A DNA stretch of 40,000 bases, taken from assembly GCA_021108275.1 (NCBI GenBank), contig JAIORD010000024.1, positions 61,172-101,171 on the forward strand, in the 5' to 3' direction. Numbering within the stretch: the first letter of the stretch is position 1; every line of letters starts with the position of its first letter. Under the pieces are notes generated by a model. It searched no databases. It was not told where the DNA came from and saw only the letters and a program-made list of their open reading frames with translations. The translations under genes and the position numbers were made by a program. Below are positions 1 to 40,000 of the stretch, in pieces. The stretch comes from Methanococcoides sp. (lineage in GTDB: Archaea > Halobacteriota > Methanosarcinia > Methanosarcinales > Methanosarcinaceae).

Positions 1-509
1 ATTTCATACACCCGATCTCAGATGGAGTCCCATCCCTTGAACCGGAACTGCTGGATGAGATCGCAGACCATATGATAGATATTGCGGGAACGGATTACGA
101 CAGGATAGTATCCATCGAAGCAATGGGAATTCCACTGGCAACTGCACTTTCAATGAAGACAGGTAAACCCATGTCCATTGTCAGGAAGAGGCAATACGGA
201 CTTGAGGGTGAGGTAATCCTTTCACAGAGCACGGGCTATTCAAAGGGCGAGCTTTACATCAACGGAGTGAGCAAGGGCGAGAATGTCCTTGTTGTGGACG
301 ATGTTATCAGCACCGGTGGCACATTGAAAGCCCTTCTTCCGGCACTTGAGAACATGGGTGCAAATATCTGTAATGTTATCGTGGTCATCAGCAGAGGCGA
401 TGGTGCTGCAAAGATGAGCGATATGGGTTATAATGTCAATACCCTTGTGAAGATAGATGTCGATATGAGCGGGGTCTCTATTCTGGAGGTGGCCGGTGAG
501 CAGCAGTGA
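1..509 (+). CDS. Purine phosphoribosyltransferase (archaeal Hpt/Apt-like), 5' end outside the window
   Basis: The frame of ORF 72..509 stays open back to the window edge ([23 protein letters not shown]...). PRPP-binding motif [13 protein letters not shown] is present. Confidence 0.75.
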
Positions 510-1491
510 GCCTTTCGATTTTCAGATAGACCATATCATTGGGATAATAAGGAAAGTGCAACCTGAGATAATCGGGCTACAATTTCCAGAAGGGTTCAAG
601 AGGCGAGGTCCTGCTATTGCTTCAGAAATCAGTGAAGCCACAGGTGTGGAGATCATCATTTCTGCGAATCCATGTTATGGTGCTTGTGACCTCGACATAC
701 CCATCCTTGAAAATGTTGACCTGCTTTTCCATTTCGGACATGCTCAACTTGATGATAACAGGTATAGCGACAAGGTCATTTTTATAGAGACACGCTCTGA
801 TGCAGACGTCAGGGATGTTGTCCTCAAGGCTTTAGAGGAACTCCATGGGAAGAAAGTGGGACTTCTGACCACTGTACAGCATGTCCATAAGTTGCCAGAG
901 GTTCGTGAGATCCTTGAGACCAACGGCAAGGTCGTAGCCATAGGAAGAGGCGACAGCAAGATCGCGTACGCCGGACAGGTGCTGGGATGCAATTTTTCGG
1001 TTGCTGACGACCTGGACTGTGAGGAGTTCCTGTATATTGGCAGTGGAGGGTTCCACCCGCTCGGGGTTTCGCTTGCTACCGGAAAGAGGGTCCTTATTGC
1101 AGACCCATTCTCAAAGGATGTGAGGGAGGTAGACCCGTCCCTTATCATGCGCCAGCGTAGTGCGGCCATTGCGAAGTCACTGGATGCCGAGTCTTTCGGG
1201 ATCATTGTTTCCAGTAAACCAGGGCAATACAGAATGGAACTTGCCAGGGAACTTAAAGAACTTGCCGAGGAGAAGGGCAAGACCGCTTATATATTGATAC
1301 TCGACCTCATCACCCCTGACCAAATGCTGCAGTTCAAAGTGGATGCTTTTGTGAGCACTGCATGTCCGCGACTTGCTGTGGATGAGGTGGGAAGGTTCTC
1401 CGCACCCATGCTCACCCCACAGGAATTCGAAATAGTTATAGGAAAGCGTGAGTGGGAAGACATGGTCTTTGATGAGATAAGGGGAGACTGA
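496..1491 (+). CDS. dph2: Diphthamide biosynthesis enzyme Dph2 (2-(3-amino-3-carboxypropyl)histidine synthase)
   Basis: 331 aa with Dph2-like blocks ([22 protein letters not shown]). GTG start overlaps the upstream stop. Confidence 0.8.
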
Positions 1492-1496
1492 GGATC

Positions 1497-2108
1497 ATGA
1501 AGCAACGCAAGCTCGAGATCCTGCTTGAAAAGGTAAGGGGGTTTGAGAAGCCTAATGTTACCCTGGAACAGTACCCCACCCCGGCTTTGCTTGCGGCGGA
1601 GATGCTTCATTTTGCGTTCATGAAGGGAGATCTTGAGGGTACGGTCTATGACCTGGGGTGCGGCACAGGAATGCTTGCCATCGGTGCAGCTGTCCTTGGT
1701 GCTGAGAGGGTCGTGGGATTCGATTCAGACCCGGGAGCACTGGAGATCGCCCGGGAGAATGCTGAGATGATCGGTGTCGATGTGGAATTCGAGTGTAATG
1801 ATATCAGACAGGTCAGAGGACATGCAGATACTGTGGTCATGAATCCGCCTTTTGGTGCACAGGTAAAAGGAAGTGACAGACCTTTCCTCAAAACCGCATT
1901 GAGAGTGGCGGATGTGACGTATTCCATACACAATAGTGGAAGTCTGGCGTTCGTGAAAAAGTTCATTCAACCTGCGGTCATCACGGAATGGTACAATACT
2001 GGATTTCCGATAAAACGAACATTTAAATTCCATAAAAAAGATGTAGAAAGAATTGAGGTTGAAATTTACAGGATTATTACAGATAATTGCCAGGCCGAAC
2101 AAAAGTAA
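1497..2108 (+). CDS. Class I SAM-dependent methyltransferase, METTL5-like (NPPF motif)
   Basis: SAM-binding motif [13 protein letters not shown] and catalytic MNPPFG motif, as in N6-adenine-type RNA/DNA methylases. Confidence 0.7.
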
Positions 2109-2181
2109 TTGCTGGCGTATTTAAATTATATGAGGGATTCCTATTAGAATAAGAAACCGCAAGAAAACGACCAGAAGGAAT

Positions 2182-2895
2182 ATGAAGTCCCTGGGTGAGA
2201 AGCCAGAGGTCGAAGAGGAAGTATTAGATACTGCCAGTAAAAAGGTAAAAGTGGCAGAAAAGAAAGTAGAGAAGAGGAAAACCGAGACCCCTAAGACTAA
2301 TACGGAAGATGATCACGTGGAAGAGGAACAACATGGAGAGAAGGTCCTGGTAATGCCTGGTGACATTATAGGCACTACCGAGGAATTTGAAGCAGGGGAT
2401 AACACTTACATTGTCAGAGGTGACATTCTTTCACTTGCCACCGGCTTCGTAATGGTGAACAAGAAGAGCAGGACGATATCTGTAAAACCGACCACTAGCA
2501 TGCCACCAACTATCAAAAAGGGTGATATACTGATAGGATCGGTCGTCAATGTACGTGATTCCATGGCACTTGTGCAGATAGAGGGGATCAAGGGTGTCGT
2601 TGACCGTCAGTTCATCAAACCCGGAGTTGCTGCCATTCATGTGTCCAATGTGAAGGAATCATACGTTAAGGAAATGTCAAAGGAGTTCGCTGTAGCTGAT
2701 GTTGTTAAGGCGAAGGTCATCAACCTTGAGAATATGAGGATGACGACTTCTGGAAACGAACTTGGTGTGATGGTCGCAACATGCTCCAATTGTGGAAGTA
2801 CGTTGAAGAAAGAGGATCAGATATTGAAGTGTCCTGAATGCGGACGTACAGAGTCACGTAAGATATCCTCCGATTACGGCACCGGTATTATTTAA
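2182..2895 (+). CDS. csl4: Exosome complex RNA-binding subunit Csl4
   Basis: S1-like central domain and C-terminal zinc ribbon (CSNCGS...CPECG). It sits upstream of rpoL, as is usual in archaea. The K/E-rich N-terminal 57 aa may not be translated; an alternative start M58 lies at 2353. Confidence 0.75.
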   Translation: MKSLGEKPEVEEEVLDTASKKVKVAEKKVEKRKTETPKTNTEDDHVEEEQHGEKVLVMPGDIIGTTEEFEAGDNTYIVRGDILSLATGFVMVNKKSRTISVKPTTSMPPTIKKGDILIGSVVNVRDSMALVQIEGIKGVVDRQFIKPGVAAIHVSNVKESYVKEMSKEFAVADVVKAKVINLENMRMTTSGNELGVMVATCSNCGSTLKKEDQILKCPECGRTESRKISSDYGTGII

Positions 2896-2919
2896 GTTCA
2901 ACAATAAGGAGATTACAAT

Positions 2920-3195
2920 ATGGAACTTAAGATCTTAGAAAAATCTGATGATGAGATGAAAATGGAGATAGCTGGAGAGAGCCATACGCTCTTGAACATG
3001 CTCAAGATCATCCTTCTTGAAGATGAGCGCGTACATACAGCATCCTATGATATGAAACATGTAACGGTCAGTGAGCCTATTCTTTTCATTAAGACAGAGA
3101 ATGCTGATCCTATAGATGTTGTCAAGGATGCAGTGGCTAAATTGATCACAGATTGTGAAGAGTTCACTACAGTCTTCACTAAAGCTGTGGAATAA
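2920..3195 (+). CDS. rpoL: DNA-directed RNA polymerase subunit L (Rpo11)
   Basis: 91 aa; the pattern MELKILEKSDDEMKMEIAGESHTLLNMLK is typical of archaeal RpoL. Confidence 0.85.
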   Translation: MELKILEKSDDEMKMEIAGESHTLLNMLKIILLEDERVHTASYDMKHVTVSEPILFIKTENADPIDVVKDAVAKLITDCEEFTTVFTKAVE

Positions 3196-3252
3196 TATTT
3201 CCACACTTTTTTACTATTTTGACCCATTAGTTGCCACTCTAAAGAGAAGTGA

Positions 3253-4434
<1,182 letters not shown>

Positions 4435-4517
4435 TGGTCTTTCATTTCTTTTCTTTTTTCTGATCCATCCCAGGAGTGCCAACGCTGTTCAAATCGCCCA
4501 CAGAAGACCAAAACAGC

Positions 4518-4528
4518 TTTAATATAAA
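4518..4528 (+). promoter_or_regulatory. Candidate archaeal TATA box of the ancestral tRNA-Gly promoter, now upstream of the truncated attL tRNA half
   Basis: tttaatataaa is centred about 33 nt upstream of the G that matches tRNA position 1 (4556). Confidence 0.35.
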
Positions 4529-4532
4529 ACGG

Positions 4533-4781
4533 CTAAAAGGATATAGAGAAGTTGTGCGACTGTGGTTTAGTGGTATGACCTGAGCTTCCCAAGCTTGCCT
4601 GTTTGATCGGGGAGATTTGTGAGAATGTTGTCCCCGAGTTCAACTCTGCCACCGTGTATAAAACGCTATCATGTGTAGGTGTGTTGGAGAAGACTGATCT
4701 GCATCGCAGGAATTGATGCGACACATGTAGCGCAAGGACAAATGATACCAGCTTACTTTGTGCGTACTGAGAGCTTTTCAT
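4533..4781 (-). pseudogene. int(N): N-terminal part of the partitioned integrase gene, reading through attL
   Basis: The ORF encodes ...SPIKQA-SLGSSGHTTKPQS-HNFSISF. The att-encoded SLGSSGHTTKPQS peptide is read in the same frame at attR, where it continues into the integrase frame. Confidence 0.55.
4555..4596 (+). repeat. attL: 42-bp direct repeat identical to 10913..10954 (5' half of tRNA-Gly through the anticodon arm)
   Basis: tgcgactgtggtttagtggtatgacctgagcttcccaagctt occurs exactly at both positions. The sequences diverge immediately outside the repeat. Confidence 0.9.
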
Positions 4782-5163
4782 TGAGGCTTAGACTACTGGA
4801 GCAAGGAAGGTTACTGAAGAGTTTAATTATATGATGAATAGTAAAGTTGAGTATAGGAAGAATAATTTTACCTGGGGATCTGTTCTTTTGGTTAAGGTAA
4901 GGGAGTTAAGTCATCATCTTGTGGGGAAAAGGAAAACGATTGAGTTCGGTAAGCCTGCTTATGTTGGGAAAAGGGATGATTCCGACTTGCTGAGGAAGAA
5001 GATTTTTGACATGCCTTATTCTGAATGGAAGAAGATAGGGTTCTCTAAGGGTACTTTACACTACATGGAGCAAAATGCCAGAAGTGAGAAGCCGTTTACT
5101 CTCAATGCTCATGTTAGGGAGATATTGAAGACTTGGGACAACGGGCTTAGTGTAAATGGATAG
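4766..5163 (+). pseudogene. cas1: Casposase (Cas1) C-terminal fragment, 5'-truncated and frameshifted; intact 110-codon HTH-region ORF at 4831..5163
   Basis: Nucleotide and protein homology (about 73% aa identity by eye) to the last roughly 130 codons of the intact Cas1 at 12743..13960. There is a 1-nt deletion relative to the intact copy near 4790-4796. Homology stops abruptly at 4766. Confidence 0.85.
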
Positions 5164-5310
5164 CTTACATGTAAACTCAATAGCAGTAACAGGTTTTGCA
5201 TTATGAAAGGCAATATCGATAGCAACAGAGGAGTTTAGTAATATTACTTATATTAATATTCAGGTGCTATATAACCGATAATAATATCACTAATACTCCT
5301 GAAAAGTATT

Positions 5311-7254
5311 TTATTGTACTTTGCATTCTATAGGAATTGTAAATGAGAACGTACTTCCTTTTCCAACTTCACTTTCAACCCAGATTTCCCCGCCATGCAT
5401 TTCAACAAACTTCTTGACAAGTGCAAGACCAAGCCCCGTCCCTTTTTCCACTTTTGTTTCGAATTTATCGACTTGTAAGAAAGGTTCGAAGATAGAAGAA
5501 AGGGCATCATACCCAATACCTTTGCCAGTATCTTCAACACTGAAATGATTCTCATTTCCAACAATTGAACCATTAATTGTTATAGAACCACCTTCTGAAG
5601 TGAATTTAATAGCATTGCTGAGTAGGTTATAAAGTATCTGTTTGAACTTTGTAAGATCAGCGAATATCCACTTCATACCCTCATCAATAGAAAAGTTCAG
5701 ATTAAGGTTCTTTTTAAGGATAAGGGGCATCAAAGAATAGCAGACTTCATCAATTGCATCCAGAGAATTGAATTCTTCGATAATAATTTCCATCTTTCCT
5801 GCTTCTATCTTTGAAAGATCCAGAATGTCATTGATAACCTTCAATAAGTGTTTCCCACTATCCGCAATATTTCCAGTATACTTGATCTCTTTTTCATTCA
5901 GGTTACCGAAAGGATTGCTATTTAGCAACTGTGAGAAGCCGATGATGGAATTAAGAGGCGTGCGTAGTTCATGACTCATGTTTGCGAGGAATTCGGTCTT
6001 GGTACGGTTGGCAGCTTCCGCCACAAGTTTTGCATTGACCATTGCTTCTTCTGCTTTCTTCTGCTCGGTAATATTATCGAATACTACCCCTACGCAATTA
6101 TTTGGTAAGGGGAAGACTTTGACTGAAAATATATTCTCAAGAACTCGTTCATCGACATAGTAAACGTCTTCCAAGACCCTGGACTGACCAGTCCGAACAA
6201 CTTCGGCAAAAGTATGTGGAATATCCCTCTCTCTGAGACCAGGAAAAATCTCATCTATAGTCTTTCCAAGGAGAACTTCATTGGGAACACCTGTAAAATC
6301 AGAAGCTGCTGGATTTGCAGCTATCAGCCTGAGAGTTCTATCATCATCTAAGTTCTCTAAATAATAGACATAAAGCCCTATTCGCACATTCTCAAAGATG
6401 TATGCATACTGTTGAATGGCTTCTTCCACTTTCTTGCGTTCAGTAATATCCTGCATTGTTCCAGACAGCCAAATAGCCTGGCCAGCTTTGTTAAAAGTAA
6501 CCTCACCTTGCGCATGAACAATACGTTCTGAGCTATCGGGCAAAAGAATGCGGTAGTTAATACTATACGGTTTATGTTCATATATTGCCTTATTTATATT
6601 ATCTTGAACAAACAACTCGTCATCAGGATGGACGTACTTTAGAAATGACTCAAAAGTAGTTTCAAATCTCGGGGGTGCCAGCCCAAGGATGTTATAGATC
6701 TCGTTAGATAATTTTACCTTATTTTTGACGAGGTCCCAATCCCAATTACCAAGATGGGAAATCCGCTGTGCATTGGACAAACTGGCCTCACTCTTACGTA
6801 GAGTTTCTTCCATCTGCTTGCGCTCGGTGATGTCTCGTACAGTAACCTGCAGAATCTGTTTATCTTTTAACAAAAAGCGCGTTAGACACACTTCAGCAGT
6901 GAATTCCTCTCCATTTTGTCTGCGGTGAACCCATTCAAACTTGGTAGATTCATTCTTGAAGGCCTCTGAGATTCGATCTTGTGCAGCACTCCACGAATCT
7001 TCCCCATTTGGCTGCTTTGTAGGTGATATTTCGGATGGATGTAATGCAATAAATTCTTCTTTTCCTGAGATGCCGAACATCTTCAGAGCCGCTTTATTAC
7101 AGTCGATGAATCCTTTCTCGTCCATTAATATAAAGACGTCAGAAGATGATTCGAACAGCACATGATAGCATTCATCGTTTAAAATACCTGTTTTTTCAAG
7201 TGTAGAGATTTTAGTCTCTTGTTTTTCCAACCGATTCAAATCATCTTCGACCAT
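5311..7254 (-). CDS. Multi-PAS sensor histidine kinase
   Basis: 647 aa with several PAS-like segments, H-box SHELRTPLN and an HATPase region (GTGLGLALVKKFVEMHGG). Confidence 0.85.
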   Translation of the reverse strand: MVEDDLNRLEKQETKISTLEKTGILNDECYHVLFESSSDVFILMDEKGFIDCNKAALKMFGISGKEEFIALHPSEISPTKQPNGEDSWSAAQDRISEAFKNESTKFEWVHRRQNGEEFTAEVCLTRFLLKDKQILQVTVRDITERKQMEETLRKSEASLSNAQRISHLGNWDWDLVKNKVKLSNEIYNILGLAPPRFETTFESFLKYVHPDDELFVQDNINKAIYEHKPYSINYRILLPDSSERIVHAQGEVTFNKAGQAIWLSGTMQDITERKKVEEAIQQYAYIFENVRIGLYVYYLENLDDDRTLRLIAANPAASDFTGVPNEVLLGKTIDEIFPGLRERDIPHTFAEVVRTGQSRVLEDVYYVDERVLENIFSVKVFPLPNNCVGVVFDNITEQKKAEEAMVNAKLVAEAANRTKTEFLANMSHELRTPLNSIIGFSQLLNSNPFGNLNEKEIKYTGNIADSGKHLLKVINDILDLSKIEAGKMEIIIEEFNSLDAIDEVCYSLMPLILKKNLNLNFSIDEGMKWIFADLTKFKQILYNLLSNAIKFTSEGGSITINGSIVGNENHFSVEDTGKGIGYDALSSIFEPFLQVDKFETKVEKGTGLGLALVKKFVEMHGGEIWVESEVGKGSTFSFTIPIECKVQ

Positions 7255-7391
7255 TTATCCCTCTTCAATTATACTGAATGTGATTTTAATTTAAATTTGT
7301 TGACATATTTAAGGTATGGTCTGCAACAAAATTATGACAGTTCATGTTTTGCCCTAATTATAACTATAATCAAGATTTTTAATCGATAATA

Positions 7392-7444
7392 ATTGAATTA
7401 ACTTCATTCATCACTTTGAGGTACTTATTACCAGTTTCTGTAAT
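7392..7444 (-). repeat. 53-bp near-perfect copy (52/53) of the 3' coding end of the wHTH gene (8678..8730); truncated paralog remnant
   Basis: attgaattaacttcattcatca(c/t)tttgaggtacttattaccagtttctgtaat occurs at both sites. It encodes ...TETGNKYLK(V/M)MNEVNSI on the minus strand. Confidence 0.8.
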
Positions 7445-8204
7445 AGTATCGCAACACAGCATATGACGAGAACTTCTTCTTCCGTATTAGTACCGCTCAA
7501 AGACTGTCAACACTTTTGCTTTCATTATCGGTGTTTTCCGCTTTAGATATCTTAATTTCCAACAAATAGATTATCCCGAATGTTATAAGCAGTTGTGCTT
7601 AAAAGTAAAGGAACCGTTGTCAGTGAACTTATACTCCTTCCTAAAAGAGAACTTAAATTGTATATTAGTAACAAAGAAATTGCAACTAATGAAATGATAA
7701 TCGTTTTTACTTTTATTTCGTGTTTCATTTACTCCCCTCTTCCACACATACATTTTAAACAAATTCCCATTGTTGTTTTGTATACAATTAATTATGTGTT
7801 ATTTATATTTTCCCCTACGTCTTTGTGCATAATGGTCATTTGAGATAATATTATATGACATAATCCAAATTAAAGAGTGAGGGGTTAAAAAACATGGATT
7901 TTACTCAAAGATTTAATTTAAGAATTGTCGAGCTAGTGAGCAAGAATCAAAAAAATATTCGTATATTAGCTATTCTTTTGTTGATAATGACGGCAGGAAC
8001 AAAATTAGCATTAAATATTGATCCAGTATATGCACCCATGGGGACGGTGGGTGGCCTTATTTTTGGTATGAATCTAACATACTATATTTTCCAATGATAA
8101 AGCAAGGCACAAAGCAGGTCATAAACGGTATAATGGCATGCTTAGCCATTCTTTTTTTTATTTTGAAATTCAAACTTCCACGAAATACAAATGCTGTCTG
8201 TTGC

Positions 8205-8285
8205 CTTCCGTATTACATGAAACAGAATACCAAGAATTATAAGCCGTATACTCTTAATACTCATGTGAGTGAGAGGTTGAGAGAT
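8205..8285 (+). pseudogene. cas1: Second, short casposase (Cas1) C-terminal remnant
   Basis: LPYYMKQNTKNYKPYTLNTHVSERLRD aligns with LHYMKQNAMSDKPFSLNAHVKERLEN at the C-terminus of the intact Cas1. Confidence 0.65.
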
Positions 8286-8327
8286 TGCAATGCTCAAAAG
8301 GCTTTATGATAACATCATTAATAACCA

Positions 8328-8474
8328 TTAATCGTCCTTTCTCGTTCTTACAATATCAAGATAGAAATAAAGCATCAATGCGTAAATTCCAACAACAACA
8401 GCGATCGCTCCTGCGATATATCCCACGTGAGTTGAATCGAAGTCTATTATCAGATTCATTGCTTCAGCTTGCAT
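8328..8474 (-). CDS. Possible 48-aa single-pass membrane peptide (below the ORF-track size cutoff)
   Basis: Manual translation gives MQAEAMNLIIDFDSTHVGYIAGAIAVVVGIYALMLYFYLDIVRTRKDD. It has one clear hydrophobic helix followed by a basic tail, and no homology evidence. Confidence 0.25.
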   Translation of the reverse strand: MQAEAMNLIIDFDSTHVGYIAGAIAVVVGIYALMLYFYLDIVRTRKDD

Positions 8475-8637
8475 TTTTGATTCATATCGGCTATCATGTA
8501 AATAGAAATGAATATTATAGAGTCGATTGACGAAACATGGAATAAATATGTTGCCTCTTAGGACATACTTAATGAGTGTATTACAATAATAAAAAATGAA
8601 TAAGTAGCAAAAAAGAAGTCAACTGATTAAGATTGAT

Positions 8638-8967
8638 TCAATTAGTGTTAGCAACACAAAGATTTTTGTCGACAATGATTGAATTAACTTCATTCATCAT
8701 TTTGAGGTACTTATTACCAGTTTCTGTAATGTTGTATTTGTTGGAAGGTTTTTCCACCAAATTTATTTGCATCATCATGTCGAGATACTGATCCGCTCTT
8801 TTAAAATTTAAATTTGCATTATATACTATTGCAGTTTTAGTTACTTCAGATCCTTTTAAGACTTTCAATATATCCACCATTATTTCTAATTTATCTCTCG
8901 TACTCACACCACCTAAAGTTTCCAGAGGGGATGGAGGGAGACAGGTGCGCCTCCCCCATTTAATCAT
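8638..8967 (-). CDS. Winged-helix DNA-binding protein
   Basis: The pattern MVDILKVLKGSEVTKTAIVYNANLNFKRADQYLDMMMQINLVEK is typical of small archaeal wHTH regulators. The true start may be the internal M. Confidence 0.6.
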   Translation of the reverse strand: MIKWGRRTCLPPSPLETLGGVSTRDKLEIMVDILKVLKGSEVTKTAIVYNANLNFKRADQYLDMMMQINLVEKPSNKYNITETGNKYLKMMNEVNSIIVDKNLCVANTN

Positions 8968-9152
8968 ATAGTAGAGCCAACACCACCACGACTTTCATCC
9001 ATTGAACGTACCCCCGTACCCCAATTAACAAATCGTACATAGCTCGTAATATATAATAGTAGGTTTATAACATATAAACTCTCCGAATGTTTTTCGAATG
9101 TCATTATACTCATTATAATGAGGTATGGTTAAACAGGTAATGTTGATAAAAA

Positions 9153-9587
9153 TTATGAAATAAGATGATTAATGTTATCCATTTCATTTGATATAATCTT
9201 TTTAATGCCATGATTGCCTTTTTCCATAACCATATTAATCGCAACGGAAATATCTTCATGAGTAAAATCGTGGTTGATTAAGAGATGAACTACAGCATCA
9301 TGCCCATCCATACCCATTAAAATATGTGATTCCAATGCTGATGCCCATTTACATTCATTTGAACAAAAATAAAACACCTCCTCGGTATAAACTCCATCAA
9401 TATTTTCTCCATGGATTAGTTTGTGGTTGAGTGATTCCGATTCAAGTTTTTCCTTGCAGAAATTGCATCTATGCTCCAGAGATTTTATTTCCTCTGCATC
9501 TTTCTGTATACAGCATTTTTTGTATTTCTTCCCACTATTGCAGGGACATGGTTCATTCCGTCCAATCTTCATTCTATCACCGAACAA
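9153..9587 (-). CDS. SEC-C metal-binding motif protein
   Basis: N-terminal [18 protein letters not shown] (SEC-C zinc motif). The remainder is uncharacterised and has further Cys pairs. Confidence 0.6.
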
Positions 9588-9658
9588 GAATTAAATTAGA
9601 TGTATTTATAGATTTTTTTACGTTTACTTTTGTTAAATTTCAGGTTAGCAACATCGTG

Positions 9659-9934
9659 GGAATTTGATGCGACACATGCATCGCATGAATAATGCGTATC
9701 CATGTATGTACAGGGTAGATATTCCTATAGATGTCTTTATTCTTCAGGGGGATTTGCAATCTCCAGTTCGTATAAGGGTATTGTCATAACATTGTCAAAA
9801 TATATATTTCTCCTTCGGAAATGGTGTGTGTATGATCCGTGTCGCAAGGTGGGTGCTGCTATACCCATGTCGCATGGATAATTACGTTTAACGTGTGTCG
9901 CAATGATCCTGATACGTCCAATGTGTCGCATATG
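9659..9934. promoter_or_regulatory. Cluster of TGTCGCA/TGCGACA short repeats (candidate iterons or recombinase-accessory binding sites)
   Basis: gatgcgacacatgc (9666-9679), cgtgtcgcaagg (9838-9849), catgtcgcatgg (9865-9876), gtgtgtcgcaatg (9892-9904), atgtgtcgcatatg (9921-9934). A near-copy of ggaatt(t)gatgcgacacatg lies at 4708-4726 near attL. Confidence 0.4.
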
Positions 9935-10083
9935 TATTGAATAACGTCTAAATATAACCAAACGTGACTTGAGCCAGGGATTAGGGCTTGGGAAAAATTA
10001 AAACCTACATATGGACAGAATTGAACTGATACTATCCATAGCGTAGGGTCATATGTCTATACATGCACGCAATGATGATGTTA

Positions 10084-10773
10084 TCATGGTTTACGGGTAT
10101 TGATTATATCCTGTAGATTGGCAGATACTTTAGCATACGCGACCGTGGAATTGTTGAGCTTGTCTAGGTAGTTGGTCATTAGCACGGATCCATCTGTATG
10201 TCCGATCATATACTGGATCAGGGATTCTGATATACCCGCCTTGACGCATTGATCCACAAAAAAATTCCTACAATACTTCAACCCCATACCCCGTATCCTG
10301 ACATATTTCTTGACTGCGTCGATACTGATGTTAGGCTCTCGGTGTAAGGTTTCGGCAAATTCCGCGGGCATGAACGCTTTATTCGAATGTTTTTTCCCAC
10401 GGCTCCAGTCAATGTCATAGTATGCAACGTCACCCTCGATATGTAAGCACTTAACGTCAAAATTTTGGACGATAAAGATACCTTCGGTCACGCGTACACC
10501 ACTGTATAGTAAAAGTTCCATAAATTGCCGATACGTTGAATTTTGAACCGATCCCAGTACATTCTGGACATCATTTATACTCGGTACCCACGTATCTCGA
10601 TTGGTTTTCTTCATAGGCAGTGGTTTTTTCCATTCTATGGCCTGTTGCGATGTGATCAGTCCCTGATCCTCAATGAAATTGATGAAATTTCTGACTGCTT
10701 TGGCATATCCGTTCCAACCCTTTTTGACAGTGGATGATATTTGAACGATGTCGCGTCGGTCCTGAAGTGTCAC
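10084..10773 (-). CDS. Tyrosine recombinase/integrase, C-terminal catalytic part (int(C))
   Basis: Catalytic-type blocks LLYSGVRVTEG (Arg), YCRNFF, IGHTDG (His) and TNYL (Tyr). The frame stays open upstream to attR apart from one TAG at 10822-10824. Confidence 0.8.
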   Translation of the reverse strand: MTLQDRRDIVQISSTVKKGWNGYAKAVRNFINFIEDQGLITSQQAIEWKKPLPMKKTNRDTWVPSINDVQNVLGSVQNSTYRQFMELLLYSGVRVTEGIFIVQNFDVKCLHIEGDVAYYDIDWSRGKKHSNKAFMPAEFAETLHREPNISIDAVKKYVRIRGMGLKYCRNFFVDQCVKAGISESLIQYMIGHTDGSVLMTNYLDKLNNSTVAYAKVSANLQDIINTRKP

Positions 10774-10912
10774 ATCGGTAAGGTAACGATCCGTCGATCT
10801 GATATACGGTAAGGCGGTATCCTATTGCGTGCGTGCACATATCCATGATGTGAACTGGTCCCTGTGAACATTGTACAATACTGCACAACTTTTTGGAGAG
10901 TTAACGATGCCC

Positions 10913-10954
10913 TGCGACTGTGGTTTAGTGGTATGACCTGAGCTTCCCAAGCTT
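10913..10954 (+). repeat. attR: 42-bp direct repeat identical to 4555..4596
   Basis: Exact match to attL. It overlaps tRNA-Gly positions 1-41. Confidence 0.9.
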
Positions 10955-10984
10955 AGAACCCGGGTTCGAATCCCGGCAGCCGCA
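10914..10984 (+). tRNA. tRNA-Gly (anticodon CCC)
   Basis: Manual cloverleaf: acceptor GCGACTG/CAGCCGC with one A4:C69 mismatch, D-loop AGTGGTA, anticodon arm TGAGC-TTCCCAA-GCTTA, T-arm CCGGG-TTCGAAT-CCCGG, discriminator A. A T-run follows. Confidence 0.8.
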
Positions 10985-10992
10985 TCTTTTTT
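10985..10992 (+). terminator. Oligo-T terminator after tRNA-Gly
   Basis: tctttttt lies directly after the discriminator base. Confidence 0.4.
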
Positions 10993-11047
10993 GTGTATAA
11001 GTAACAGCTAGATAGATTACTTATTATAAATTTAGAGTTTGTTCGAA

Positions 11048-11068
11048 GTTCGAATCCAATCCCCCGCA
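11048..11068 (+). other. Orphan tRNA 3'-end-like remnant (T-loop plus acceptor 3' strand) at the casposon target
   Basis: gttcgaatccaatcccccgca resembles a GTTCGAATC T-loop plus a CCCCCGC-A acceptor 3' strand. No complementary 5' T-stem or 5' half lies upstream. Confidence 0.45.
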
Positions 11069-11081
11069 CAGCAAGTCGGGG
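11062..11081. repeat. Left copy of the 20-bp direct repeat flanking the casposon (target-site duplication)
   Basis: ccccgcacagcaagtcgggg is identical to 19665..19684 and directly abuts the TIR. Confidence 0.85.
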
Positions 11082-11117
11082 ATATAGGTAAGTCCATTTT
11101 TTTGTACGCGGTTGTGC
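11082..11117 (+). repeat. Casposon left terminal inverted repeat
   Basis: atataggtaagtccatttttttgtacgcggttgtgc compared with the reverse complement of 19629..19664, atataggtaacttgatttttttgtacggggttgtgc. Confidence 0.85.
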
Positions 11118-11297
11118 TGTCAATGTGCACATGCATTATTCAAATATCTTAAATATATAACACGATATTTTAATAATACCCGAATTTGTCTGAATAATAT
11201 TAAGTTATGCAATTGTATTAGAAAATATACCATGAGCGTTTTAAAGTATTTTTTACGACGTGCCTTTAAATAAAAAGAAATTTAAGAGTACTGCTGT

Positions 11298-12707
11298 ATG
11301 GAAAAAGAAGAGATTACAAAATCTATTGTTTTACCAGTAATTGTTGGAATTATTGTGCTATTAGTCTCATCTTTTGGAGTTAATTTATATATTGATCACC
11401 AAGAAACAAAAACAGAACTTGAGTATCATTTTGATCAAGCAAATAATTTTCACACCAAAGACCAATTTGAAGAAGCAATTGATGAATATGACAAGATTTT
11501 AAAAATCTCCTACAATGAATTTCCTTCTGAGTATGCATTAGCTCAAAATAATATTGGTAGCTCATACAGCCTTTTAGCCGAAATTGAAGACTCGGAAATA
11601 AATGCCGAGAATGCAATTAATTCCTACCAACAAGCCCTCGATTTTTATACAGTTGAAAAATACCCACTCGAATTTGCAAAGACACAATATGGTCTTGGAA
11701 ATGCATATTTGAATTTAGCTGAGATCAGAGATACAGAAACAAACATTGAAAACGCTATCAATGCCTTCCAAAAAGCTCTAGATGTAACTACAGTTGAGAA
11801 ATATCCAACCGGTTATGCAGCAACACAAAATAGTCTTGGAAATGCATATTTGAGTTCAGCTGAGGTAAGAGATACAGAAACAAATATTGAAAACGCTATC
11901 AATGCCTATCAAAAAGCTCTAGAGGTATCTACAATTGACACTTACCCCTTTGACTATGCGTCTACTCAAAATAATCTTGGGAATGCATATTTTAGTTTAG
12001 CTGAGGTAAGAGATACAGAAACAAATATTGAAAACGCTATCAATGCGTATCAAAAAGCTCTAGAGGTATCTACAATTGAAACTTACCCCTTCGAATATGC
12101 GTCTACTCAAAATAATCTTGGAAATGCCTATAAGAGTTTAGCTGAGATCCGAGACAAGAAAATAAACATTGAAAAAGCTATTAATACCTATCAAAAATCA
12201 CTAGAAGTATTTACAGTTGAAAAATATCCTCTTAGATATGCAGCAACTCAAATTAATCTTGGAAGCGCATATAGGGTTTTAGCTGAGGCTAGAGATACGG
12301 AAACAAATTCTGAACATGCTATTAATGCCTATCAAAAATCACTAGACATATATACAGTTGAGAATTATCCATTAATCTATGCTGGAACCCAAAATAATCT
12401 TGGGAATGCATATAGGGTTTTGGCTGAGGTTAGAGATACGGAAACAAATGCTGAACATTCCATTGCAGCGTTCCAAAAAGCTCTAGAAGTATATACAGTT
12501 GAAAAATATCCAATTAATTATGCAGATACTCAAAATAATCTTGGAACAGCATATATGGTCTTGTCAGGGGTTAGGAATAAAGAAACAAATGTTGAAAACG
12601 CTATTATTGCCTTCCAAAAAGCTCTAAACGTATATATATCCGAGGAATATCCTATAAAATATAATAATACATTAAATAATATTAAAAAAGCTATGGAATT
12701 TGGTTAA
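11298..12707 (+). CDS. Membrane-anchored TPR-like repeat protein (about 8.3 tandem 47-aa repeats), casposon cargo
   Basis: N-terminal TM helix (IVLPVIVGIIVLLVSSFGV), then repeats of YAxTQNNLGNAYxxLAEVRDTETNIENAINAYQKALEVxTxExYP. The units starting at 11859 and at 12000 are near-identical at the DNA level. Confidence 0.8.
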   Translation: MEKEEITKSIVLPVIVGIIVLLVSSFGVNLYIDHQETKTELEYHFDQANNFHTKDQFEEAIDEYDKILKISYNEFPSEYALAQNNIGSSYSLLAEIEDSEINAENAINSYQQALDFYTVEKYPLEFAKTQYGLGNAYLNLAEIRDTETNIENAINAFQKALDVTTVEKYPTGYAATQNSLGNAYLSSAEVRDTETNIENAINAYQKALEVSTIDTYPFDYASTQNNLGNAYFSLAEVRDTETNIENAINAYQKALEVSTIETYPFEYASTQNNLGNAYKSLAEIRDKKINIEKAINTYQKSLEVFTVEKYPLRYAATQINLGSAYRVLAEARDTETNSEHAINAYQKSLDIYTVENYPLIYAGTQNNLGNAYRVLAEVRDTETNAEHSIAAFQKALEVYTVEKYPINYADTQNNLGTAYMVLSGVRNKETNVENAIIAFQKALNVYISEEYPIKYNNTLNNIKKAMEFG

Positions 12708-12742
12708 GTCCAATATGCAACTTAATCCTATAAATTTTATTT

Positions 12743-13960
12743 TCATAAATCAAGCCTAAACCCCTTTCCCCAATTTTCCAATCTTTCCTTCACATGAGCA
12801 TTCAAACTAAATGGCTTATCACTCATAGCGTTCTGTTTCATGTAATGTAAAGTACCTTTAGAAAACCCCATCTTCTTCCATTCAGTATAAGGCATGTCAA
12901 TGATCTTCTTCCTCAACAGATCAGTATCATCCCTCTCACCCACATAAACAGGTTTGCTAAACTCAACAGTTTTTCTCTTTCCTACAAGTTGATGACTTAA
13001 TTCCCTTGCTTTAACCAAAAGAACAGATTCCCAAGAACTATTCTTCTTCCTATACTCAACTTTGCCATTCATCATAGAATTAAACTCTTCAGTAACCTTC
13101 CTTGCTCCAGTAGGTTTGAGCCTCAATGAAAAGCTCTCAGTCCTGATAAAATCCTTACTATCCATAACTCCTTTTTCAATCAAGTTCATTACAGTAAGAT
13201 CCACAATGAACCTGAATGGTTCTTGGAGATCATAGGCTAAACTGTTCTTACTTGGATTCATCTCATGAAGAAAACCTACATGAGCATCAAGACCAACTGA
13301 ATTGATGGCTCTCAGGCATTCAGATTCAAGTAATGCATAACCATAATTAAGCATAACATTGACTTTATCTCCTGAGTTAGAAGCTCTGGCATTATTATCA
13401 GTCCTTGCTCTGAAATCGTATTCATCAGGAATAGCTTTTGCATACTCATTCCAGTACTTCCAAGCAACTCCACCTTCAATCCCAAGTATCTCTCTTACAG
13501 ATTTAGTATTCTCAAGTTTACTCTTATCAACGGAGAAATCATAATCAATCTCAGGATACCTTTGTTTAAGGTAATTAAGGACAGTTTCAGATTTGGAGAA
13601 CTTGGCTTCAATGAACTTCTTAGCAAGCTTTACTCTTGTATCCTGATCTTCATAAGCATGGTATTGAGCAAACTTTGTCTTGACATTAGTACTTTCAGAA
13701 GGAAGCATTGTTGTTAGAAGTTTACCGTTCCAATCTAGTATAGTGATCTGTACATTGTGTTTAATCAACCATCTGATAGCTTCAAAGCTTAGAGATCCAC
13801 TTCTTCCATACACAACAATACTATCAATATCCATCCTCTTTGGAGAGAATACATACTCTTCAGGTTCTTCAGTTGCTGAAAATCTGCCATCTTTGATATG
13901 GAGTTTAGCACCATCAACACGCATGTTAATTCCGTGACCGTTTAGAAGTAACAATTTCAT
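12743..13960 (-). CDS. cas1: Cas1-family integrase (casposase) with C-terminal HTH extension
   Basis: 405 aa with Cas1 hallmark blocks YALLESECLRAINSVGLDAHVGFLHE....SLAYDLQEPFRFIVD. It lies inside a TIR-bounded element and has no cas2 or CRISPR partner. Confidence 0.9.
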   Translation of the reverse strand: MKLLLLNGHGINMRVDGAKLHIKDGRFSATEEPEEYVFSPKRMDIDSIVVYGRSGSLSFEAIRWLIKHNVQITILDWNGKLLTTMLPSESTNVKTKFAQYHAYEDQDTRVKLAKKFIEAKFSKSETVLNYLKQRYPEIDYDFSVDKSKLENTKSVREILGIEGGVAWKYWNEYAKAIPDEYDFRARTDNNARASNSGDKVNVMLNYGYALLESECLRAINSVGLDAHVGFLHEMNPSKNSLAYDLQEPFRFIVDLTVMNLIEKGVMDSKDFIRTESFSLRLKPTGARKVTEEFNSMMNGKVEYRKKNSSWESVLLVKARELSHQLVGKRKTVEFSKPVYVGERDDTDLLRKKIIDMPYTEWKKMGFSKGTLHYMKQNAMSDKPFSLNAHVKERLENWGKGFRLDL

Positions 13961-13966
13961 TAGAAA

Positions 13967-14914
13967 TCACCATCCTCTAACATTATCTTTAAAAGGATCT
14001 TCTTTCATTCCAAGATTAATAAGAGATCTAACTCGAATCTCAGCAATGAATTGAGCAGGCTCATCTTCACCATCAAGCCTTAATTGTTCTTCAAAATTGT
14101 ATAGTTCTTCTCGATGTTCTTCTATTATGTTAGCTGTGTACTCTGATTCATAATCATGAACTATATCATGAAGATTTTCTAAAGTCTCAGCATCCTTCTT
14201 GAGTCTTTCAATAACAGACGCATCATTGTAATGTCCAAGTAAATAGATGATATGAGTTCTAAGATTTGTATATCTTGTCAATGGTTCAGGGTATCTATCT
14301 AATAATAATCTAAGATTTTCAATTGTCTCAGATTCATTAGCAGGATCAATGTTCTTTTTATCAATATAAGTATAAATTATTCTGAGAATATGTTCAATTA
14401 AAGTAATATCATCAGCTTTAAGTTGAGATACAAGCAGGTCTAATTGCTTTGGATTAAGAACATAATTCTGTTCATATCTTTCAATCTCTTTCAAAGCCAT
14501 TTTTTGCTGAATAGGATTATTAAATTTAAGTTTATTAATGACAGAATCTAAATGAGATAATATTTCTTCAGTTCGTCTTAATGTAACATAACAAGAACGT
14601 TTATCTTCATCTTTTATTCCAAATTGTTGGAGATCTTCAAACTTCAACACAAGTAGAATTCCTTTGCCCTGCATGTCATAGAGTTTTCTTTGAATATTTT
14701 CAACGCTATAGCCTCTGGTTTTCTTAAATTTAGTTCTTAATTTTTCAATGAGATCCCGTTTTCTTATAAAAGGGATAGTTTGTAAGATCGAAATCACATT
14801 ATACTCAAACTCATTAGTATTTTTATAAGAATTATAGTTATTCTTATCTGTATTTATATTCAAATTCATACTCAAACTTATAGTTAAATTTGATACAAAT
14901 AGGTATTGGTGCAT
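13967..14914 (-). CDS. Hypothetical casposon protein with N-terminal winged-helix-like region
   Basis: ORF of 315 aa; the likely start is the internal MNLNINT at 14869. It lies directly upstream of cas1 on the same strand (cas1 start 13960 is 6 nt below its stop at 13967). I recognise no family. Confidence 0.55.
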   Translation of the reverse strand: MHQYLFVSNLTISLSMNLNINTDKNNYNSYKNTNEFEYNVISILQTIPFIRKRDLIEKLRTKFKKTRGYSVENIQRKLYDMQGKGILLVLKFEDLQQFGIKDEDKRSCYVTLRRTEEILSHLDSVINKLKFNNPIQQKMALKEIERYEQNYVLNPKQLDLLVSQLKADDITLIEHILRIIYTYIDKKNIDPANESETIENLRLLLDRYPEPLTRYTNLRTHIIYLLGHYNDASVIERLKKDAETLENLHDIVHDYESEYTANIIEEHREELYNFEEQLRLDGEDEPAQFIAEIRVRSLINLGMKEDPFKDNVRGW

Positions 14915-14931
14915 ATATTAACTTGATTAAC

Positions 14932-15081
14932 ATGGATTCAATAAACGATACACAAAGAGTTCTTGCAACTCTCTCTCCTTACATCAAGGAGAAACTAGTA
15001 CAGATGTCAGATAAATTTGGATGCTCTCAGGCTGAAGTTGTCAGGATAGCATTGTTGAAGCTTTGGGAGGCTGAGAAATGA
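14932..15081 (+). CDS. Ribbon-helix-helix (CopG/Arc-like) DNA-binding protein
   Basis: MDSINDTQRVLATLSPYIKEKLVQMSDKFGCSQAEVVRIALLKLWE has a beta-strand/helix/helix pattern. It is the first gene of the operon leading to polB, and its stop overlaps the next start (ATGA). Confidence 0.6.
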   Translation: MDSINDTQRVLATLSPYIKEKLVQMSDKFGCSQAEVVRIALLKLWEAEK

Positions 15082-15716
15082 CTCTCAAGCGATTCTCAAA
15101 GGATTATAAGAACTATGGAGATTGGCTTAAAGCTCAACCAAGAACTTCAGAATATGCTAAAAGAGTAGTCAGGTTTCATGAAAAATTTCCAACTCTCAGC
15201 CTGAATGATTTGAGAAATACAAGACTCAAAGATCATAATCTAAGTACAGTTTCATGGAAAGTTCTGAAAGCACAACAAAAGAGAGATAGGAAACTATCCC
15301 TTGAAGTTCTCAGAACTATGAGGAAAGGGATTTCATTTTCAAAGGCAATTGAGAAAACAGGAGCTAACAAGAAGAACATAATTAGTAATCTTGGAAAATA
15401 CCTGTACAAATCAAAAGGGAAATGGAGAGTAACAGCTTCAGATAGAATTGAATCTGAAATGATGTTCTATGATAGAGATAAGGGCTTGATCTCTATTGTT
15501 GCAACAAGATCAAAAGATAGGAGCTTAATTGCTGAATATTTCAATGCTGTTAATCAAGCGTTGAGATCTAATGATACAAAGTTTTTGAAGAAATTTGAAA
15601 ATGCAACAGTCATTGATGCTGAAGGTAATGAGCATTATTTTGTAACAGACTTGGAAAGACTTTATGAGATTCAGGATGCACAGGAAGAGCCTGAATTCTT
15701 TGAATTATATGTTTAA
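15078..15716 (+). CDS. Hypothetical casposon protein with a putative HTH
   Basis: 212 aa. The segment LEVLRTMRKGISFSKAIEKTGANKKNIISNLG is HTH-like. It is translationally coupled within the RHH-HNH-polB operon. Confidence 0.5.
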   Translation: MTLKRFSKDYKNYGDWLKAQPRTSEYAKRVVRFHEKFPTLSLNDLRNTRLKDHNLSTVSWKVLKAQQKRDRKLSLEVLRTMRKGISFSKAIEKTGANKKNIISNLGKYLYKSKGKWRVTASDRIESEMMFYDRDKGLISIVATRSKDRSLIAEYFNAVNQALRSNDTKFLKKFENATVIDAEGNEHYFVTDLERLYEIQDAQEEPEFFELYV

Positions 15717-15732
15717 TTGGAGAGTGGATACT

Positions 15733-16065
15733 ATGGATAAAGAAGCTTACAGGAAGAATATTAGCAAGTACAAGAAAGGGAAGAAACCACCTATTGCATG
15801 TTCAGTATGTGGAGAAGATAATTCAGAAGTTATTGAAATGCACCATGTTGATGGAAGAAATACTTCAGATTGGGTAAAACCACTATGCAAGAATTGTCAT
15901 GCTAAGATTACAGCAGAACAGAATAAGATCAGTCCAAAGAAGAGATCTAAAACAACATCCTCAGAAAATCTAACAGCTTTCAACATCATTTCCATTGGTG
16001 CTTTGCTAAAACTACTTGGAGACCGTTTAATCAATCTTGGAATGGAGATGACTGTAAATGTCTAA
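15733..16065 (+). CDS. HNH endonuclease
   Basis: CSVCGEDNSEVIEMHHVDGRNTSDWVKPLCKNCHAKIT (Cys pairs plus HH...N...H). A GGAG-like RBS precedes the ATG at 15733, and the gene overlaps the polB start. Confidence 0.8.
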   Translation: MDKEAYRKNISKYKKGKKPPIACSVCGEDNSEVIEMHHVDGRNTSDWVKPLCKNCHAKITAEQNKISPKKRSKTTSSENLTAFNIISIGALLKLLGDRLINLGMEMTVNV

Positions 16066-18730
16066 GATCGCTGTTAGAGGATATACTCAGAAGATCAAGA
16101 AATCTTCAGTTAATCCTTTTTTCAAACCAAAGGATGTTCCATTAAGGCATGATAGGGTATTAGCCTTTGATACTGAAACAACAATAGATCAAAATCAGAA
16201 TTTTAAGATAGGACATTTCAAGATAAAACAGAATGGGTATATTCAGCATGAAGGTATGTTTTATGATACTTCTATGCTTACCGATGTTGAAATAAAAGTA
16301 TGTGAAGTATATACTTCAGAGCATGATATACCACTTTATACTCTAAATGAATTCATTGATGAGGTATTTTATCCTGAAATATTTGGTTTGAAAACTCTTT
16401 GTATTGGCTTCAACCTTCCCTTTGATATTAGCAGGATCTCTAAAAGAGTTGGAGATTCAAGAGGGAGAAATAAAGGAGGATTTACTTTTACACTTTCAGA
16501 TAATAGGTTCAATCCTCCTATTATTGTTACAAAAATGGGAGATGCTTCTAATTTTAAATTTACATCAACCAAGATAAACAAAGGAAAAGATAAATTTTCA
16601 GGTTATTTCCTTGATGTTCAAAAGTTAGCAGAGGTATTGCTCCAGAAGAAGCATATTTCACTTGATAAAGCATGTGAGATGCTTAATACCAATGTCAAAA
16701 AGATGAAAAATATTAAGCATGGAAAAGTAACTGAGAAATACATTGATTATTTGATTGCTGATGTTGAATCTACATATCAAGTTTATGAAAAATTGATTGA
16801 TGAGCTTGATCTTTATCAGATAAATATCCCACCAACTAAGATATTCAGTTCTGCGTCAATTGGCAAACAATCTCTTAAACAATTGGGTATTCAGTCATTT
16901 TTAGATCTTAACCCTGAATTTTCTTCAGAAACCATTGGAAACAACATGACTTCTTACTATGGGGGAAGATGTGAATGTAAGATCAGAAAAGAACCTACAA
17001 AAGTTACAGTTCTTGATTTTACAAGCATGTATCCAACTGTTACAATGATGATGGATCTCTGGAAATTCATGATAGCTGAATCTCTTGAAACTAAGGATGT
17101 TACTAATGAGATAAAGGACATGTTATCAAACCTAAACCTTAATTATCTTCAAAATAAGGGCAACTGGAATGATCTTGTTGTAATGGTAAAGTTACATGCG
17201 GAAGATGATATTTTACCTGTAAGGATGGATTATAAGGGTAATAATACAGGTTATAACGTTGGGGTAAATTACCTTAGTTCTGGTAATGAATTATGGTACG
17301 CTTTACCTGATGTAATTTCATCTGTTCTATTAACGGGTAAAGTTCCTAAGATCATTGAAGCTATTAGGTATATTCCAAAAGGTATTCAGAAAGGTTTGAA
17401 GAAATCTCAAATTCTTGGAATTGATATTGATCCTACAAAAGATAATCTTGTTCAGGTACTTGTTGAAGCAAGACAGAATCTTAAAATTCAAATGAAGAGC
17501 ATTGATAAAGAAGATCCTGAATATCAACAATTGAAAAGCAGGGCACAGGCTATTAAGATTTTAGTTAATGCCATGAGTTATGGAATTTTCATTGAGCTTA
17601 ATCCTGAAGATAAGAAAAGTGATATTCAAGTTTATGGATTGGATGAGTTCAATACTTCTGAGAACAGGTTTGAGAAAGCAGGAAATTATTTTCATCCTTT
17701 ACTTGCTGTCATGATTACAGCAGGATCTAAATTGTTCTTGGCAATGGCTGAAGCTAAATTAAAAGAACTTGGTTCAGTTCATGCTTACATGGATACAGAT
17801 TCTATTTTTGTTCCTCCTGAACATGCTCAAGAGATTATTAATTATTTCCAACCTCTCAATCCTTACAGTCTTGATATTGATCTGTTGAAAGCTGAGAAAG
17901 AAGATATGTGGTTTTATGGAATCTCATCAAAAAGATATGCACTTTATAATCTTGAAGATGGAGAAATCAAGTTCATGGATGGAGAGAGATCTTTCAAATT
18001 GCATGGACTTGGACATTTAACAAATCCATTTCCAAAGGCTGTTGAAGATTGGCAGGCTGAGATATGGGAAGATATTCTTAAACTTCATTATGGAATGATC
18101 TCTGAAGCTGATATTGAAGAGAAGTATTCAAATATGTATGCTATTTCAAGGCTTACTGTTTCAACTCCAAATGTTTTGCATAGGTTTGATACGATTAATA
18201 AAGGCAAGGAATGGGAAGATCAAATCAAATCATTCAATTTCTATCATGTTGGGTTTCAGGTTGCTGAAGAAGATGGTAAGGCAGTCAAGCCTTTATCTCC
18301 TTTCTCAAATGATCCTCAAAGTATTGTTTATGAACCATTTATTGATTATGGAACAGGCGAAATCAAGGAAGGATCACATTATTTCAAACCATTGAGTAGG
18401 ACAATAATGCAGTATGTGGAACATCTTGAGCATAAGTTTGATGGAGATATTGGTATTCTTGAAAGAAAGCATGTACATGCTGATTCTGTTATTTATATTG
18501 GAAAGGAAGCCAATAATATTGATGAACAGGAATTGGATGTAAAGAAGGCTCAAGAGTTTGTTGATGAGAAGTTAGTTTATGGTTTTATTTTGAATCTTAC
18601 TCCTGAGAAAGCAAGGGAGATTGGAATTAAACATAGAAGTGCTTTGGCTTATTTGAAGAAAAAAGCAAAGGAGGGAGATTTAAATTTTAGGTCTAGGAAC
18701 GTAAAGATAATAGTTAAATCTGTAAATTAA
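16058..18730 (+). CDS. polB: Family B DNA polymerase (casposon PolB)
   Basis: 890 aa with Exo I AFDTETT, motif B KILVNAMSYGIF and motif C YMDTDSIFV. Confidence 0.92.
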   Translation: MSKIAVRGYTQKIKKSSVNPFFKPKDVPLRHDRVLAFDTETTIDQNQNFKIGHFKIKQNGYIQHEGMFYDTSMLTDVEIKVCEVYTSEHDIPLYTLNEFIDEVFYPEIFGLKTLCIGFNLPFDISRISKRVGDSRGRNKGGFTFTLSDNRFNPPIIVTKMGDASNFKFTSTKINKGKDKFSGYFLDVQKLAEVLLQKKHISLDKACEMLNTNVKKMKNIKHGKVTEKYIDYLIADVESTYQVYEKLIDELDLYQINIPPTKIFSSASIGKQSLKQLGIQSFLDLNPEFSSETIGNNMTSYYGGRCECKIRKEPTKVTVLDFTSMYPTVTMMMDLWKFMIAESLETKDVTNEIKDMLSNLNLNYLQNKGNWNDLVVMVKLHAEDDILPVRMDYKGNNTGYNVGVNYLSSGNELWYALPDVISSVLLTGKVPKIIEAIRYIPKGIQKGLKKSQILGIDIDPTKDNLVQVLVEARQNLKIQMKSIDKEDPEYQQLKSRAQAIKILVNAMSYGIFIELNPEDKKSDIQVYGLDEFNTSENRFEKAGNYFHPLLAVMITAGSKLFLAMAEAKLKELGSVHAYMDTDSIFVPPEHAQEIINYFQPLNPYSLDIDLLKAEKEDMWFYGISSKRYALYNLEDGEIKFMDGERSFKLHGLGHLTNPFPKAVEDWQAEIWEDILKLHYGMISEADIEEKYSNMYAISRLTVSTPNVLHRFDTINKGKEWEDQIKSFNFYHVGFQVAEEDGKAVKPLSPFSNDPQSIVYEPFIDYGTGEIKEGSHYFKPLSRTIMQYVEHLEHKFDGDIGILERKHVHADSVIYIGKEANNIDEQELDVKKAQEFVDEKLVYGFILNLTPEKAREIGIKHRSALAYLKKKAKEGDLNFRSRNVKIIVKSVN

Positions 18731-18878
18731 TGGCTCTGTAGAAATCCTCTAAATTCATATAATTATGCTTATCAATAAAACTTCAAAACGTAGCTCTGAA
18801 TCTTGCTTACTTTTGCTGAATTTTGATTATAGATGTTGATTTAGATAGGTTTTCTACAAAGTCAAATTTTGTTCTTTA

Positions 18879-19325
18879 TTACAAAGGTGCTGGTATAAAT
18901 ACTCCAGGTGTTACCCAACTAGAGCCCAAACCGACCCCCTTTCCCTTATCCATGCTCTTCATCAATGTAAATTCTAGCGCAACGTACGCTGCTATAAGAG
19001 GCGCCACTGGCGCAAGCGGTGGAATTGCTGCTATCATACCTCCAACTGCGATAGTAATATCCCCTACAGTGTTTAAGTCATTCATAACAGGTTCTGGGAA
19101 TCTAATTATATACCCCCACCAGTAGCCCTTGAACGAAACAACATCTTTCTTAGCTTGAACTGCTAATTCTTTCTTGAAACTTTGTTCAATATGTTCTAAT
19201 TTAAGCATGTCCAAATTATTTTCTTTATAAATTTTAGAGATGTTTTCATGTAATAGTTTACGAAATTCTACATCTTCTTCAAATTTTTGCCCCATTGCTT
19301 GACTCATGCTTTCAAATTCATTCAT
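18879..19325 (-). CDS. Hypothetical protein with a Gly/Ala/Pro-rich hydrophobic C-terminal half (casposon cargo)
   Basis: 148 aa: an N-terminal charged helical region, then GDITIAVGGMIAAIPPLAPVAPLIAAYVALEF. I recognise no family. Confidence 0.45.
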   Translation of the reverse strand: MNEFESMSQAMGQKFEEDVEFRKLLHENISKIYKENNLDMLKLEHIEQSFKKELAVQAKKDVVSFKGYWWGYIIRFPEPVMNDLNTVGDITIAVGGMIAAIPPLAPVAPLIAAYVALEFTLMKSMDKGKGVGLGSSWVTPGVFIPAPL

Positions 19326-19628
19326 TCTATTTCACTCCCTATTAATTTTAACATGTTCAATCTTATTATTTAGGATTGAACAGTATTAAATTATAACATG
19401 AAAATCTAAACTATATATACATAATTGTAATTAATTTACACAGAGGTATATTATTTAACTCAATAATATGTATTAAAATCTTATGCATCACGCATAATCA
19501 AGTGTACAAAGTCTATATCTTTTTCTTGAACATCATGAGATCTTTTTAATGCCATTTCACACCTTCCTTTATTGTGGGGTTTTTTGAAACATTGAAATTA
19601 TAGGCAATTCAGGTTTTGAATTATACTT

Positions 19629-19664
19629 GCACAACCCCGTACAAAAAAATCAAGTTACCTATAT
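19629..19664 (-). repeat. Casposon right terminal inverted repeat
   Basis: Its reverse complement matches 11082..11117 at 32 of 36 positions. Confidence 0.85.
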
Positions 19665-19684
19665 CCCCGCACAGCAAGTCGGGG
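19665..19684. repeat. Right copy of the 20-bp direct repeat (target-site duplication)
   Basis: ccccgcacagcaagtcgggg is identical to 11062..11081. Confidence 0.85.
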
Positions 19685-19740
19685 TAATAGTAATAGCCAA
19701 AAAACGCAACCATTCTAAATCCCCTTTAAAAAAATAAAAG

Positions 19741-21111
19741 TTATAAAGTGGTTTCTTTGTAATTTTCTAGTTTATTTAGAAATGGTTTATCTTTGTAGTT
19801 AAGAATAGTAAGAAGTGTCCTGTCAATAAAAAAGACCAATCTTGTATATTCTTCATAAGGATCTATGGCTCTTGTATCTAATTCTTCAGGAAATTTTCCA
19901 TCGTGTACTACTTTGTTTCTAAGTCTCATAAGGCTCTTATCTTCCGAAGTACAATCAATACGATATTTTTTGATAAGTGCATTTAACTTGTCATCAAAAG
20001 TTGTGTGTGGATATGCAATAGATTCTACAATTTTATCTATAATTTCATCTTCAAGAGGAACATCCTCTTTTTTGAGAACCTTTATCAATTTCTTTTTTGT
20101 TGACTTTTGCAAACTGGGAACAATAGTTTCTCCAATCGTTTCAAGGTAATTTTCAAAATTACTTAGTAAACTTTCTACAGCAACAAACATCAGCATAAAT
20201 TTTGCTTCAGTATATGGAGTGACCCCCGATGTTAAATATAAGGATATGATGGCATTTAACCGAAGTGTATTTTTGTATTCTTGATAACTATCATATGTAG
20301 TTTCTAAAAAGTATTTTATGGAACAGGAGGTTGGGGAATCGACATCAATTAGTTGGTCAGAACCGTTATAAGTATGTGCAAGCACTGGATTTAAAGTAGT
20401 TTTAATTATCCTACCCTCATAAAAATGATCCTCATATATCGGGCTTATGTAATTTCTAGTAGCTAATGATAACAGCCTTGATATATCAAAAATAATCTCT
20501 TTAGATTCATCTGTGCTATCAATCGATAGATTAACAATTGCTTCAGCAGTGACAAAACAGCCTTTTTTTTCAGTTAAACGACTTTTGATTTCAGCATAGT
20601 TTTCTACTTTTTTGAATAGAAATGACAAATCTCTTATATTTGCTTTGAATTTGTCTAATATTCTACTTCTACCATTTTTCGAATATTCACATCCTAAAAA
20701 TACAAAATTTGTAAGCCCATAATGACTTTCAACGTCAATTGACTTTTCATCAGAATAAACAATGTCGACATTTGATAAGCAAATCATTGATACTTTGTTT
20801 TTTACGTTTTCTCCAGATTTAGCTGATAAACCTGACGAAGTGACTAACAAACCCTCAATAGAAATGTGCCCAATTTCATTATTTTTATCCACAATAGAAC
20901 CGTTTAAATCTCCTTCTACAGAAGATTCTACCATGGTAAGTGTAGATAAATTTTCTTTTGTTAGCGCAAATTCTGTATGTACAATTATTCTTGAGTTTGA
21001 AAAAAATAAGAGTGTGAATTTAGCCTTTTGTTCGCATAATTTATCAGTCTTAAACGTAAAAGTTCCTTCCCCATTATATTCTCTTAATACCTCAGAATCC
21101 ATAATTTCCAA
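19741..21111 (-). CDS. Orphan 456-aa protein with a C-terminal HEPN-like domain (Rx4H), ApeA-like architecture
   Basis: C-terminal helical region FVAVESLLSNFE ... SLMRLRNKVVHDGKF contains R398-x4-H403 (codons at 19918-19920 and 19903-19905). The large N-terminal domain has no motif I can name. Confidence 0.6.
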   Translation of the reverse strand: MEIMDSEVLREYNGEGTFTFKTDKLCEQKAKFTLLFFSNSRIIVHTEFALTKENLSTLTMVESSVEGDLNGSIVDKNNEIGHISIEGLLVTSSGLSAKSGENVKNKVSMICLSNVDIVYSDEKSIDVESHYGLTNFVFLGCEYSKNGRSRILDKFKANIRDLSFLFKKVENYAEIKSRLTEKKGCFVTAEAIVNLSIDSTDESKEIIFDISRLLSLATRNYISPIYEDHFYEGRIIKTTLNPVLAHTYNGSDQLIDVDSPTSCSIKYFLETTYDSYQEYKNTLRLNAIISLYLTSGVTPYTEAKFMLMFVAVESLLSNFENYLETIGETIVPSLQKSTKKKLIKVLKKEDVPLEDEIIDKIVESIAYPHTTFDDKLNALIKKYRIDCTSEDKSLMRLRNKVVHDGKFPEELDTRAIDPYEEYTRLVFFIDRTLLTILNYKDKPFLNKLENYKETTL

Positions 21112-21230
21112 TCTCCAACATGAAGCAACAGGTTAATCTCTAAAATTTACTCTTAGAGGATAAATACTCTGCTAAACATATATATTTGTTTACAAAGTGT
21201 TTGGTCAAATAAAAAAAGAAAGGGTAAGAA

Positions 21231-21509
21231 TCAGAATCCACTTACCAATTTCCTCACTTCCTTTGTCCTGAAATTAAACTTCCCACCACTCAAAATCCTA
21301 TCTTTCATCCGTTTCAAACTGCTCCTCTGCATAACTCCATATTCCCTTGCTTCCTTTGGAGTCAGAGCCAATATCTTCCTCATGATCTCTTTCTCATCAA
21401 CAAATAACTGAGCCTTCTTCACATCAAGTTCCTCCTCATCAATGTTGTTGGCTTCCTTGCCAATGTAAACAATTCCATCAGCATGAACATGTTTCCTTTC
21501 AAGAACTTC
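21231..21509 (-). pseudogene. polB: Casposon PolB C-terminal fragment (about 93 codons), orientation opposite to the intact polB
   Basis: Manual translation VLERKHVHADGIVYIGKEANNIDEEELDVKKAQLFVDEK...LTPKEAREYG...FNFRTKEVRKLV aligns with the intact PolB tail ILERKHVHADSVIYIGKEANNIDEQELDVKKAQEFVDEK...LTPEKAREIG...LNFRSRNVKIIV. Homology ends near 21509. Confidence 0.8.
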
Positions 21510-21612
21510 AGTACCAGTATAAATGCTGCAAGAACAAACATAAATCCAAAATCTAAAGATCTCTACTGCCTAAACAACAAACATTATATAATTATTAGAC
21601 CAATTTTACTGC

Positions 21613-22875
21613 ATGGGGGAAATTGTAACTAAAGAATTAGCTGAGAGCTTGCATAAGTATAAGGTTATTGATATAAGGCCTATTGATGCTTATAATGGTT
21701 GGAGAGAAGGTGGGGAGGCAAGAGGTGGGCACATAAAGGGTGCGAAGACACTGCCGTATAAATGGTTACACTATATTGACTGGATAGAGATCGTCAGGAA
21801 TAAAGGGATCCTGCCGGAGGATTCTCTGGTCATTTATGGGTATGACGTGAATAGAACGGAAGAGGTGGCAAGGCAATTTGGGAAGGCCGGCTACCCTGAT
21901 GTGACTGTTTACAACTCTTTTCTTGAATGGGTGGAGAAGGACCTGCCCATGGAGCATCTTGAAAGATACAGTCAACTGGTCTCGTCGGATTGGCTTGATC
22001 AATTGATCACTACAAATAGCGCTCCAGAATATGAAAATGATAAGTTCGTGTTATGTCATTCTCACTACAGGAACCCTGCCGATTATGAGAAGGGGCATAT
22101 CACGGGAGCGATATCCATTGACACAACCTCCCTTGAATATGAGGATAACTGGAATCGCCGCTCGCCTGAAGAACTGAAGGAGGTCCTGGAAAATGCAGGC
22201 ATAACACATGACACAACGGTCATTCTTTATGGGAGGTTCTCCTCACCAAGTTATGATGATCCGTTCCCGGGAAGCAGCGCAGGCCATCTGGGTGCAATGA
22301 GATGCGCGTTCATCATGCTCTATGCAGGCGTAAAGGATGTTCGCATACTCAATGGCGGTATTCAGTCCTGGCTTGATTCAGGCTATGAGATCACAAAGGA
22401 CCCTGCTGAAAATAATAGAGTATCCTTTGGCATCGACATTCCTCAAAGACCGGAGATCGTTGTTGATCTTGAAGAAGCAAAAGATATCCTTGCATCTCCT
22501 GACAAGAACCTGGTGTGCATCAGAAGCTGGAGAGAATACATCGGGGAAATAAGTGGCTATCACTATATCGATGAGAAGGGAAGGATACCCGGAGCAGTGT
22601 TCGGGGATTGCGGAACAGATGCCTACCACATGGAGAACTACAGGAACCTGGACCACACCATGAGCGAAGCTCAGGAAACTGCAGAGGTCTGGGAAAAGAT
22701 AGGAATAGTTCCCGAAAAGCGCAACGCCTTCTACTGCGGAACAGGCTGGAGGGGGAGTGAGGCCTTCTTTAACGCCTGGCTCATGGGCTGGGACAACGCA
22801 GCAGTCTATGATGGGGGATGGCTTGAATGGAGCAATAACAAGCTTCCTTCTGAAAAGGGTGTGCCTGAACAATGA
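21613..22875 (+). CDS. Multi-rhodanese-domain sulfurtransferase (EanB-like candidate)
   Basis: 420 aa with rhodanese repeats and an active-site loop YCGTGWRGSEAFF. Its stop overlaps the start of the EgtD-like gene (ATGA). Confidence 0.7.
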   Translation: MGEIVTKELAESLHKYKVIDIRPIDAYNGWREGGEARGGHIKGAKTLPYKWLHYIDWIEIVRNKGILPEDSLVIYGYDVNRTEEVARQFGKAGYPDVTVYNSFLEWVEKDLPMEHLERYSQLVSSDWLDQLITTNSAPEYENDKFVLCHSHYRNPADYEKGHITGAISIDTTSLEYEDNWNRRSPEELKEVLENAGITHDTTVILYGRFSSPSYDDPFPGSSAGHLGAMRCAFIMLYAGVKDVRILNGGIQSWLDSGYEITKDPAENNRVSFGIDIPQRPEIVVDLEEAKDILASPDKNLVCIRSWREYIGEISGYHYIDEKGRIPGAVFGDCGTDAYHMENYRNLDHTMSEAQETAEVWEKIGIVPEKRNAFYCGTGWRGSEAFFNAWLMGWDNAAVYDGGWLEWSNNKLPSEKGVPEQ

Positions 22876-23834
22876 TAATAGAAGATTTCATGCCCGATAT
22901 CGGAGAAAGTTCAATTCGGGAAGAACTGCTGGCATGCCTGAGGTCAAATCCTAAAACCCTTCCCAGCATGTTCTTCTACGACCATCATGGGTCAGAATTA
23001 TTCGAGAAGATAACCAGGTTAGAAGAATATTATCCTCCAAAGATCGAGATCCCATTGCTTAGATCAACTGCTCAAAAGTTGAAACAACAGATCGAAGACA
23101 ATGATCTTGTAGAGCTTGGAAGCGGGGACTGTTCAAAGATCTCAGTATTCCTCGATGAAGTGCCAAAAGAGATCCGTCAGACAATAGTGTATTATCCGGT
23201 TGACGTCTGCAAAGATTCCATAGAGAGATCCGCTTGTAATCTTCAGGGCAAATACCCCGAAATGAAGGTCCACGGGATCACCGCTGACTTCCTTGAACAT
23301 ATTGAAAAGATCCCGGGAAAAAGAAAAAGGCTCTTCTGTTTCTTCGGAAGCACAATAGGCAATCTTACTGAAGCAAGATCAATTGAATTCATGACCGATC
23401 TTGGCAAAGTAATGAACAAGAACGACAGGCTCCTCCTTGGAATGGATATGGTAAAAGATATTGGTATCATCGAGAAAGCCTACAATGATAGCCAGGGGAT
23501 CACTGCCGAATTCAATAAGAATATATTGAAGGTTGCAAATGATCATCTTGAGACCGATTTCGATCCTGAGGAATTTGAGCATCTTGCATTCTTCAATAGA
23601 AAAGATTCCCGGATCGAGATGCATTTGAAGGCAAAAAAAGATATGGAAGTGACAAGCCCCATATTGGATGAGAAAATAATCTTCAAAAAAGGCGAGACGA
23701 TACACACAGAGAACTCCCATAAATATACTGTTGATGGTATCGAAAAAATGGCAGGAGCTGCAGGGCTTTCTGTAGAAAATATCTTTAGCGATGATAAAAA
23801 ATGGTTCTCTCTTGTTGAAATGGTGAAAAGATGA
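22872..23834 (+). CDS. egtD: L-histidine N-alpha-methyltransferase, EgtD/EanA family
   Basis: EgtD signature blocks FFYDHHGSELFEKITRLEEYYPPKIE, VELGSGDCSK, FFGSTIGNL, LLLGMDMVKD, AYNDSQGITAEFNKNIL and TENSHKY. Confidence 0.8.
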   Translation: MIIEDFMPDIGESSIREELLACLRSNPKTLPSMFFYDHHGSELFEKITRLEEYYPPKIEIPLLRSTAQKLKQQIEDNDLVELGSGDCSKISVFLDEVPKEIRQTIVYYPVDVCKDSIERSACNLQGKYPEMKVHGITADFLEHIEKIPGKRKRLFCFFGSTIGNLTEARSIEFMTDLGKVMNKNDRLLLGMDMVKDIGIIEKAYNDSQGITAEFNKNILKVANDHLETDFDPEEFEHLAFFNRKDSRIEMHLKAKKDMEVTSPILDEKIIFKKGETIHTENSHKYTVDGIEKMAGAAGLSVENIFSDDKKWFSLVEMVKR

Positions 23835-25012
23835 AAGACCTTGCAAACGATTTCCCTATACTTGAACAGAAGGTGTATGGAAAACGACTGGTGTATCTTG
23901 ATAACGCAGCAACGACCCAAAAACCTAACTCTGTGATCGATACCATATCTGATTACTATCGGACAGATAACAGTAATATCCATAGGGGCGCGCATTACCT
24001 GAGCGAGGTCTCAAGTGAAAGGTATGAGGAAGCACGAAAAAAAGTCAGTGACTTCATAGGTGCTCGTAACTCAAGTGAAGTGACATTCACCTCCGGAACG
24101 ACCGGTTCCATCAATCAGGTCGCACGCTCGCTTGGACCTTCCTTAAGGGGAAAAGAAGTTTTGGTGACCGGTGTGGAACACCACTCGAATATCGTGCCTT
24201 GGCAGCTTGCAGGAGCAACAGTAAATGCAATTCCGATGGATGAGGATTGCAATTTGCTGATAGACTCAATGGAGATCACGAACAAGACAAAATTGATAGC
24301 CATAGCTCATGTCTCAAATGTCCTTGGTTGTGTAAATGAGATCAAAGAGATCACTGAAATTGCAAAGGACCACGATATACCGGTCCTGGTGGATGCAGCC
24401 CAGTCAATACAGCATTTGCCTCTTGATGTAAAGGACATAGGTTGCGATTTTTTGGCTTTCTCAGGCCATAAGATGTATGCATCCACCGGAGTTGGAGTGC
24501 TTTATACGAGCGACCGCTTCAGTGATATTACGCCTGCAATAGGCGGAGGGGGCATGATCGATAGGGTAAGTCTTGATAAGACAACTTATCTGGACCCTCC
24601 TTTAAGATTTGAAGCAGGTACACCGGATATTGCAGGAGCAATAAGTATCAGTGCAGCGATCGATCACATGCAAAAGATAGGCATGGATAAAATAAAAAAG
24701 CATGAGCAAGAGGTATATTCCTACTCAAGGGATAGACTGTTGGAAATGGATAATGTGACTGTCTACGGAAATACTAATGAGATGTGCGGAGCCATCTCAT
24801 TTAATCTGGACAATATCCACCATTATGATACAGGCTTGATATTGGACAAGATGGGGGTTGCTGTCAGGACCGGACATCATTGCGCCCAACCATTGATGGG
24901 ATCCCTCGGAATAGAAGGCACAGTGAGAGCAAGTTTTGCATTGTACAATACAAAAGAAGATGTTGACATGCTGATCGAAGGAATAGAGAAAGTAGAGATG
25001 ATGTACAAGTGA
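23831..25012 (+). CDS. Cysteine desulfurase (SufS/CsdA-type, class V aminotransferase)
   Basis: Blocks YLDNAATTQKP, HRGAHYLS, SGHKMYASTGVGVLY (PLP Lys) and RTGHHCAQP (catalytic Cys loop). Confidence 0.85.
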   Translation: MKDLANDFPILEQKVYGKRLVYLDNAATTQKPNSVIDTISDYYRTDNSNIHRGAHYLSEVSSERYEEARKKVSDFIGARNSSEVTFTSGTTGSINQVARSLGPSLRGKEVLVTGVEHHSNIVPWQLAGATVNAIPMDEDCNLLIDSMEITNKTKLIAIAHVSNVLGCVNEIKEITEIAKDHDIPVLVDAAQSIQHLPLDVKDIGCDFLAFSGHKMYASTGVGVLYTSDRFSDITPAIGGGGMIDRVSLDKTTYLDPPLRFEAGTPDIAGAISISAAIDHMQKIGMDKIKKHEQEVYSYSRDRLLEMDNVTVYGNTNEMCGAISFNLDNIHHYDTGLILDKMGVAVRTGHHCAQPLMGSLGIEGTVRASFALYNTKEDVDMLIEGIEKVEMMYK

Positions 25013-25434
25013 ACGACGCTATTCAGAATGAGATCATAGAAGAATTTGACGGCCTTGAATGGTTTGACAAATATTCCCTCCTCATCTCTTTCGGCAAAAA
25101 GCTCAAACCCATGGATGAGGAGTTTAAGACCGAAGACAATTCGATCAGCGGATGTCAATCCAAAGTTTGGGTTAGAAGTTACAACAAGGATGGAAAATTG
25201 AGCTTCGATCTCGATAGTGATGCGATGATAACTAAAGGGATCATTGCCCTTGTAGCTAAGGTGGTGAACGATCGATATCCCCAGGAGATCTTAAATGCTG
25301 ACCTGTATTTTATTGACAAGATCGGATTGAAGTCAAATCTCTCGCCTGCAAGATCGAATGGACTTGAATCGATCATCAATAGGATAAAAGAGGTAGCTAC
25401 AAATGAGGCGAATTCGAACGATTTAAAAAATTAA
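25009..25434 (+). CDS. sufE: SufE-like sulfur acceptor protein
   Basis: 141 aa with the SGCQSKVW motif containing the acceptor Cys. GTG start overlaps the desulfurase stop. Confidence 0.75.
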   Translation: MNDAIQNEIIEEFDGLEWFDKYSLLISFGKKLKPMDEEFKTEDNSISGCQSKVWVRSYNKDGKLSFDLDSDAMITKGIIALVAKVVNDRYPQEILNADLYFIDKIGLKSNLSPARSNGLESIINRIKEVATNEANSNDLKN

Positions 25435-25573
25435 GACGTGTACCTCACGGACATTGTACACAAAGAGACCAAACATAAAAGGGATCACTCATATGGTCCC
25501 GAAACATTCTTGACCGCAACCATAGAAAAGTTGAAGCCACTGTCTTTAAGTTAAAATACTTTTTAAAAAAAGT

Positions 25574-25951
25574 TCAATCAACCATATTCAATATTTTCTT
25601 GTTCAGCTCCGAATTTTGTTCTATACAATCCTGAGTGTATTCATCAACGCATTCTTTATATGAGAATTCTGAAAGCTCGTAAAGCACTCTGTTCAAATTC
25701 CTGCCTTTGCTTGTCAGATGGTATTCTATGCACAACGGTGTTTTGGAAGTGATCTTCTTTTCTATCAGCTCGTCCTGTTCCAACTGGCGTAATTTATCGG
25801 ATAGGACTTTACTACTGAGTTTGGGATTGCTCTTTAAGAATTCATTGAAATGGATATTGCCACAGAACATGTCCCTTATAATATTAAGGGTCCACTTTTT
25901 GCTTATTATTTTGATCGCTTTATCTATCGGGCTGTGTTCCAACTTTCCCAT
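25574..25951 (-). CDS. HxlR-family winged-helix transcriptional regulator
   Basis: KWTLNIIRDMFCGNIHFNEFLKSNPKLSSKVLSDKLRQLEQDELIEK is the canonical HxlR pattern. Confidence 0.8.
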   Translation of the reverse strand: MGKLEHSPIDKAIKIISKKWTLNIIRDMFCGNIHFNEFLKSNPKLSSKVLSDKLRQLEQDELIEKKITSKTPLCIEYHLTSKGRNLNRVLYELSEFSYKECVDEYTQDCIEQNSELNKKILNMVD

Positions 25952-26137
25952 AAATTATCACCAGGTTACCAAATGGTAAGGTAAAGTAATTAAATAACTT
26001 TTTGTAATTAGAGGGTGCAATTATGGCTTTGCAGATAGCCCTTATGGTCTGGCGTAAAAGCTGAGGTATTATTTCAGATCCTAGATCGAAAGATACAGAT
26101 CAAGGCATTCTTAAAAAGTCTAAATGGAGATATAATC

Positions 26138-26641
26138 ATGGCAAAAATTACAACAAGTCTTATTGGCGAAGCATTGGTAGGAGAAGGAGATGAGATCGCT
26201 CATATCGATATTGTGATCGGTACAAAGGGAAGTCCAGTCGAGACCGCATTCATGAACGCACTTTCATCACCAAGCCAGGGACATACCCCATTGCTTGCAG
26301 TGCTTGAACCAAATGTGATACCAAAACCTGCAACCCTTTTAGTGAACAAGGTAACTATCAAGAATGCATCCCAGGCTATCCTTATGTTCGGACCTGCTCA
26401 GGCATCCGTTGCAAAAGCTGTAATGGACAGTGTTGCAGAAGGCGTGATCCCAAAGGAAGAAGCAGAAAATTTACTGATAATCGTCTCAGTGTTCATCCAG
26501 TGGAATGCAATAGACAAAGAAAAGATCTACGAGTACAACTACGAAGCAACAAAGCTTGCATTAAAGCGTGCTGTCGAAGGAACACCTACCGTAGATGAAG
26601 CACTTGCAAAGAAGGACTGTGCAGAACACCCATTCGCTTAA
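26138..26641 (+). CDS. fae: Formaldehyde-activating enzyme (5,6,7,8-tetrahydromethanopterin hydro-lyase)
   Basis: 167 aa; LIGEALVGEGDEIAHIDIVIGTKGSPVETAF...GHTPLLAV is typical of Fae. Confidence 0.85.
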   Translation: MAKITTSLIGEALVGEGDEIAHIDIVIGTKGSPVETAFMNALSSPSQGHTPLLAVLEPNVIPKPATLLVNKVTIKNASQAILMFGPAQASVAKAVMDSVAEGVIPKEEAENLLIIVSVFIQWNAIDKEKIYEYNYEATKLALKRAVEGTPTVDEALAKKDCAEHPFA

Positions 26642-26651
26642 ATGAAGACTT

Positions 26652-26690
26652 CCTGTGAGTAAGATCACAGGACATCCTTATTTTTATTTT
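26652..26690 (+). terminator. Hairpin plus T-rich tract downstream of fae
   Basis: cctgtga-gtaaga-tcacagg (7-bp stem) is followed by ttatttttatttt. Confidence 0.4.
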
Positions 26691-26843
26691 AAAAAATAAT
26701 TCAGTAAACGGATCGCTCTTCTGGCAGCCGTATACGTTTAACCGTAGCGTTTAATTTTTTCATTCGATTGTTGAGAAGAGATTCAACAACCCCAACAGCA
26801 CACCTCCGATAATATTATACACTCAGAGGTCCTATCTTTTAAT

Positions 26844-27428
26844 ATGCCATATCCAGTTGCACATGTTATGTTCTTCGTTTTCTGCATCTGTGCAATAGCA
26901 GTCTATACAACCCTGGTAGCACTCCTTCGCAAAGATATTTCATCCAGGAATATCATGCATATCCTGTTGCTACTGTTCGTAGGAGCATTCTTTGCATTGT
27001 ACCCGGACATAACGGCTGTTTATAATATACTTGTAAATGGTACCGTGGAACATTGCCAGATCGGATTCATACCAACGCATTCACTTCTGTTCAGTTCTTC
27101 CGCGATCCTATTTGGAACAATTATTGGATATGTGGCATATCGGGAATTTGGCAAGGCTGTATACATGGGGCTTTTTGCCGAAGCTGCATCCCTTTCACAT
27201 CTATTGCTGGATGACCTTGACGGAGCCGACATACAGTATTTTTATCCAATATACAATAGAACGATCAGCGTGTTCTCGTATATGGATAACGGATTAACAA
27301 GAGCTGATCTCATTCCTTACCTGCTGACATCCTATGCATATATCATCTTGATCTTTACTGTGATGATGTTGGCATTGTTTGCGTTGAATCACCTTGGTTT
27401 TGAGTTCGGATATAAGTCCAAAAAGTGA
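26844..27428 (+). CDS. Polytopic integral membrane protein (possibly a membrane-bound metal-dependent hydrolase family)
   Basis: 194 aa with 5-6 hydrophobic segments and His/Asp residues at helix ends. The family assignment is uncertain. Confidence 0.5.
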   Translation: MPYPVAHVMFFVFCICAIAVYTTLVALLRKDISSRNIMHILLLLFVGAFFALYPDITAVYNILVNGTVEHCQIGFIPTHSLLFSSSAILFGTIIGYVAYREFGKAVYMGLFAEAASLSHLLLDDLDGADIQYFYPIYNRTISVFSYMDNGLTRADLIPYLLTSYAYIILIFTVMMLALFALNHLGFEFGYKSKK

Positions 27429-27895
27429 TCTCATCGTAGACGGCATATACAAAGGACTGTCGGAACTAGCAACACCACATTATTACTTATAGTAATTAAT
27501 TAACGACACCGTTATATAGTATTATGAATAACTTGTGGTTACAGGTGATAATACAATGAGTCGTGTAATTGGTCTAAATACCCATTCATTTACGGTTGTC
27601 GCAAGAAAGTTTGCAGACAGGATTTTTAATGCTCTTTTTGTTAATGGTGAACATTCCATGTCCATGGGCCTCTACAGTTGCCCTGGCGGTTCCTGCAGAT
27701 CTTCAGTTGCAGAGAATATAGTTGATGAAAATTAAGGTATGAATACCCCCAATAAATACGAGGGGATATAGGCAGCTCTTATTTTTTGTATGCTGGTTTT
27801 CCGCCTTATTTTAGAGTTTTGACTATAATCTAAAAAGGAGCCATAAATAATATCGCATATCATTGATAACAGGAATAAAGAAAAGAGGGGAAATC

Positions 27896-28576
27896 ATGAC
27901 CACTAACACACAATTCACACCGGAACACTATGAGAAGAACATACACCGGACAATACCCCATTATTCCAGCTTCCAAAAGGAGATCATCGATCTCATCAGA
28001 ACAACAAAACCTGATTGTGAGGACTGGCTTGATACTGGATGTGGAACAGGGTCATTAATTGAGCTCGCAAATGAGACATTTGATGAATGCAACTTTTACC
28101 TGAACGACCCTTCCGAAGAAATGTTGTCATATGCAAGGATGAGACTTGGAAAATATCCTGCTGAAAGGTTCAAATTCACAAATAATACTACCGCAGACCT
28201 GCCTTTATACGAAGTACCAAAATGTGATGTTGTCACGGCTATACAATCCCATCACTACCTGAACAGGGAAGAGAGAGCGAACACCACAGCGAAATGCTAC
28301 GAAATGCTGAAAAATGATGGTATTTTCATAACGTTCGAGAATACCGCACCGGCAACGGAAAGAGGGATAGAGATCGTCATGGATAGATTGAGAAGATTCC
28401 AGCTCGAATGTGGAAAGGACAGTGTTGCTGTGGAAGATAACCTGAAACGATTCAACACCGCTTATTTCCCGATAACGATATCCGAGCACCTTGAAATGCT
28501 AAAAGAGACCGGGTTCACCACATGTGAGCTTTTCTGGACATCATACATGCAGGCAGGATTCTATGCCATCAAATGA
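27896..28576 (+). CDS. Class I SAM-dependent methyltransferase
   Basis: Motif I LDTGCGTGSL. The start was chosen at the ATG preceded by a gagggg RBS; the ORF track starts 33 nt earlier. Confidence 0.7.
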   Translation: MTTNTQFTPEHYEKNIHRTIPHYSSFQKEIIDLIRTTKPDCEDWLDTGCGTGSLIELANETFDECNFYLNDPSEEMLSYARMRLGKYPAERFKFTNNTTADLPLYEVPKCDVVTAIQSHHYLNREERANTTAKCYEMLKNDGIFITFENTAPATERGIEIVMDRLRRFQLECGKDSVAVEDNLKRFNTAYFPITISEHLEMLKETGFTTCELFWTSYMQAGFYAIK

Positions 28577-28620
28577 CAGAGCGTAATACATCAAATATAC
28601 CCCAGCCTCACAGACAAAGT

Positions 28621-29217
28621 TCATACTTTCACTATTTTTGCTCTATCCCTGGTCAGATTCGTGAGCTTGTCTGCAAACCCATCTTCCTCGCCCTTTCTCA
28701 CCTTAACGGATAGTTTGACCACATCACTATAATCCTCTCCAGTGACTTGGCCATATTCCTCGGCCAGCCTTTTGACCGACTGCATATCAGAATAATCAAG
28801 GCGAACCACCAAGTCCACCATCTCATGGACCTCAATTATACCTGCTTCCTCGATTGCAGCAACTGCCGTTTCCCTGTAAGCCCTTGAAAGTCCGCCAAAC
28901 CCCAGTTTGATCCCGCCAAAATAACGGGTGACCACGACCACCGTATTGCTCAACCCCTTAAGCTCCAGCACCTTGAACACAGGTTTCCCCGAACTACCGG
29001 CAGGTTCTCCGTCATCATCATACTTAGCCACCAGAACATTGTCATTCTTTATCAGGTAAGCCGAAACATTGTGATTGGCATCGCTGTACTGCTCCTTGAG
29101 CTGATCGATAAAGGTCCTTGCCTCCGCCTCACTATCGATAGACCTCACATGACCTATGAAGGTCGAATTCCGGAACTCTTTTCGGACAACTGCAAAAGAA
29201 CCTACTGTTTTGTACAA
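28621..29217 (-). CDS. IMPACT/YigZ family protein (UPF0029)
   Basis: Blocks HNVSAYL..., DDGEPAGSSGKP and VVVVTRYFGGIKLGFGGLSRAY are characteristic of YigZ/IMPACT. Confidence 0.8.
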   Translation of the reverse strand: MYKTVGSFAVVRKEFRNSTFIGHVRSIDSEAEARTFIDQLKEQYSDANHNVSAYLIKNDNVLVAKYDDDGEPAGSSGKPVFKVLELKGLSNTVVVVTRYFGGIKLGFGGLSRAYRETAVAAIEEAGIIEVHEMVDLVVRLDYSDMQSVKRLAEEYGQVTGEDYSDVVKLSVKVRKGEEDGFADKLTNLTRDRAKIVKV

Positions 29218-29344
29218 TTCAACACCATCGCAATTATGAATGGAAATAACTGCAAATATTTAGAAGGACGGGATACATACAATCGATAACTATAACAAAC
29301 TATAACCAAGAATTAATTGATGATACATAAAATAGAGGGATTAC

Positions 29345-30499
29345 ATGTTATATCGTAAATTTGGCAATGCAGATGAAAAGGTATCGATACTTGGATTTGG
29401 TTGCATGAGACTCCCTGTTATCGATGGAAAAGATGATCAGATCGATGAAGAAGAAGCTACCAGAATGATCGAATTTGCTATTGAAAAGGGAGTAAATTAC
29501 TTTGATACCGCTTACCCATATCATGCCGGAATGAGCGAACCTTTTGTTGGAAAGGTACTTGCTAACGGTCTTCGGGACAAGGTACTCCTTGCCACAAAGC
29601 TTCCGTTATGGCTTATCCAGACAAGGGAGGACATGGACAGATTCCTTGATGATCAATTGGAGCGCCTTCAGACAGACCATATTGATTATTACCTCATGCA
29701 TGGATTTACGCGGGGATACTGGAACAGAATGAGAGAGCTTGGTATGTTCGAATTCATTGAAAGTGCCATTTCCAGTGGAAAGATCAAATATATCGGATTC
29801 TCGTTCCACGACGATATCACGGTATTCAAAGATATCATCGATGGCTACGCCTGGGATTTCTGCATGATACAGTACAATTTCATGGATGAGGACTATCAGG
29901 CGGGAAAGCAGGGACTTCAATATGCTGCACAAAAAGGAATAGATGTAGCTATAATGGAACCCTTACGGGGAGGAAATCTCGTACAGACACCTGAAACAGT
30001 ACAGCGTATCTGGGACAGTGCCAGGATAGAACGTACACCTGCGAACTGGTGTTTCCAGTATTTGTGGGACCAGCCGGAAATAAGCATAGTTCTTAGCGGA
30101 ATGAGCACTTTTGAGCAGGTGGAGCAGAATATTGCCTATGCTGAAAAAGGAGAAGCAAATTCGCTTACAGATGATGACAAAGAAGTTCTCCAAAAGGTAC
30201 GCAAGTTCTACAATGAGAAAATGGAAGTCAATTGTACTAACTGCAAATATTGTATGCCATGCCCAACAGGAGTGAATATCCCAGCCGCATTTACCTATCT
30301 TAACAGTGCCTCAATGTATGGCAATGTTGAGAAAGCTAGTTTTCAGTATGGTCTGTTCGTACCCCCCGAAGAAGCAGCATCCAGGTGCACGGAATGTGGG
30401 CTGTGTGAAGAACATTGTCCACAGCATATTCGGATACGTGAGATGTTAAAAAGGGTTGTGGAAGTTCTGGAGGATAATGACAGAGTGCTTAATATATAA
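29345..30499 (+). CDS. Aldo/keto reductase with C-terminal 4Fe-4S ferredoxin domain
   Basis: AKR N-terminus (LGFGCMRLP, FDTAYPYH) and two Cys clusters (CTNCKYCMPCP, CTECGLCEEHCP). Confidence 0.8.
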   Translation: MLYRKFGNADEKVSILGFGCMRLPVIDGKDDQIDEEEATRMIEFAIEKGVNYFDTAYPYHAGMSEPFVGKVLANGLRDKVLLATKLPLWLIQTREDMDRFLDDQLERLQTDHIDYYLMHGFTRGYWNRMRELGMFEFIESAISSGKIKYIGFSFHDDITVFKDIIDGYAWDFCMIQYNFMDEDYQAGKQGLQYAAQKGIDVAIMEPLRGGNLVQTPETVQRIWDSARIERTPANWCFQYLWDQPEISIVLSGMSTFEQVEQNIAYAEKGEANSLTDDDKEVLQKVRKFYNEKMEVNCTNCKYCMPCPTGVNIPAAFTYLNSASMYGNVEKASFQYGLFVPPEEAASRCTECGLCEEHCPQHIRIREMLKRVVEVLEDNDRVLNI

Positions 30500-30573
30500 T
30501 AAGATAGAATTTATATGAGTACTTGAAGATTAAATTGTTAACTGAGTAGTTCGCCGAAAGGTAGGCAACATCA

Positions 30574-33500
30574 ATGACAGAAAACGGTCGTTTTGTCTCT
30601 ATTGAAGATCTTGTGAACAAAGGGGAAGAGAAATACAAGTTCCTCATAGAGAATACAAGTGATATCCTCTACATAGTGAATGCTGAAGGTATTGTGCTCT
30701 ATATCAGCCCACAGATGAATCACTATGGGATCGATCCTAAAGATGTACAGAACAATCATTTTGAGGAGCACATATATCCAGGCGATCGTGAAAGGCTCAT
30801 TGATGATTTCCATAAGATGATGGAAGATCGTAGAGCTTTTAATACAACTTTCAGATTGGTCGATAACGAAGGAAATCCACATTGGATGGAAAACCTGCCA
30901 CAGTTCCAGAGCAATAAAGATGGCAGCTCAGCAGGTATCATTGGAGTTATCAGGGATATAAACGAACATAAGCTCACGGAAGAAGATCTGCGGACATATC
31001 GCAAAAACCTTGAAAAGCTTGTTGATGAAAGGACCGCTGAACTGACAAAGGCCAACGAGGATCTAAAAAAGGAAATTGAGGAACGAAAGGAAATTGAAGC
31101 TTCCCTGAAAGAAGAGAAGGCCCTTTCAGACAGTATATTGCATGTAGCTCCGATCGGAATTGGAAAAGTAATTGGTCGGAAGATATTGGAAGTGAACGAT
31201 GAATTCTGTCGTATACTGGGATACCAAAGATCAGAACTGATAGGGCAGGATACCCGGAGATTCTACCTTTCCAATGAAGATTACAAAAAGGCCGGGAAAG
31301 AGATATACCCCGATCTAACTGAAAAACGAATAGCTACCGTAGAGTACCCTTTCAAAAGGAAGAACGGACAGATAACAGATATACTGCTTAATTTTACTCT
31401 TGCAGACCCTGAAGATGCTTCAAAAGGGTATATTTTCACAATGCAGGATATCACTGAGAAAAAGCTTGCTGAAAGGACCATTAGGGAAAAGGAAGCAAAG
31501 AACAGAAGTATATTCCTTGCCACACCGATCGGGATTGGTGTTGTCTGGGACAGGGTATTCAAAGATGTGAATCAGGGATTCTGTGATATTGTAGACTACT
31601 CAAGAGAAGAGCTCATCGGAAGGAATGTGATGATATGTTACGATTCCGAAGAAGAGTACAATAAAGTTGGTGCTGAGCTTATTAAGCTTATAAAGGACAG
31701 AACAACAGTAAGTGTCGAAACAAAGCTCCGAAAAAAGGAAGGAAAACCTATTGACGTGCTACTAACAGTAGCCCTGGTAGATCCCAACGATCCCGAAGTA
31801 GGAATGACCTTTACCGCACAGGACATCACCGAACAGAAAAGGATAGCCCTGGAAAAAGAGAAGAAAGAGCAACATATTCGAAGTATATTCCAGGCAACAC
31901 CAACCGGAATAGGCATCACATGGGCACGCAAGCTCCTCGATTTTAATGAGAAGTTGTACAAGATGTTCGGATATAAAAAAGAGGAACTTATCGGACAGGA
32001 TACTAAGATGCTCTATCCAAGCCATGAAGAATATGAACGCGTTGGCAAGGAACTGAAGAGAATTATCGATAGCAAGAATCCGGGTCTTATAGAATCACAA
32101 TGGGTTTGTAAAAATGGGGACATTAGAGATATCTATATGACATTTGCACTTATCGATGTAAATGAGCCTTCAGCGGGAGTTACCTTTACAGTGCAGGATT
32201 TTACAGAGAAAAAACTTGCCGAAGAATATCTGTACAGCCTTAACCAATTCCAGCGGACGATCATTGAAAGTGCAGATGTCTGGATAAATGTCCTCAACAA
32301 AAATGCAGAGGTAATTGTTTGGAACAATGCTGCAGAGTTAATAAGCGGATATTCCAGGGAAGAAATACTTGGAACCACTAAAATATGGGACCTCTTATAT
32401 CCTGATAAAAAATATAGAAATGAGATATTAACCACAGCTACCGCCATCATAAACGAAGGACAGAAGGTTTCAGGATTTGAAACTGTGATCAAACGAAAAG
32501 ATGGAGAGCAGCGTATAATATCATGGAATTCACAGGACCTTCTTAATGAGAGCGGTCAGACCATTGGCTCAATTGCAATTGGAAATGATATCACAAGGCA
32601 AAAAGTAGCCGAGAAGATGAAAAAACAACAAGTTCATTTCATGCAGGAACTTATTGATGCCATTCCAGTGCCAATATTCTATAAAGATAAGGATGGGATC
32701 TACCTTGGATGCAACGATACCTTTGCAGAATTTACAGGCATACCAAAAAAAGATATGATCGGAAAAGGTGTTTATGACCTGTACGAGAAAGATATCGCAG
32801 ATACGTACAATAAAATGAATGAGGAACTTATTGAAAAGGGAGGGACTCAGACATACGAGTACTACTTACGATCAGTTTCCGGACAAAAGCGTGCAGTTAT
32901 TTTTAACAATTCGGTTTTCACAGATATGGATGGTAATGTTGCAGGACAAATAGGTGCAGTATTCGACATAACAGAGCGTAAAGAAGCAGAGGAAGCCCAA
33001 AGAAAGCACGCCCATTTCATGCAGGAACTACTTGAAGCGATCCCTGCACCTGTGTACTATAAAGATAGGAATGGGAACTATCTTGGCTGCAACGGGGCCT
33101 TTGAGATATTTTCCGGTTCAAAATGTGAAGATATGGTAGGAAAGAACGCATATGGGGTATATGATGAAAAGCAGGCTGAAGAATACCACCATATGGACCT
33201 GGAACTTGTGAAGAACGGCGGAACACAGACATACGAATCTGAAGTCGTTTACATGGGAGATAATACAGAACGTAATGTCCTTTTCAATAAGTCCGTTTTC
33301 ACTGACATGAATGGAGAAACTGCAGGACTCATAGGAGTGATCCTTGACATTACTCAGCGCGTGAGATCAGAAAAACTGCTTAAAAAATACTCTGAAGAAC
33401 TTGAGCATTCAAATGAACTCAAAGATATCTTTACAGACATCATGCGACATGACCTTTTGAACCACGCGACTGTGATAAGTGGATATACATACATGATGCT

Positions 33501-34074
33501 TTCTTCAGAAGATGATGAAACGAAGCTGAAAAGATTGGGAAAGATCAATCTCAGTACCAAAAACTTTATTGAACTTATTGAAAGTGCGGCAGCTTTTGCC
33601 AAACTGGAATCTGCCGATGATCTGGAGTTTGAAGCCATTGATGTTGGTAATATGATAAATGGCATTATAGCCAACTTTGAGTATCAGGCAGAAGAAAAAG
33701 GTGTGGATATCAGGATAATTTCGGAAGGGGCATGCACTGCACTTGCAAATCCAATGATAGAGGAAGTTTTCGTCAATTTAATATCAAATGCATTGAAATA
33801 CGGATCTGACAAAGGGGACATAGTGGTCCGAATTGAAGATGCGGACGATAACTGTAAGATCGTGGTCACTGATTCAGGCGAAGGTATTTCCGACAAAGAC
33901 AAGCCATTGGTATTCGAGCGTTTCAAGCGTGTGGGAAACAGTAGCATAAAGGGCAGCGGGCTTGGTCTTGCCATCGTAAAAAGGATAGTTGACCTGCATA
34001 AAGGAAAGGTTGGTGTGGAAGATAATCCTGAAGGACAGGGTAGTATGTTCTGGGTCACATTGAAGAAAGCATAA
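30574..34074 (+). CDS. Large multi-PAS sensor histidine kinase
   Basis: 1166 aa with at least seven PAS-like repeats, each ending in ...QDITE(K/Q)K... or ...DITxR..., followed by an H-box region and HATPase (GSGLGLAIVKRIVDLHKG). Confidence 0.85.
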   Translation: MTENGRFVSIEDLVNKGEEKYKFLIENTSDILYIVNAEGIVLYISPQMNHYGIDPKDVQNNHFEEHIYPGDRERLIDDFHKMMEDRRAFNTTFRLVDNEGNPHWMENLPQFQSNKDGSSAGIIGVIRDINEHKLTEEDLRTYRKNLEKLVDERTAELTKANEDLKKEIEERKEIEASLKEEKALSDSILHVAPIGIGKVIGRKILEVNDEFCRILGYQRSELIGQDTRRFYLSNEDYKKAGKEIYPDLTEKRIATVEYPFKRKNGQITDILLNFTLADPEDASKGYIFTMQDITEKKLAERTIREKEAKNRSIFLATPIGIGVVWDRVFKDVNQGFCDIVDYSREELIGRNVMICYDSEEEYNKVGAELIKLIKDRTTVSVETKLRKKEGKPIDVLLTVALVDPNDPEVGMTFTAQDITEQKRIALEKEKKEQHIRSIFQATPTGIGITWARKLLDFNEKLYKMFGYKKEELIGQDTKMLYPSHEEYERVGKELKRIIDSKNPGLIESQWVCKNGDIRDIYMTFALIDVNEPSAGVTFTVQDFTEKKLAEEYLYSLNQFQRTIIESADVWINVLNKNAEVIVWNNAAELISGYSREEILGTTKIWDLLYPDKKYRNEILTTATAIINEGQKVSGFETVIKRKDGEQRIISWNSQDLLNESGQTIGSIAIGNDITRQKVAEKMKKQQVHFMQELIDAIPVPIFYKDKDGIYLGCNDTFAEFTGIPKKDMIGKGVYDLYEKDIADTYNKMNEELIEKGGTQTYEYYLRSVSGQKRAVIFNNSVFTDMDGNVAGQIGAVFDITERKEAEEAQRKHAHFMQELLEAIPAPVYYKDRNGNYLGCNGAFEIFSGSKCEDMVGKNAYGVYDEKQAEEYHHMDLELVKNGGTQTYESEVVYMGDNTERNVLFNKSVFTDMNGETAGLIGVILDITQRVRSEKLLKKYSEELEHSNELKDIFTDIMRHDLLNHATVISGYTYMMLSSEDDETKLKRLGKINLSTKNFIELIESAAAFAKLESADDLEFEAIDVGNMINGIIANFEYQAEEKGVDIRIISEGACTALANPMIEEVFVNLISNALKYGSDKGDIVVRIEDADDNCKIVVTDSGEGISDKDKPLVFERFKRVGNSSIKGSGLGLAIVKRIVDLHKGKVGVEDNPEGQGSMFWVTLKKA

Positions 34075-34135
34075 ATAATTATTAGGACATAGTAAAGATA
34101 TAGAAAAATGGGAGGAATCAAATGGGAGGAATCAA

Positions 34136-34369
34136 ATGGAAGAATTCACAACAGAGGAACTTGCAAAATACAACGGCAAAGATGGAGAAAAATGCTATAT
34201 TGCATATAAAGGGAAGGTCTATGATGTAACCGAGAGCATGTTATGGGAGGACGGCGACCATCAGGGAATGCATGACGGAGGCATTGACCTTACAACTGAT
34301 CAGGAAGATGCGCCCCATGATGACGATGTACTGGAAGATTTTCCAGTAGTGGGAACTTTGAAGGCCTGA
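34136..34369 (+). CDS. Cytochrome b5-like heme/steroid-binding domain protein
   Basis: FTTEELAKYNGKDGEKCYIAYKGKVYDVTES.LWEDGDHQG.H is the pattern of the small b5-like domain. Confidence 0.7.
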   Translation: MEEFTTEELAKYNGKDGEKCYIAYKGKVYDVTESMLWEDGDHQGMHDGGIDLTTDQEDAPHDDDVLEDFPVVGTLKA

Positions 34370-34557
34370 AACCTTCTTTTTTTCGAGGCTTTGGTAGCCT
34401 CATTTTATTTTGTTCTGGACAATAAGCTCAAGGGCGAGCAGCATTTTTTGAACGGTTGTGTCCGAAATGTACATTACCAGCCACAATAGATTCACAATAA
34501 GGCAATTTTTGCCCATTTAATGAAAAGTTATATAAACATATTTTCCGACTTGAACCC

Positions 34558-35811
34558 ATGAACAAATATATTGTGAAATGCCCCGGATGCGGGGAGGTTC
34601 GTGACCCATACGCATTACACTGTCCTGATGATGATGCATTACCACGTACCGAATACTTCAAAAAGCAGATCGAACCAACCGATATGCCGGGAATATGGAG
34701 ATATTACGACTGGCTGCCTGTGAACGGCATAATCGAGAAAGGTTCCGGCAGACCCGTGACCTACAAAAGCGAAGGGTTTGCAAAAGAGCTGGGATTGAAC
34801 GACCTGAACATAACTTTCAATGGATACTGGCCTGAAAAAGAGGGTGCCATAAGAACATGCAGTTTTAAAGACCTTGAATCGTTCCCAACAATACAGCGCC
34901 TCATGGAACACAATGAGAAGAGAGTACTTGTTGTAGCGTCTGCCGGCAATACCGCAAGGGCATTTGCCCATGTGGCATCAATAACAGGATACCCATTATT
35001 GCTCATAGTTCCAAAGAACAGCACACATAGGCTCTGGACAACTGAAGAGGATACATCTTCGGTCTGTACGGTAACTGTAGATGGTGATTACTACCAGGCC
35101 ATCGCAATGGCGGAAAAGATAGCAGCAAGGGATGGTTTTGTCAGTGAAGGCGGAGCACGCAACATTGCCAGACGTGATGGCATGGGAACCGTAATGCTTG
35201 ATGCAGTTCTCACTACAAAGAAACTCCCACAGCATTATTTCCAGGCTGTCGGAAGCGGTACTGGTGGTATATCCGCTTGGGAAGCATCCATGAGGCTCAT
35301 AGAGGATGGTCGTTTCGGGAATAATATGCCACGCCTTCATCTTGCACAAAACCTACCATGTGCACCGCTTTATTCAACGTGGACAGGCGAACAGACCAAT
35401 GGGAACTGCCCCGAAGAGATGTACGATGATGTGCTGTTCAACAGAAAGCCACCATACGGAGCCATCGGTGGAGTGAAGGACGCTCTTGATGACACTAATG
35501 GGATCATCTACGGAATAACGAACAAAGAAGCTGACAAGGCAAGAAAGCTCTTTGAAGAGAACGAAGGCATTGACATATTACCTGCTCCTGCAATTGCCTG
35601 TGCAGCCATTATGAAAGCTCTGGAAAAAGGCGAGATAAAGGCTGATGACAGTATTGTTATGAACATTACCGGAGGAGGTCAGAAACGCCTGGAAGAGGAC
35701 TTACCGACCCGTCAGTTGGGTGTTGATCTTGCAGTATCCTCTGATGATATGGATGCAGAGAACAAGATATTGGAAAAGGTCGCTGAACTTTTAAAGAACA
35801 GAGGTAATTGA
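34558..35811 (+). CDS. Cysteate synthase (threonine-synthase paralog, coenzyme M biosynthesis)
   Basis: 417 aa PLP-fold protein with an N-terminal Zn-ribbon-like CPGCG...HCP and WRYYDWLPV. It lies directly upstream of comDE, as in Methanosarcinales. Confidence 0.75.
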   Translation: MNKYIVKCPGCGEVRDPYALHCPDDDALPRTEYFKKQIEPTDMPGIWRYYDWLPVNGIIEKGSGRPVTYKSEGFAKELGLNDLNITFNGYWPEKEGAIRTCSFKDLESFPTIQRLMEHNEKRVLVVASAGNTARAFAHVASITGYPLLLIVPKNSTHRLWTTEEDTSSVCTVTVDGDYYQAIAMAEKIAARDGFVSEGGARNIARRDGMGTVMLDAVLTTKKLPQHYFQAVGSGTGGISAWEASMRLIEDGRFGNNMPRLHLAQNLPCAPLYSTWTGEQTNGNCPEEMYDDVLFNRKPPYGAIGGVKDALDDTNGIIYGITNKEADKARKLFEENEGIDILPAPAIACAAIMKALEKGEIKADDSIVMNITGGGQKRLEEDLPTRQLGVDLAVSSDDMDAENKILEKVAELLKNRGN

Positions 35812-35837
35812 ATGAACGGTGCCATCGATCTTAAAAT

Positions 35838-36347
35838 GTGGTGATACAAATGGATGCCAGTGAAGCAGTTTTTAACGGTATAAAGATGACAGGCGTGGAC
35901 TTTGTAGTGAGTGTACCCTGCATTAACCTGAAAGAGATATTCCCCATGATCGATGACGATCCTACGATGATACATATTCCGGTCACGCGTGAAGAGGAAG
36001 GTGTGGGTATCTGTGCCGGAGCTTACATGGGAGGAAGGACCCCCGCAATGCTAATGCAAAATTCGGGACTCGGAAACTCGATCAATGCTTTGGCATCATT
36101 GAACAACCTTTTTCATATCCCACTACTGCTCATAATGAGCCACCGTGGTTGTGAAGGGGAGACCATTTGTGCACAATACCCAATGGGACAAATGACACCT
36201 TCGTTACTCGATACCCTTGACATACCATATGTTGTTCCTACGATCGATACTGTGGAAGACGCAATACACTATGCGTGGAGAATAGCCATTGAAAAAAAGA
36301 GACCTGTAGCAGTTCTTCTTGAGATCGGGTTCTGGGAGGCAGAATGA
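35838..36347 (+). CDS. comD: Sulfopyruvate decarboxylase subunit alpha
   Basis: ThDP-enzyme N-terminal (PYR) domain in a small subunit paired with comE. The start may be the M at 35850. Confidence 0.8.
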   Translation: MVIQMDASEAVFNGIKMTGVDFVVSVPCINLKEIFPMIDDDPTMIHIPVTREEEGVGICAGAYMGGRTPAMLMQNSGLGNSINALASLNNLFHIPLLLIMSHRGCEGETICAQYPMGQMTPSLLDTLDIPYVVPTIDTVEDAIHYAWRIAIEKKRPVAVLLEIGFWEAE

Positions 36348-36913
36348 AACGTTTCGATGCCATTAAAGCGATAGTTCAAAAGGCAGAAGATAAGGATTCA
36401 CTTCTCATCTGCAATATTGGATACCCTTCCCGCGAACTACATGATCTGAAAGACAGGAGCGCCAACTTCTACATGCTGGGTTCAATGGGACTTTCGTCAT
36501 CCATCGGTCTTGGAGTTGCCCTTTCAGTTCCCGACAGATATGTCATAGCAATAGACGGGGACGGTTCGGTCCTGATGAACATGGGAAGCCTTGCCACCAT
36601 TGCACATCAGCAGGCGGAAAATTACCTTTTGGTAGTGATAGATAATGGAGCCTACGGTTCTACCGGAGACCAGCTCACAGCCACAGCTCTTGGTACCGAT
36701 CTCGCAATCGTTGCAAAAGGAGCTGGTATCGATGAAGTTCATAATACTTTCAGCGAAGAGGAATTCAGGGATAAACTAAAAAATGTTGACAGGGGAGTAA
36801 TTGTGGTGCACGTTGATGCAGGAAATTCAAAAGTTCCTGTGATACACCTGACCCCTGAAGAGATAATCGAAAGGTTCATGTCCGAATGCGCTCGACCATC
36901 GATGTCATCCTAA
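36344..36913 (+). CDS. comE: Sulfopyruvate decarboxylase subunit beta
   Basis: ThDP-binding motif GDGSVLMNMGSLATI...VIDNGAYGSTG. Its start overlaps the comD stop. Confidence 0.8.
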   Translation: MKRFDAIKAIVQKAEDKDSLLICNIGYPSRELHDLKDRSANFYMLGSMGLSSSIGLGVALSVPDRYVIAIDGDGSVLMNMGSLATIAHQQAENYLLVVIDNGAYGSTGDQLTATALGTDLAIVAKGAGIDEVHNTFSEEEFRDKLKNVDRGVIVVHVDAGNSKVPVIHLTPEEIIERFMSECARPSMSS

Positions 36914-38159
36914 AAGAACCATCAAGTATCTGTTCTTTTAACTTTTCGGATAATTCCAGAGCCCTTTTCTTATCAGACTGACGCAGGACGATAGGAACAT
37001 TTGTGGACTCCCCTCCAAGCTCAAAATTGATGGAACCAAGATTGGCAGTGTAAACATCGGTCACACACAGAGTGGAACAAAGACCGCAATTGAAACATGT
37101 GTACCGGTCAAGTTTTACCTCACCGTCCTCAAAGCTGATAGAAGCCATGGGACACATCTCCGCAGGTTCACACAAAGTACAGCCAATGCATTCATTCGGG
37201 CTAAAATCTATCATAAGGTCCGTACCTTCCCATACATCGCCATAGTCGGAATAACCAACACATGCCCTTTTATCAACGGCCATTACCGGCATCTTAAGCT
37301 GCCTGTCACGTTCCTTTATCGATTCGAGCACTGAATCACTTGTCACAGGAACAGGCACAGCCCAGGAAACAATACATTCCGGACCGGCTGAAGTGAAAAA
37401 ACCGCCCATGTATTCAGGTTTCATCCCATGCATATCCGCAAAGGCAGTAAGGTTAGGTTTTTCCGCACTGCTGCGAGTTCCGGACCCCATTATGAAACCT
37501 TCGGAGCCGTTCATGAGCATCCGCGTTCCAATCCCAATGGATTCCAGGAGAGGATCGTTCTTCACCGGATTTATCTGACCACAACCGGAAATAGTAGCCT
37601 CTGTAAGCCTTGGCCCAAACTCCATGGCATGGAATATGCTGGCTGCCGGCTCATCCGAAGTGTTCACAAATGCGGAATAGTTCTTGAAAGCATGCCTTGT
37701 ACCGTAAAGCATAGCATACGGCATATCATCAAGTGTTACCTTTGTCTTGAACGATTCACCTTTATCAGTAACTACTTTGACCTCCACAGACAATCCTTCT
37801 GCAAGGTCACGGAAAAGATGACCAGCACCATAACGGGAATCATCTACACTGTGATCTGTACCGAAAAGCATCAGGTCAAGGATACCAAGCCTTTCGTTGG
37901 GACAGGGACCAACGTGTGCAGGTACACCATTCATATAGACTTCTTTTGCACGTAAGAAACTGTGTGAAGACTCCACAGGAAATGACAGGATCGCATATGT
38001 ACCACTCATTATAGCACGTGTAGCTGCTGTCACGACATCCACATCTTCAGCTCTTATATCTTCCCCACTATCCACAAGATCGCAGACCTGTTGAGCAGTA
38101 AGCACGACTGCATCTCCTTTTTCGATCTTGCGATTTATCTGTTCAATGCTTTGTTCCAT
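36876..38159 (-). CDS. COG1900 (DUF39) sulfur-insertion-type protein with C-terminal 2x[4Fe-4S] ferredoxin domain (ComF-like candidate)
   Basis: 427 aa. The N-terminal DUF39-like region resembles the homocysteine-biosynthesis family. C-terminal Cys clusters CIGCTLCEPAEMCP and CFNCGLCSTLC are present. It is convergent with comE and overlaps it by 38 nt. Confidence 0.65.
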   Translation of the reverse strand: MEQSIEQINRKIEKGDAVVLTAQQVCDLVDSGEDIRAEDVDVVTAATRAIMSGTYAILSFPVESSHSFLRAKEVYMNGVPAHVGPCPNERLGILDLMLFGTDHSVDDSRYGAGHLFRDLAEGLSVEVKVVTDKGESFKTKVTLDDMPYAMLYGTRHAFKNYSAFVNTSDEPAASIFHAMEFGPRLTEATISGCGQINPVKNDPLLESIGIGTRMLMNGSEGFIMGSGTRSSAEKPNLTAFADMHGMKPEYMGGFFTSAGPECIVSWAVPVPVTSDSVLESIKERDRQLKMPVMAVDKRACVGYSDYGDVWEGTDLMIDFSPNECIGCTLCEPAEMCPMASISFEDGEVKLDRYTCFNCGLCSTLCVTDVYTANLGSINFELGGESTNVPIVLRQSDKKRALELSEKLKEQILDGSFRMTSMVERIRT

Positions 38160-38179
38160 GAGATCACCCGATTATTCTG

Positions 38180-40000
38180 TTAAATATCCCCACCTACAAA
38201 GAGAGGTGTTACCTTTGATATCATTTCTGGTGAGCCCATGAGTACAAGCACATCGCCTGATCTCAGAACGAGATCTGCATCAGGATTCGCTATGATACCC
38301 GAACTTCTCCTGATAGCAAGCAAGGTGACACTGTACTTTTTCCTGAGATCAAGCTGTAATAGGTTCTTGCCAACTGCAAAGGAGGATGTTCGCACTCTCA
38401 GGTTGGTAATATCCATTTCCGGCAGATCGATCTCCATGTCATAGATGCTCATGGAACCTGACAGTGTCCTGAACATCTCATATCCATCTGAACGGATCTC
38501 CGAGATGAACTTCTCGATCTCGTCCTTGGGAATGAGGTACCTCTTCATCAAACGCACGAATATTTCTATAGAGGTCTCAAATTCTTCAGGTATCACCTCG
38601 TTGGCACCCAGCTCATAAAGCGGCTCCATTTCCTGAAGATACTGGGTACGTGCGATAATATGGATATTGGGATTCATCTTACGTGCCAATGAAATGGCCC
38701 TTCTTGTACCTGCAGGGTCAGAGATACAAACGACCATTACTCTCGCATCTTTGATATCCGCATGCTCCAGAACACCCTGCTGGGAAGAATCACCATAATA
38801 GATGAGCTCACCTTTTAGCTGCTCCTTCCTGACCGTTTCAGGGTTCGTGTCAAGGATAAGATAAGGAATGCCTGCAACCGTTGCAGCTTTTGCAACTGTC
38901 CTGCCGTTAAAACCAAATCCTGCAATGATAAGATGGTCTTCCAGATGGTCCTTCTTGTCAAGTACCGGCATCATTTTACGGGAGTGGAAACCACATTTCA
39001 TTTTAGAGGGAATTGGAAGGTTCACAACTTTGTCCGCAACTTTCGGGGATATAGACATCACAGATGATGTGACTGCCATAGTAAGAATAGAGACCACAAG
39101 GAAAAGCTGATAGACATCATCGGTGAGCAGCCCAAACTCCACACCGAACGTGGAGAGAACGAAGGAGAACTCACCTACTTGTGCAAGACCAAGTCCTGCC
39201 ATTACAGCCGTATGCAAAGGGAAACCAAGCAAATACGAAGACATTCCTGCAATTACCGATTTGAGCATTAATACACAGACTGCGACTAGTATGAACAGAA
39301 AAGGATCATTGAAGAAATAACCAAGGTCAAGCAGCATCCCTATGGATATGAAAAAGAAGCTCATGAAAATATCACGGAATGGAATGAGGTTACTCAGTGC
39401 CTGATGACTATATTCAGATTCGGAGATGATAAGCCCTGCAAGGAATGCCCCCAGAGCAAGGGAGAGACCCAGACTCGATGTTAACCATGCGACAGAAAGG
39501 CAAATGACGATTATACTGAGAAAGAACAGTTCGGGATCCCTTGTCTTTGTTATCTGGAAAAGTACTTGTGGAACGATCCATTTTGCACTTGCAAAAACAA
39601 GAAGGATCAAGCCAAGCCCTTTTGCGATGATAGGAATAAAAGCAGCATCCGACATGGAGCCAGCACCTGCAAGGAATGGAGTGATAAGTATCATTGGTAC
39701 GACAATGACATCCTGATACAATAGAACTGCAAGTGAAAAACGACCGTGAGGTGCCTGAAGTTCCCCACGTTTCTGCAACAATTTGAGCACGATGGCAGTA
39801 CTGCTCAGAGAGAAAAGGAAGCCAATGAAGATCGATTCGCCTATCCCGTATCCAAGGTAGTTGGCAATGAAAAAGACAGCAATAATTGTAAGAAGGACCT
39901 GAATAGAGCCTCCGAATACAACCGCTCTTTTGATCTTCCAGAGATCTTTAATGGACAACTCCACACCGATAGTGAACAAAAGAAGGACGATGCCCATCTC
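38180..40000 (-). CDS. CPA2 cation:proton antiporter (Kef-type) with TrkA-N and TrkA-C (RCK) domains; N-terminus beyond the window
   Basis: Multi-TM Na+/H+-exchanger-type region, then a Rossmann segment IIAGFGFNGRTVA and a C-terminal RCK_C region. The first listed residues correspond to an internal TM helix, so the gene probably starts outside the window. Confidence 0.8.
   Translation of the reverse strand, partial: EMGIVLLLFTIGVELSIKDLWKIKRAVVFGGSIQVLLTIIAVFFIANYLGYGIGESIFIGFLFSLSSTAIVLKLLQKRGELQAPHGRFSLAVLLYQDVIVVPMILITPFLAGAGSMSDAAFIPIIAKGLGLILLVFASAKWIVPQVLFQITKTRDPELFFLSIIVICLSVAWLTSSLGLSLALGAFLAGLIISESEYSHQALSNLIPFRDIFMSFFFISIGMLLDLGYFFNDPFLFILVAVCVLMLKSVIAGMSSYLLGFPLHTAVMAGLGLAQVGEFSFVLSTFGVEFGLLTDDVYQLFLVVSILTMAVTSSVMSISPKVADKVVNLPIPSKMKCGFHSRKMMPVLDKKDHLEDHLIIAGFGFNGRTVAKAATVAGIPYLILDTNPETVRKEQLKGELIYYGDSSQQGVLEHADIKDARVMVVCISDPAGTRRAISLARKMNPNIHIIARTQYLQEMEPLYELGANEVIPEEFETSIEIFVRLMKRYLIPKDEIEKFISEIRSDGYEMFRTLSGSMSIYDMEIDLPEMDITNLRVRTSSFAVGKNLLQLDLRKKYSVTLLAIRRSSGIIANPDADLVLRSGDVLVLMGSPEMISKVTPLFVGGDI

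Follow-up and report, generated by a model that had tools for sequence, protein, structure and literature searches.

An integrase-borne element, an intact casposon and an older casposon stump in a 17 kb low-GC stretch adjoining tRNA-Gly in Methanococcoides

The CRISPR adaptation machinery is presumed to descend from casposons. To our knowledge, outside Methanosarcina mazei there is little natural evidence on their choice of targets, their accumulation or their decay. The closest described systems are the family-2 casposons of Methanosarcina (MetMaz and the tandem Met2HT1A3; PMC4779613, PMC6977970), which share with the casposon described here a core of Cas1-HTH, PolB, HNH and two further ORFs, TPR cargo, and a 14-bp, CGCA-starting TSD at a tRNA-Leu-type end, and which likewise occur in both orientations. 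Reports of tandem casposons, and of casposons sharing a tRNA gene with tyrosine-integrase elements, date from 2016 for Methanosarcina (PMC4779613); there, MetMaz1FA1A3-C2 and MetMaz1FA1A3-E1, again a casposon beside an unrelated integrase element, both use the 3′ end of one tRNA-Leu, with overlapping sites. Suicidal integrases of the SSV type (SSV1, pTN3, pT26-2; PMC7253208, PMC8371274) have the same PF16795 domain as the integrase found here, are split into int(N) and int(C) on tRNA integration, and carry attP inside the gene, approximately 50–65 codons from the start, as here. The casposon papers themselves draw an analogy with Tn7-like site-specific islands, which show the same repeated insertion at one site and arrays with decaying older copies, although the enzymology differs (TnsABC+D rather than a Cas1 casposase).

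The present locus departs from the Methanosarcina family-2 casposons in its host, Methanococcoides, for which only TIR-less, fragmented casposons had been reported, in M. burtonii; in its target, a pseudo-tRNA fragment rather than a tRNA-Leu gene; in a relic copy carrying a HEPN/ApeA-like gene; and in a genome with two intact copies and dozens of fragments. Unlike the MetMaz1FA1A3 pair, the integrase here uses the 42 bp at the 5′ end of tRNA-Gly, with the casposon at a separate pseudo-tRNA-Leu pad, and the integrase is of the suicidal SSV type, whereas that of MetMaz1FA1A3-E1 is classical. Compared with other SSV-type elements, this one resides in a mesophilic methanogen, has an in-frame TAG in its integrase, and carries casposon debris as cargo rather than replication genes. 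The locus is a well-preserved pile-up of a type already described in Methanosarcina and leaves the current picture unchanged. It provides a clean second example, with an intact element and perfect ends, in a genus with only dead casposons reported, one orthologous pad with a dated succession of occupants across three species and an adjoining suicidal-integrase element, and a candidate defence gene as casposon cargo. The parts able to change the picture are the genome-wide pattern of pseudo-pads and a dispersed HTH block.

Overall organization of the locus

The window, the whole 40,000-nt stretch of Methanococcoides DNA that was analysed, drops in GC content from approximately 0.48 to approximately 0.32 over roughly positions 4500–21500. 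This low-GC segment lies between the SepCysS gene and a rhodanese/EgtD operon, as an earlier note on this DNA had placed it.

3271–4434, + strand: SepCysS gene, the conserved left flank (TIGR02539 equivalog, 582 bits; syntenic in 12/12 congeners)
10913–10986, + strand: intact tRNA-Gly(CCC), with attR at 10913–10954 (ARAGORN, Rfam)
21613–22875, + strand: triple-rhodanese gene, first of the right-flank operon (Pfam; synteny)

The SepCysS–tRNA-Gly–rhodanese interval was compared across 12 Methanococcoides congeners, in which it measures 1.0, 2.6, 2.7, 4.5, 17.2 or 23 kb; no TIR-like sequence is present in the four short intervals. Because interval size varies from approximately 1 kb without mobile-element signatures up to 23 kb, the interval is a real integration hotspot, and the occupants differ among relatives at an orthologous pad. 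Very probably, mobile elements of two unrelated kinds have landed at this locus recurrently, in the scenario developed below. The comparison bears out the earlier note, which had described an integration hotspot of several layers, a record of casposon turnover next to a tyrosine-integrase element; every feature of its inventory was located, at or near where it had been placed.

That note had also named the pattern expected of ordinary, vertically inherited genes, namely the same gene order in relatives without att, TIR or TSD signatures. Such an explanation, to which we assign a practically negligible probability, could point to cargo that looks like housekeeping genes (the kinase and the TPR protein) and to nothing else; it is refuted by the variable interval together with the att, TIR and TSD signatures found. 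Chance falls far short of explaining a perfect 42-nt repeat and a perfect 14-nt TSD located precisely at the TIR ends.

Integrase element

The integrase element is 6.3 kb long (4597–10912), lies inside tRNA-Gly, and is flanked by a perfect 42-bp att repeat (42/42).

4555–4596, + strand: attL, the first 42 nt of tRNA-Gly at the native position of the tRNA (perfect repeat of 10913–10954; the flank homology of relatives continues straight into attL)
4597–4781, − strand: int(N), encoding the N-terminal part of the suicidal integrase and running into attL (open frame joins int(C) in phase; collinear with the M. vulcani integrase)
4727–5157, + strand: Cas1 C-terminal relic (aa 261–404), left end of a duplicated casposon-arm module (tblastn 75% identity; blastn 83%)
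5311–7254, − strand: PAS/HisKA/HATPase sensor kinase, module cargo (Pfam; paralogous copy in the module on contig C1)
7382–7444, − strand: 3′ relic of an HTH_45 gene (repeat match; tblastn)
8211–8288, + strand: Cas1 mini-relic (aa 372–397), right end of the module (tblastn)
8638–8967, − strand: winged-helix HTH_45 gene (Pfam E = 2.6e-23)
9153–9587, − strand: SEC-C motif protein (Pfam)
10084–10912, − strand: int(C), catalytic part of the SSV-type integrase (PF16795 E = 8.5e-25, match 10084–10773)

The tRNA 5′ half-copy and the split-integrase element of the earlier note are both present. Joined through att, int(N) and int(C) are in frame except for one TAG (table 11), and the joined integrase of this genome (G000) is collinear with the contiguous 349-aa integrase of M. 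vulcani. The catalytic part matches SSV1 integrase catalytic-domain structures (PDB entries 3UXU, 3VCF and 4DKS), and the int(N) segment 4597–4680 shows protein-level conservation with an ORF in G012 that reads into the same att. The in-frame TAG of int(C), at 10822–10824, aligns with a conserved Glu and may be a pyrrolysine codon. The gene may also be dead, its frame holding the TAG and its start codon lying within Cas1-derived sequence. A non-split integrase starting at a TTG just past att is possible from the homologues in G088 and G008, which have an ATG there; it is less likely, given the SSV1-like domain spacing of the contiguous M. vulcani frame and the conservation of int(N) in G012.

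In M. vulcani, G088 and G012, integrases of this family use this same tRNA-Gly, and the frame is open through att. In M. vulcani and G088 the duplicated att is the 3′ part of the tRNA (positions 28–73), in contrast to the 5′ part duplicated in G000. The att site is empty in M. seepicolus, where 4300–4596 and 10913–10992 of the window are contiguous (L035 45–378), and M. burtonii, G010 and G003 likewise show a contiguous site. In the proposed scenario, a circular element with an SSV-type suicidal tyrosine integrase would have recombined with the 5′ 42 bp of tRNA-Gly after the split from M. seepicolus; with attP located within the integrase gene, integration would split the gene, leaving int(N) at attL and int(C) at attR. 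Replication and virion genes are absent from the element, the cargo of which comprises only the kinase, the winged-helix protein, the SEC-C protein, small ORFs and Cas1 debris, and it has probably been reduced or rearranged.

Both Cas1 relics lie at the ends of one module of approximately 3.5 kb, 85–95% identical to a copy on contig C1: the left end (5023–5442) is 94.5% identical to C1:53171–52752, and the right end (7434–8283) is 85.7% identical to C1:49715–48840. The module is a casposon arm consisting of a Cas1 tail, the sensor kinase, small ORFs and a second Cas1 tail, and we infer recombination or duplication, rather than casposition, as its most likely route of arrival. The earlier note had listed three casposon gene relics, and all three were found (the two Cas1 relics and a PolB relic on the − strand at 21506–21243, described below), real and truncated; that each is a separate insertion decayed in place is rather unlikely, the two Cas1 relics belonging to one module. 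An ancestor of the 4727–5157 relic could have resided here, as the same locus in M. seepicolus has a complete Cas1, likewise in + orientation. However, no TIR or TSD was detected within 4597–10912 at up to three mismatches, both Cas1 relics sit between attL and attR, the relics and the kinase resemble a single C1 block, and approximately 35 Cas1 3′ fragments occur in this genome in unrelated contexts.

Casposon A and its landing pad

Casposon A (11079–19667, 8.6 kb) is an intact family-2 casposon.

11041–11068, + strand: casposon landing pad, a pseudo-3′ end resembling tRNA-Leu (tRNA-Leu 3′ ends score as best matches; orthologues in M. burtonii and M. seepicolus)
11065–11078, no strand: left TSD, CGCACAGCAAGTCG (identical to 19668–19681; CGCA start shared with M. 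mazei, PMC4779613)
11079–11117, + strand: left TIR of casposon A (inverted-repeat match to the right TIR)
11298–12707, + strand: TPR-repeat cargo gene with 141-nt periodicity (Pfam; internal repeats)
12743–13960, − strand: casposase, Cas1 with C-terminal HTH (PF01867 E = 3.7e-69)
13967–14914, − strand: conserved casposon core ORF, 315 aa (found in 13 other casposon loci)
15078–15716, + strand: conserved casposon core ORF, 212 aa (found in 14 other casposon loci)
15664–16065, + strand: HNH endonuclease (weak Pfam match; conserved in 13 casposon loci)
16058–18730, + strand: family B DNA polymerase, PolB (Pfam)
18879–19325, − strand: 148-aa ORF unique to casposon A (no family match; no homologue in 42 other casposon loci)
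19629–19667, − strand: right TIR of casposon A (inverted-repeat match to the left TIR)
19668–19681, no strand: right TSD, common to casposon A and relic casposon B (identical to 11065–11078)

The casposase, HNH endonuclease, PolB and two conserved accessory ORFs are present as one unit, enclosed by TIRs of 39–41 nt (35/41 identical, with symmetric ends GGGATATAGG) and by a perfect 14-bp TSD, in agreement with the one intact casposon of the earlier note. The casposase aligns over residues 1–397, including the HTH tail, with the M. mazei casposase (PDB entry 6OPM; E = 5.7e-189, approximately 75% identity). Two other assignments of the ends, a symmetric TIR with a 10-bp TSD and a 15-bp TSD with asymmetric ends, were dropped in favour of the 14-bp TSD because the symmetric TIR ends, the CGCA rule and a second casposon on contig C8 (TSD CGCATAGAAAGTCG) all fit it. 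Searches of PADLOC, NCBIfam and PDB sequences with the 148-, 212- and 315-aa ORFs returned nothing useful.

The pad lies 55 nt downstream of tRNA-Gly and comprises a T-loop, an acceptor strand and CGCA; it corresponds to the tRNA-3′-like relic of the earlier note. That note had both integrases using tRNA-derived sequence, which is correct for the tyrosine integrase in tRNA-Gly, whereas Cas1 landed at the tRNA-Leu-like pseudo-3′ fragment and not at tRNA-Gly. The 3′ end of tRNA-Gly likewise terminates in CGCA. Biochemically, the target of the family-2 casposase is the TSD and approximately 30 bp of upstream tRNA (PMC6977970), and the pad fits this published rule. Because a pseudo-fragment serves as the target, the locus lends in vivo support to the rule that the casposase needs only the TSD and approximately 30 bp of tRNA-like sequence.

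The pad and the first TIR are orthologous in three species (this one, M. burtonii and M. seepicolus), and in the latter two the pad holds different, differently oriented casposons. An empty site for casposon A was not found; every relative with the orthologous pad carries an occupant there. The core genes of casposon A are 84% identical over 5.8 kb to those of M. seepicolus, in inverted orientation. Casposon A might then be an ancient resident as in M. seepicolus, flipped by TIR recombination and inherited vertically, and both possibilities have been weighed for M. mazei (PMC4779613). We regard this as quite unlikely, in view of the different TSDs and pads (CGCACAGCAAGTCG versus CGCACAATCTTTCG in M. 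seepicolus), the different cargo and length (8.6 versus 11.3 kb), and a TSD that is perfect in G000, where the other species have mutated variants at their orthologous pads.

A single transfer of the whole 17 kb as one composite island, for example as a large integrative element that already contained casposons, is highly improbable. The low GC is uniform across the segment, and G010 is without everything from the tRNA to inside Fae, as such an island would suggest; yet the att repeats bracket only 4597–10912 and the TSD only 11079–19667, M. seepicolus has an empty att site beside its casposon array, three species share the pad and first TIR, and the rhodanese operon beyond the island keeps its synteny in 8/12 congeners.

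Relic casposon B

The right TSD of casposon A is followed directly by the remains of a second casposon.

19682–19720, + strand: TIR of casposon B, a second TIR type, previously unnoticed (aligns to the C8:66397-type TIR)
19741–21111, − strand: candidate HEPN-type (ApeA-like) cargo gene of casposon B (R395/H400 motif; weak HEPN Pfam matches; Atlas clusters; AF2 model)
21243–21506, − strand: PolB C-terminal relic (aa 800–886) of casposon B, ending at the host junction (blastn/tblastn)

It is well supported that this TIR, the HEPN-type gene and the PolB relic constitute one tandem relic casposon, older than casposon A; TIR–TSD–TIR tandem junctions also occur on contigs C8 and C7. The HEPN gene of the earlier note was found, and it belongs to casposon B as cargo. 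Its assignment as a candidate HEPN protein draws on an R-x4-H motif (R395 and H400) invariant in 18 homologues, on weak, sub-threshold Pfam matches to HEPN_RiboL-PSP in 5/18 of these, and on language-model similarity, the nearest clusters in the Atlas feature search being ApeA, which is the sole source of the ApeA link. In the AF2 model, a β-rich N-domain precedes a helical C-domain (residues 259–433). Pfam gave no significant match to the HEPN_Apea or ApeA_NTD1 profiles, PADLOC, NCBIfam and PDB sequence searches gave no useful match, and a Foldseek search of the model against the PDB gave nothing at E ≤ 0.001, with only weak Hcp-like β-barrel matches for the N-domain. No homologue of the gene was found in 42 other casposon loci.

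The junction between the PolB relic and the host is common to M. seepicolus. The PolB relics are only approximately 70% identical, against 93% for the flank beside them, which leaves the age and descent of casposon B uncertain.

Order of integration events

Three integration events are well supported (the integrase element, casposon A and casposon B), and with one recombinational acquisition, that of the Cas1–kinase module, they replace the at least four independent mobile-element events of the earlier note. Observed directly are the anatomy, the unoccupied att site, the orthology of the pad and its differing occupants; the order of these events, and any present-day activity, we infer. Casposons would have targeted the tRNA-Leu-like pad repeatedly: casposon B, with its HEPN cargo, would have inserted first and later been reduced to one TIR, the cargo gene and the PolB tail. 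Casposon A would then have inserted between the pad and casposon B, again duplicating the 14-bp target, so that the element nearest the pad would be the youngest casposon.

Casposon pads elsewhere in the genome

All casposon-end junctions with a T-loop…CGCA motif in this genome (10/10) abut pseudo-tRNA-Leu 3′ fragments of approximately 25–55 nt in unrelated contexts, and none of the genuine tRNA-Leu genes is occupied by a casposon (0/8). Upstream of the pads, five show approximately 30–50 nt of extra tRNA-like similarity, beyond which nothing is shared. From these counts, it is conceivable, if on the unlikely side, that the landing pads themselves have propagated, with casposons, or partner integrase elements bearing tRNA-Leu-mimicking att remnants, seeding new targets; tandem arrays and islands would then build wherever a pad lands. 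A casposase-HTH block of approximately 120 nt, present in 21 dispersed copies with a sharp common edge, could be part of such a spread of landing pads, or a domesticated or regulatory remnant.

Anatomy of the locus

The genome (2.67 Mb, GC content 41.7%), in which the window occupies C9:61172–101171, has as its nearest named relatives Methanococcoides seepicolus, M. vulcani, M. alaskense and M. sp. FTZ1. Across roughly positions 4500–21500 of the window, GC content drops from ~0.48 to ~0.32. The features that the earlier note had listed in this segment (tRNA, its half-copy, a tRNA-3'-like fragment, integrase, casposon, three relics and a HEPN ORF) are all present:

Left flank: SepCysS gene (TIGR02539, 582 bits)
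4555–4596: perfect 42-nt copy of the tRNA-Gly 5' part (attL)
4597–10912: integrase element
10084–10773 (-): integrase C-part (PF16795)
10913–10986: tRNA-Gly(CCC); its 5' part, 10913–10954, is attR
11041–11068: T-loop/acceptor-like fragment, the casposon landing site (pad)
11079–19667: casposon A, with Cas1, HNH and PolB enclosed by 39–41-nt terminal inverted repeats (TIRs)
19682–21506: casposon B, a tandem relic
Outside the TIR-bounded unit: two Cas1 C-terminal fragments and one PolB C-terminal fragment
456-aa ORF (HEPN) with an invariant R-x4-H motif
Right flank: rhodanese-EgtD-SufS-SufE operon

The interpretation attached to these features holds in outline and requires correction in detail; among other points, the casposon target is not tRNA-Gly and the Cas1 relics constitute one module. 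The flanking operon (21613–25434), which encodes three rhodaneses, EgtD (TIGR03438 equivalog), a class-V aminotransferase/SufS-like protein and SufE with overlapping stops and starts, may be an anaerobic ergothioneine-type operon.

A hotspot of variable length

The gene order csl4-orf91-SepCysS-tRNA-Gly is unchanged in 12 congeners, and the length of the following interval varies between approximately 1.2 and 23 kb, which bears out the proposed hotspot. The rhodanese-EgtD-SufS-SufE operon was not found in four of the 12.

Length of the interval up to the rhodanese gene, for genomes in which the operon shares the contig
M. sp. FTZ1 (G002): about 1.2 kb
G001, G005: about 2.6–2.7 kb
G007: 4.5 kb
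Genome under study (window): 17.2 kb
M. vulcani (G004): 23 kb

The four short intervals contain ordinary ORFs and no TIR-like sequence. In G012, the same tRNA-Gly 5'-half att site carries a defence island (L017 1558–20000) comprising MoxR-VWA, an RNase III-like gene, a Pycsar cyclase with its PycTM effector, a serine resolvase and a UvrD-like helicase. The closest relative, G010, has a deletion extending from just past the tRNA into the Fae gene (L015 1990–2064 versus window 10998–26532); it lacks the casposons, all of the rhodanese-EgtD-SufS-SufE operon, HxlR and the Fae 5' part. A shared gene order devoid of att, TIR or target-site duplication (TSD) signatures, which would have implied ordinary vertical inheritance, was not observed in the congeners.

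The split-integrase element

In all relatives, homology to the left flank extends across the tRNA's initial 42 nt, breaks off there, and picks up again at 10913. In M. seepicolus Scaffold52 (L035 45–378) the two halves are contiguous, and this is an empty att site. Joining minus-strand 4781–4597, att and 10912–10084 yields one phase of 352 codons with a single TAG. The joined product aligns collinearly with an uninterrupted 349-aa ORF of M. vulcani, whose catalytic domain starts at residue 186 and whose tRNA-derived stretch is found ~50–65 codons from the start. This layout is the same as that of the SSV-type 'suicidal' integrases (PMC7253208, PMC8371274), already noted in Methanosarcinales (PMC8371274), and the catalytic part matches SSV1 integrase structures. 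An ORF of G012 enters the same 5'-half att, with its last ~28 residues conserved with window 4597–4680.

In M. vulcani and G088 the same tRNA is used, but positions 28–73 are duplicated, versus 1–42 here, which places the shared crossover region in the anticodon arm. The 21 kb element of M. vulcani is flanked by a direct repeat of at least 95 nt (L013:3560–3654, L014:11830–11922) that includes int(N)-like coding sequence, that is, sequence resembling the N-terminal part of the integrase gene, past the tRNA 3' end. The presence of this coding sequence inside the repeat accounts for the contiguous 349-aa gene, and it looks as though successive integrations rebuilt an int gene in M. vulcani.

The in-frame TAG aligns with a conserved Glu, and under table 11 it reads as a nonsense mutation. 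Methanococcoides is reported in a preprint to decode TAG as pyrrolysine genome-wide (10.1101/2024.09.30.615893). Only 3–5% of long ORFs in this genome end at TAG, and the SepCysS orthologues of G004, G008, G009 and G012 each have one in-frame TAG and are otherwise full-length, consistent with that report. Taken together, these observations leave the TAG as no ground for calling the integrase gene dead.

The 15-mer TTGATGCGACACATG occurs twice in the window (4713–4727 and 9664–9678; 0.11 expected by chance), both times within the integrase element, and may serve as an arm-type or regulatory site.

Cas1 relics within the integrase element

The two Cas1 relics had been taken for separate insertions. 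Window 5023–8283 matches C1:53171–48840, on another contig of the same genome, in blocks of 85–95% identity, so that the two fragments are both ends of one duplicated module, which has a Cas1 tail at either end and, in order between them, a PAS sensor kinase, an HTH_45 remnant and small ORFs. A TIR and pad precede the C1 copy, at C1:46213; no TIR or TSD was found within 4597–10912. A Cas1 fragment is also present in the related G012 element. On the simplest reading, the integrase element would have taken up casposon-arm debris by recombination or carried it along, and two further casposition events at the locus are not needed.

Casposon A and its pseudo-tRNA target

Casposon A is flanked by the TSD CGCACAGCAAGTCG (11065–11078 and 19668–19681, 14/14 match). 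Given a 14-bp TSD, the TIR ends are symmetric, GGGATATAGG, and this is the cleanest reading. It conforms to the rule for published family-2 casposons, in which a 14-bp TSD opens with CGCA, the final four bases of a tRNA-Leu (PMC4779613, PMC6977970). A second intact casposon (C8:46085–54893) has the TSD CGCATAGAAAGTCG, in agreement with the 14-bp reading. Its Cas1 and PolB are 85–89% identical to those of casposon A, another TIR adjoins its right end, and there is a tRNA-Leu(CAG) 2.3 kb upstream. The casposase of casposon A can be aligned over its full length with 6OPM, the M. mazei enzyme, and ORF315, ORF212 and HNH are also found at 13–14 other Cas1 loci. The TPR cargo gene of casposon A is made up of seven 141-nt (47-codon) repeats (11529–12674) that are 68–72% identical.

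The sequence upstream of the TSD does not come from tRNA-Gly; it best matches tRNA-Leu 3' ends (up to 24/28). As Hickman et al. showed that a casposase target need comprise only the TSD and 30 bp of tRNA-Leu, a pseudo-fragment is enough. M. burtonii and M. seepicolus have orthologues of the pad and ~60 nt upstream, lying 1.35 kb and 0.6 kb, respectively, from tRNA-Gly, with the TSD variants CGCACAGCATGTCG and CGCACAGAATGTCG each followed by a TIR; the pad was therefore in use before these species diverged. Its occupants differ among the three species: M. burtonii has relics only, and in M. seepicolus a solo TIR is accompanied by a second pad, an oppositely oriented casposon of 11.3 kb and another tandem relic.

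A decayed tandem casposon with a HEPN-like gene

Immediately 3' of the right TSD lies GGGTAATAGTAATAGCCAAAAAACGCAACC, which can be aligned with a second type of TIR that the genome has at about eight further sites; TIR-TSD-TIR junctions of the same kind occur on contigs C8 and C7. The HEPN ORF and then the PolB tail follow, both oriented toward the TIR at 19682. This is the expected layout of a casposon PolB-side arm, which makes the TIR, HEPN gene and PolB relic one decayed element, casposon B, probably older than casposon A because the latter sits between it and the pad. The PolB relic/host junction (21506–21509) is common to this genome and M. seepicolus (window 21243–21509 versus L035:16636–16860), and the two PolB relics are ~70% identical, compared with 93% in the adjoining flank.

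R395 and H400 of the HEPN protein are invariant among 18 homologues. The AF2 model (mean pLDDT 83) has a β-rich N-domain and a helical C-domain. The closest Atlas clusters bear HEPN_Apea/ApeA_NTD1; curated profiles and Foldseek gave no confirmation of ApeA membership.

Published descriptions from Methanosarcina cover tandem casposons that share a TSD and of which one copy has decayed, insertion into one target in both orientations, cargo of the TPR kind, and 'cohabitation' of casposons and tyrosine-integrase elements at a single tRNA gene (PMC4779613). M. burtonii is reported to have three casposons, fragmented and without TIRs (PMC4046053). New here are Methanococcoides as host genus of an intact casposon, a pseudo-tRNA as casposon target, the use of different tRNA parts by integrase and casposase, HEPN cargo on a casposon, and casposon debris within an integrase element.

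Casposon traces across the genome

The genome contains two intact casposons, ~35 Cas1 3' fragments and ~10 PolB fragments. The casposase C-terminal HTH (aa ~357–398) is encoded by a ~120-nt block of which this genome has 21 copies, compared with 8–12 in congeners and 1–10 in other Methanosarcinaceae. Sites include:

12764–12891 (-), in the window
C8:57104–57231
C4:193424–193542
C22:20504–20614

Eleven copies have a common sharp left edge at TGGAAGAAGATGGG and unrelated flanks. Among 25 T-loop...CGCA motifs, ten lie within real tRNA genes, none of them occupied, and another ten are pseudo-fragments, with a TIR after each. All ten non-tRNA motifs adjoining a casposon TIR, including window 11041–11078, are pseudo-tRNA-Leu 3' fragments; none of the eight real tRNA-Leu genes has a casposon attached, and the upstream flanks of the pads show no relatedness beyond ~50 nt. 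The dispersal of the HTH block and the pseudo-pad pattern fall outside the present model and hold most of the remaining novelty.

Between a YdjM-like gene and a methyltransferase gene, at 27762–27800 (+), there is a solo casposon TIR, GGGGATATAGGCAGCTCTTATTTTTTGTATGC, which is conserved in G010 (L015:3435).

Follow-up and report, generated by a model that had tools for sequence, protein, structure and literature searches.

Positions 11079-19667 of the 40,000-nucleotide stretch of Methanococcoides sp. DNA analyzed here (the window) very probably represent an intact family 2 casposon of 8,589 bp, a reading to which we give a probability of about 0.93. Casposons are transposons that integrate with a Cas1-type enzyme and carry their own DNA polymerase, and it has been proposed that the CRISPR adaptation machinery descends from them; to our knowledge, few have well-defined ends. 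A preliminary description of this DNA had recognized a Cas1-driven transposon bounded by repeats, and casposase orthology, terminal inverted repeats (TIRs), a target-site duplication (TSD), and full-length core genes all bear this out. It had also held that the class is not new, and casposons have indeed been characterized biochemically, structurally, and in vivo; the element is a clean new example of a well-described class rather than a new kind, and the current picture of casposon biology is unchanged by these results. Judged by sequence comparison, the core genes are 70 to 95% identical to, and colinear with, those of the family 2 casposon MetBur-C1 of Methanococcoides burtonii, the closest relative found, and they are also full length and colinear with respect to the related loci L012, L014 to L018, and L021. 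The GC content of the element is about 32%, versus 40 to 50% in the outer flanks. The features of the element and its surroundings are as follows.

4795-5157, Cas1 fragment of a decayed casposon
11049-11068, plus strand, pseudo-tRNA-Leu 3' end (TTCGAATCCAATCCCCCGCA), T-loop-like and acceptor-like, ending in CGCA; recurrent motif in related loci
11065-11078, plus strand, 14-bp TSD, left copy; same register in six related elements
11079-11117, plus strand, left (Cas1-side) TIR, 39 nt, GGGATATAGGTAAGTCCATTTTTTTGTACGCGGTTGTGC; nhmmer E 5e-09 with a profile of foreign TIRs only
11298-12707, plus strand, cargo, 469-aa protein with hydrophobic N terminus and TPR repeats; Pfam TPR_12, 1.3e-22
12743-13960, minus strand, casposase, Cas1 homolog with C-terminal HTH, 405 aa; PF01867, 3.7e-69; PDB 6OPM
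13967-14914, minus strand, 315-aa conserved core protein, upstream of cas1; 94% identical in L012, 70% in M. burtonii
14890-15081, plus strand, small conserved ORF, 63 aa; present in all related casposons
15078-15716, plus strand, 212-aa conserved core protein; 86 to 89% identical in L012 and M. burtonii
15664-16065, plus strand, HNH endonuclease, 133 aa; motif CxxC...HH...N...CxxCH
16058-18730, plus strand, family B DNA polymerase (PolB), 890 aa; PF03175, 1.5e-12; PF00136, 5e-05
18879-19325, minus strand, cargo, 148-aa ORF; no match in any library
19629-19667, minus strand, right (PolB-side) TIR, 39 nt, 35/39 identical to the left TIR; nhmmer E 3.2e-09 with the profile of foreign TIRs only
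19668-19681, plus strand, 14-bp TSD CGCACAGCAAGTCG, right copy; perfect match to the left copy
19682-21509, no strand assigned, older, inverted, truncated casposon adjoining the intact one (solo TIR, 456-aa ORF, PolB fragment)
19682-19710, solo TIR GGGTAATAGTAATAGCCAAAAAACGCAACC of the older casposon; nhmmer E 0.0049 with the foreign-TIR profile
19741-21111, minus strand, 456-aa ORF of the older casposon
21243-21506, minus strand, PolB C-terminal fragment of the older casposon; tblastn with PolB residues 800-886, 59%, E 4e-25

Cas1 and the plus-strand 63-aa, 212-aa, HNH, and PolB reading frames lie where the preliminary description had placed them, and the motifs that it quoted are all found in the translations: GFLHE, SLAYDLQEPFR, and, in PolB, the intact exonuclease and polymerase motifs AFDTETT, KILVNAMSYG, and YMDTDS. 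The profile searches that it had proposed recovered Cas1 and PolB at the E values listed above. Its labels of RHH for the 63-aa protein and HTH for the 212-aa protein were not matched by any Pfam detection; no HTH, RHH, or HEAT domain was found in the 63-, 212-, or 315-aa proteins in Pfam, NCBIfam, PADLOC, or PHROGs, and the 212-aa protein had no Pfam or PHROG match at all. Family 2 has been described as encoding two conserved HTH proteins, one of them with C-terminal HEAT repeats (Krupovic et al. 2014, PMC4046053), and positional orthologs of both are present, namely, the 315-aa and 212-aa proteins. The gene for the former adjoins cas1 in every case, and its position probably makes it the family 2 "HTH + HEAT" protein; the latter occurs in the same position in more distant casposons, where it is 36 to 71% identical. 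The real start of the 63-aa ORF likely gives a protein of 49 aa. The HNH protein (Pfam HNH E 0.005, below the gathering score; PADLOC ZorE HNH, 2.4e-05) is 95% identical to its M. burtonii counterpart and is kept in all related loci, next to polB. PolB aligns over its full length at 85 to 87% identity to the polymerases of L012 and M. burtonii, and its sole match in a PDB search was a weak one (5MDN, E 4e-04). Further traits ascribed to family 2 are a PolB of the PolB3-related (RNA-primed type) clade and a PolB C-terminal HTH resembling that of Cas1 (Krupovic et al. 2014, PMC4046053). We infer that the window PolB belongs to this clade from its 87% identity to the published family 2 PolB; BLASTP found no similarity between the C termini of the window Cas1 and PolB, and the HTH published for the end of PolB was not detected.

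The cargo genes had been called unexplained. This description fits the 148-aa ORF, which has no match in Pfam, NCBIfam, PADLOC, or PHROGs and is confined, among the loci examined, to contigs of the same organism. It does not fit the 469-aa protein, as casposons of Methanosarcina have previously been found to carry TPR cargo (PMC4779613, Fig. 2 legend). The gene for this protein contains about seven tandem 141-nt (47-aa) repeats (TRF period, 141 x 7.2), and the casposon in L021 carries a homolog with 62% identity.

The alignments identify the window Cas1 as an ortholog of the structurally solved M. mazei casposase, C-terminal HTH included. Residues 1-397 align without large gaps to residues 18-414 of PDB 6OPM (E 5.7e-189, 631 bits), and, although the Pfam Cas1 domain ends at residue 294, this alignment reaches beyond it through the C-terminal extension, covering the HTH, which CRISPR Cas1 proteins lack (PMC4046053). 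The best CRISPR Cas1 match scored E 5.7e-39 and 138 bits, and the CRISPR-subtype NCBIfam Cas1 models all fell below cutoff. The catalytic motifs are intact, the top match is the M. burtonii protein (92%), and the nearest proteins all come from Methanosarcinales and other methanogens.

At the ends of the element, the window contains exactly two copies of the 20-mer CCCCGCACAGCAAGTCGGGG, at 11062-11081 and 19665-19684 (chance expectation, none), and between them lies an inverted repeat (11082-11117 and 19629-19664) identical at 32 of 36 positions. Since the direct repeat has palindromic ends of its own, a repeat search lengthens this inverted repeat to 41 nt at 90%. The right junction is identical in L002 and L004 and the left junction in L007 and L008, four independently assembled contigs, and the junctions are therefore not assembly artifacts. 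The preliminary description, which had called the element complete with intact ends, had placed these repeats correctly but had read them as a 20-bp TSD flanking 36-nt TIRs. Comparison with relatives indicates that the true TSD is the 14-bp sequence CGCACAGCAAGTCG, opening with the known CGCA motif, and that the TIRs are 39 nt long with GGG/CCC termini, because six related elements show that register. Perfect paired 14-bp TSDs were found in L006, L012, L014, L016, L017, and L021; in the six related elements with perfect 14-bp TSDs, five of these open with CGCA and that of MetBur-C1 with CTCA. L014 is the clean case: its left end reads CCCT, then CGCATCGAAAAATT, then GGGATATAG, and its right end reads CTATATCCC, then CGCATCGAAAAATT again, then TTTAAGG. 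The terminus conserved in the TIR family is GGG(A/T)(T/A)ATAGGTAAC. The tRNA-like flank supplies the extra 3 nt of the 20-bp repeat on the left, and the neighboring solo repeat supplies those on the right. The two TIRs differ at 4 of 39 positions, and all four differences are common to M. burtonii TIR variants, so that they look like polymorphisms of functional ends rather than decay. The copy can serve as an intact reference for Methanococcoides, its TIR and TSD boundaries being exact.

The upstream part of the target is the pseudo-tRNA-Leu 3' end, which lies outside any full tRNA gene, 62 nt downstream of tRNA-Gly (10913-10986), the only tRNA found by ARAGORN and Rfam. Its last four bases (CGCA) are the first four of the 14-mer, and the sequence before the window TSD is TTCGAATCCAATCCCC. 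At about 20 junctions of related loci this motif is followed by 10 nt and then a TIR, and in some cases it forms the end of a genuine tRNA-Leu gene. An origin of the pseudo-tRNA as a decayed reverse-complement TIR was rejected: the resemblance is limited to a few bases, and the longer pseudo-tRNAs, those of L011, L034, and M. burtonii, have the look of 3' halves of tRNA-Leu. Also rejected was a pseudo-tRNA inside intact casposons, close to one end, as the clean single elements (the window element, L006, L012, L014, and L017) have none.

By analogy with the biochemistry of the M. mazei and Aciduliprofundum boonei enzymes (PMC6977970, PMC5137440), the Cas1-HTH casposase would bind the conserved TIR termini, recognize the tRNA-like sequence upstream of CGCA, and link each 3'-OH end to one strand of the target, at points 14 bp apart, whereupon gap repair would generate the duplication. 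The literature further suggests that the element's own PolB would copy it and that the HNH nuclease and the small conserved proteins may assist excision or targeting. Insertion here took place into a used casposon site, like the tandem insertions reported for Methanosarcina.

The right TSD copy abuts the solo TIR of the older truncated casposon, whose terminal GGG closes the right-hand 20-bp repeat as its final 3 nt; a casposon was already present at this site when the intact element inserted. Another solo TIR lies at 27763, and no second TIR was found as its partner. The locus is a casposon graveyard, with tandem, inverted, truncated, and solo-TIR copies at one tRNA hotspot, and this mobile-element hotspot also includes an integrase element adjoining the graveyard. 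None of this DNA is present at the orthologous locus in two related species, M. vulcani and Methanococcoides sp. FTZ1: the homology to FTZ1 stops at 10991, roughly the end of a 14-bp target after tRNA-Gly, and that to M. vulcani picks up again at 21509. A degenerate solo TIR (S1) between tRNA-Gly and the pseudo-tRNA (10995-11047) was considered and rejected as not significant, its score being equalled by 249 of 2000 shuffles and by 159 of 2958 segments drawn at random from the window. S1 was missed by the foreign-TIR profile, and no second copy of CGCATCTTTTTTGT occurs in the window; the point at which the FTZ1 homology stops speaks in its favor, and its identification as a solo TIR is speculation.

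Could the Cas1 gene be the remnant of a CRISPR-Cas adaptation module, with the surrounding repeats unrelated to it? Generic Cas1 models match strongly (TIGR00287, 228 bits; PADLOC Cas1 likewise), and in public databases the homologs are all named "CRISPR-associated endonuclease Cas1." Against this stand the full-length orthology to a structurally characterized casposase, HTH included, and the constant linkage of Cas1 to PolB, HNH, and TIRs in more than 10 related loci. In line with the preliminary description, moreover, a repeat search found no CRISPR-like spaced repeats in the 40-kb window, and profile searches found no cas2 or other cas gene among its larger ORFs. A CRISPR remnant is accordingly so improbable as to be effectively refuted. 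As to the register of the ends, a genuine casposon might instead have duplicated 20 bp (CCCCGCACAGCAAGTCGGGG) between 36-nt TIRs starting ATATAGG. The 20-mer is perfectly repeated in the window, MetBur-C1 also has a perfect 20-bp repeat (CCCCGACTTGTTATGAGGGG), and the 2014 survey gives TSDs of up to 27 nt, with 22 nt for MetTin-C1. The window locus alone does not discriminate, because both registers predict the same empty site (...TTCGAATCCAATCCCCCGCACAGCAAGTCGGGGTAATAGTAATAGCC...); the related loci do. In L014 the repeat is exactly 14 bp, with differing bases outside it on both sides, while GGG/CCC stay with the element; in L021 the next element starts with GAG and the repeat is again 14 bp; and in M. 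burtonii an unoccupied pseudo-tRNA with the identical 14-mer is followed by TCG, not GGG. In the window itself, the adjacent solo TIR begins with the right-hand GGG, and the left-hand CCC is tRNA-like acceptor sequence. Furthermore, the 70%-identical M. mazei casposase gives 14-bp offsets in vitro (PMC6977970). Taken together, these observations make a 20-bp duplication unlikely, and the 14-bp TSD with 39-nt TIRs is retained here.

The preliminary description had judged that this casposon looks mobile competent, citing intact ORFs and perfect TSD copies, and the core ORFs are indeed full length and the TSD copies identical; mobility itself is an inference, and neither an empty allele nor a second copy was found. 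The site is occupied in all contigs of the same organism, which occurs in the samples SRR7181576, SRR7181577, SRR15668622, ERZ26872899, and ERZ26872907, and four metagenome or sequencing-run assemblies yielded occupied junctions only. The predicted empty site had no genuine match: the 20-mer gave only a chance match in Paracoccus onchidii among species-representative genomes, a set that evidently does not include the source genome, and the 17-mer had none in viral contigs. No second identical copy was seen in another context; L010 is a 100%-identical fragment that is rearranged or misassembled. The hotspot, moreover, is full of decayed casposons (the Cas1 and PolB fragments and the solo TIRs), and the TIRs are only 35/39 identical. 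The element may thus be fixed and immobile, a former casposon unable to transpose even though its frames look intact, and we regard such a fossil as a serious if somewhat doubtful possibility. Countering it, the six core ORFs are all full length with respect to their homologs, Cas1, HNH, and PolB retain their catalytic motifs, the TSD copies agree at 14/14 positions, the TIR termini fit the family consensus, and the four TIR differences recur in M. burtonii variants as polymorphisms rather than decay. Current mobility of the window copy is plausible. For MetMaz-C1, excision products or new insertions have been detected by nested PCR or read mapping (PMC10359463).

The pseudo-tRNA-Leu 3' end and a conserved 14-mer (CGCA-YARMAAGTCG) lie beside casposon ends in unrelated contexts, namely, in the window, in M. 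burtonii, and in the metagenome contigs L011, L012, L021, and L037. In L021 and L016, modules consisting of a TIR of about 55 nt, the pseudo-tRNA, and the 14-mer lie inside the TSD-bounded unit. It is conceivable, although on balance rather unlikely, that casposons of this lineage carry their own landing site along. Composite transposition starting at an outer solo TIR would be in keeping with these modules, as would translocation in which the TSD and flanking target are carried over; for the latter there is an experimental hint in MetMaz-C1 (PMC10359463). If true, landing-site carriage would create new target sites and give rise to head-to-tail arrays in which short unique stretches lie between successive TIR-like repeats, which is a concrete natural path to CRISPR-like arrays.

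The CRISPR Cas1-Cas2 adaptation module shares with the casposon a homologous Cas1 catalytic domain and an analogous chemistry, in which a staggered target beside a leader-like recognition sequence receives two 3'-OH ends. The window element differs in having no Cas2 and no array, in duplicating 14 bp rather than 25 to 50 bp, and in being an 8.6-kb gene-carrying insert rather than a spacer of about 30 bp. Tn7-type transposons likewise insert just downstream of a conserved gene end, leaving the gene undisrupted, and reuse one attachment site to form islands of intact and decayed copies (PMC4046053, PMC4779613), but they employ DDE TnsB/TnsA instead of Cas1 and encode no polymerase of their own. 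The family 2 element AciBoo-C1 of A. boonei resembles the window element in its Cas1-HTH, PolB, and HNH (PMC5137440, PMC6614799), its 14- to 15-bp TSD, and its insertion point, the extreme 3' end of a tRNA gene; it is, however, distantly related and has a tRNA-Pro target, a thermophilic host, and other cargo. The M. mazei casposons (MetMaz-C1 and MetMaz1FA1A3-C2) have a casposase about 70% identical to that of the window over its full length, HTH included. As in the window, their TSD is 14 bp and opens 5'-CGCA (PMC4779613, PMC6977970, PMC10359463), their targets are tRNA-Leu 3' ends or sequences resembling them, tandem copies have inserted into a TSD already in use, solo TIRs occur, TPR proteins are among the cargo, and tyrosine-integrase elements reside alongside. 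In casposons of the M. mazei type, the CGCA closes a tRNA-Leu or tRNA-Leu-like sequence that recognition requires. They belong to another genus and have another TIR sequence; the 14-mer of the window ends in ...AAGTCG rather than in AT-rich bases, and its target is a 20-nt pseudo-tRNA remnant downstream of tRNA-Gly rather than a functional tRNA-Leu gene. With about 70% identity to the crystallized enzyme, yet another TIR and a pseudo-tRNA target, the window casposase is useful for testing end and target recognition.

MetBur-C1 has the gene order of the window element, homologous TIRs, and a homologous pseudo-tRNA and ...CAAGTCG target, with identities of 92% for Cas1, 87% for PolB, 95% for HNH, 89% for the 212-aa protein, and 70% for the 315-aa protein. 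Its cargo is a 234-aa ORF and a PIN protein, where the window element has the TPR protein and the 148-aa ORF, and, unlike the window element, it forms an array together with further casposons and IS elements. The published coordinates (566998..573184) make it a 6,187-bp element, described without TIR or TSD (PMC4046053). Rereading of this locus revealed TIRs and a 14-bp TSD (CTCATAACAAGTCG) at 565958-574390, giving an element of 8,433 bp; M. burtonii casposons, published without TIRs or TSDs, are shown to have both. The TIR variants AAGTC and AACTTG occupy opposite ends relative to the core genes in MetBur-C1 and in the window element.

The window holds a family-2 casposon, with a casposase carrying a C-terminal HTH, a family B DNA polymerase (PolB), an HNH nuclease, terminal inverted repeats (TIRs), a target-site duplication (TSD) and a CGCA target at a tRNA-like end. 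The preliminary description had already read it so, and gene set, ends, target and orthology to the casposase support that reading. As that description also recognized, the class is not new: family-2 casposons are well known, and TPR cargo has been described in those of Methanosarcina (PMC4779613). The genes lie between the repeats in the following order.

Gene order of the casposon
TPR protein, 469 aa, hydrophobic N-terminus; in the gene a 141-nt unit is repeated in tandem about seven times
Cas1, minus strand, 405 aa; PF01867, 3.7e-69
315-aa protein, upstream of cas1 and in the same orientation
Small ORF, plus strand
212-aa protein, plus strand
HNH nuclease, plus strand; Pfam E 0.005 (below the gathering score), PADLOC HNH 2.4e-05, CxxC/HH/N/CxxCH motif
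PolB, plus strand, 890 aa; PF03175, 1.5e-12; exonuclease and polymerase motifs all intact
148-aa ORF, minus strand; no relatives detectable in any profile library searched

The GC content is about 32% in the element, compared with 40-50% in the outer host flanks. A metagenome scan with Cas1 gave 28 loci (M. burtonii was fetched separately), in more than 10 of which the core genes are full length and colinear. Identity of 70-95% to the published family-2 casposon of M. burtonii, MetBur-C1, lends indirect support to a predicted PolB3 affinity and C-terminal HTH in PolB, and to putative HTH/HEAT regions in two conserved proteins. Profile searches gave no confirmation of the earlier labels RHH for the small ORF and HTH for the 212-aa protein. 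The reported lack of a CRISPR array and of other cas genes held: the window has no CRISPR-like spaced repeats, and no other cas gene was found among its larger ORFs.

Comparison with proteins of solved structure places Cas1 with the casposases. Its best solved-structure match is the M. mazei casposase, an enzyme of known activity to which it is orthologous (6OPM, E 5.7e-189, query residues 1-397, running through the C-terminal HTH extension), whereas the best CRISPR-associated Cas1 structure, 4N06, reached only 5.7e-39. The protein passed the generic Cas1 model, and every CRISPR-subtype model scored far below its cut-off. In a large protein database the nearest proteins are from Methanococcoides (M. 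burtonii, 92%), followed in order by Methanolobus, Methanohalophilus, Methanosarcina and other methanogens; no identical protein is listed there. A 100% nucleotide match occurs in a 4716-bp JGI metagenome contig (L010, Ga0255388_1222), which is identical to parts of the window casposon but has them in a different order: Cas1, then the final 71 TPR codons, 72 codons of the 315-aa gene and PolB codons 1-628. Either the population contains a deletion derivative, or repeats caused the contig to be misassembled.

In the 40 kb there are exactly two copies of the 20-mer CCCCGCACAGCAAGTCGGGG (11062-11081 and 19665-19684), and shuffled controls gave no match to it. The inverted repeat beside it is identical at 32/36 positions; since the direct repeat has palindromic ends, it can be extended to 41 nt at 90%. 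The element junctions are exactly alike in four independently assembled contigs from public sequencing-run and metagenome assemblies (right junction in L002 and L004, left in L007 and L008) and are therefore no assembly artefact. The preliminary description thus gave both repeats correctly, but its reading of them as a 20-bp TSD and 36-nt TIRs has to be corrected to 14 bp and 39 nt by comparison with relatives. In the TIR family, collected by a TIR-core scan and then profile searches, the outer terminus is GGG(A/T)(T/A)ATAGGTAAC, and all six elements with both ends in hand have perfect 14-bp duplications.

14-bp TSDs of related elements
L014: CGCATCGAAAAATT
L017: CGCACCTGGTTTTT
L016: CGCACCTGGTTTTC
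L021: CGCACCATTCACTT
L012: CGCATAGAAAGTCG
M. burtonii: CTCATAACAAGTCG

The clean case is L014. Its left junction reads ...CCCT (where a real tRNA-Leu ends), 14-mer, GGGATATAG, and its right junction reads ...CTATATCCC, 14-mer, TTTAAGG; GGG/CCC is therefore the element's own, and the duplication measures 14 bp exactly. An unoccupied M. burtonii site, GGTTCGAATTCTCCCT|CGCACAGCAAGTCG|TCGATG (CP000300 stretch L006, 15283-15320, minus strand), has the window's identical 14-mer without GGG after it, preceded by a pseudo-tRNA-Leu 3' end. With the corrected ends, the window casposon measures 8,589 bp.

Casposon ends and adjoining older casposon in the window
11065-11078: left TSD copy, 14 bp
11079-11117: left TIR, 39 nt (35/39 identical to the right TIR)
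19629-19667: right TIR, 39 nt
19668-19681: right TSD copy, 14 bp
19682-: solo (unpaired) TIR of the older casposon
456-aa ORF of the older casposon
21243-21506, minus strand: PolB C-terminal fragment of the older casposon (aa 800-886, 59%)

In the left copy of the 20-bp repeat, CCC comes from a tRNA-like sequence, as its acceptor-like end, and GGG is the element terminus; in the right copy, CCC is the element terminus and GGG the first three bases of the adjoining solo TIR (E 0.0049 with a profile to which only other loci contributed). The M. mazei casposon likewise has a 14-bp TSD starting with CGCA; that TSD includes the final 4 bp of tRNA-Leu, and the M. mazei casposase produces 14-bp offsets in vitro (PMC4779613, PMC6977970).

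Table S1 of PMC4046053 enters MetBur-C1 as 566998..573184 and as having neither TIR nor TSD, and M. burtonii casposons were again stated to lack them (PMC4779613). We find both in MetBur-C1: TIRs homologous to the window's, and the perfect 14-bp TSD listed for M. burtonii (a 20-bp apparent repeat). Its extent by TIRs is CP000300 565958-574390 (L006 3817-12249), or 8,433 bp, and it adjoins the TIR of a neighbouring casposon (GGGTAATAGGTAAC...). The window (11079-11117 and 19629-19667) and M. burtonii (L006 3817 and 12249) share a pair of conserved TIR variants (...GTAAGTC... and ...GTAACTTG...), but with the core genes as reference each variant is at the opposite end in M. burtonii, which suggests exchange or inversion between ends.

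Upstream of the TSD, TTCGAATCCAATCCCCCGCA (11049-11068) resembles a tRNA T-loop and 3' acceptor strand. ARAGORN and Rfam found no tRNA gene there, the only one being tRNA-Gly(CCC) at 10913-10986. A tRNA-like end followed by 10 nt and a TIR recurs at about 20 junctions in related loci; in L014, L016, L017 and L021 a real tRNA-Leu gene supplies this end, and at many junctions the end is a remnant. The casposon to the right of the intact element lies in inverted orientation and is cut off at 21509. At this locus Methanococcoides sp. FTZ1 has SepSecS, tRNA-Gly, LysE and rhodanese genes and no casposon DNA. Homology to FTZ1 ends at 10991 and restarts at 21602, and homology to M. vulcani restarts at 21509; tRNA-Gly is therefore followed on its downstream side by about 10.5 kb of inserted DNA. 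The flanking host genes (rhodanese, 92% to M. vulcani) point to a Methanococcoides close to M. vulcani. The intact casposon entered a site already occupied by a casposon, as in the tandem target reuse described for Methanosarcina casposons (PMC4779613) and observed experimentally for MetMaz-C1 of M. mazei (PMC10359463).

By analogy with work on M. mazei and A. boonei, the casposase would bind the conserved TIR termini, read the tRNA-like sequence that precedes CGCA and join two 3'-OH ends 14 bp apart, and gap repair would then make the TSD. The literature further suggests that PolB may replicate the element, with HNH and the small proteins in a putative helper role. The element may still be mobile: its core ORFs are all full length and the TSD copies identical, as previously claimed. 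However, the junctions recovered are occupied ones only; a search for an empty allele or a second copy of the element found none.

In several contexts that are unrelated to each other, casposon ends have next to them a conserved module made up of a pseudo-tRNA and CGCA-YARMAAGTCG, and modules of a TIR of about 55 nt, a pseudo-tRNA 3' end and a CGCA-type 14-mer stand head-to-tail between real tRNA-Leu and casposon at three loci.

Head-to-tail modules
L021: 3078-3261 and 12863-12876
L016: 106-119 and 17587-17856
L011: 1721-2033

In L021 and L016 the two copies of the 14-bp TSD enclose the modules. These recurrent modules have some potential as a point of interest. They could derive from integrative elements, as remnants of att sites: L006 15283-15320 and a fragment at 12260-12279, both in M. 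burtonii, bracket a 3-kb segment with a resolvase and an HTH_23 protein, so pseudo-tRNA fragments may be att remnants of small integrative elements. Another possible origin is composite or TSD-carry-over transposition, which has been hinted at for MetMaz-C1 (PMC10359463), and nested insertion with recombination is a further candidate.

Other mobile-element traces lie nearby. A perfect 42-nt direct repeat (4555-4596 and 10913-10954) equals the 5' 42 nt of tRNA-Gly(CCC), and an archaeal tyrosine integrase gene (PF16795, 10084-10773, minus strand) sits just inside the right copy; 4555-10954 looks like an integrated element of about 6.4 kb with the 5' part of tRNA-Gly as attachment site. In FTZ1, tRNA-Gly directly follows SepSecS without this element. 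Within it is a second casposon remnant (4766-8098), in which a Cas1 C-terminal fragment (4795-5157; aa 284-404, 75%) is followed by a PAS histidine kinase gene (5311-7254, minus strand) and further DNA, which shares 82-93% identity with the cargo region of the L011 casposon; the Cas1 of the L011 casposon matches that of the window at 97%. There is also a tiny Cas1-like HTH fragment at 8211-8288, and the integrase element contains a 68-nt direct repeat (7377-7444 and 8663-8730, 93% identical, 1.3 kb apart), one copy of which falls within a winged-helix gene (8638-8967). Farther right, a solo casposon TIR, GGGATATAGGCAGCTCTTATTTTTTGTATGCTGG, preceded by CCCCAATAAATACGAG, lies at 27763-27800 between YdjM and methyltransferase genes (nhmmer E 6.5e-05, profile from other loci's TIRs only); neither a partner TIR nor a flank repeat was found for it. 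The orthologous M. vulcani hotspot (L038, CAAGSJ010000004, 7043-8517) differs in its integrase genes and contains a tRNA-Gly 3' remnant of 46 nt (8345-8390) and a Cas1 C-terminal fragment of about 100 nt (7057-7153), and the same locus therefore gathers mobile elements in a sister species.
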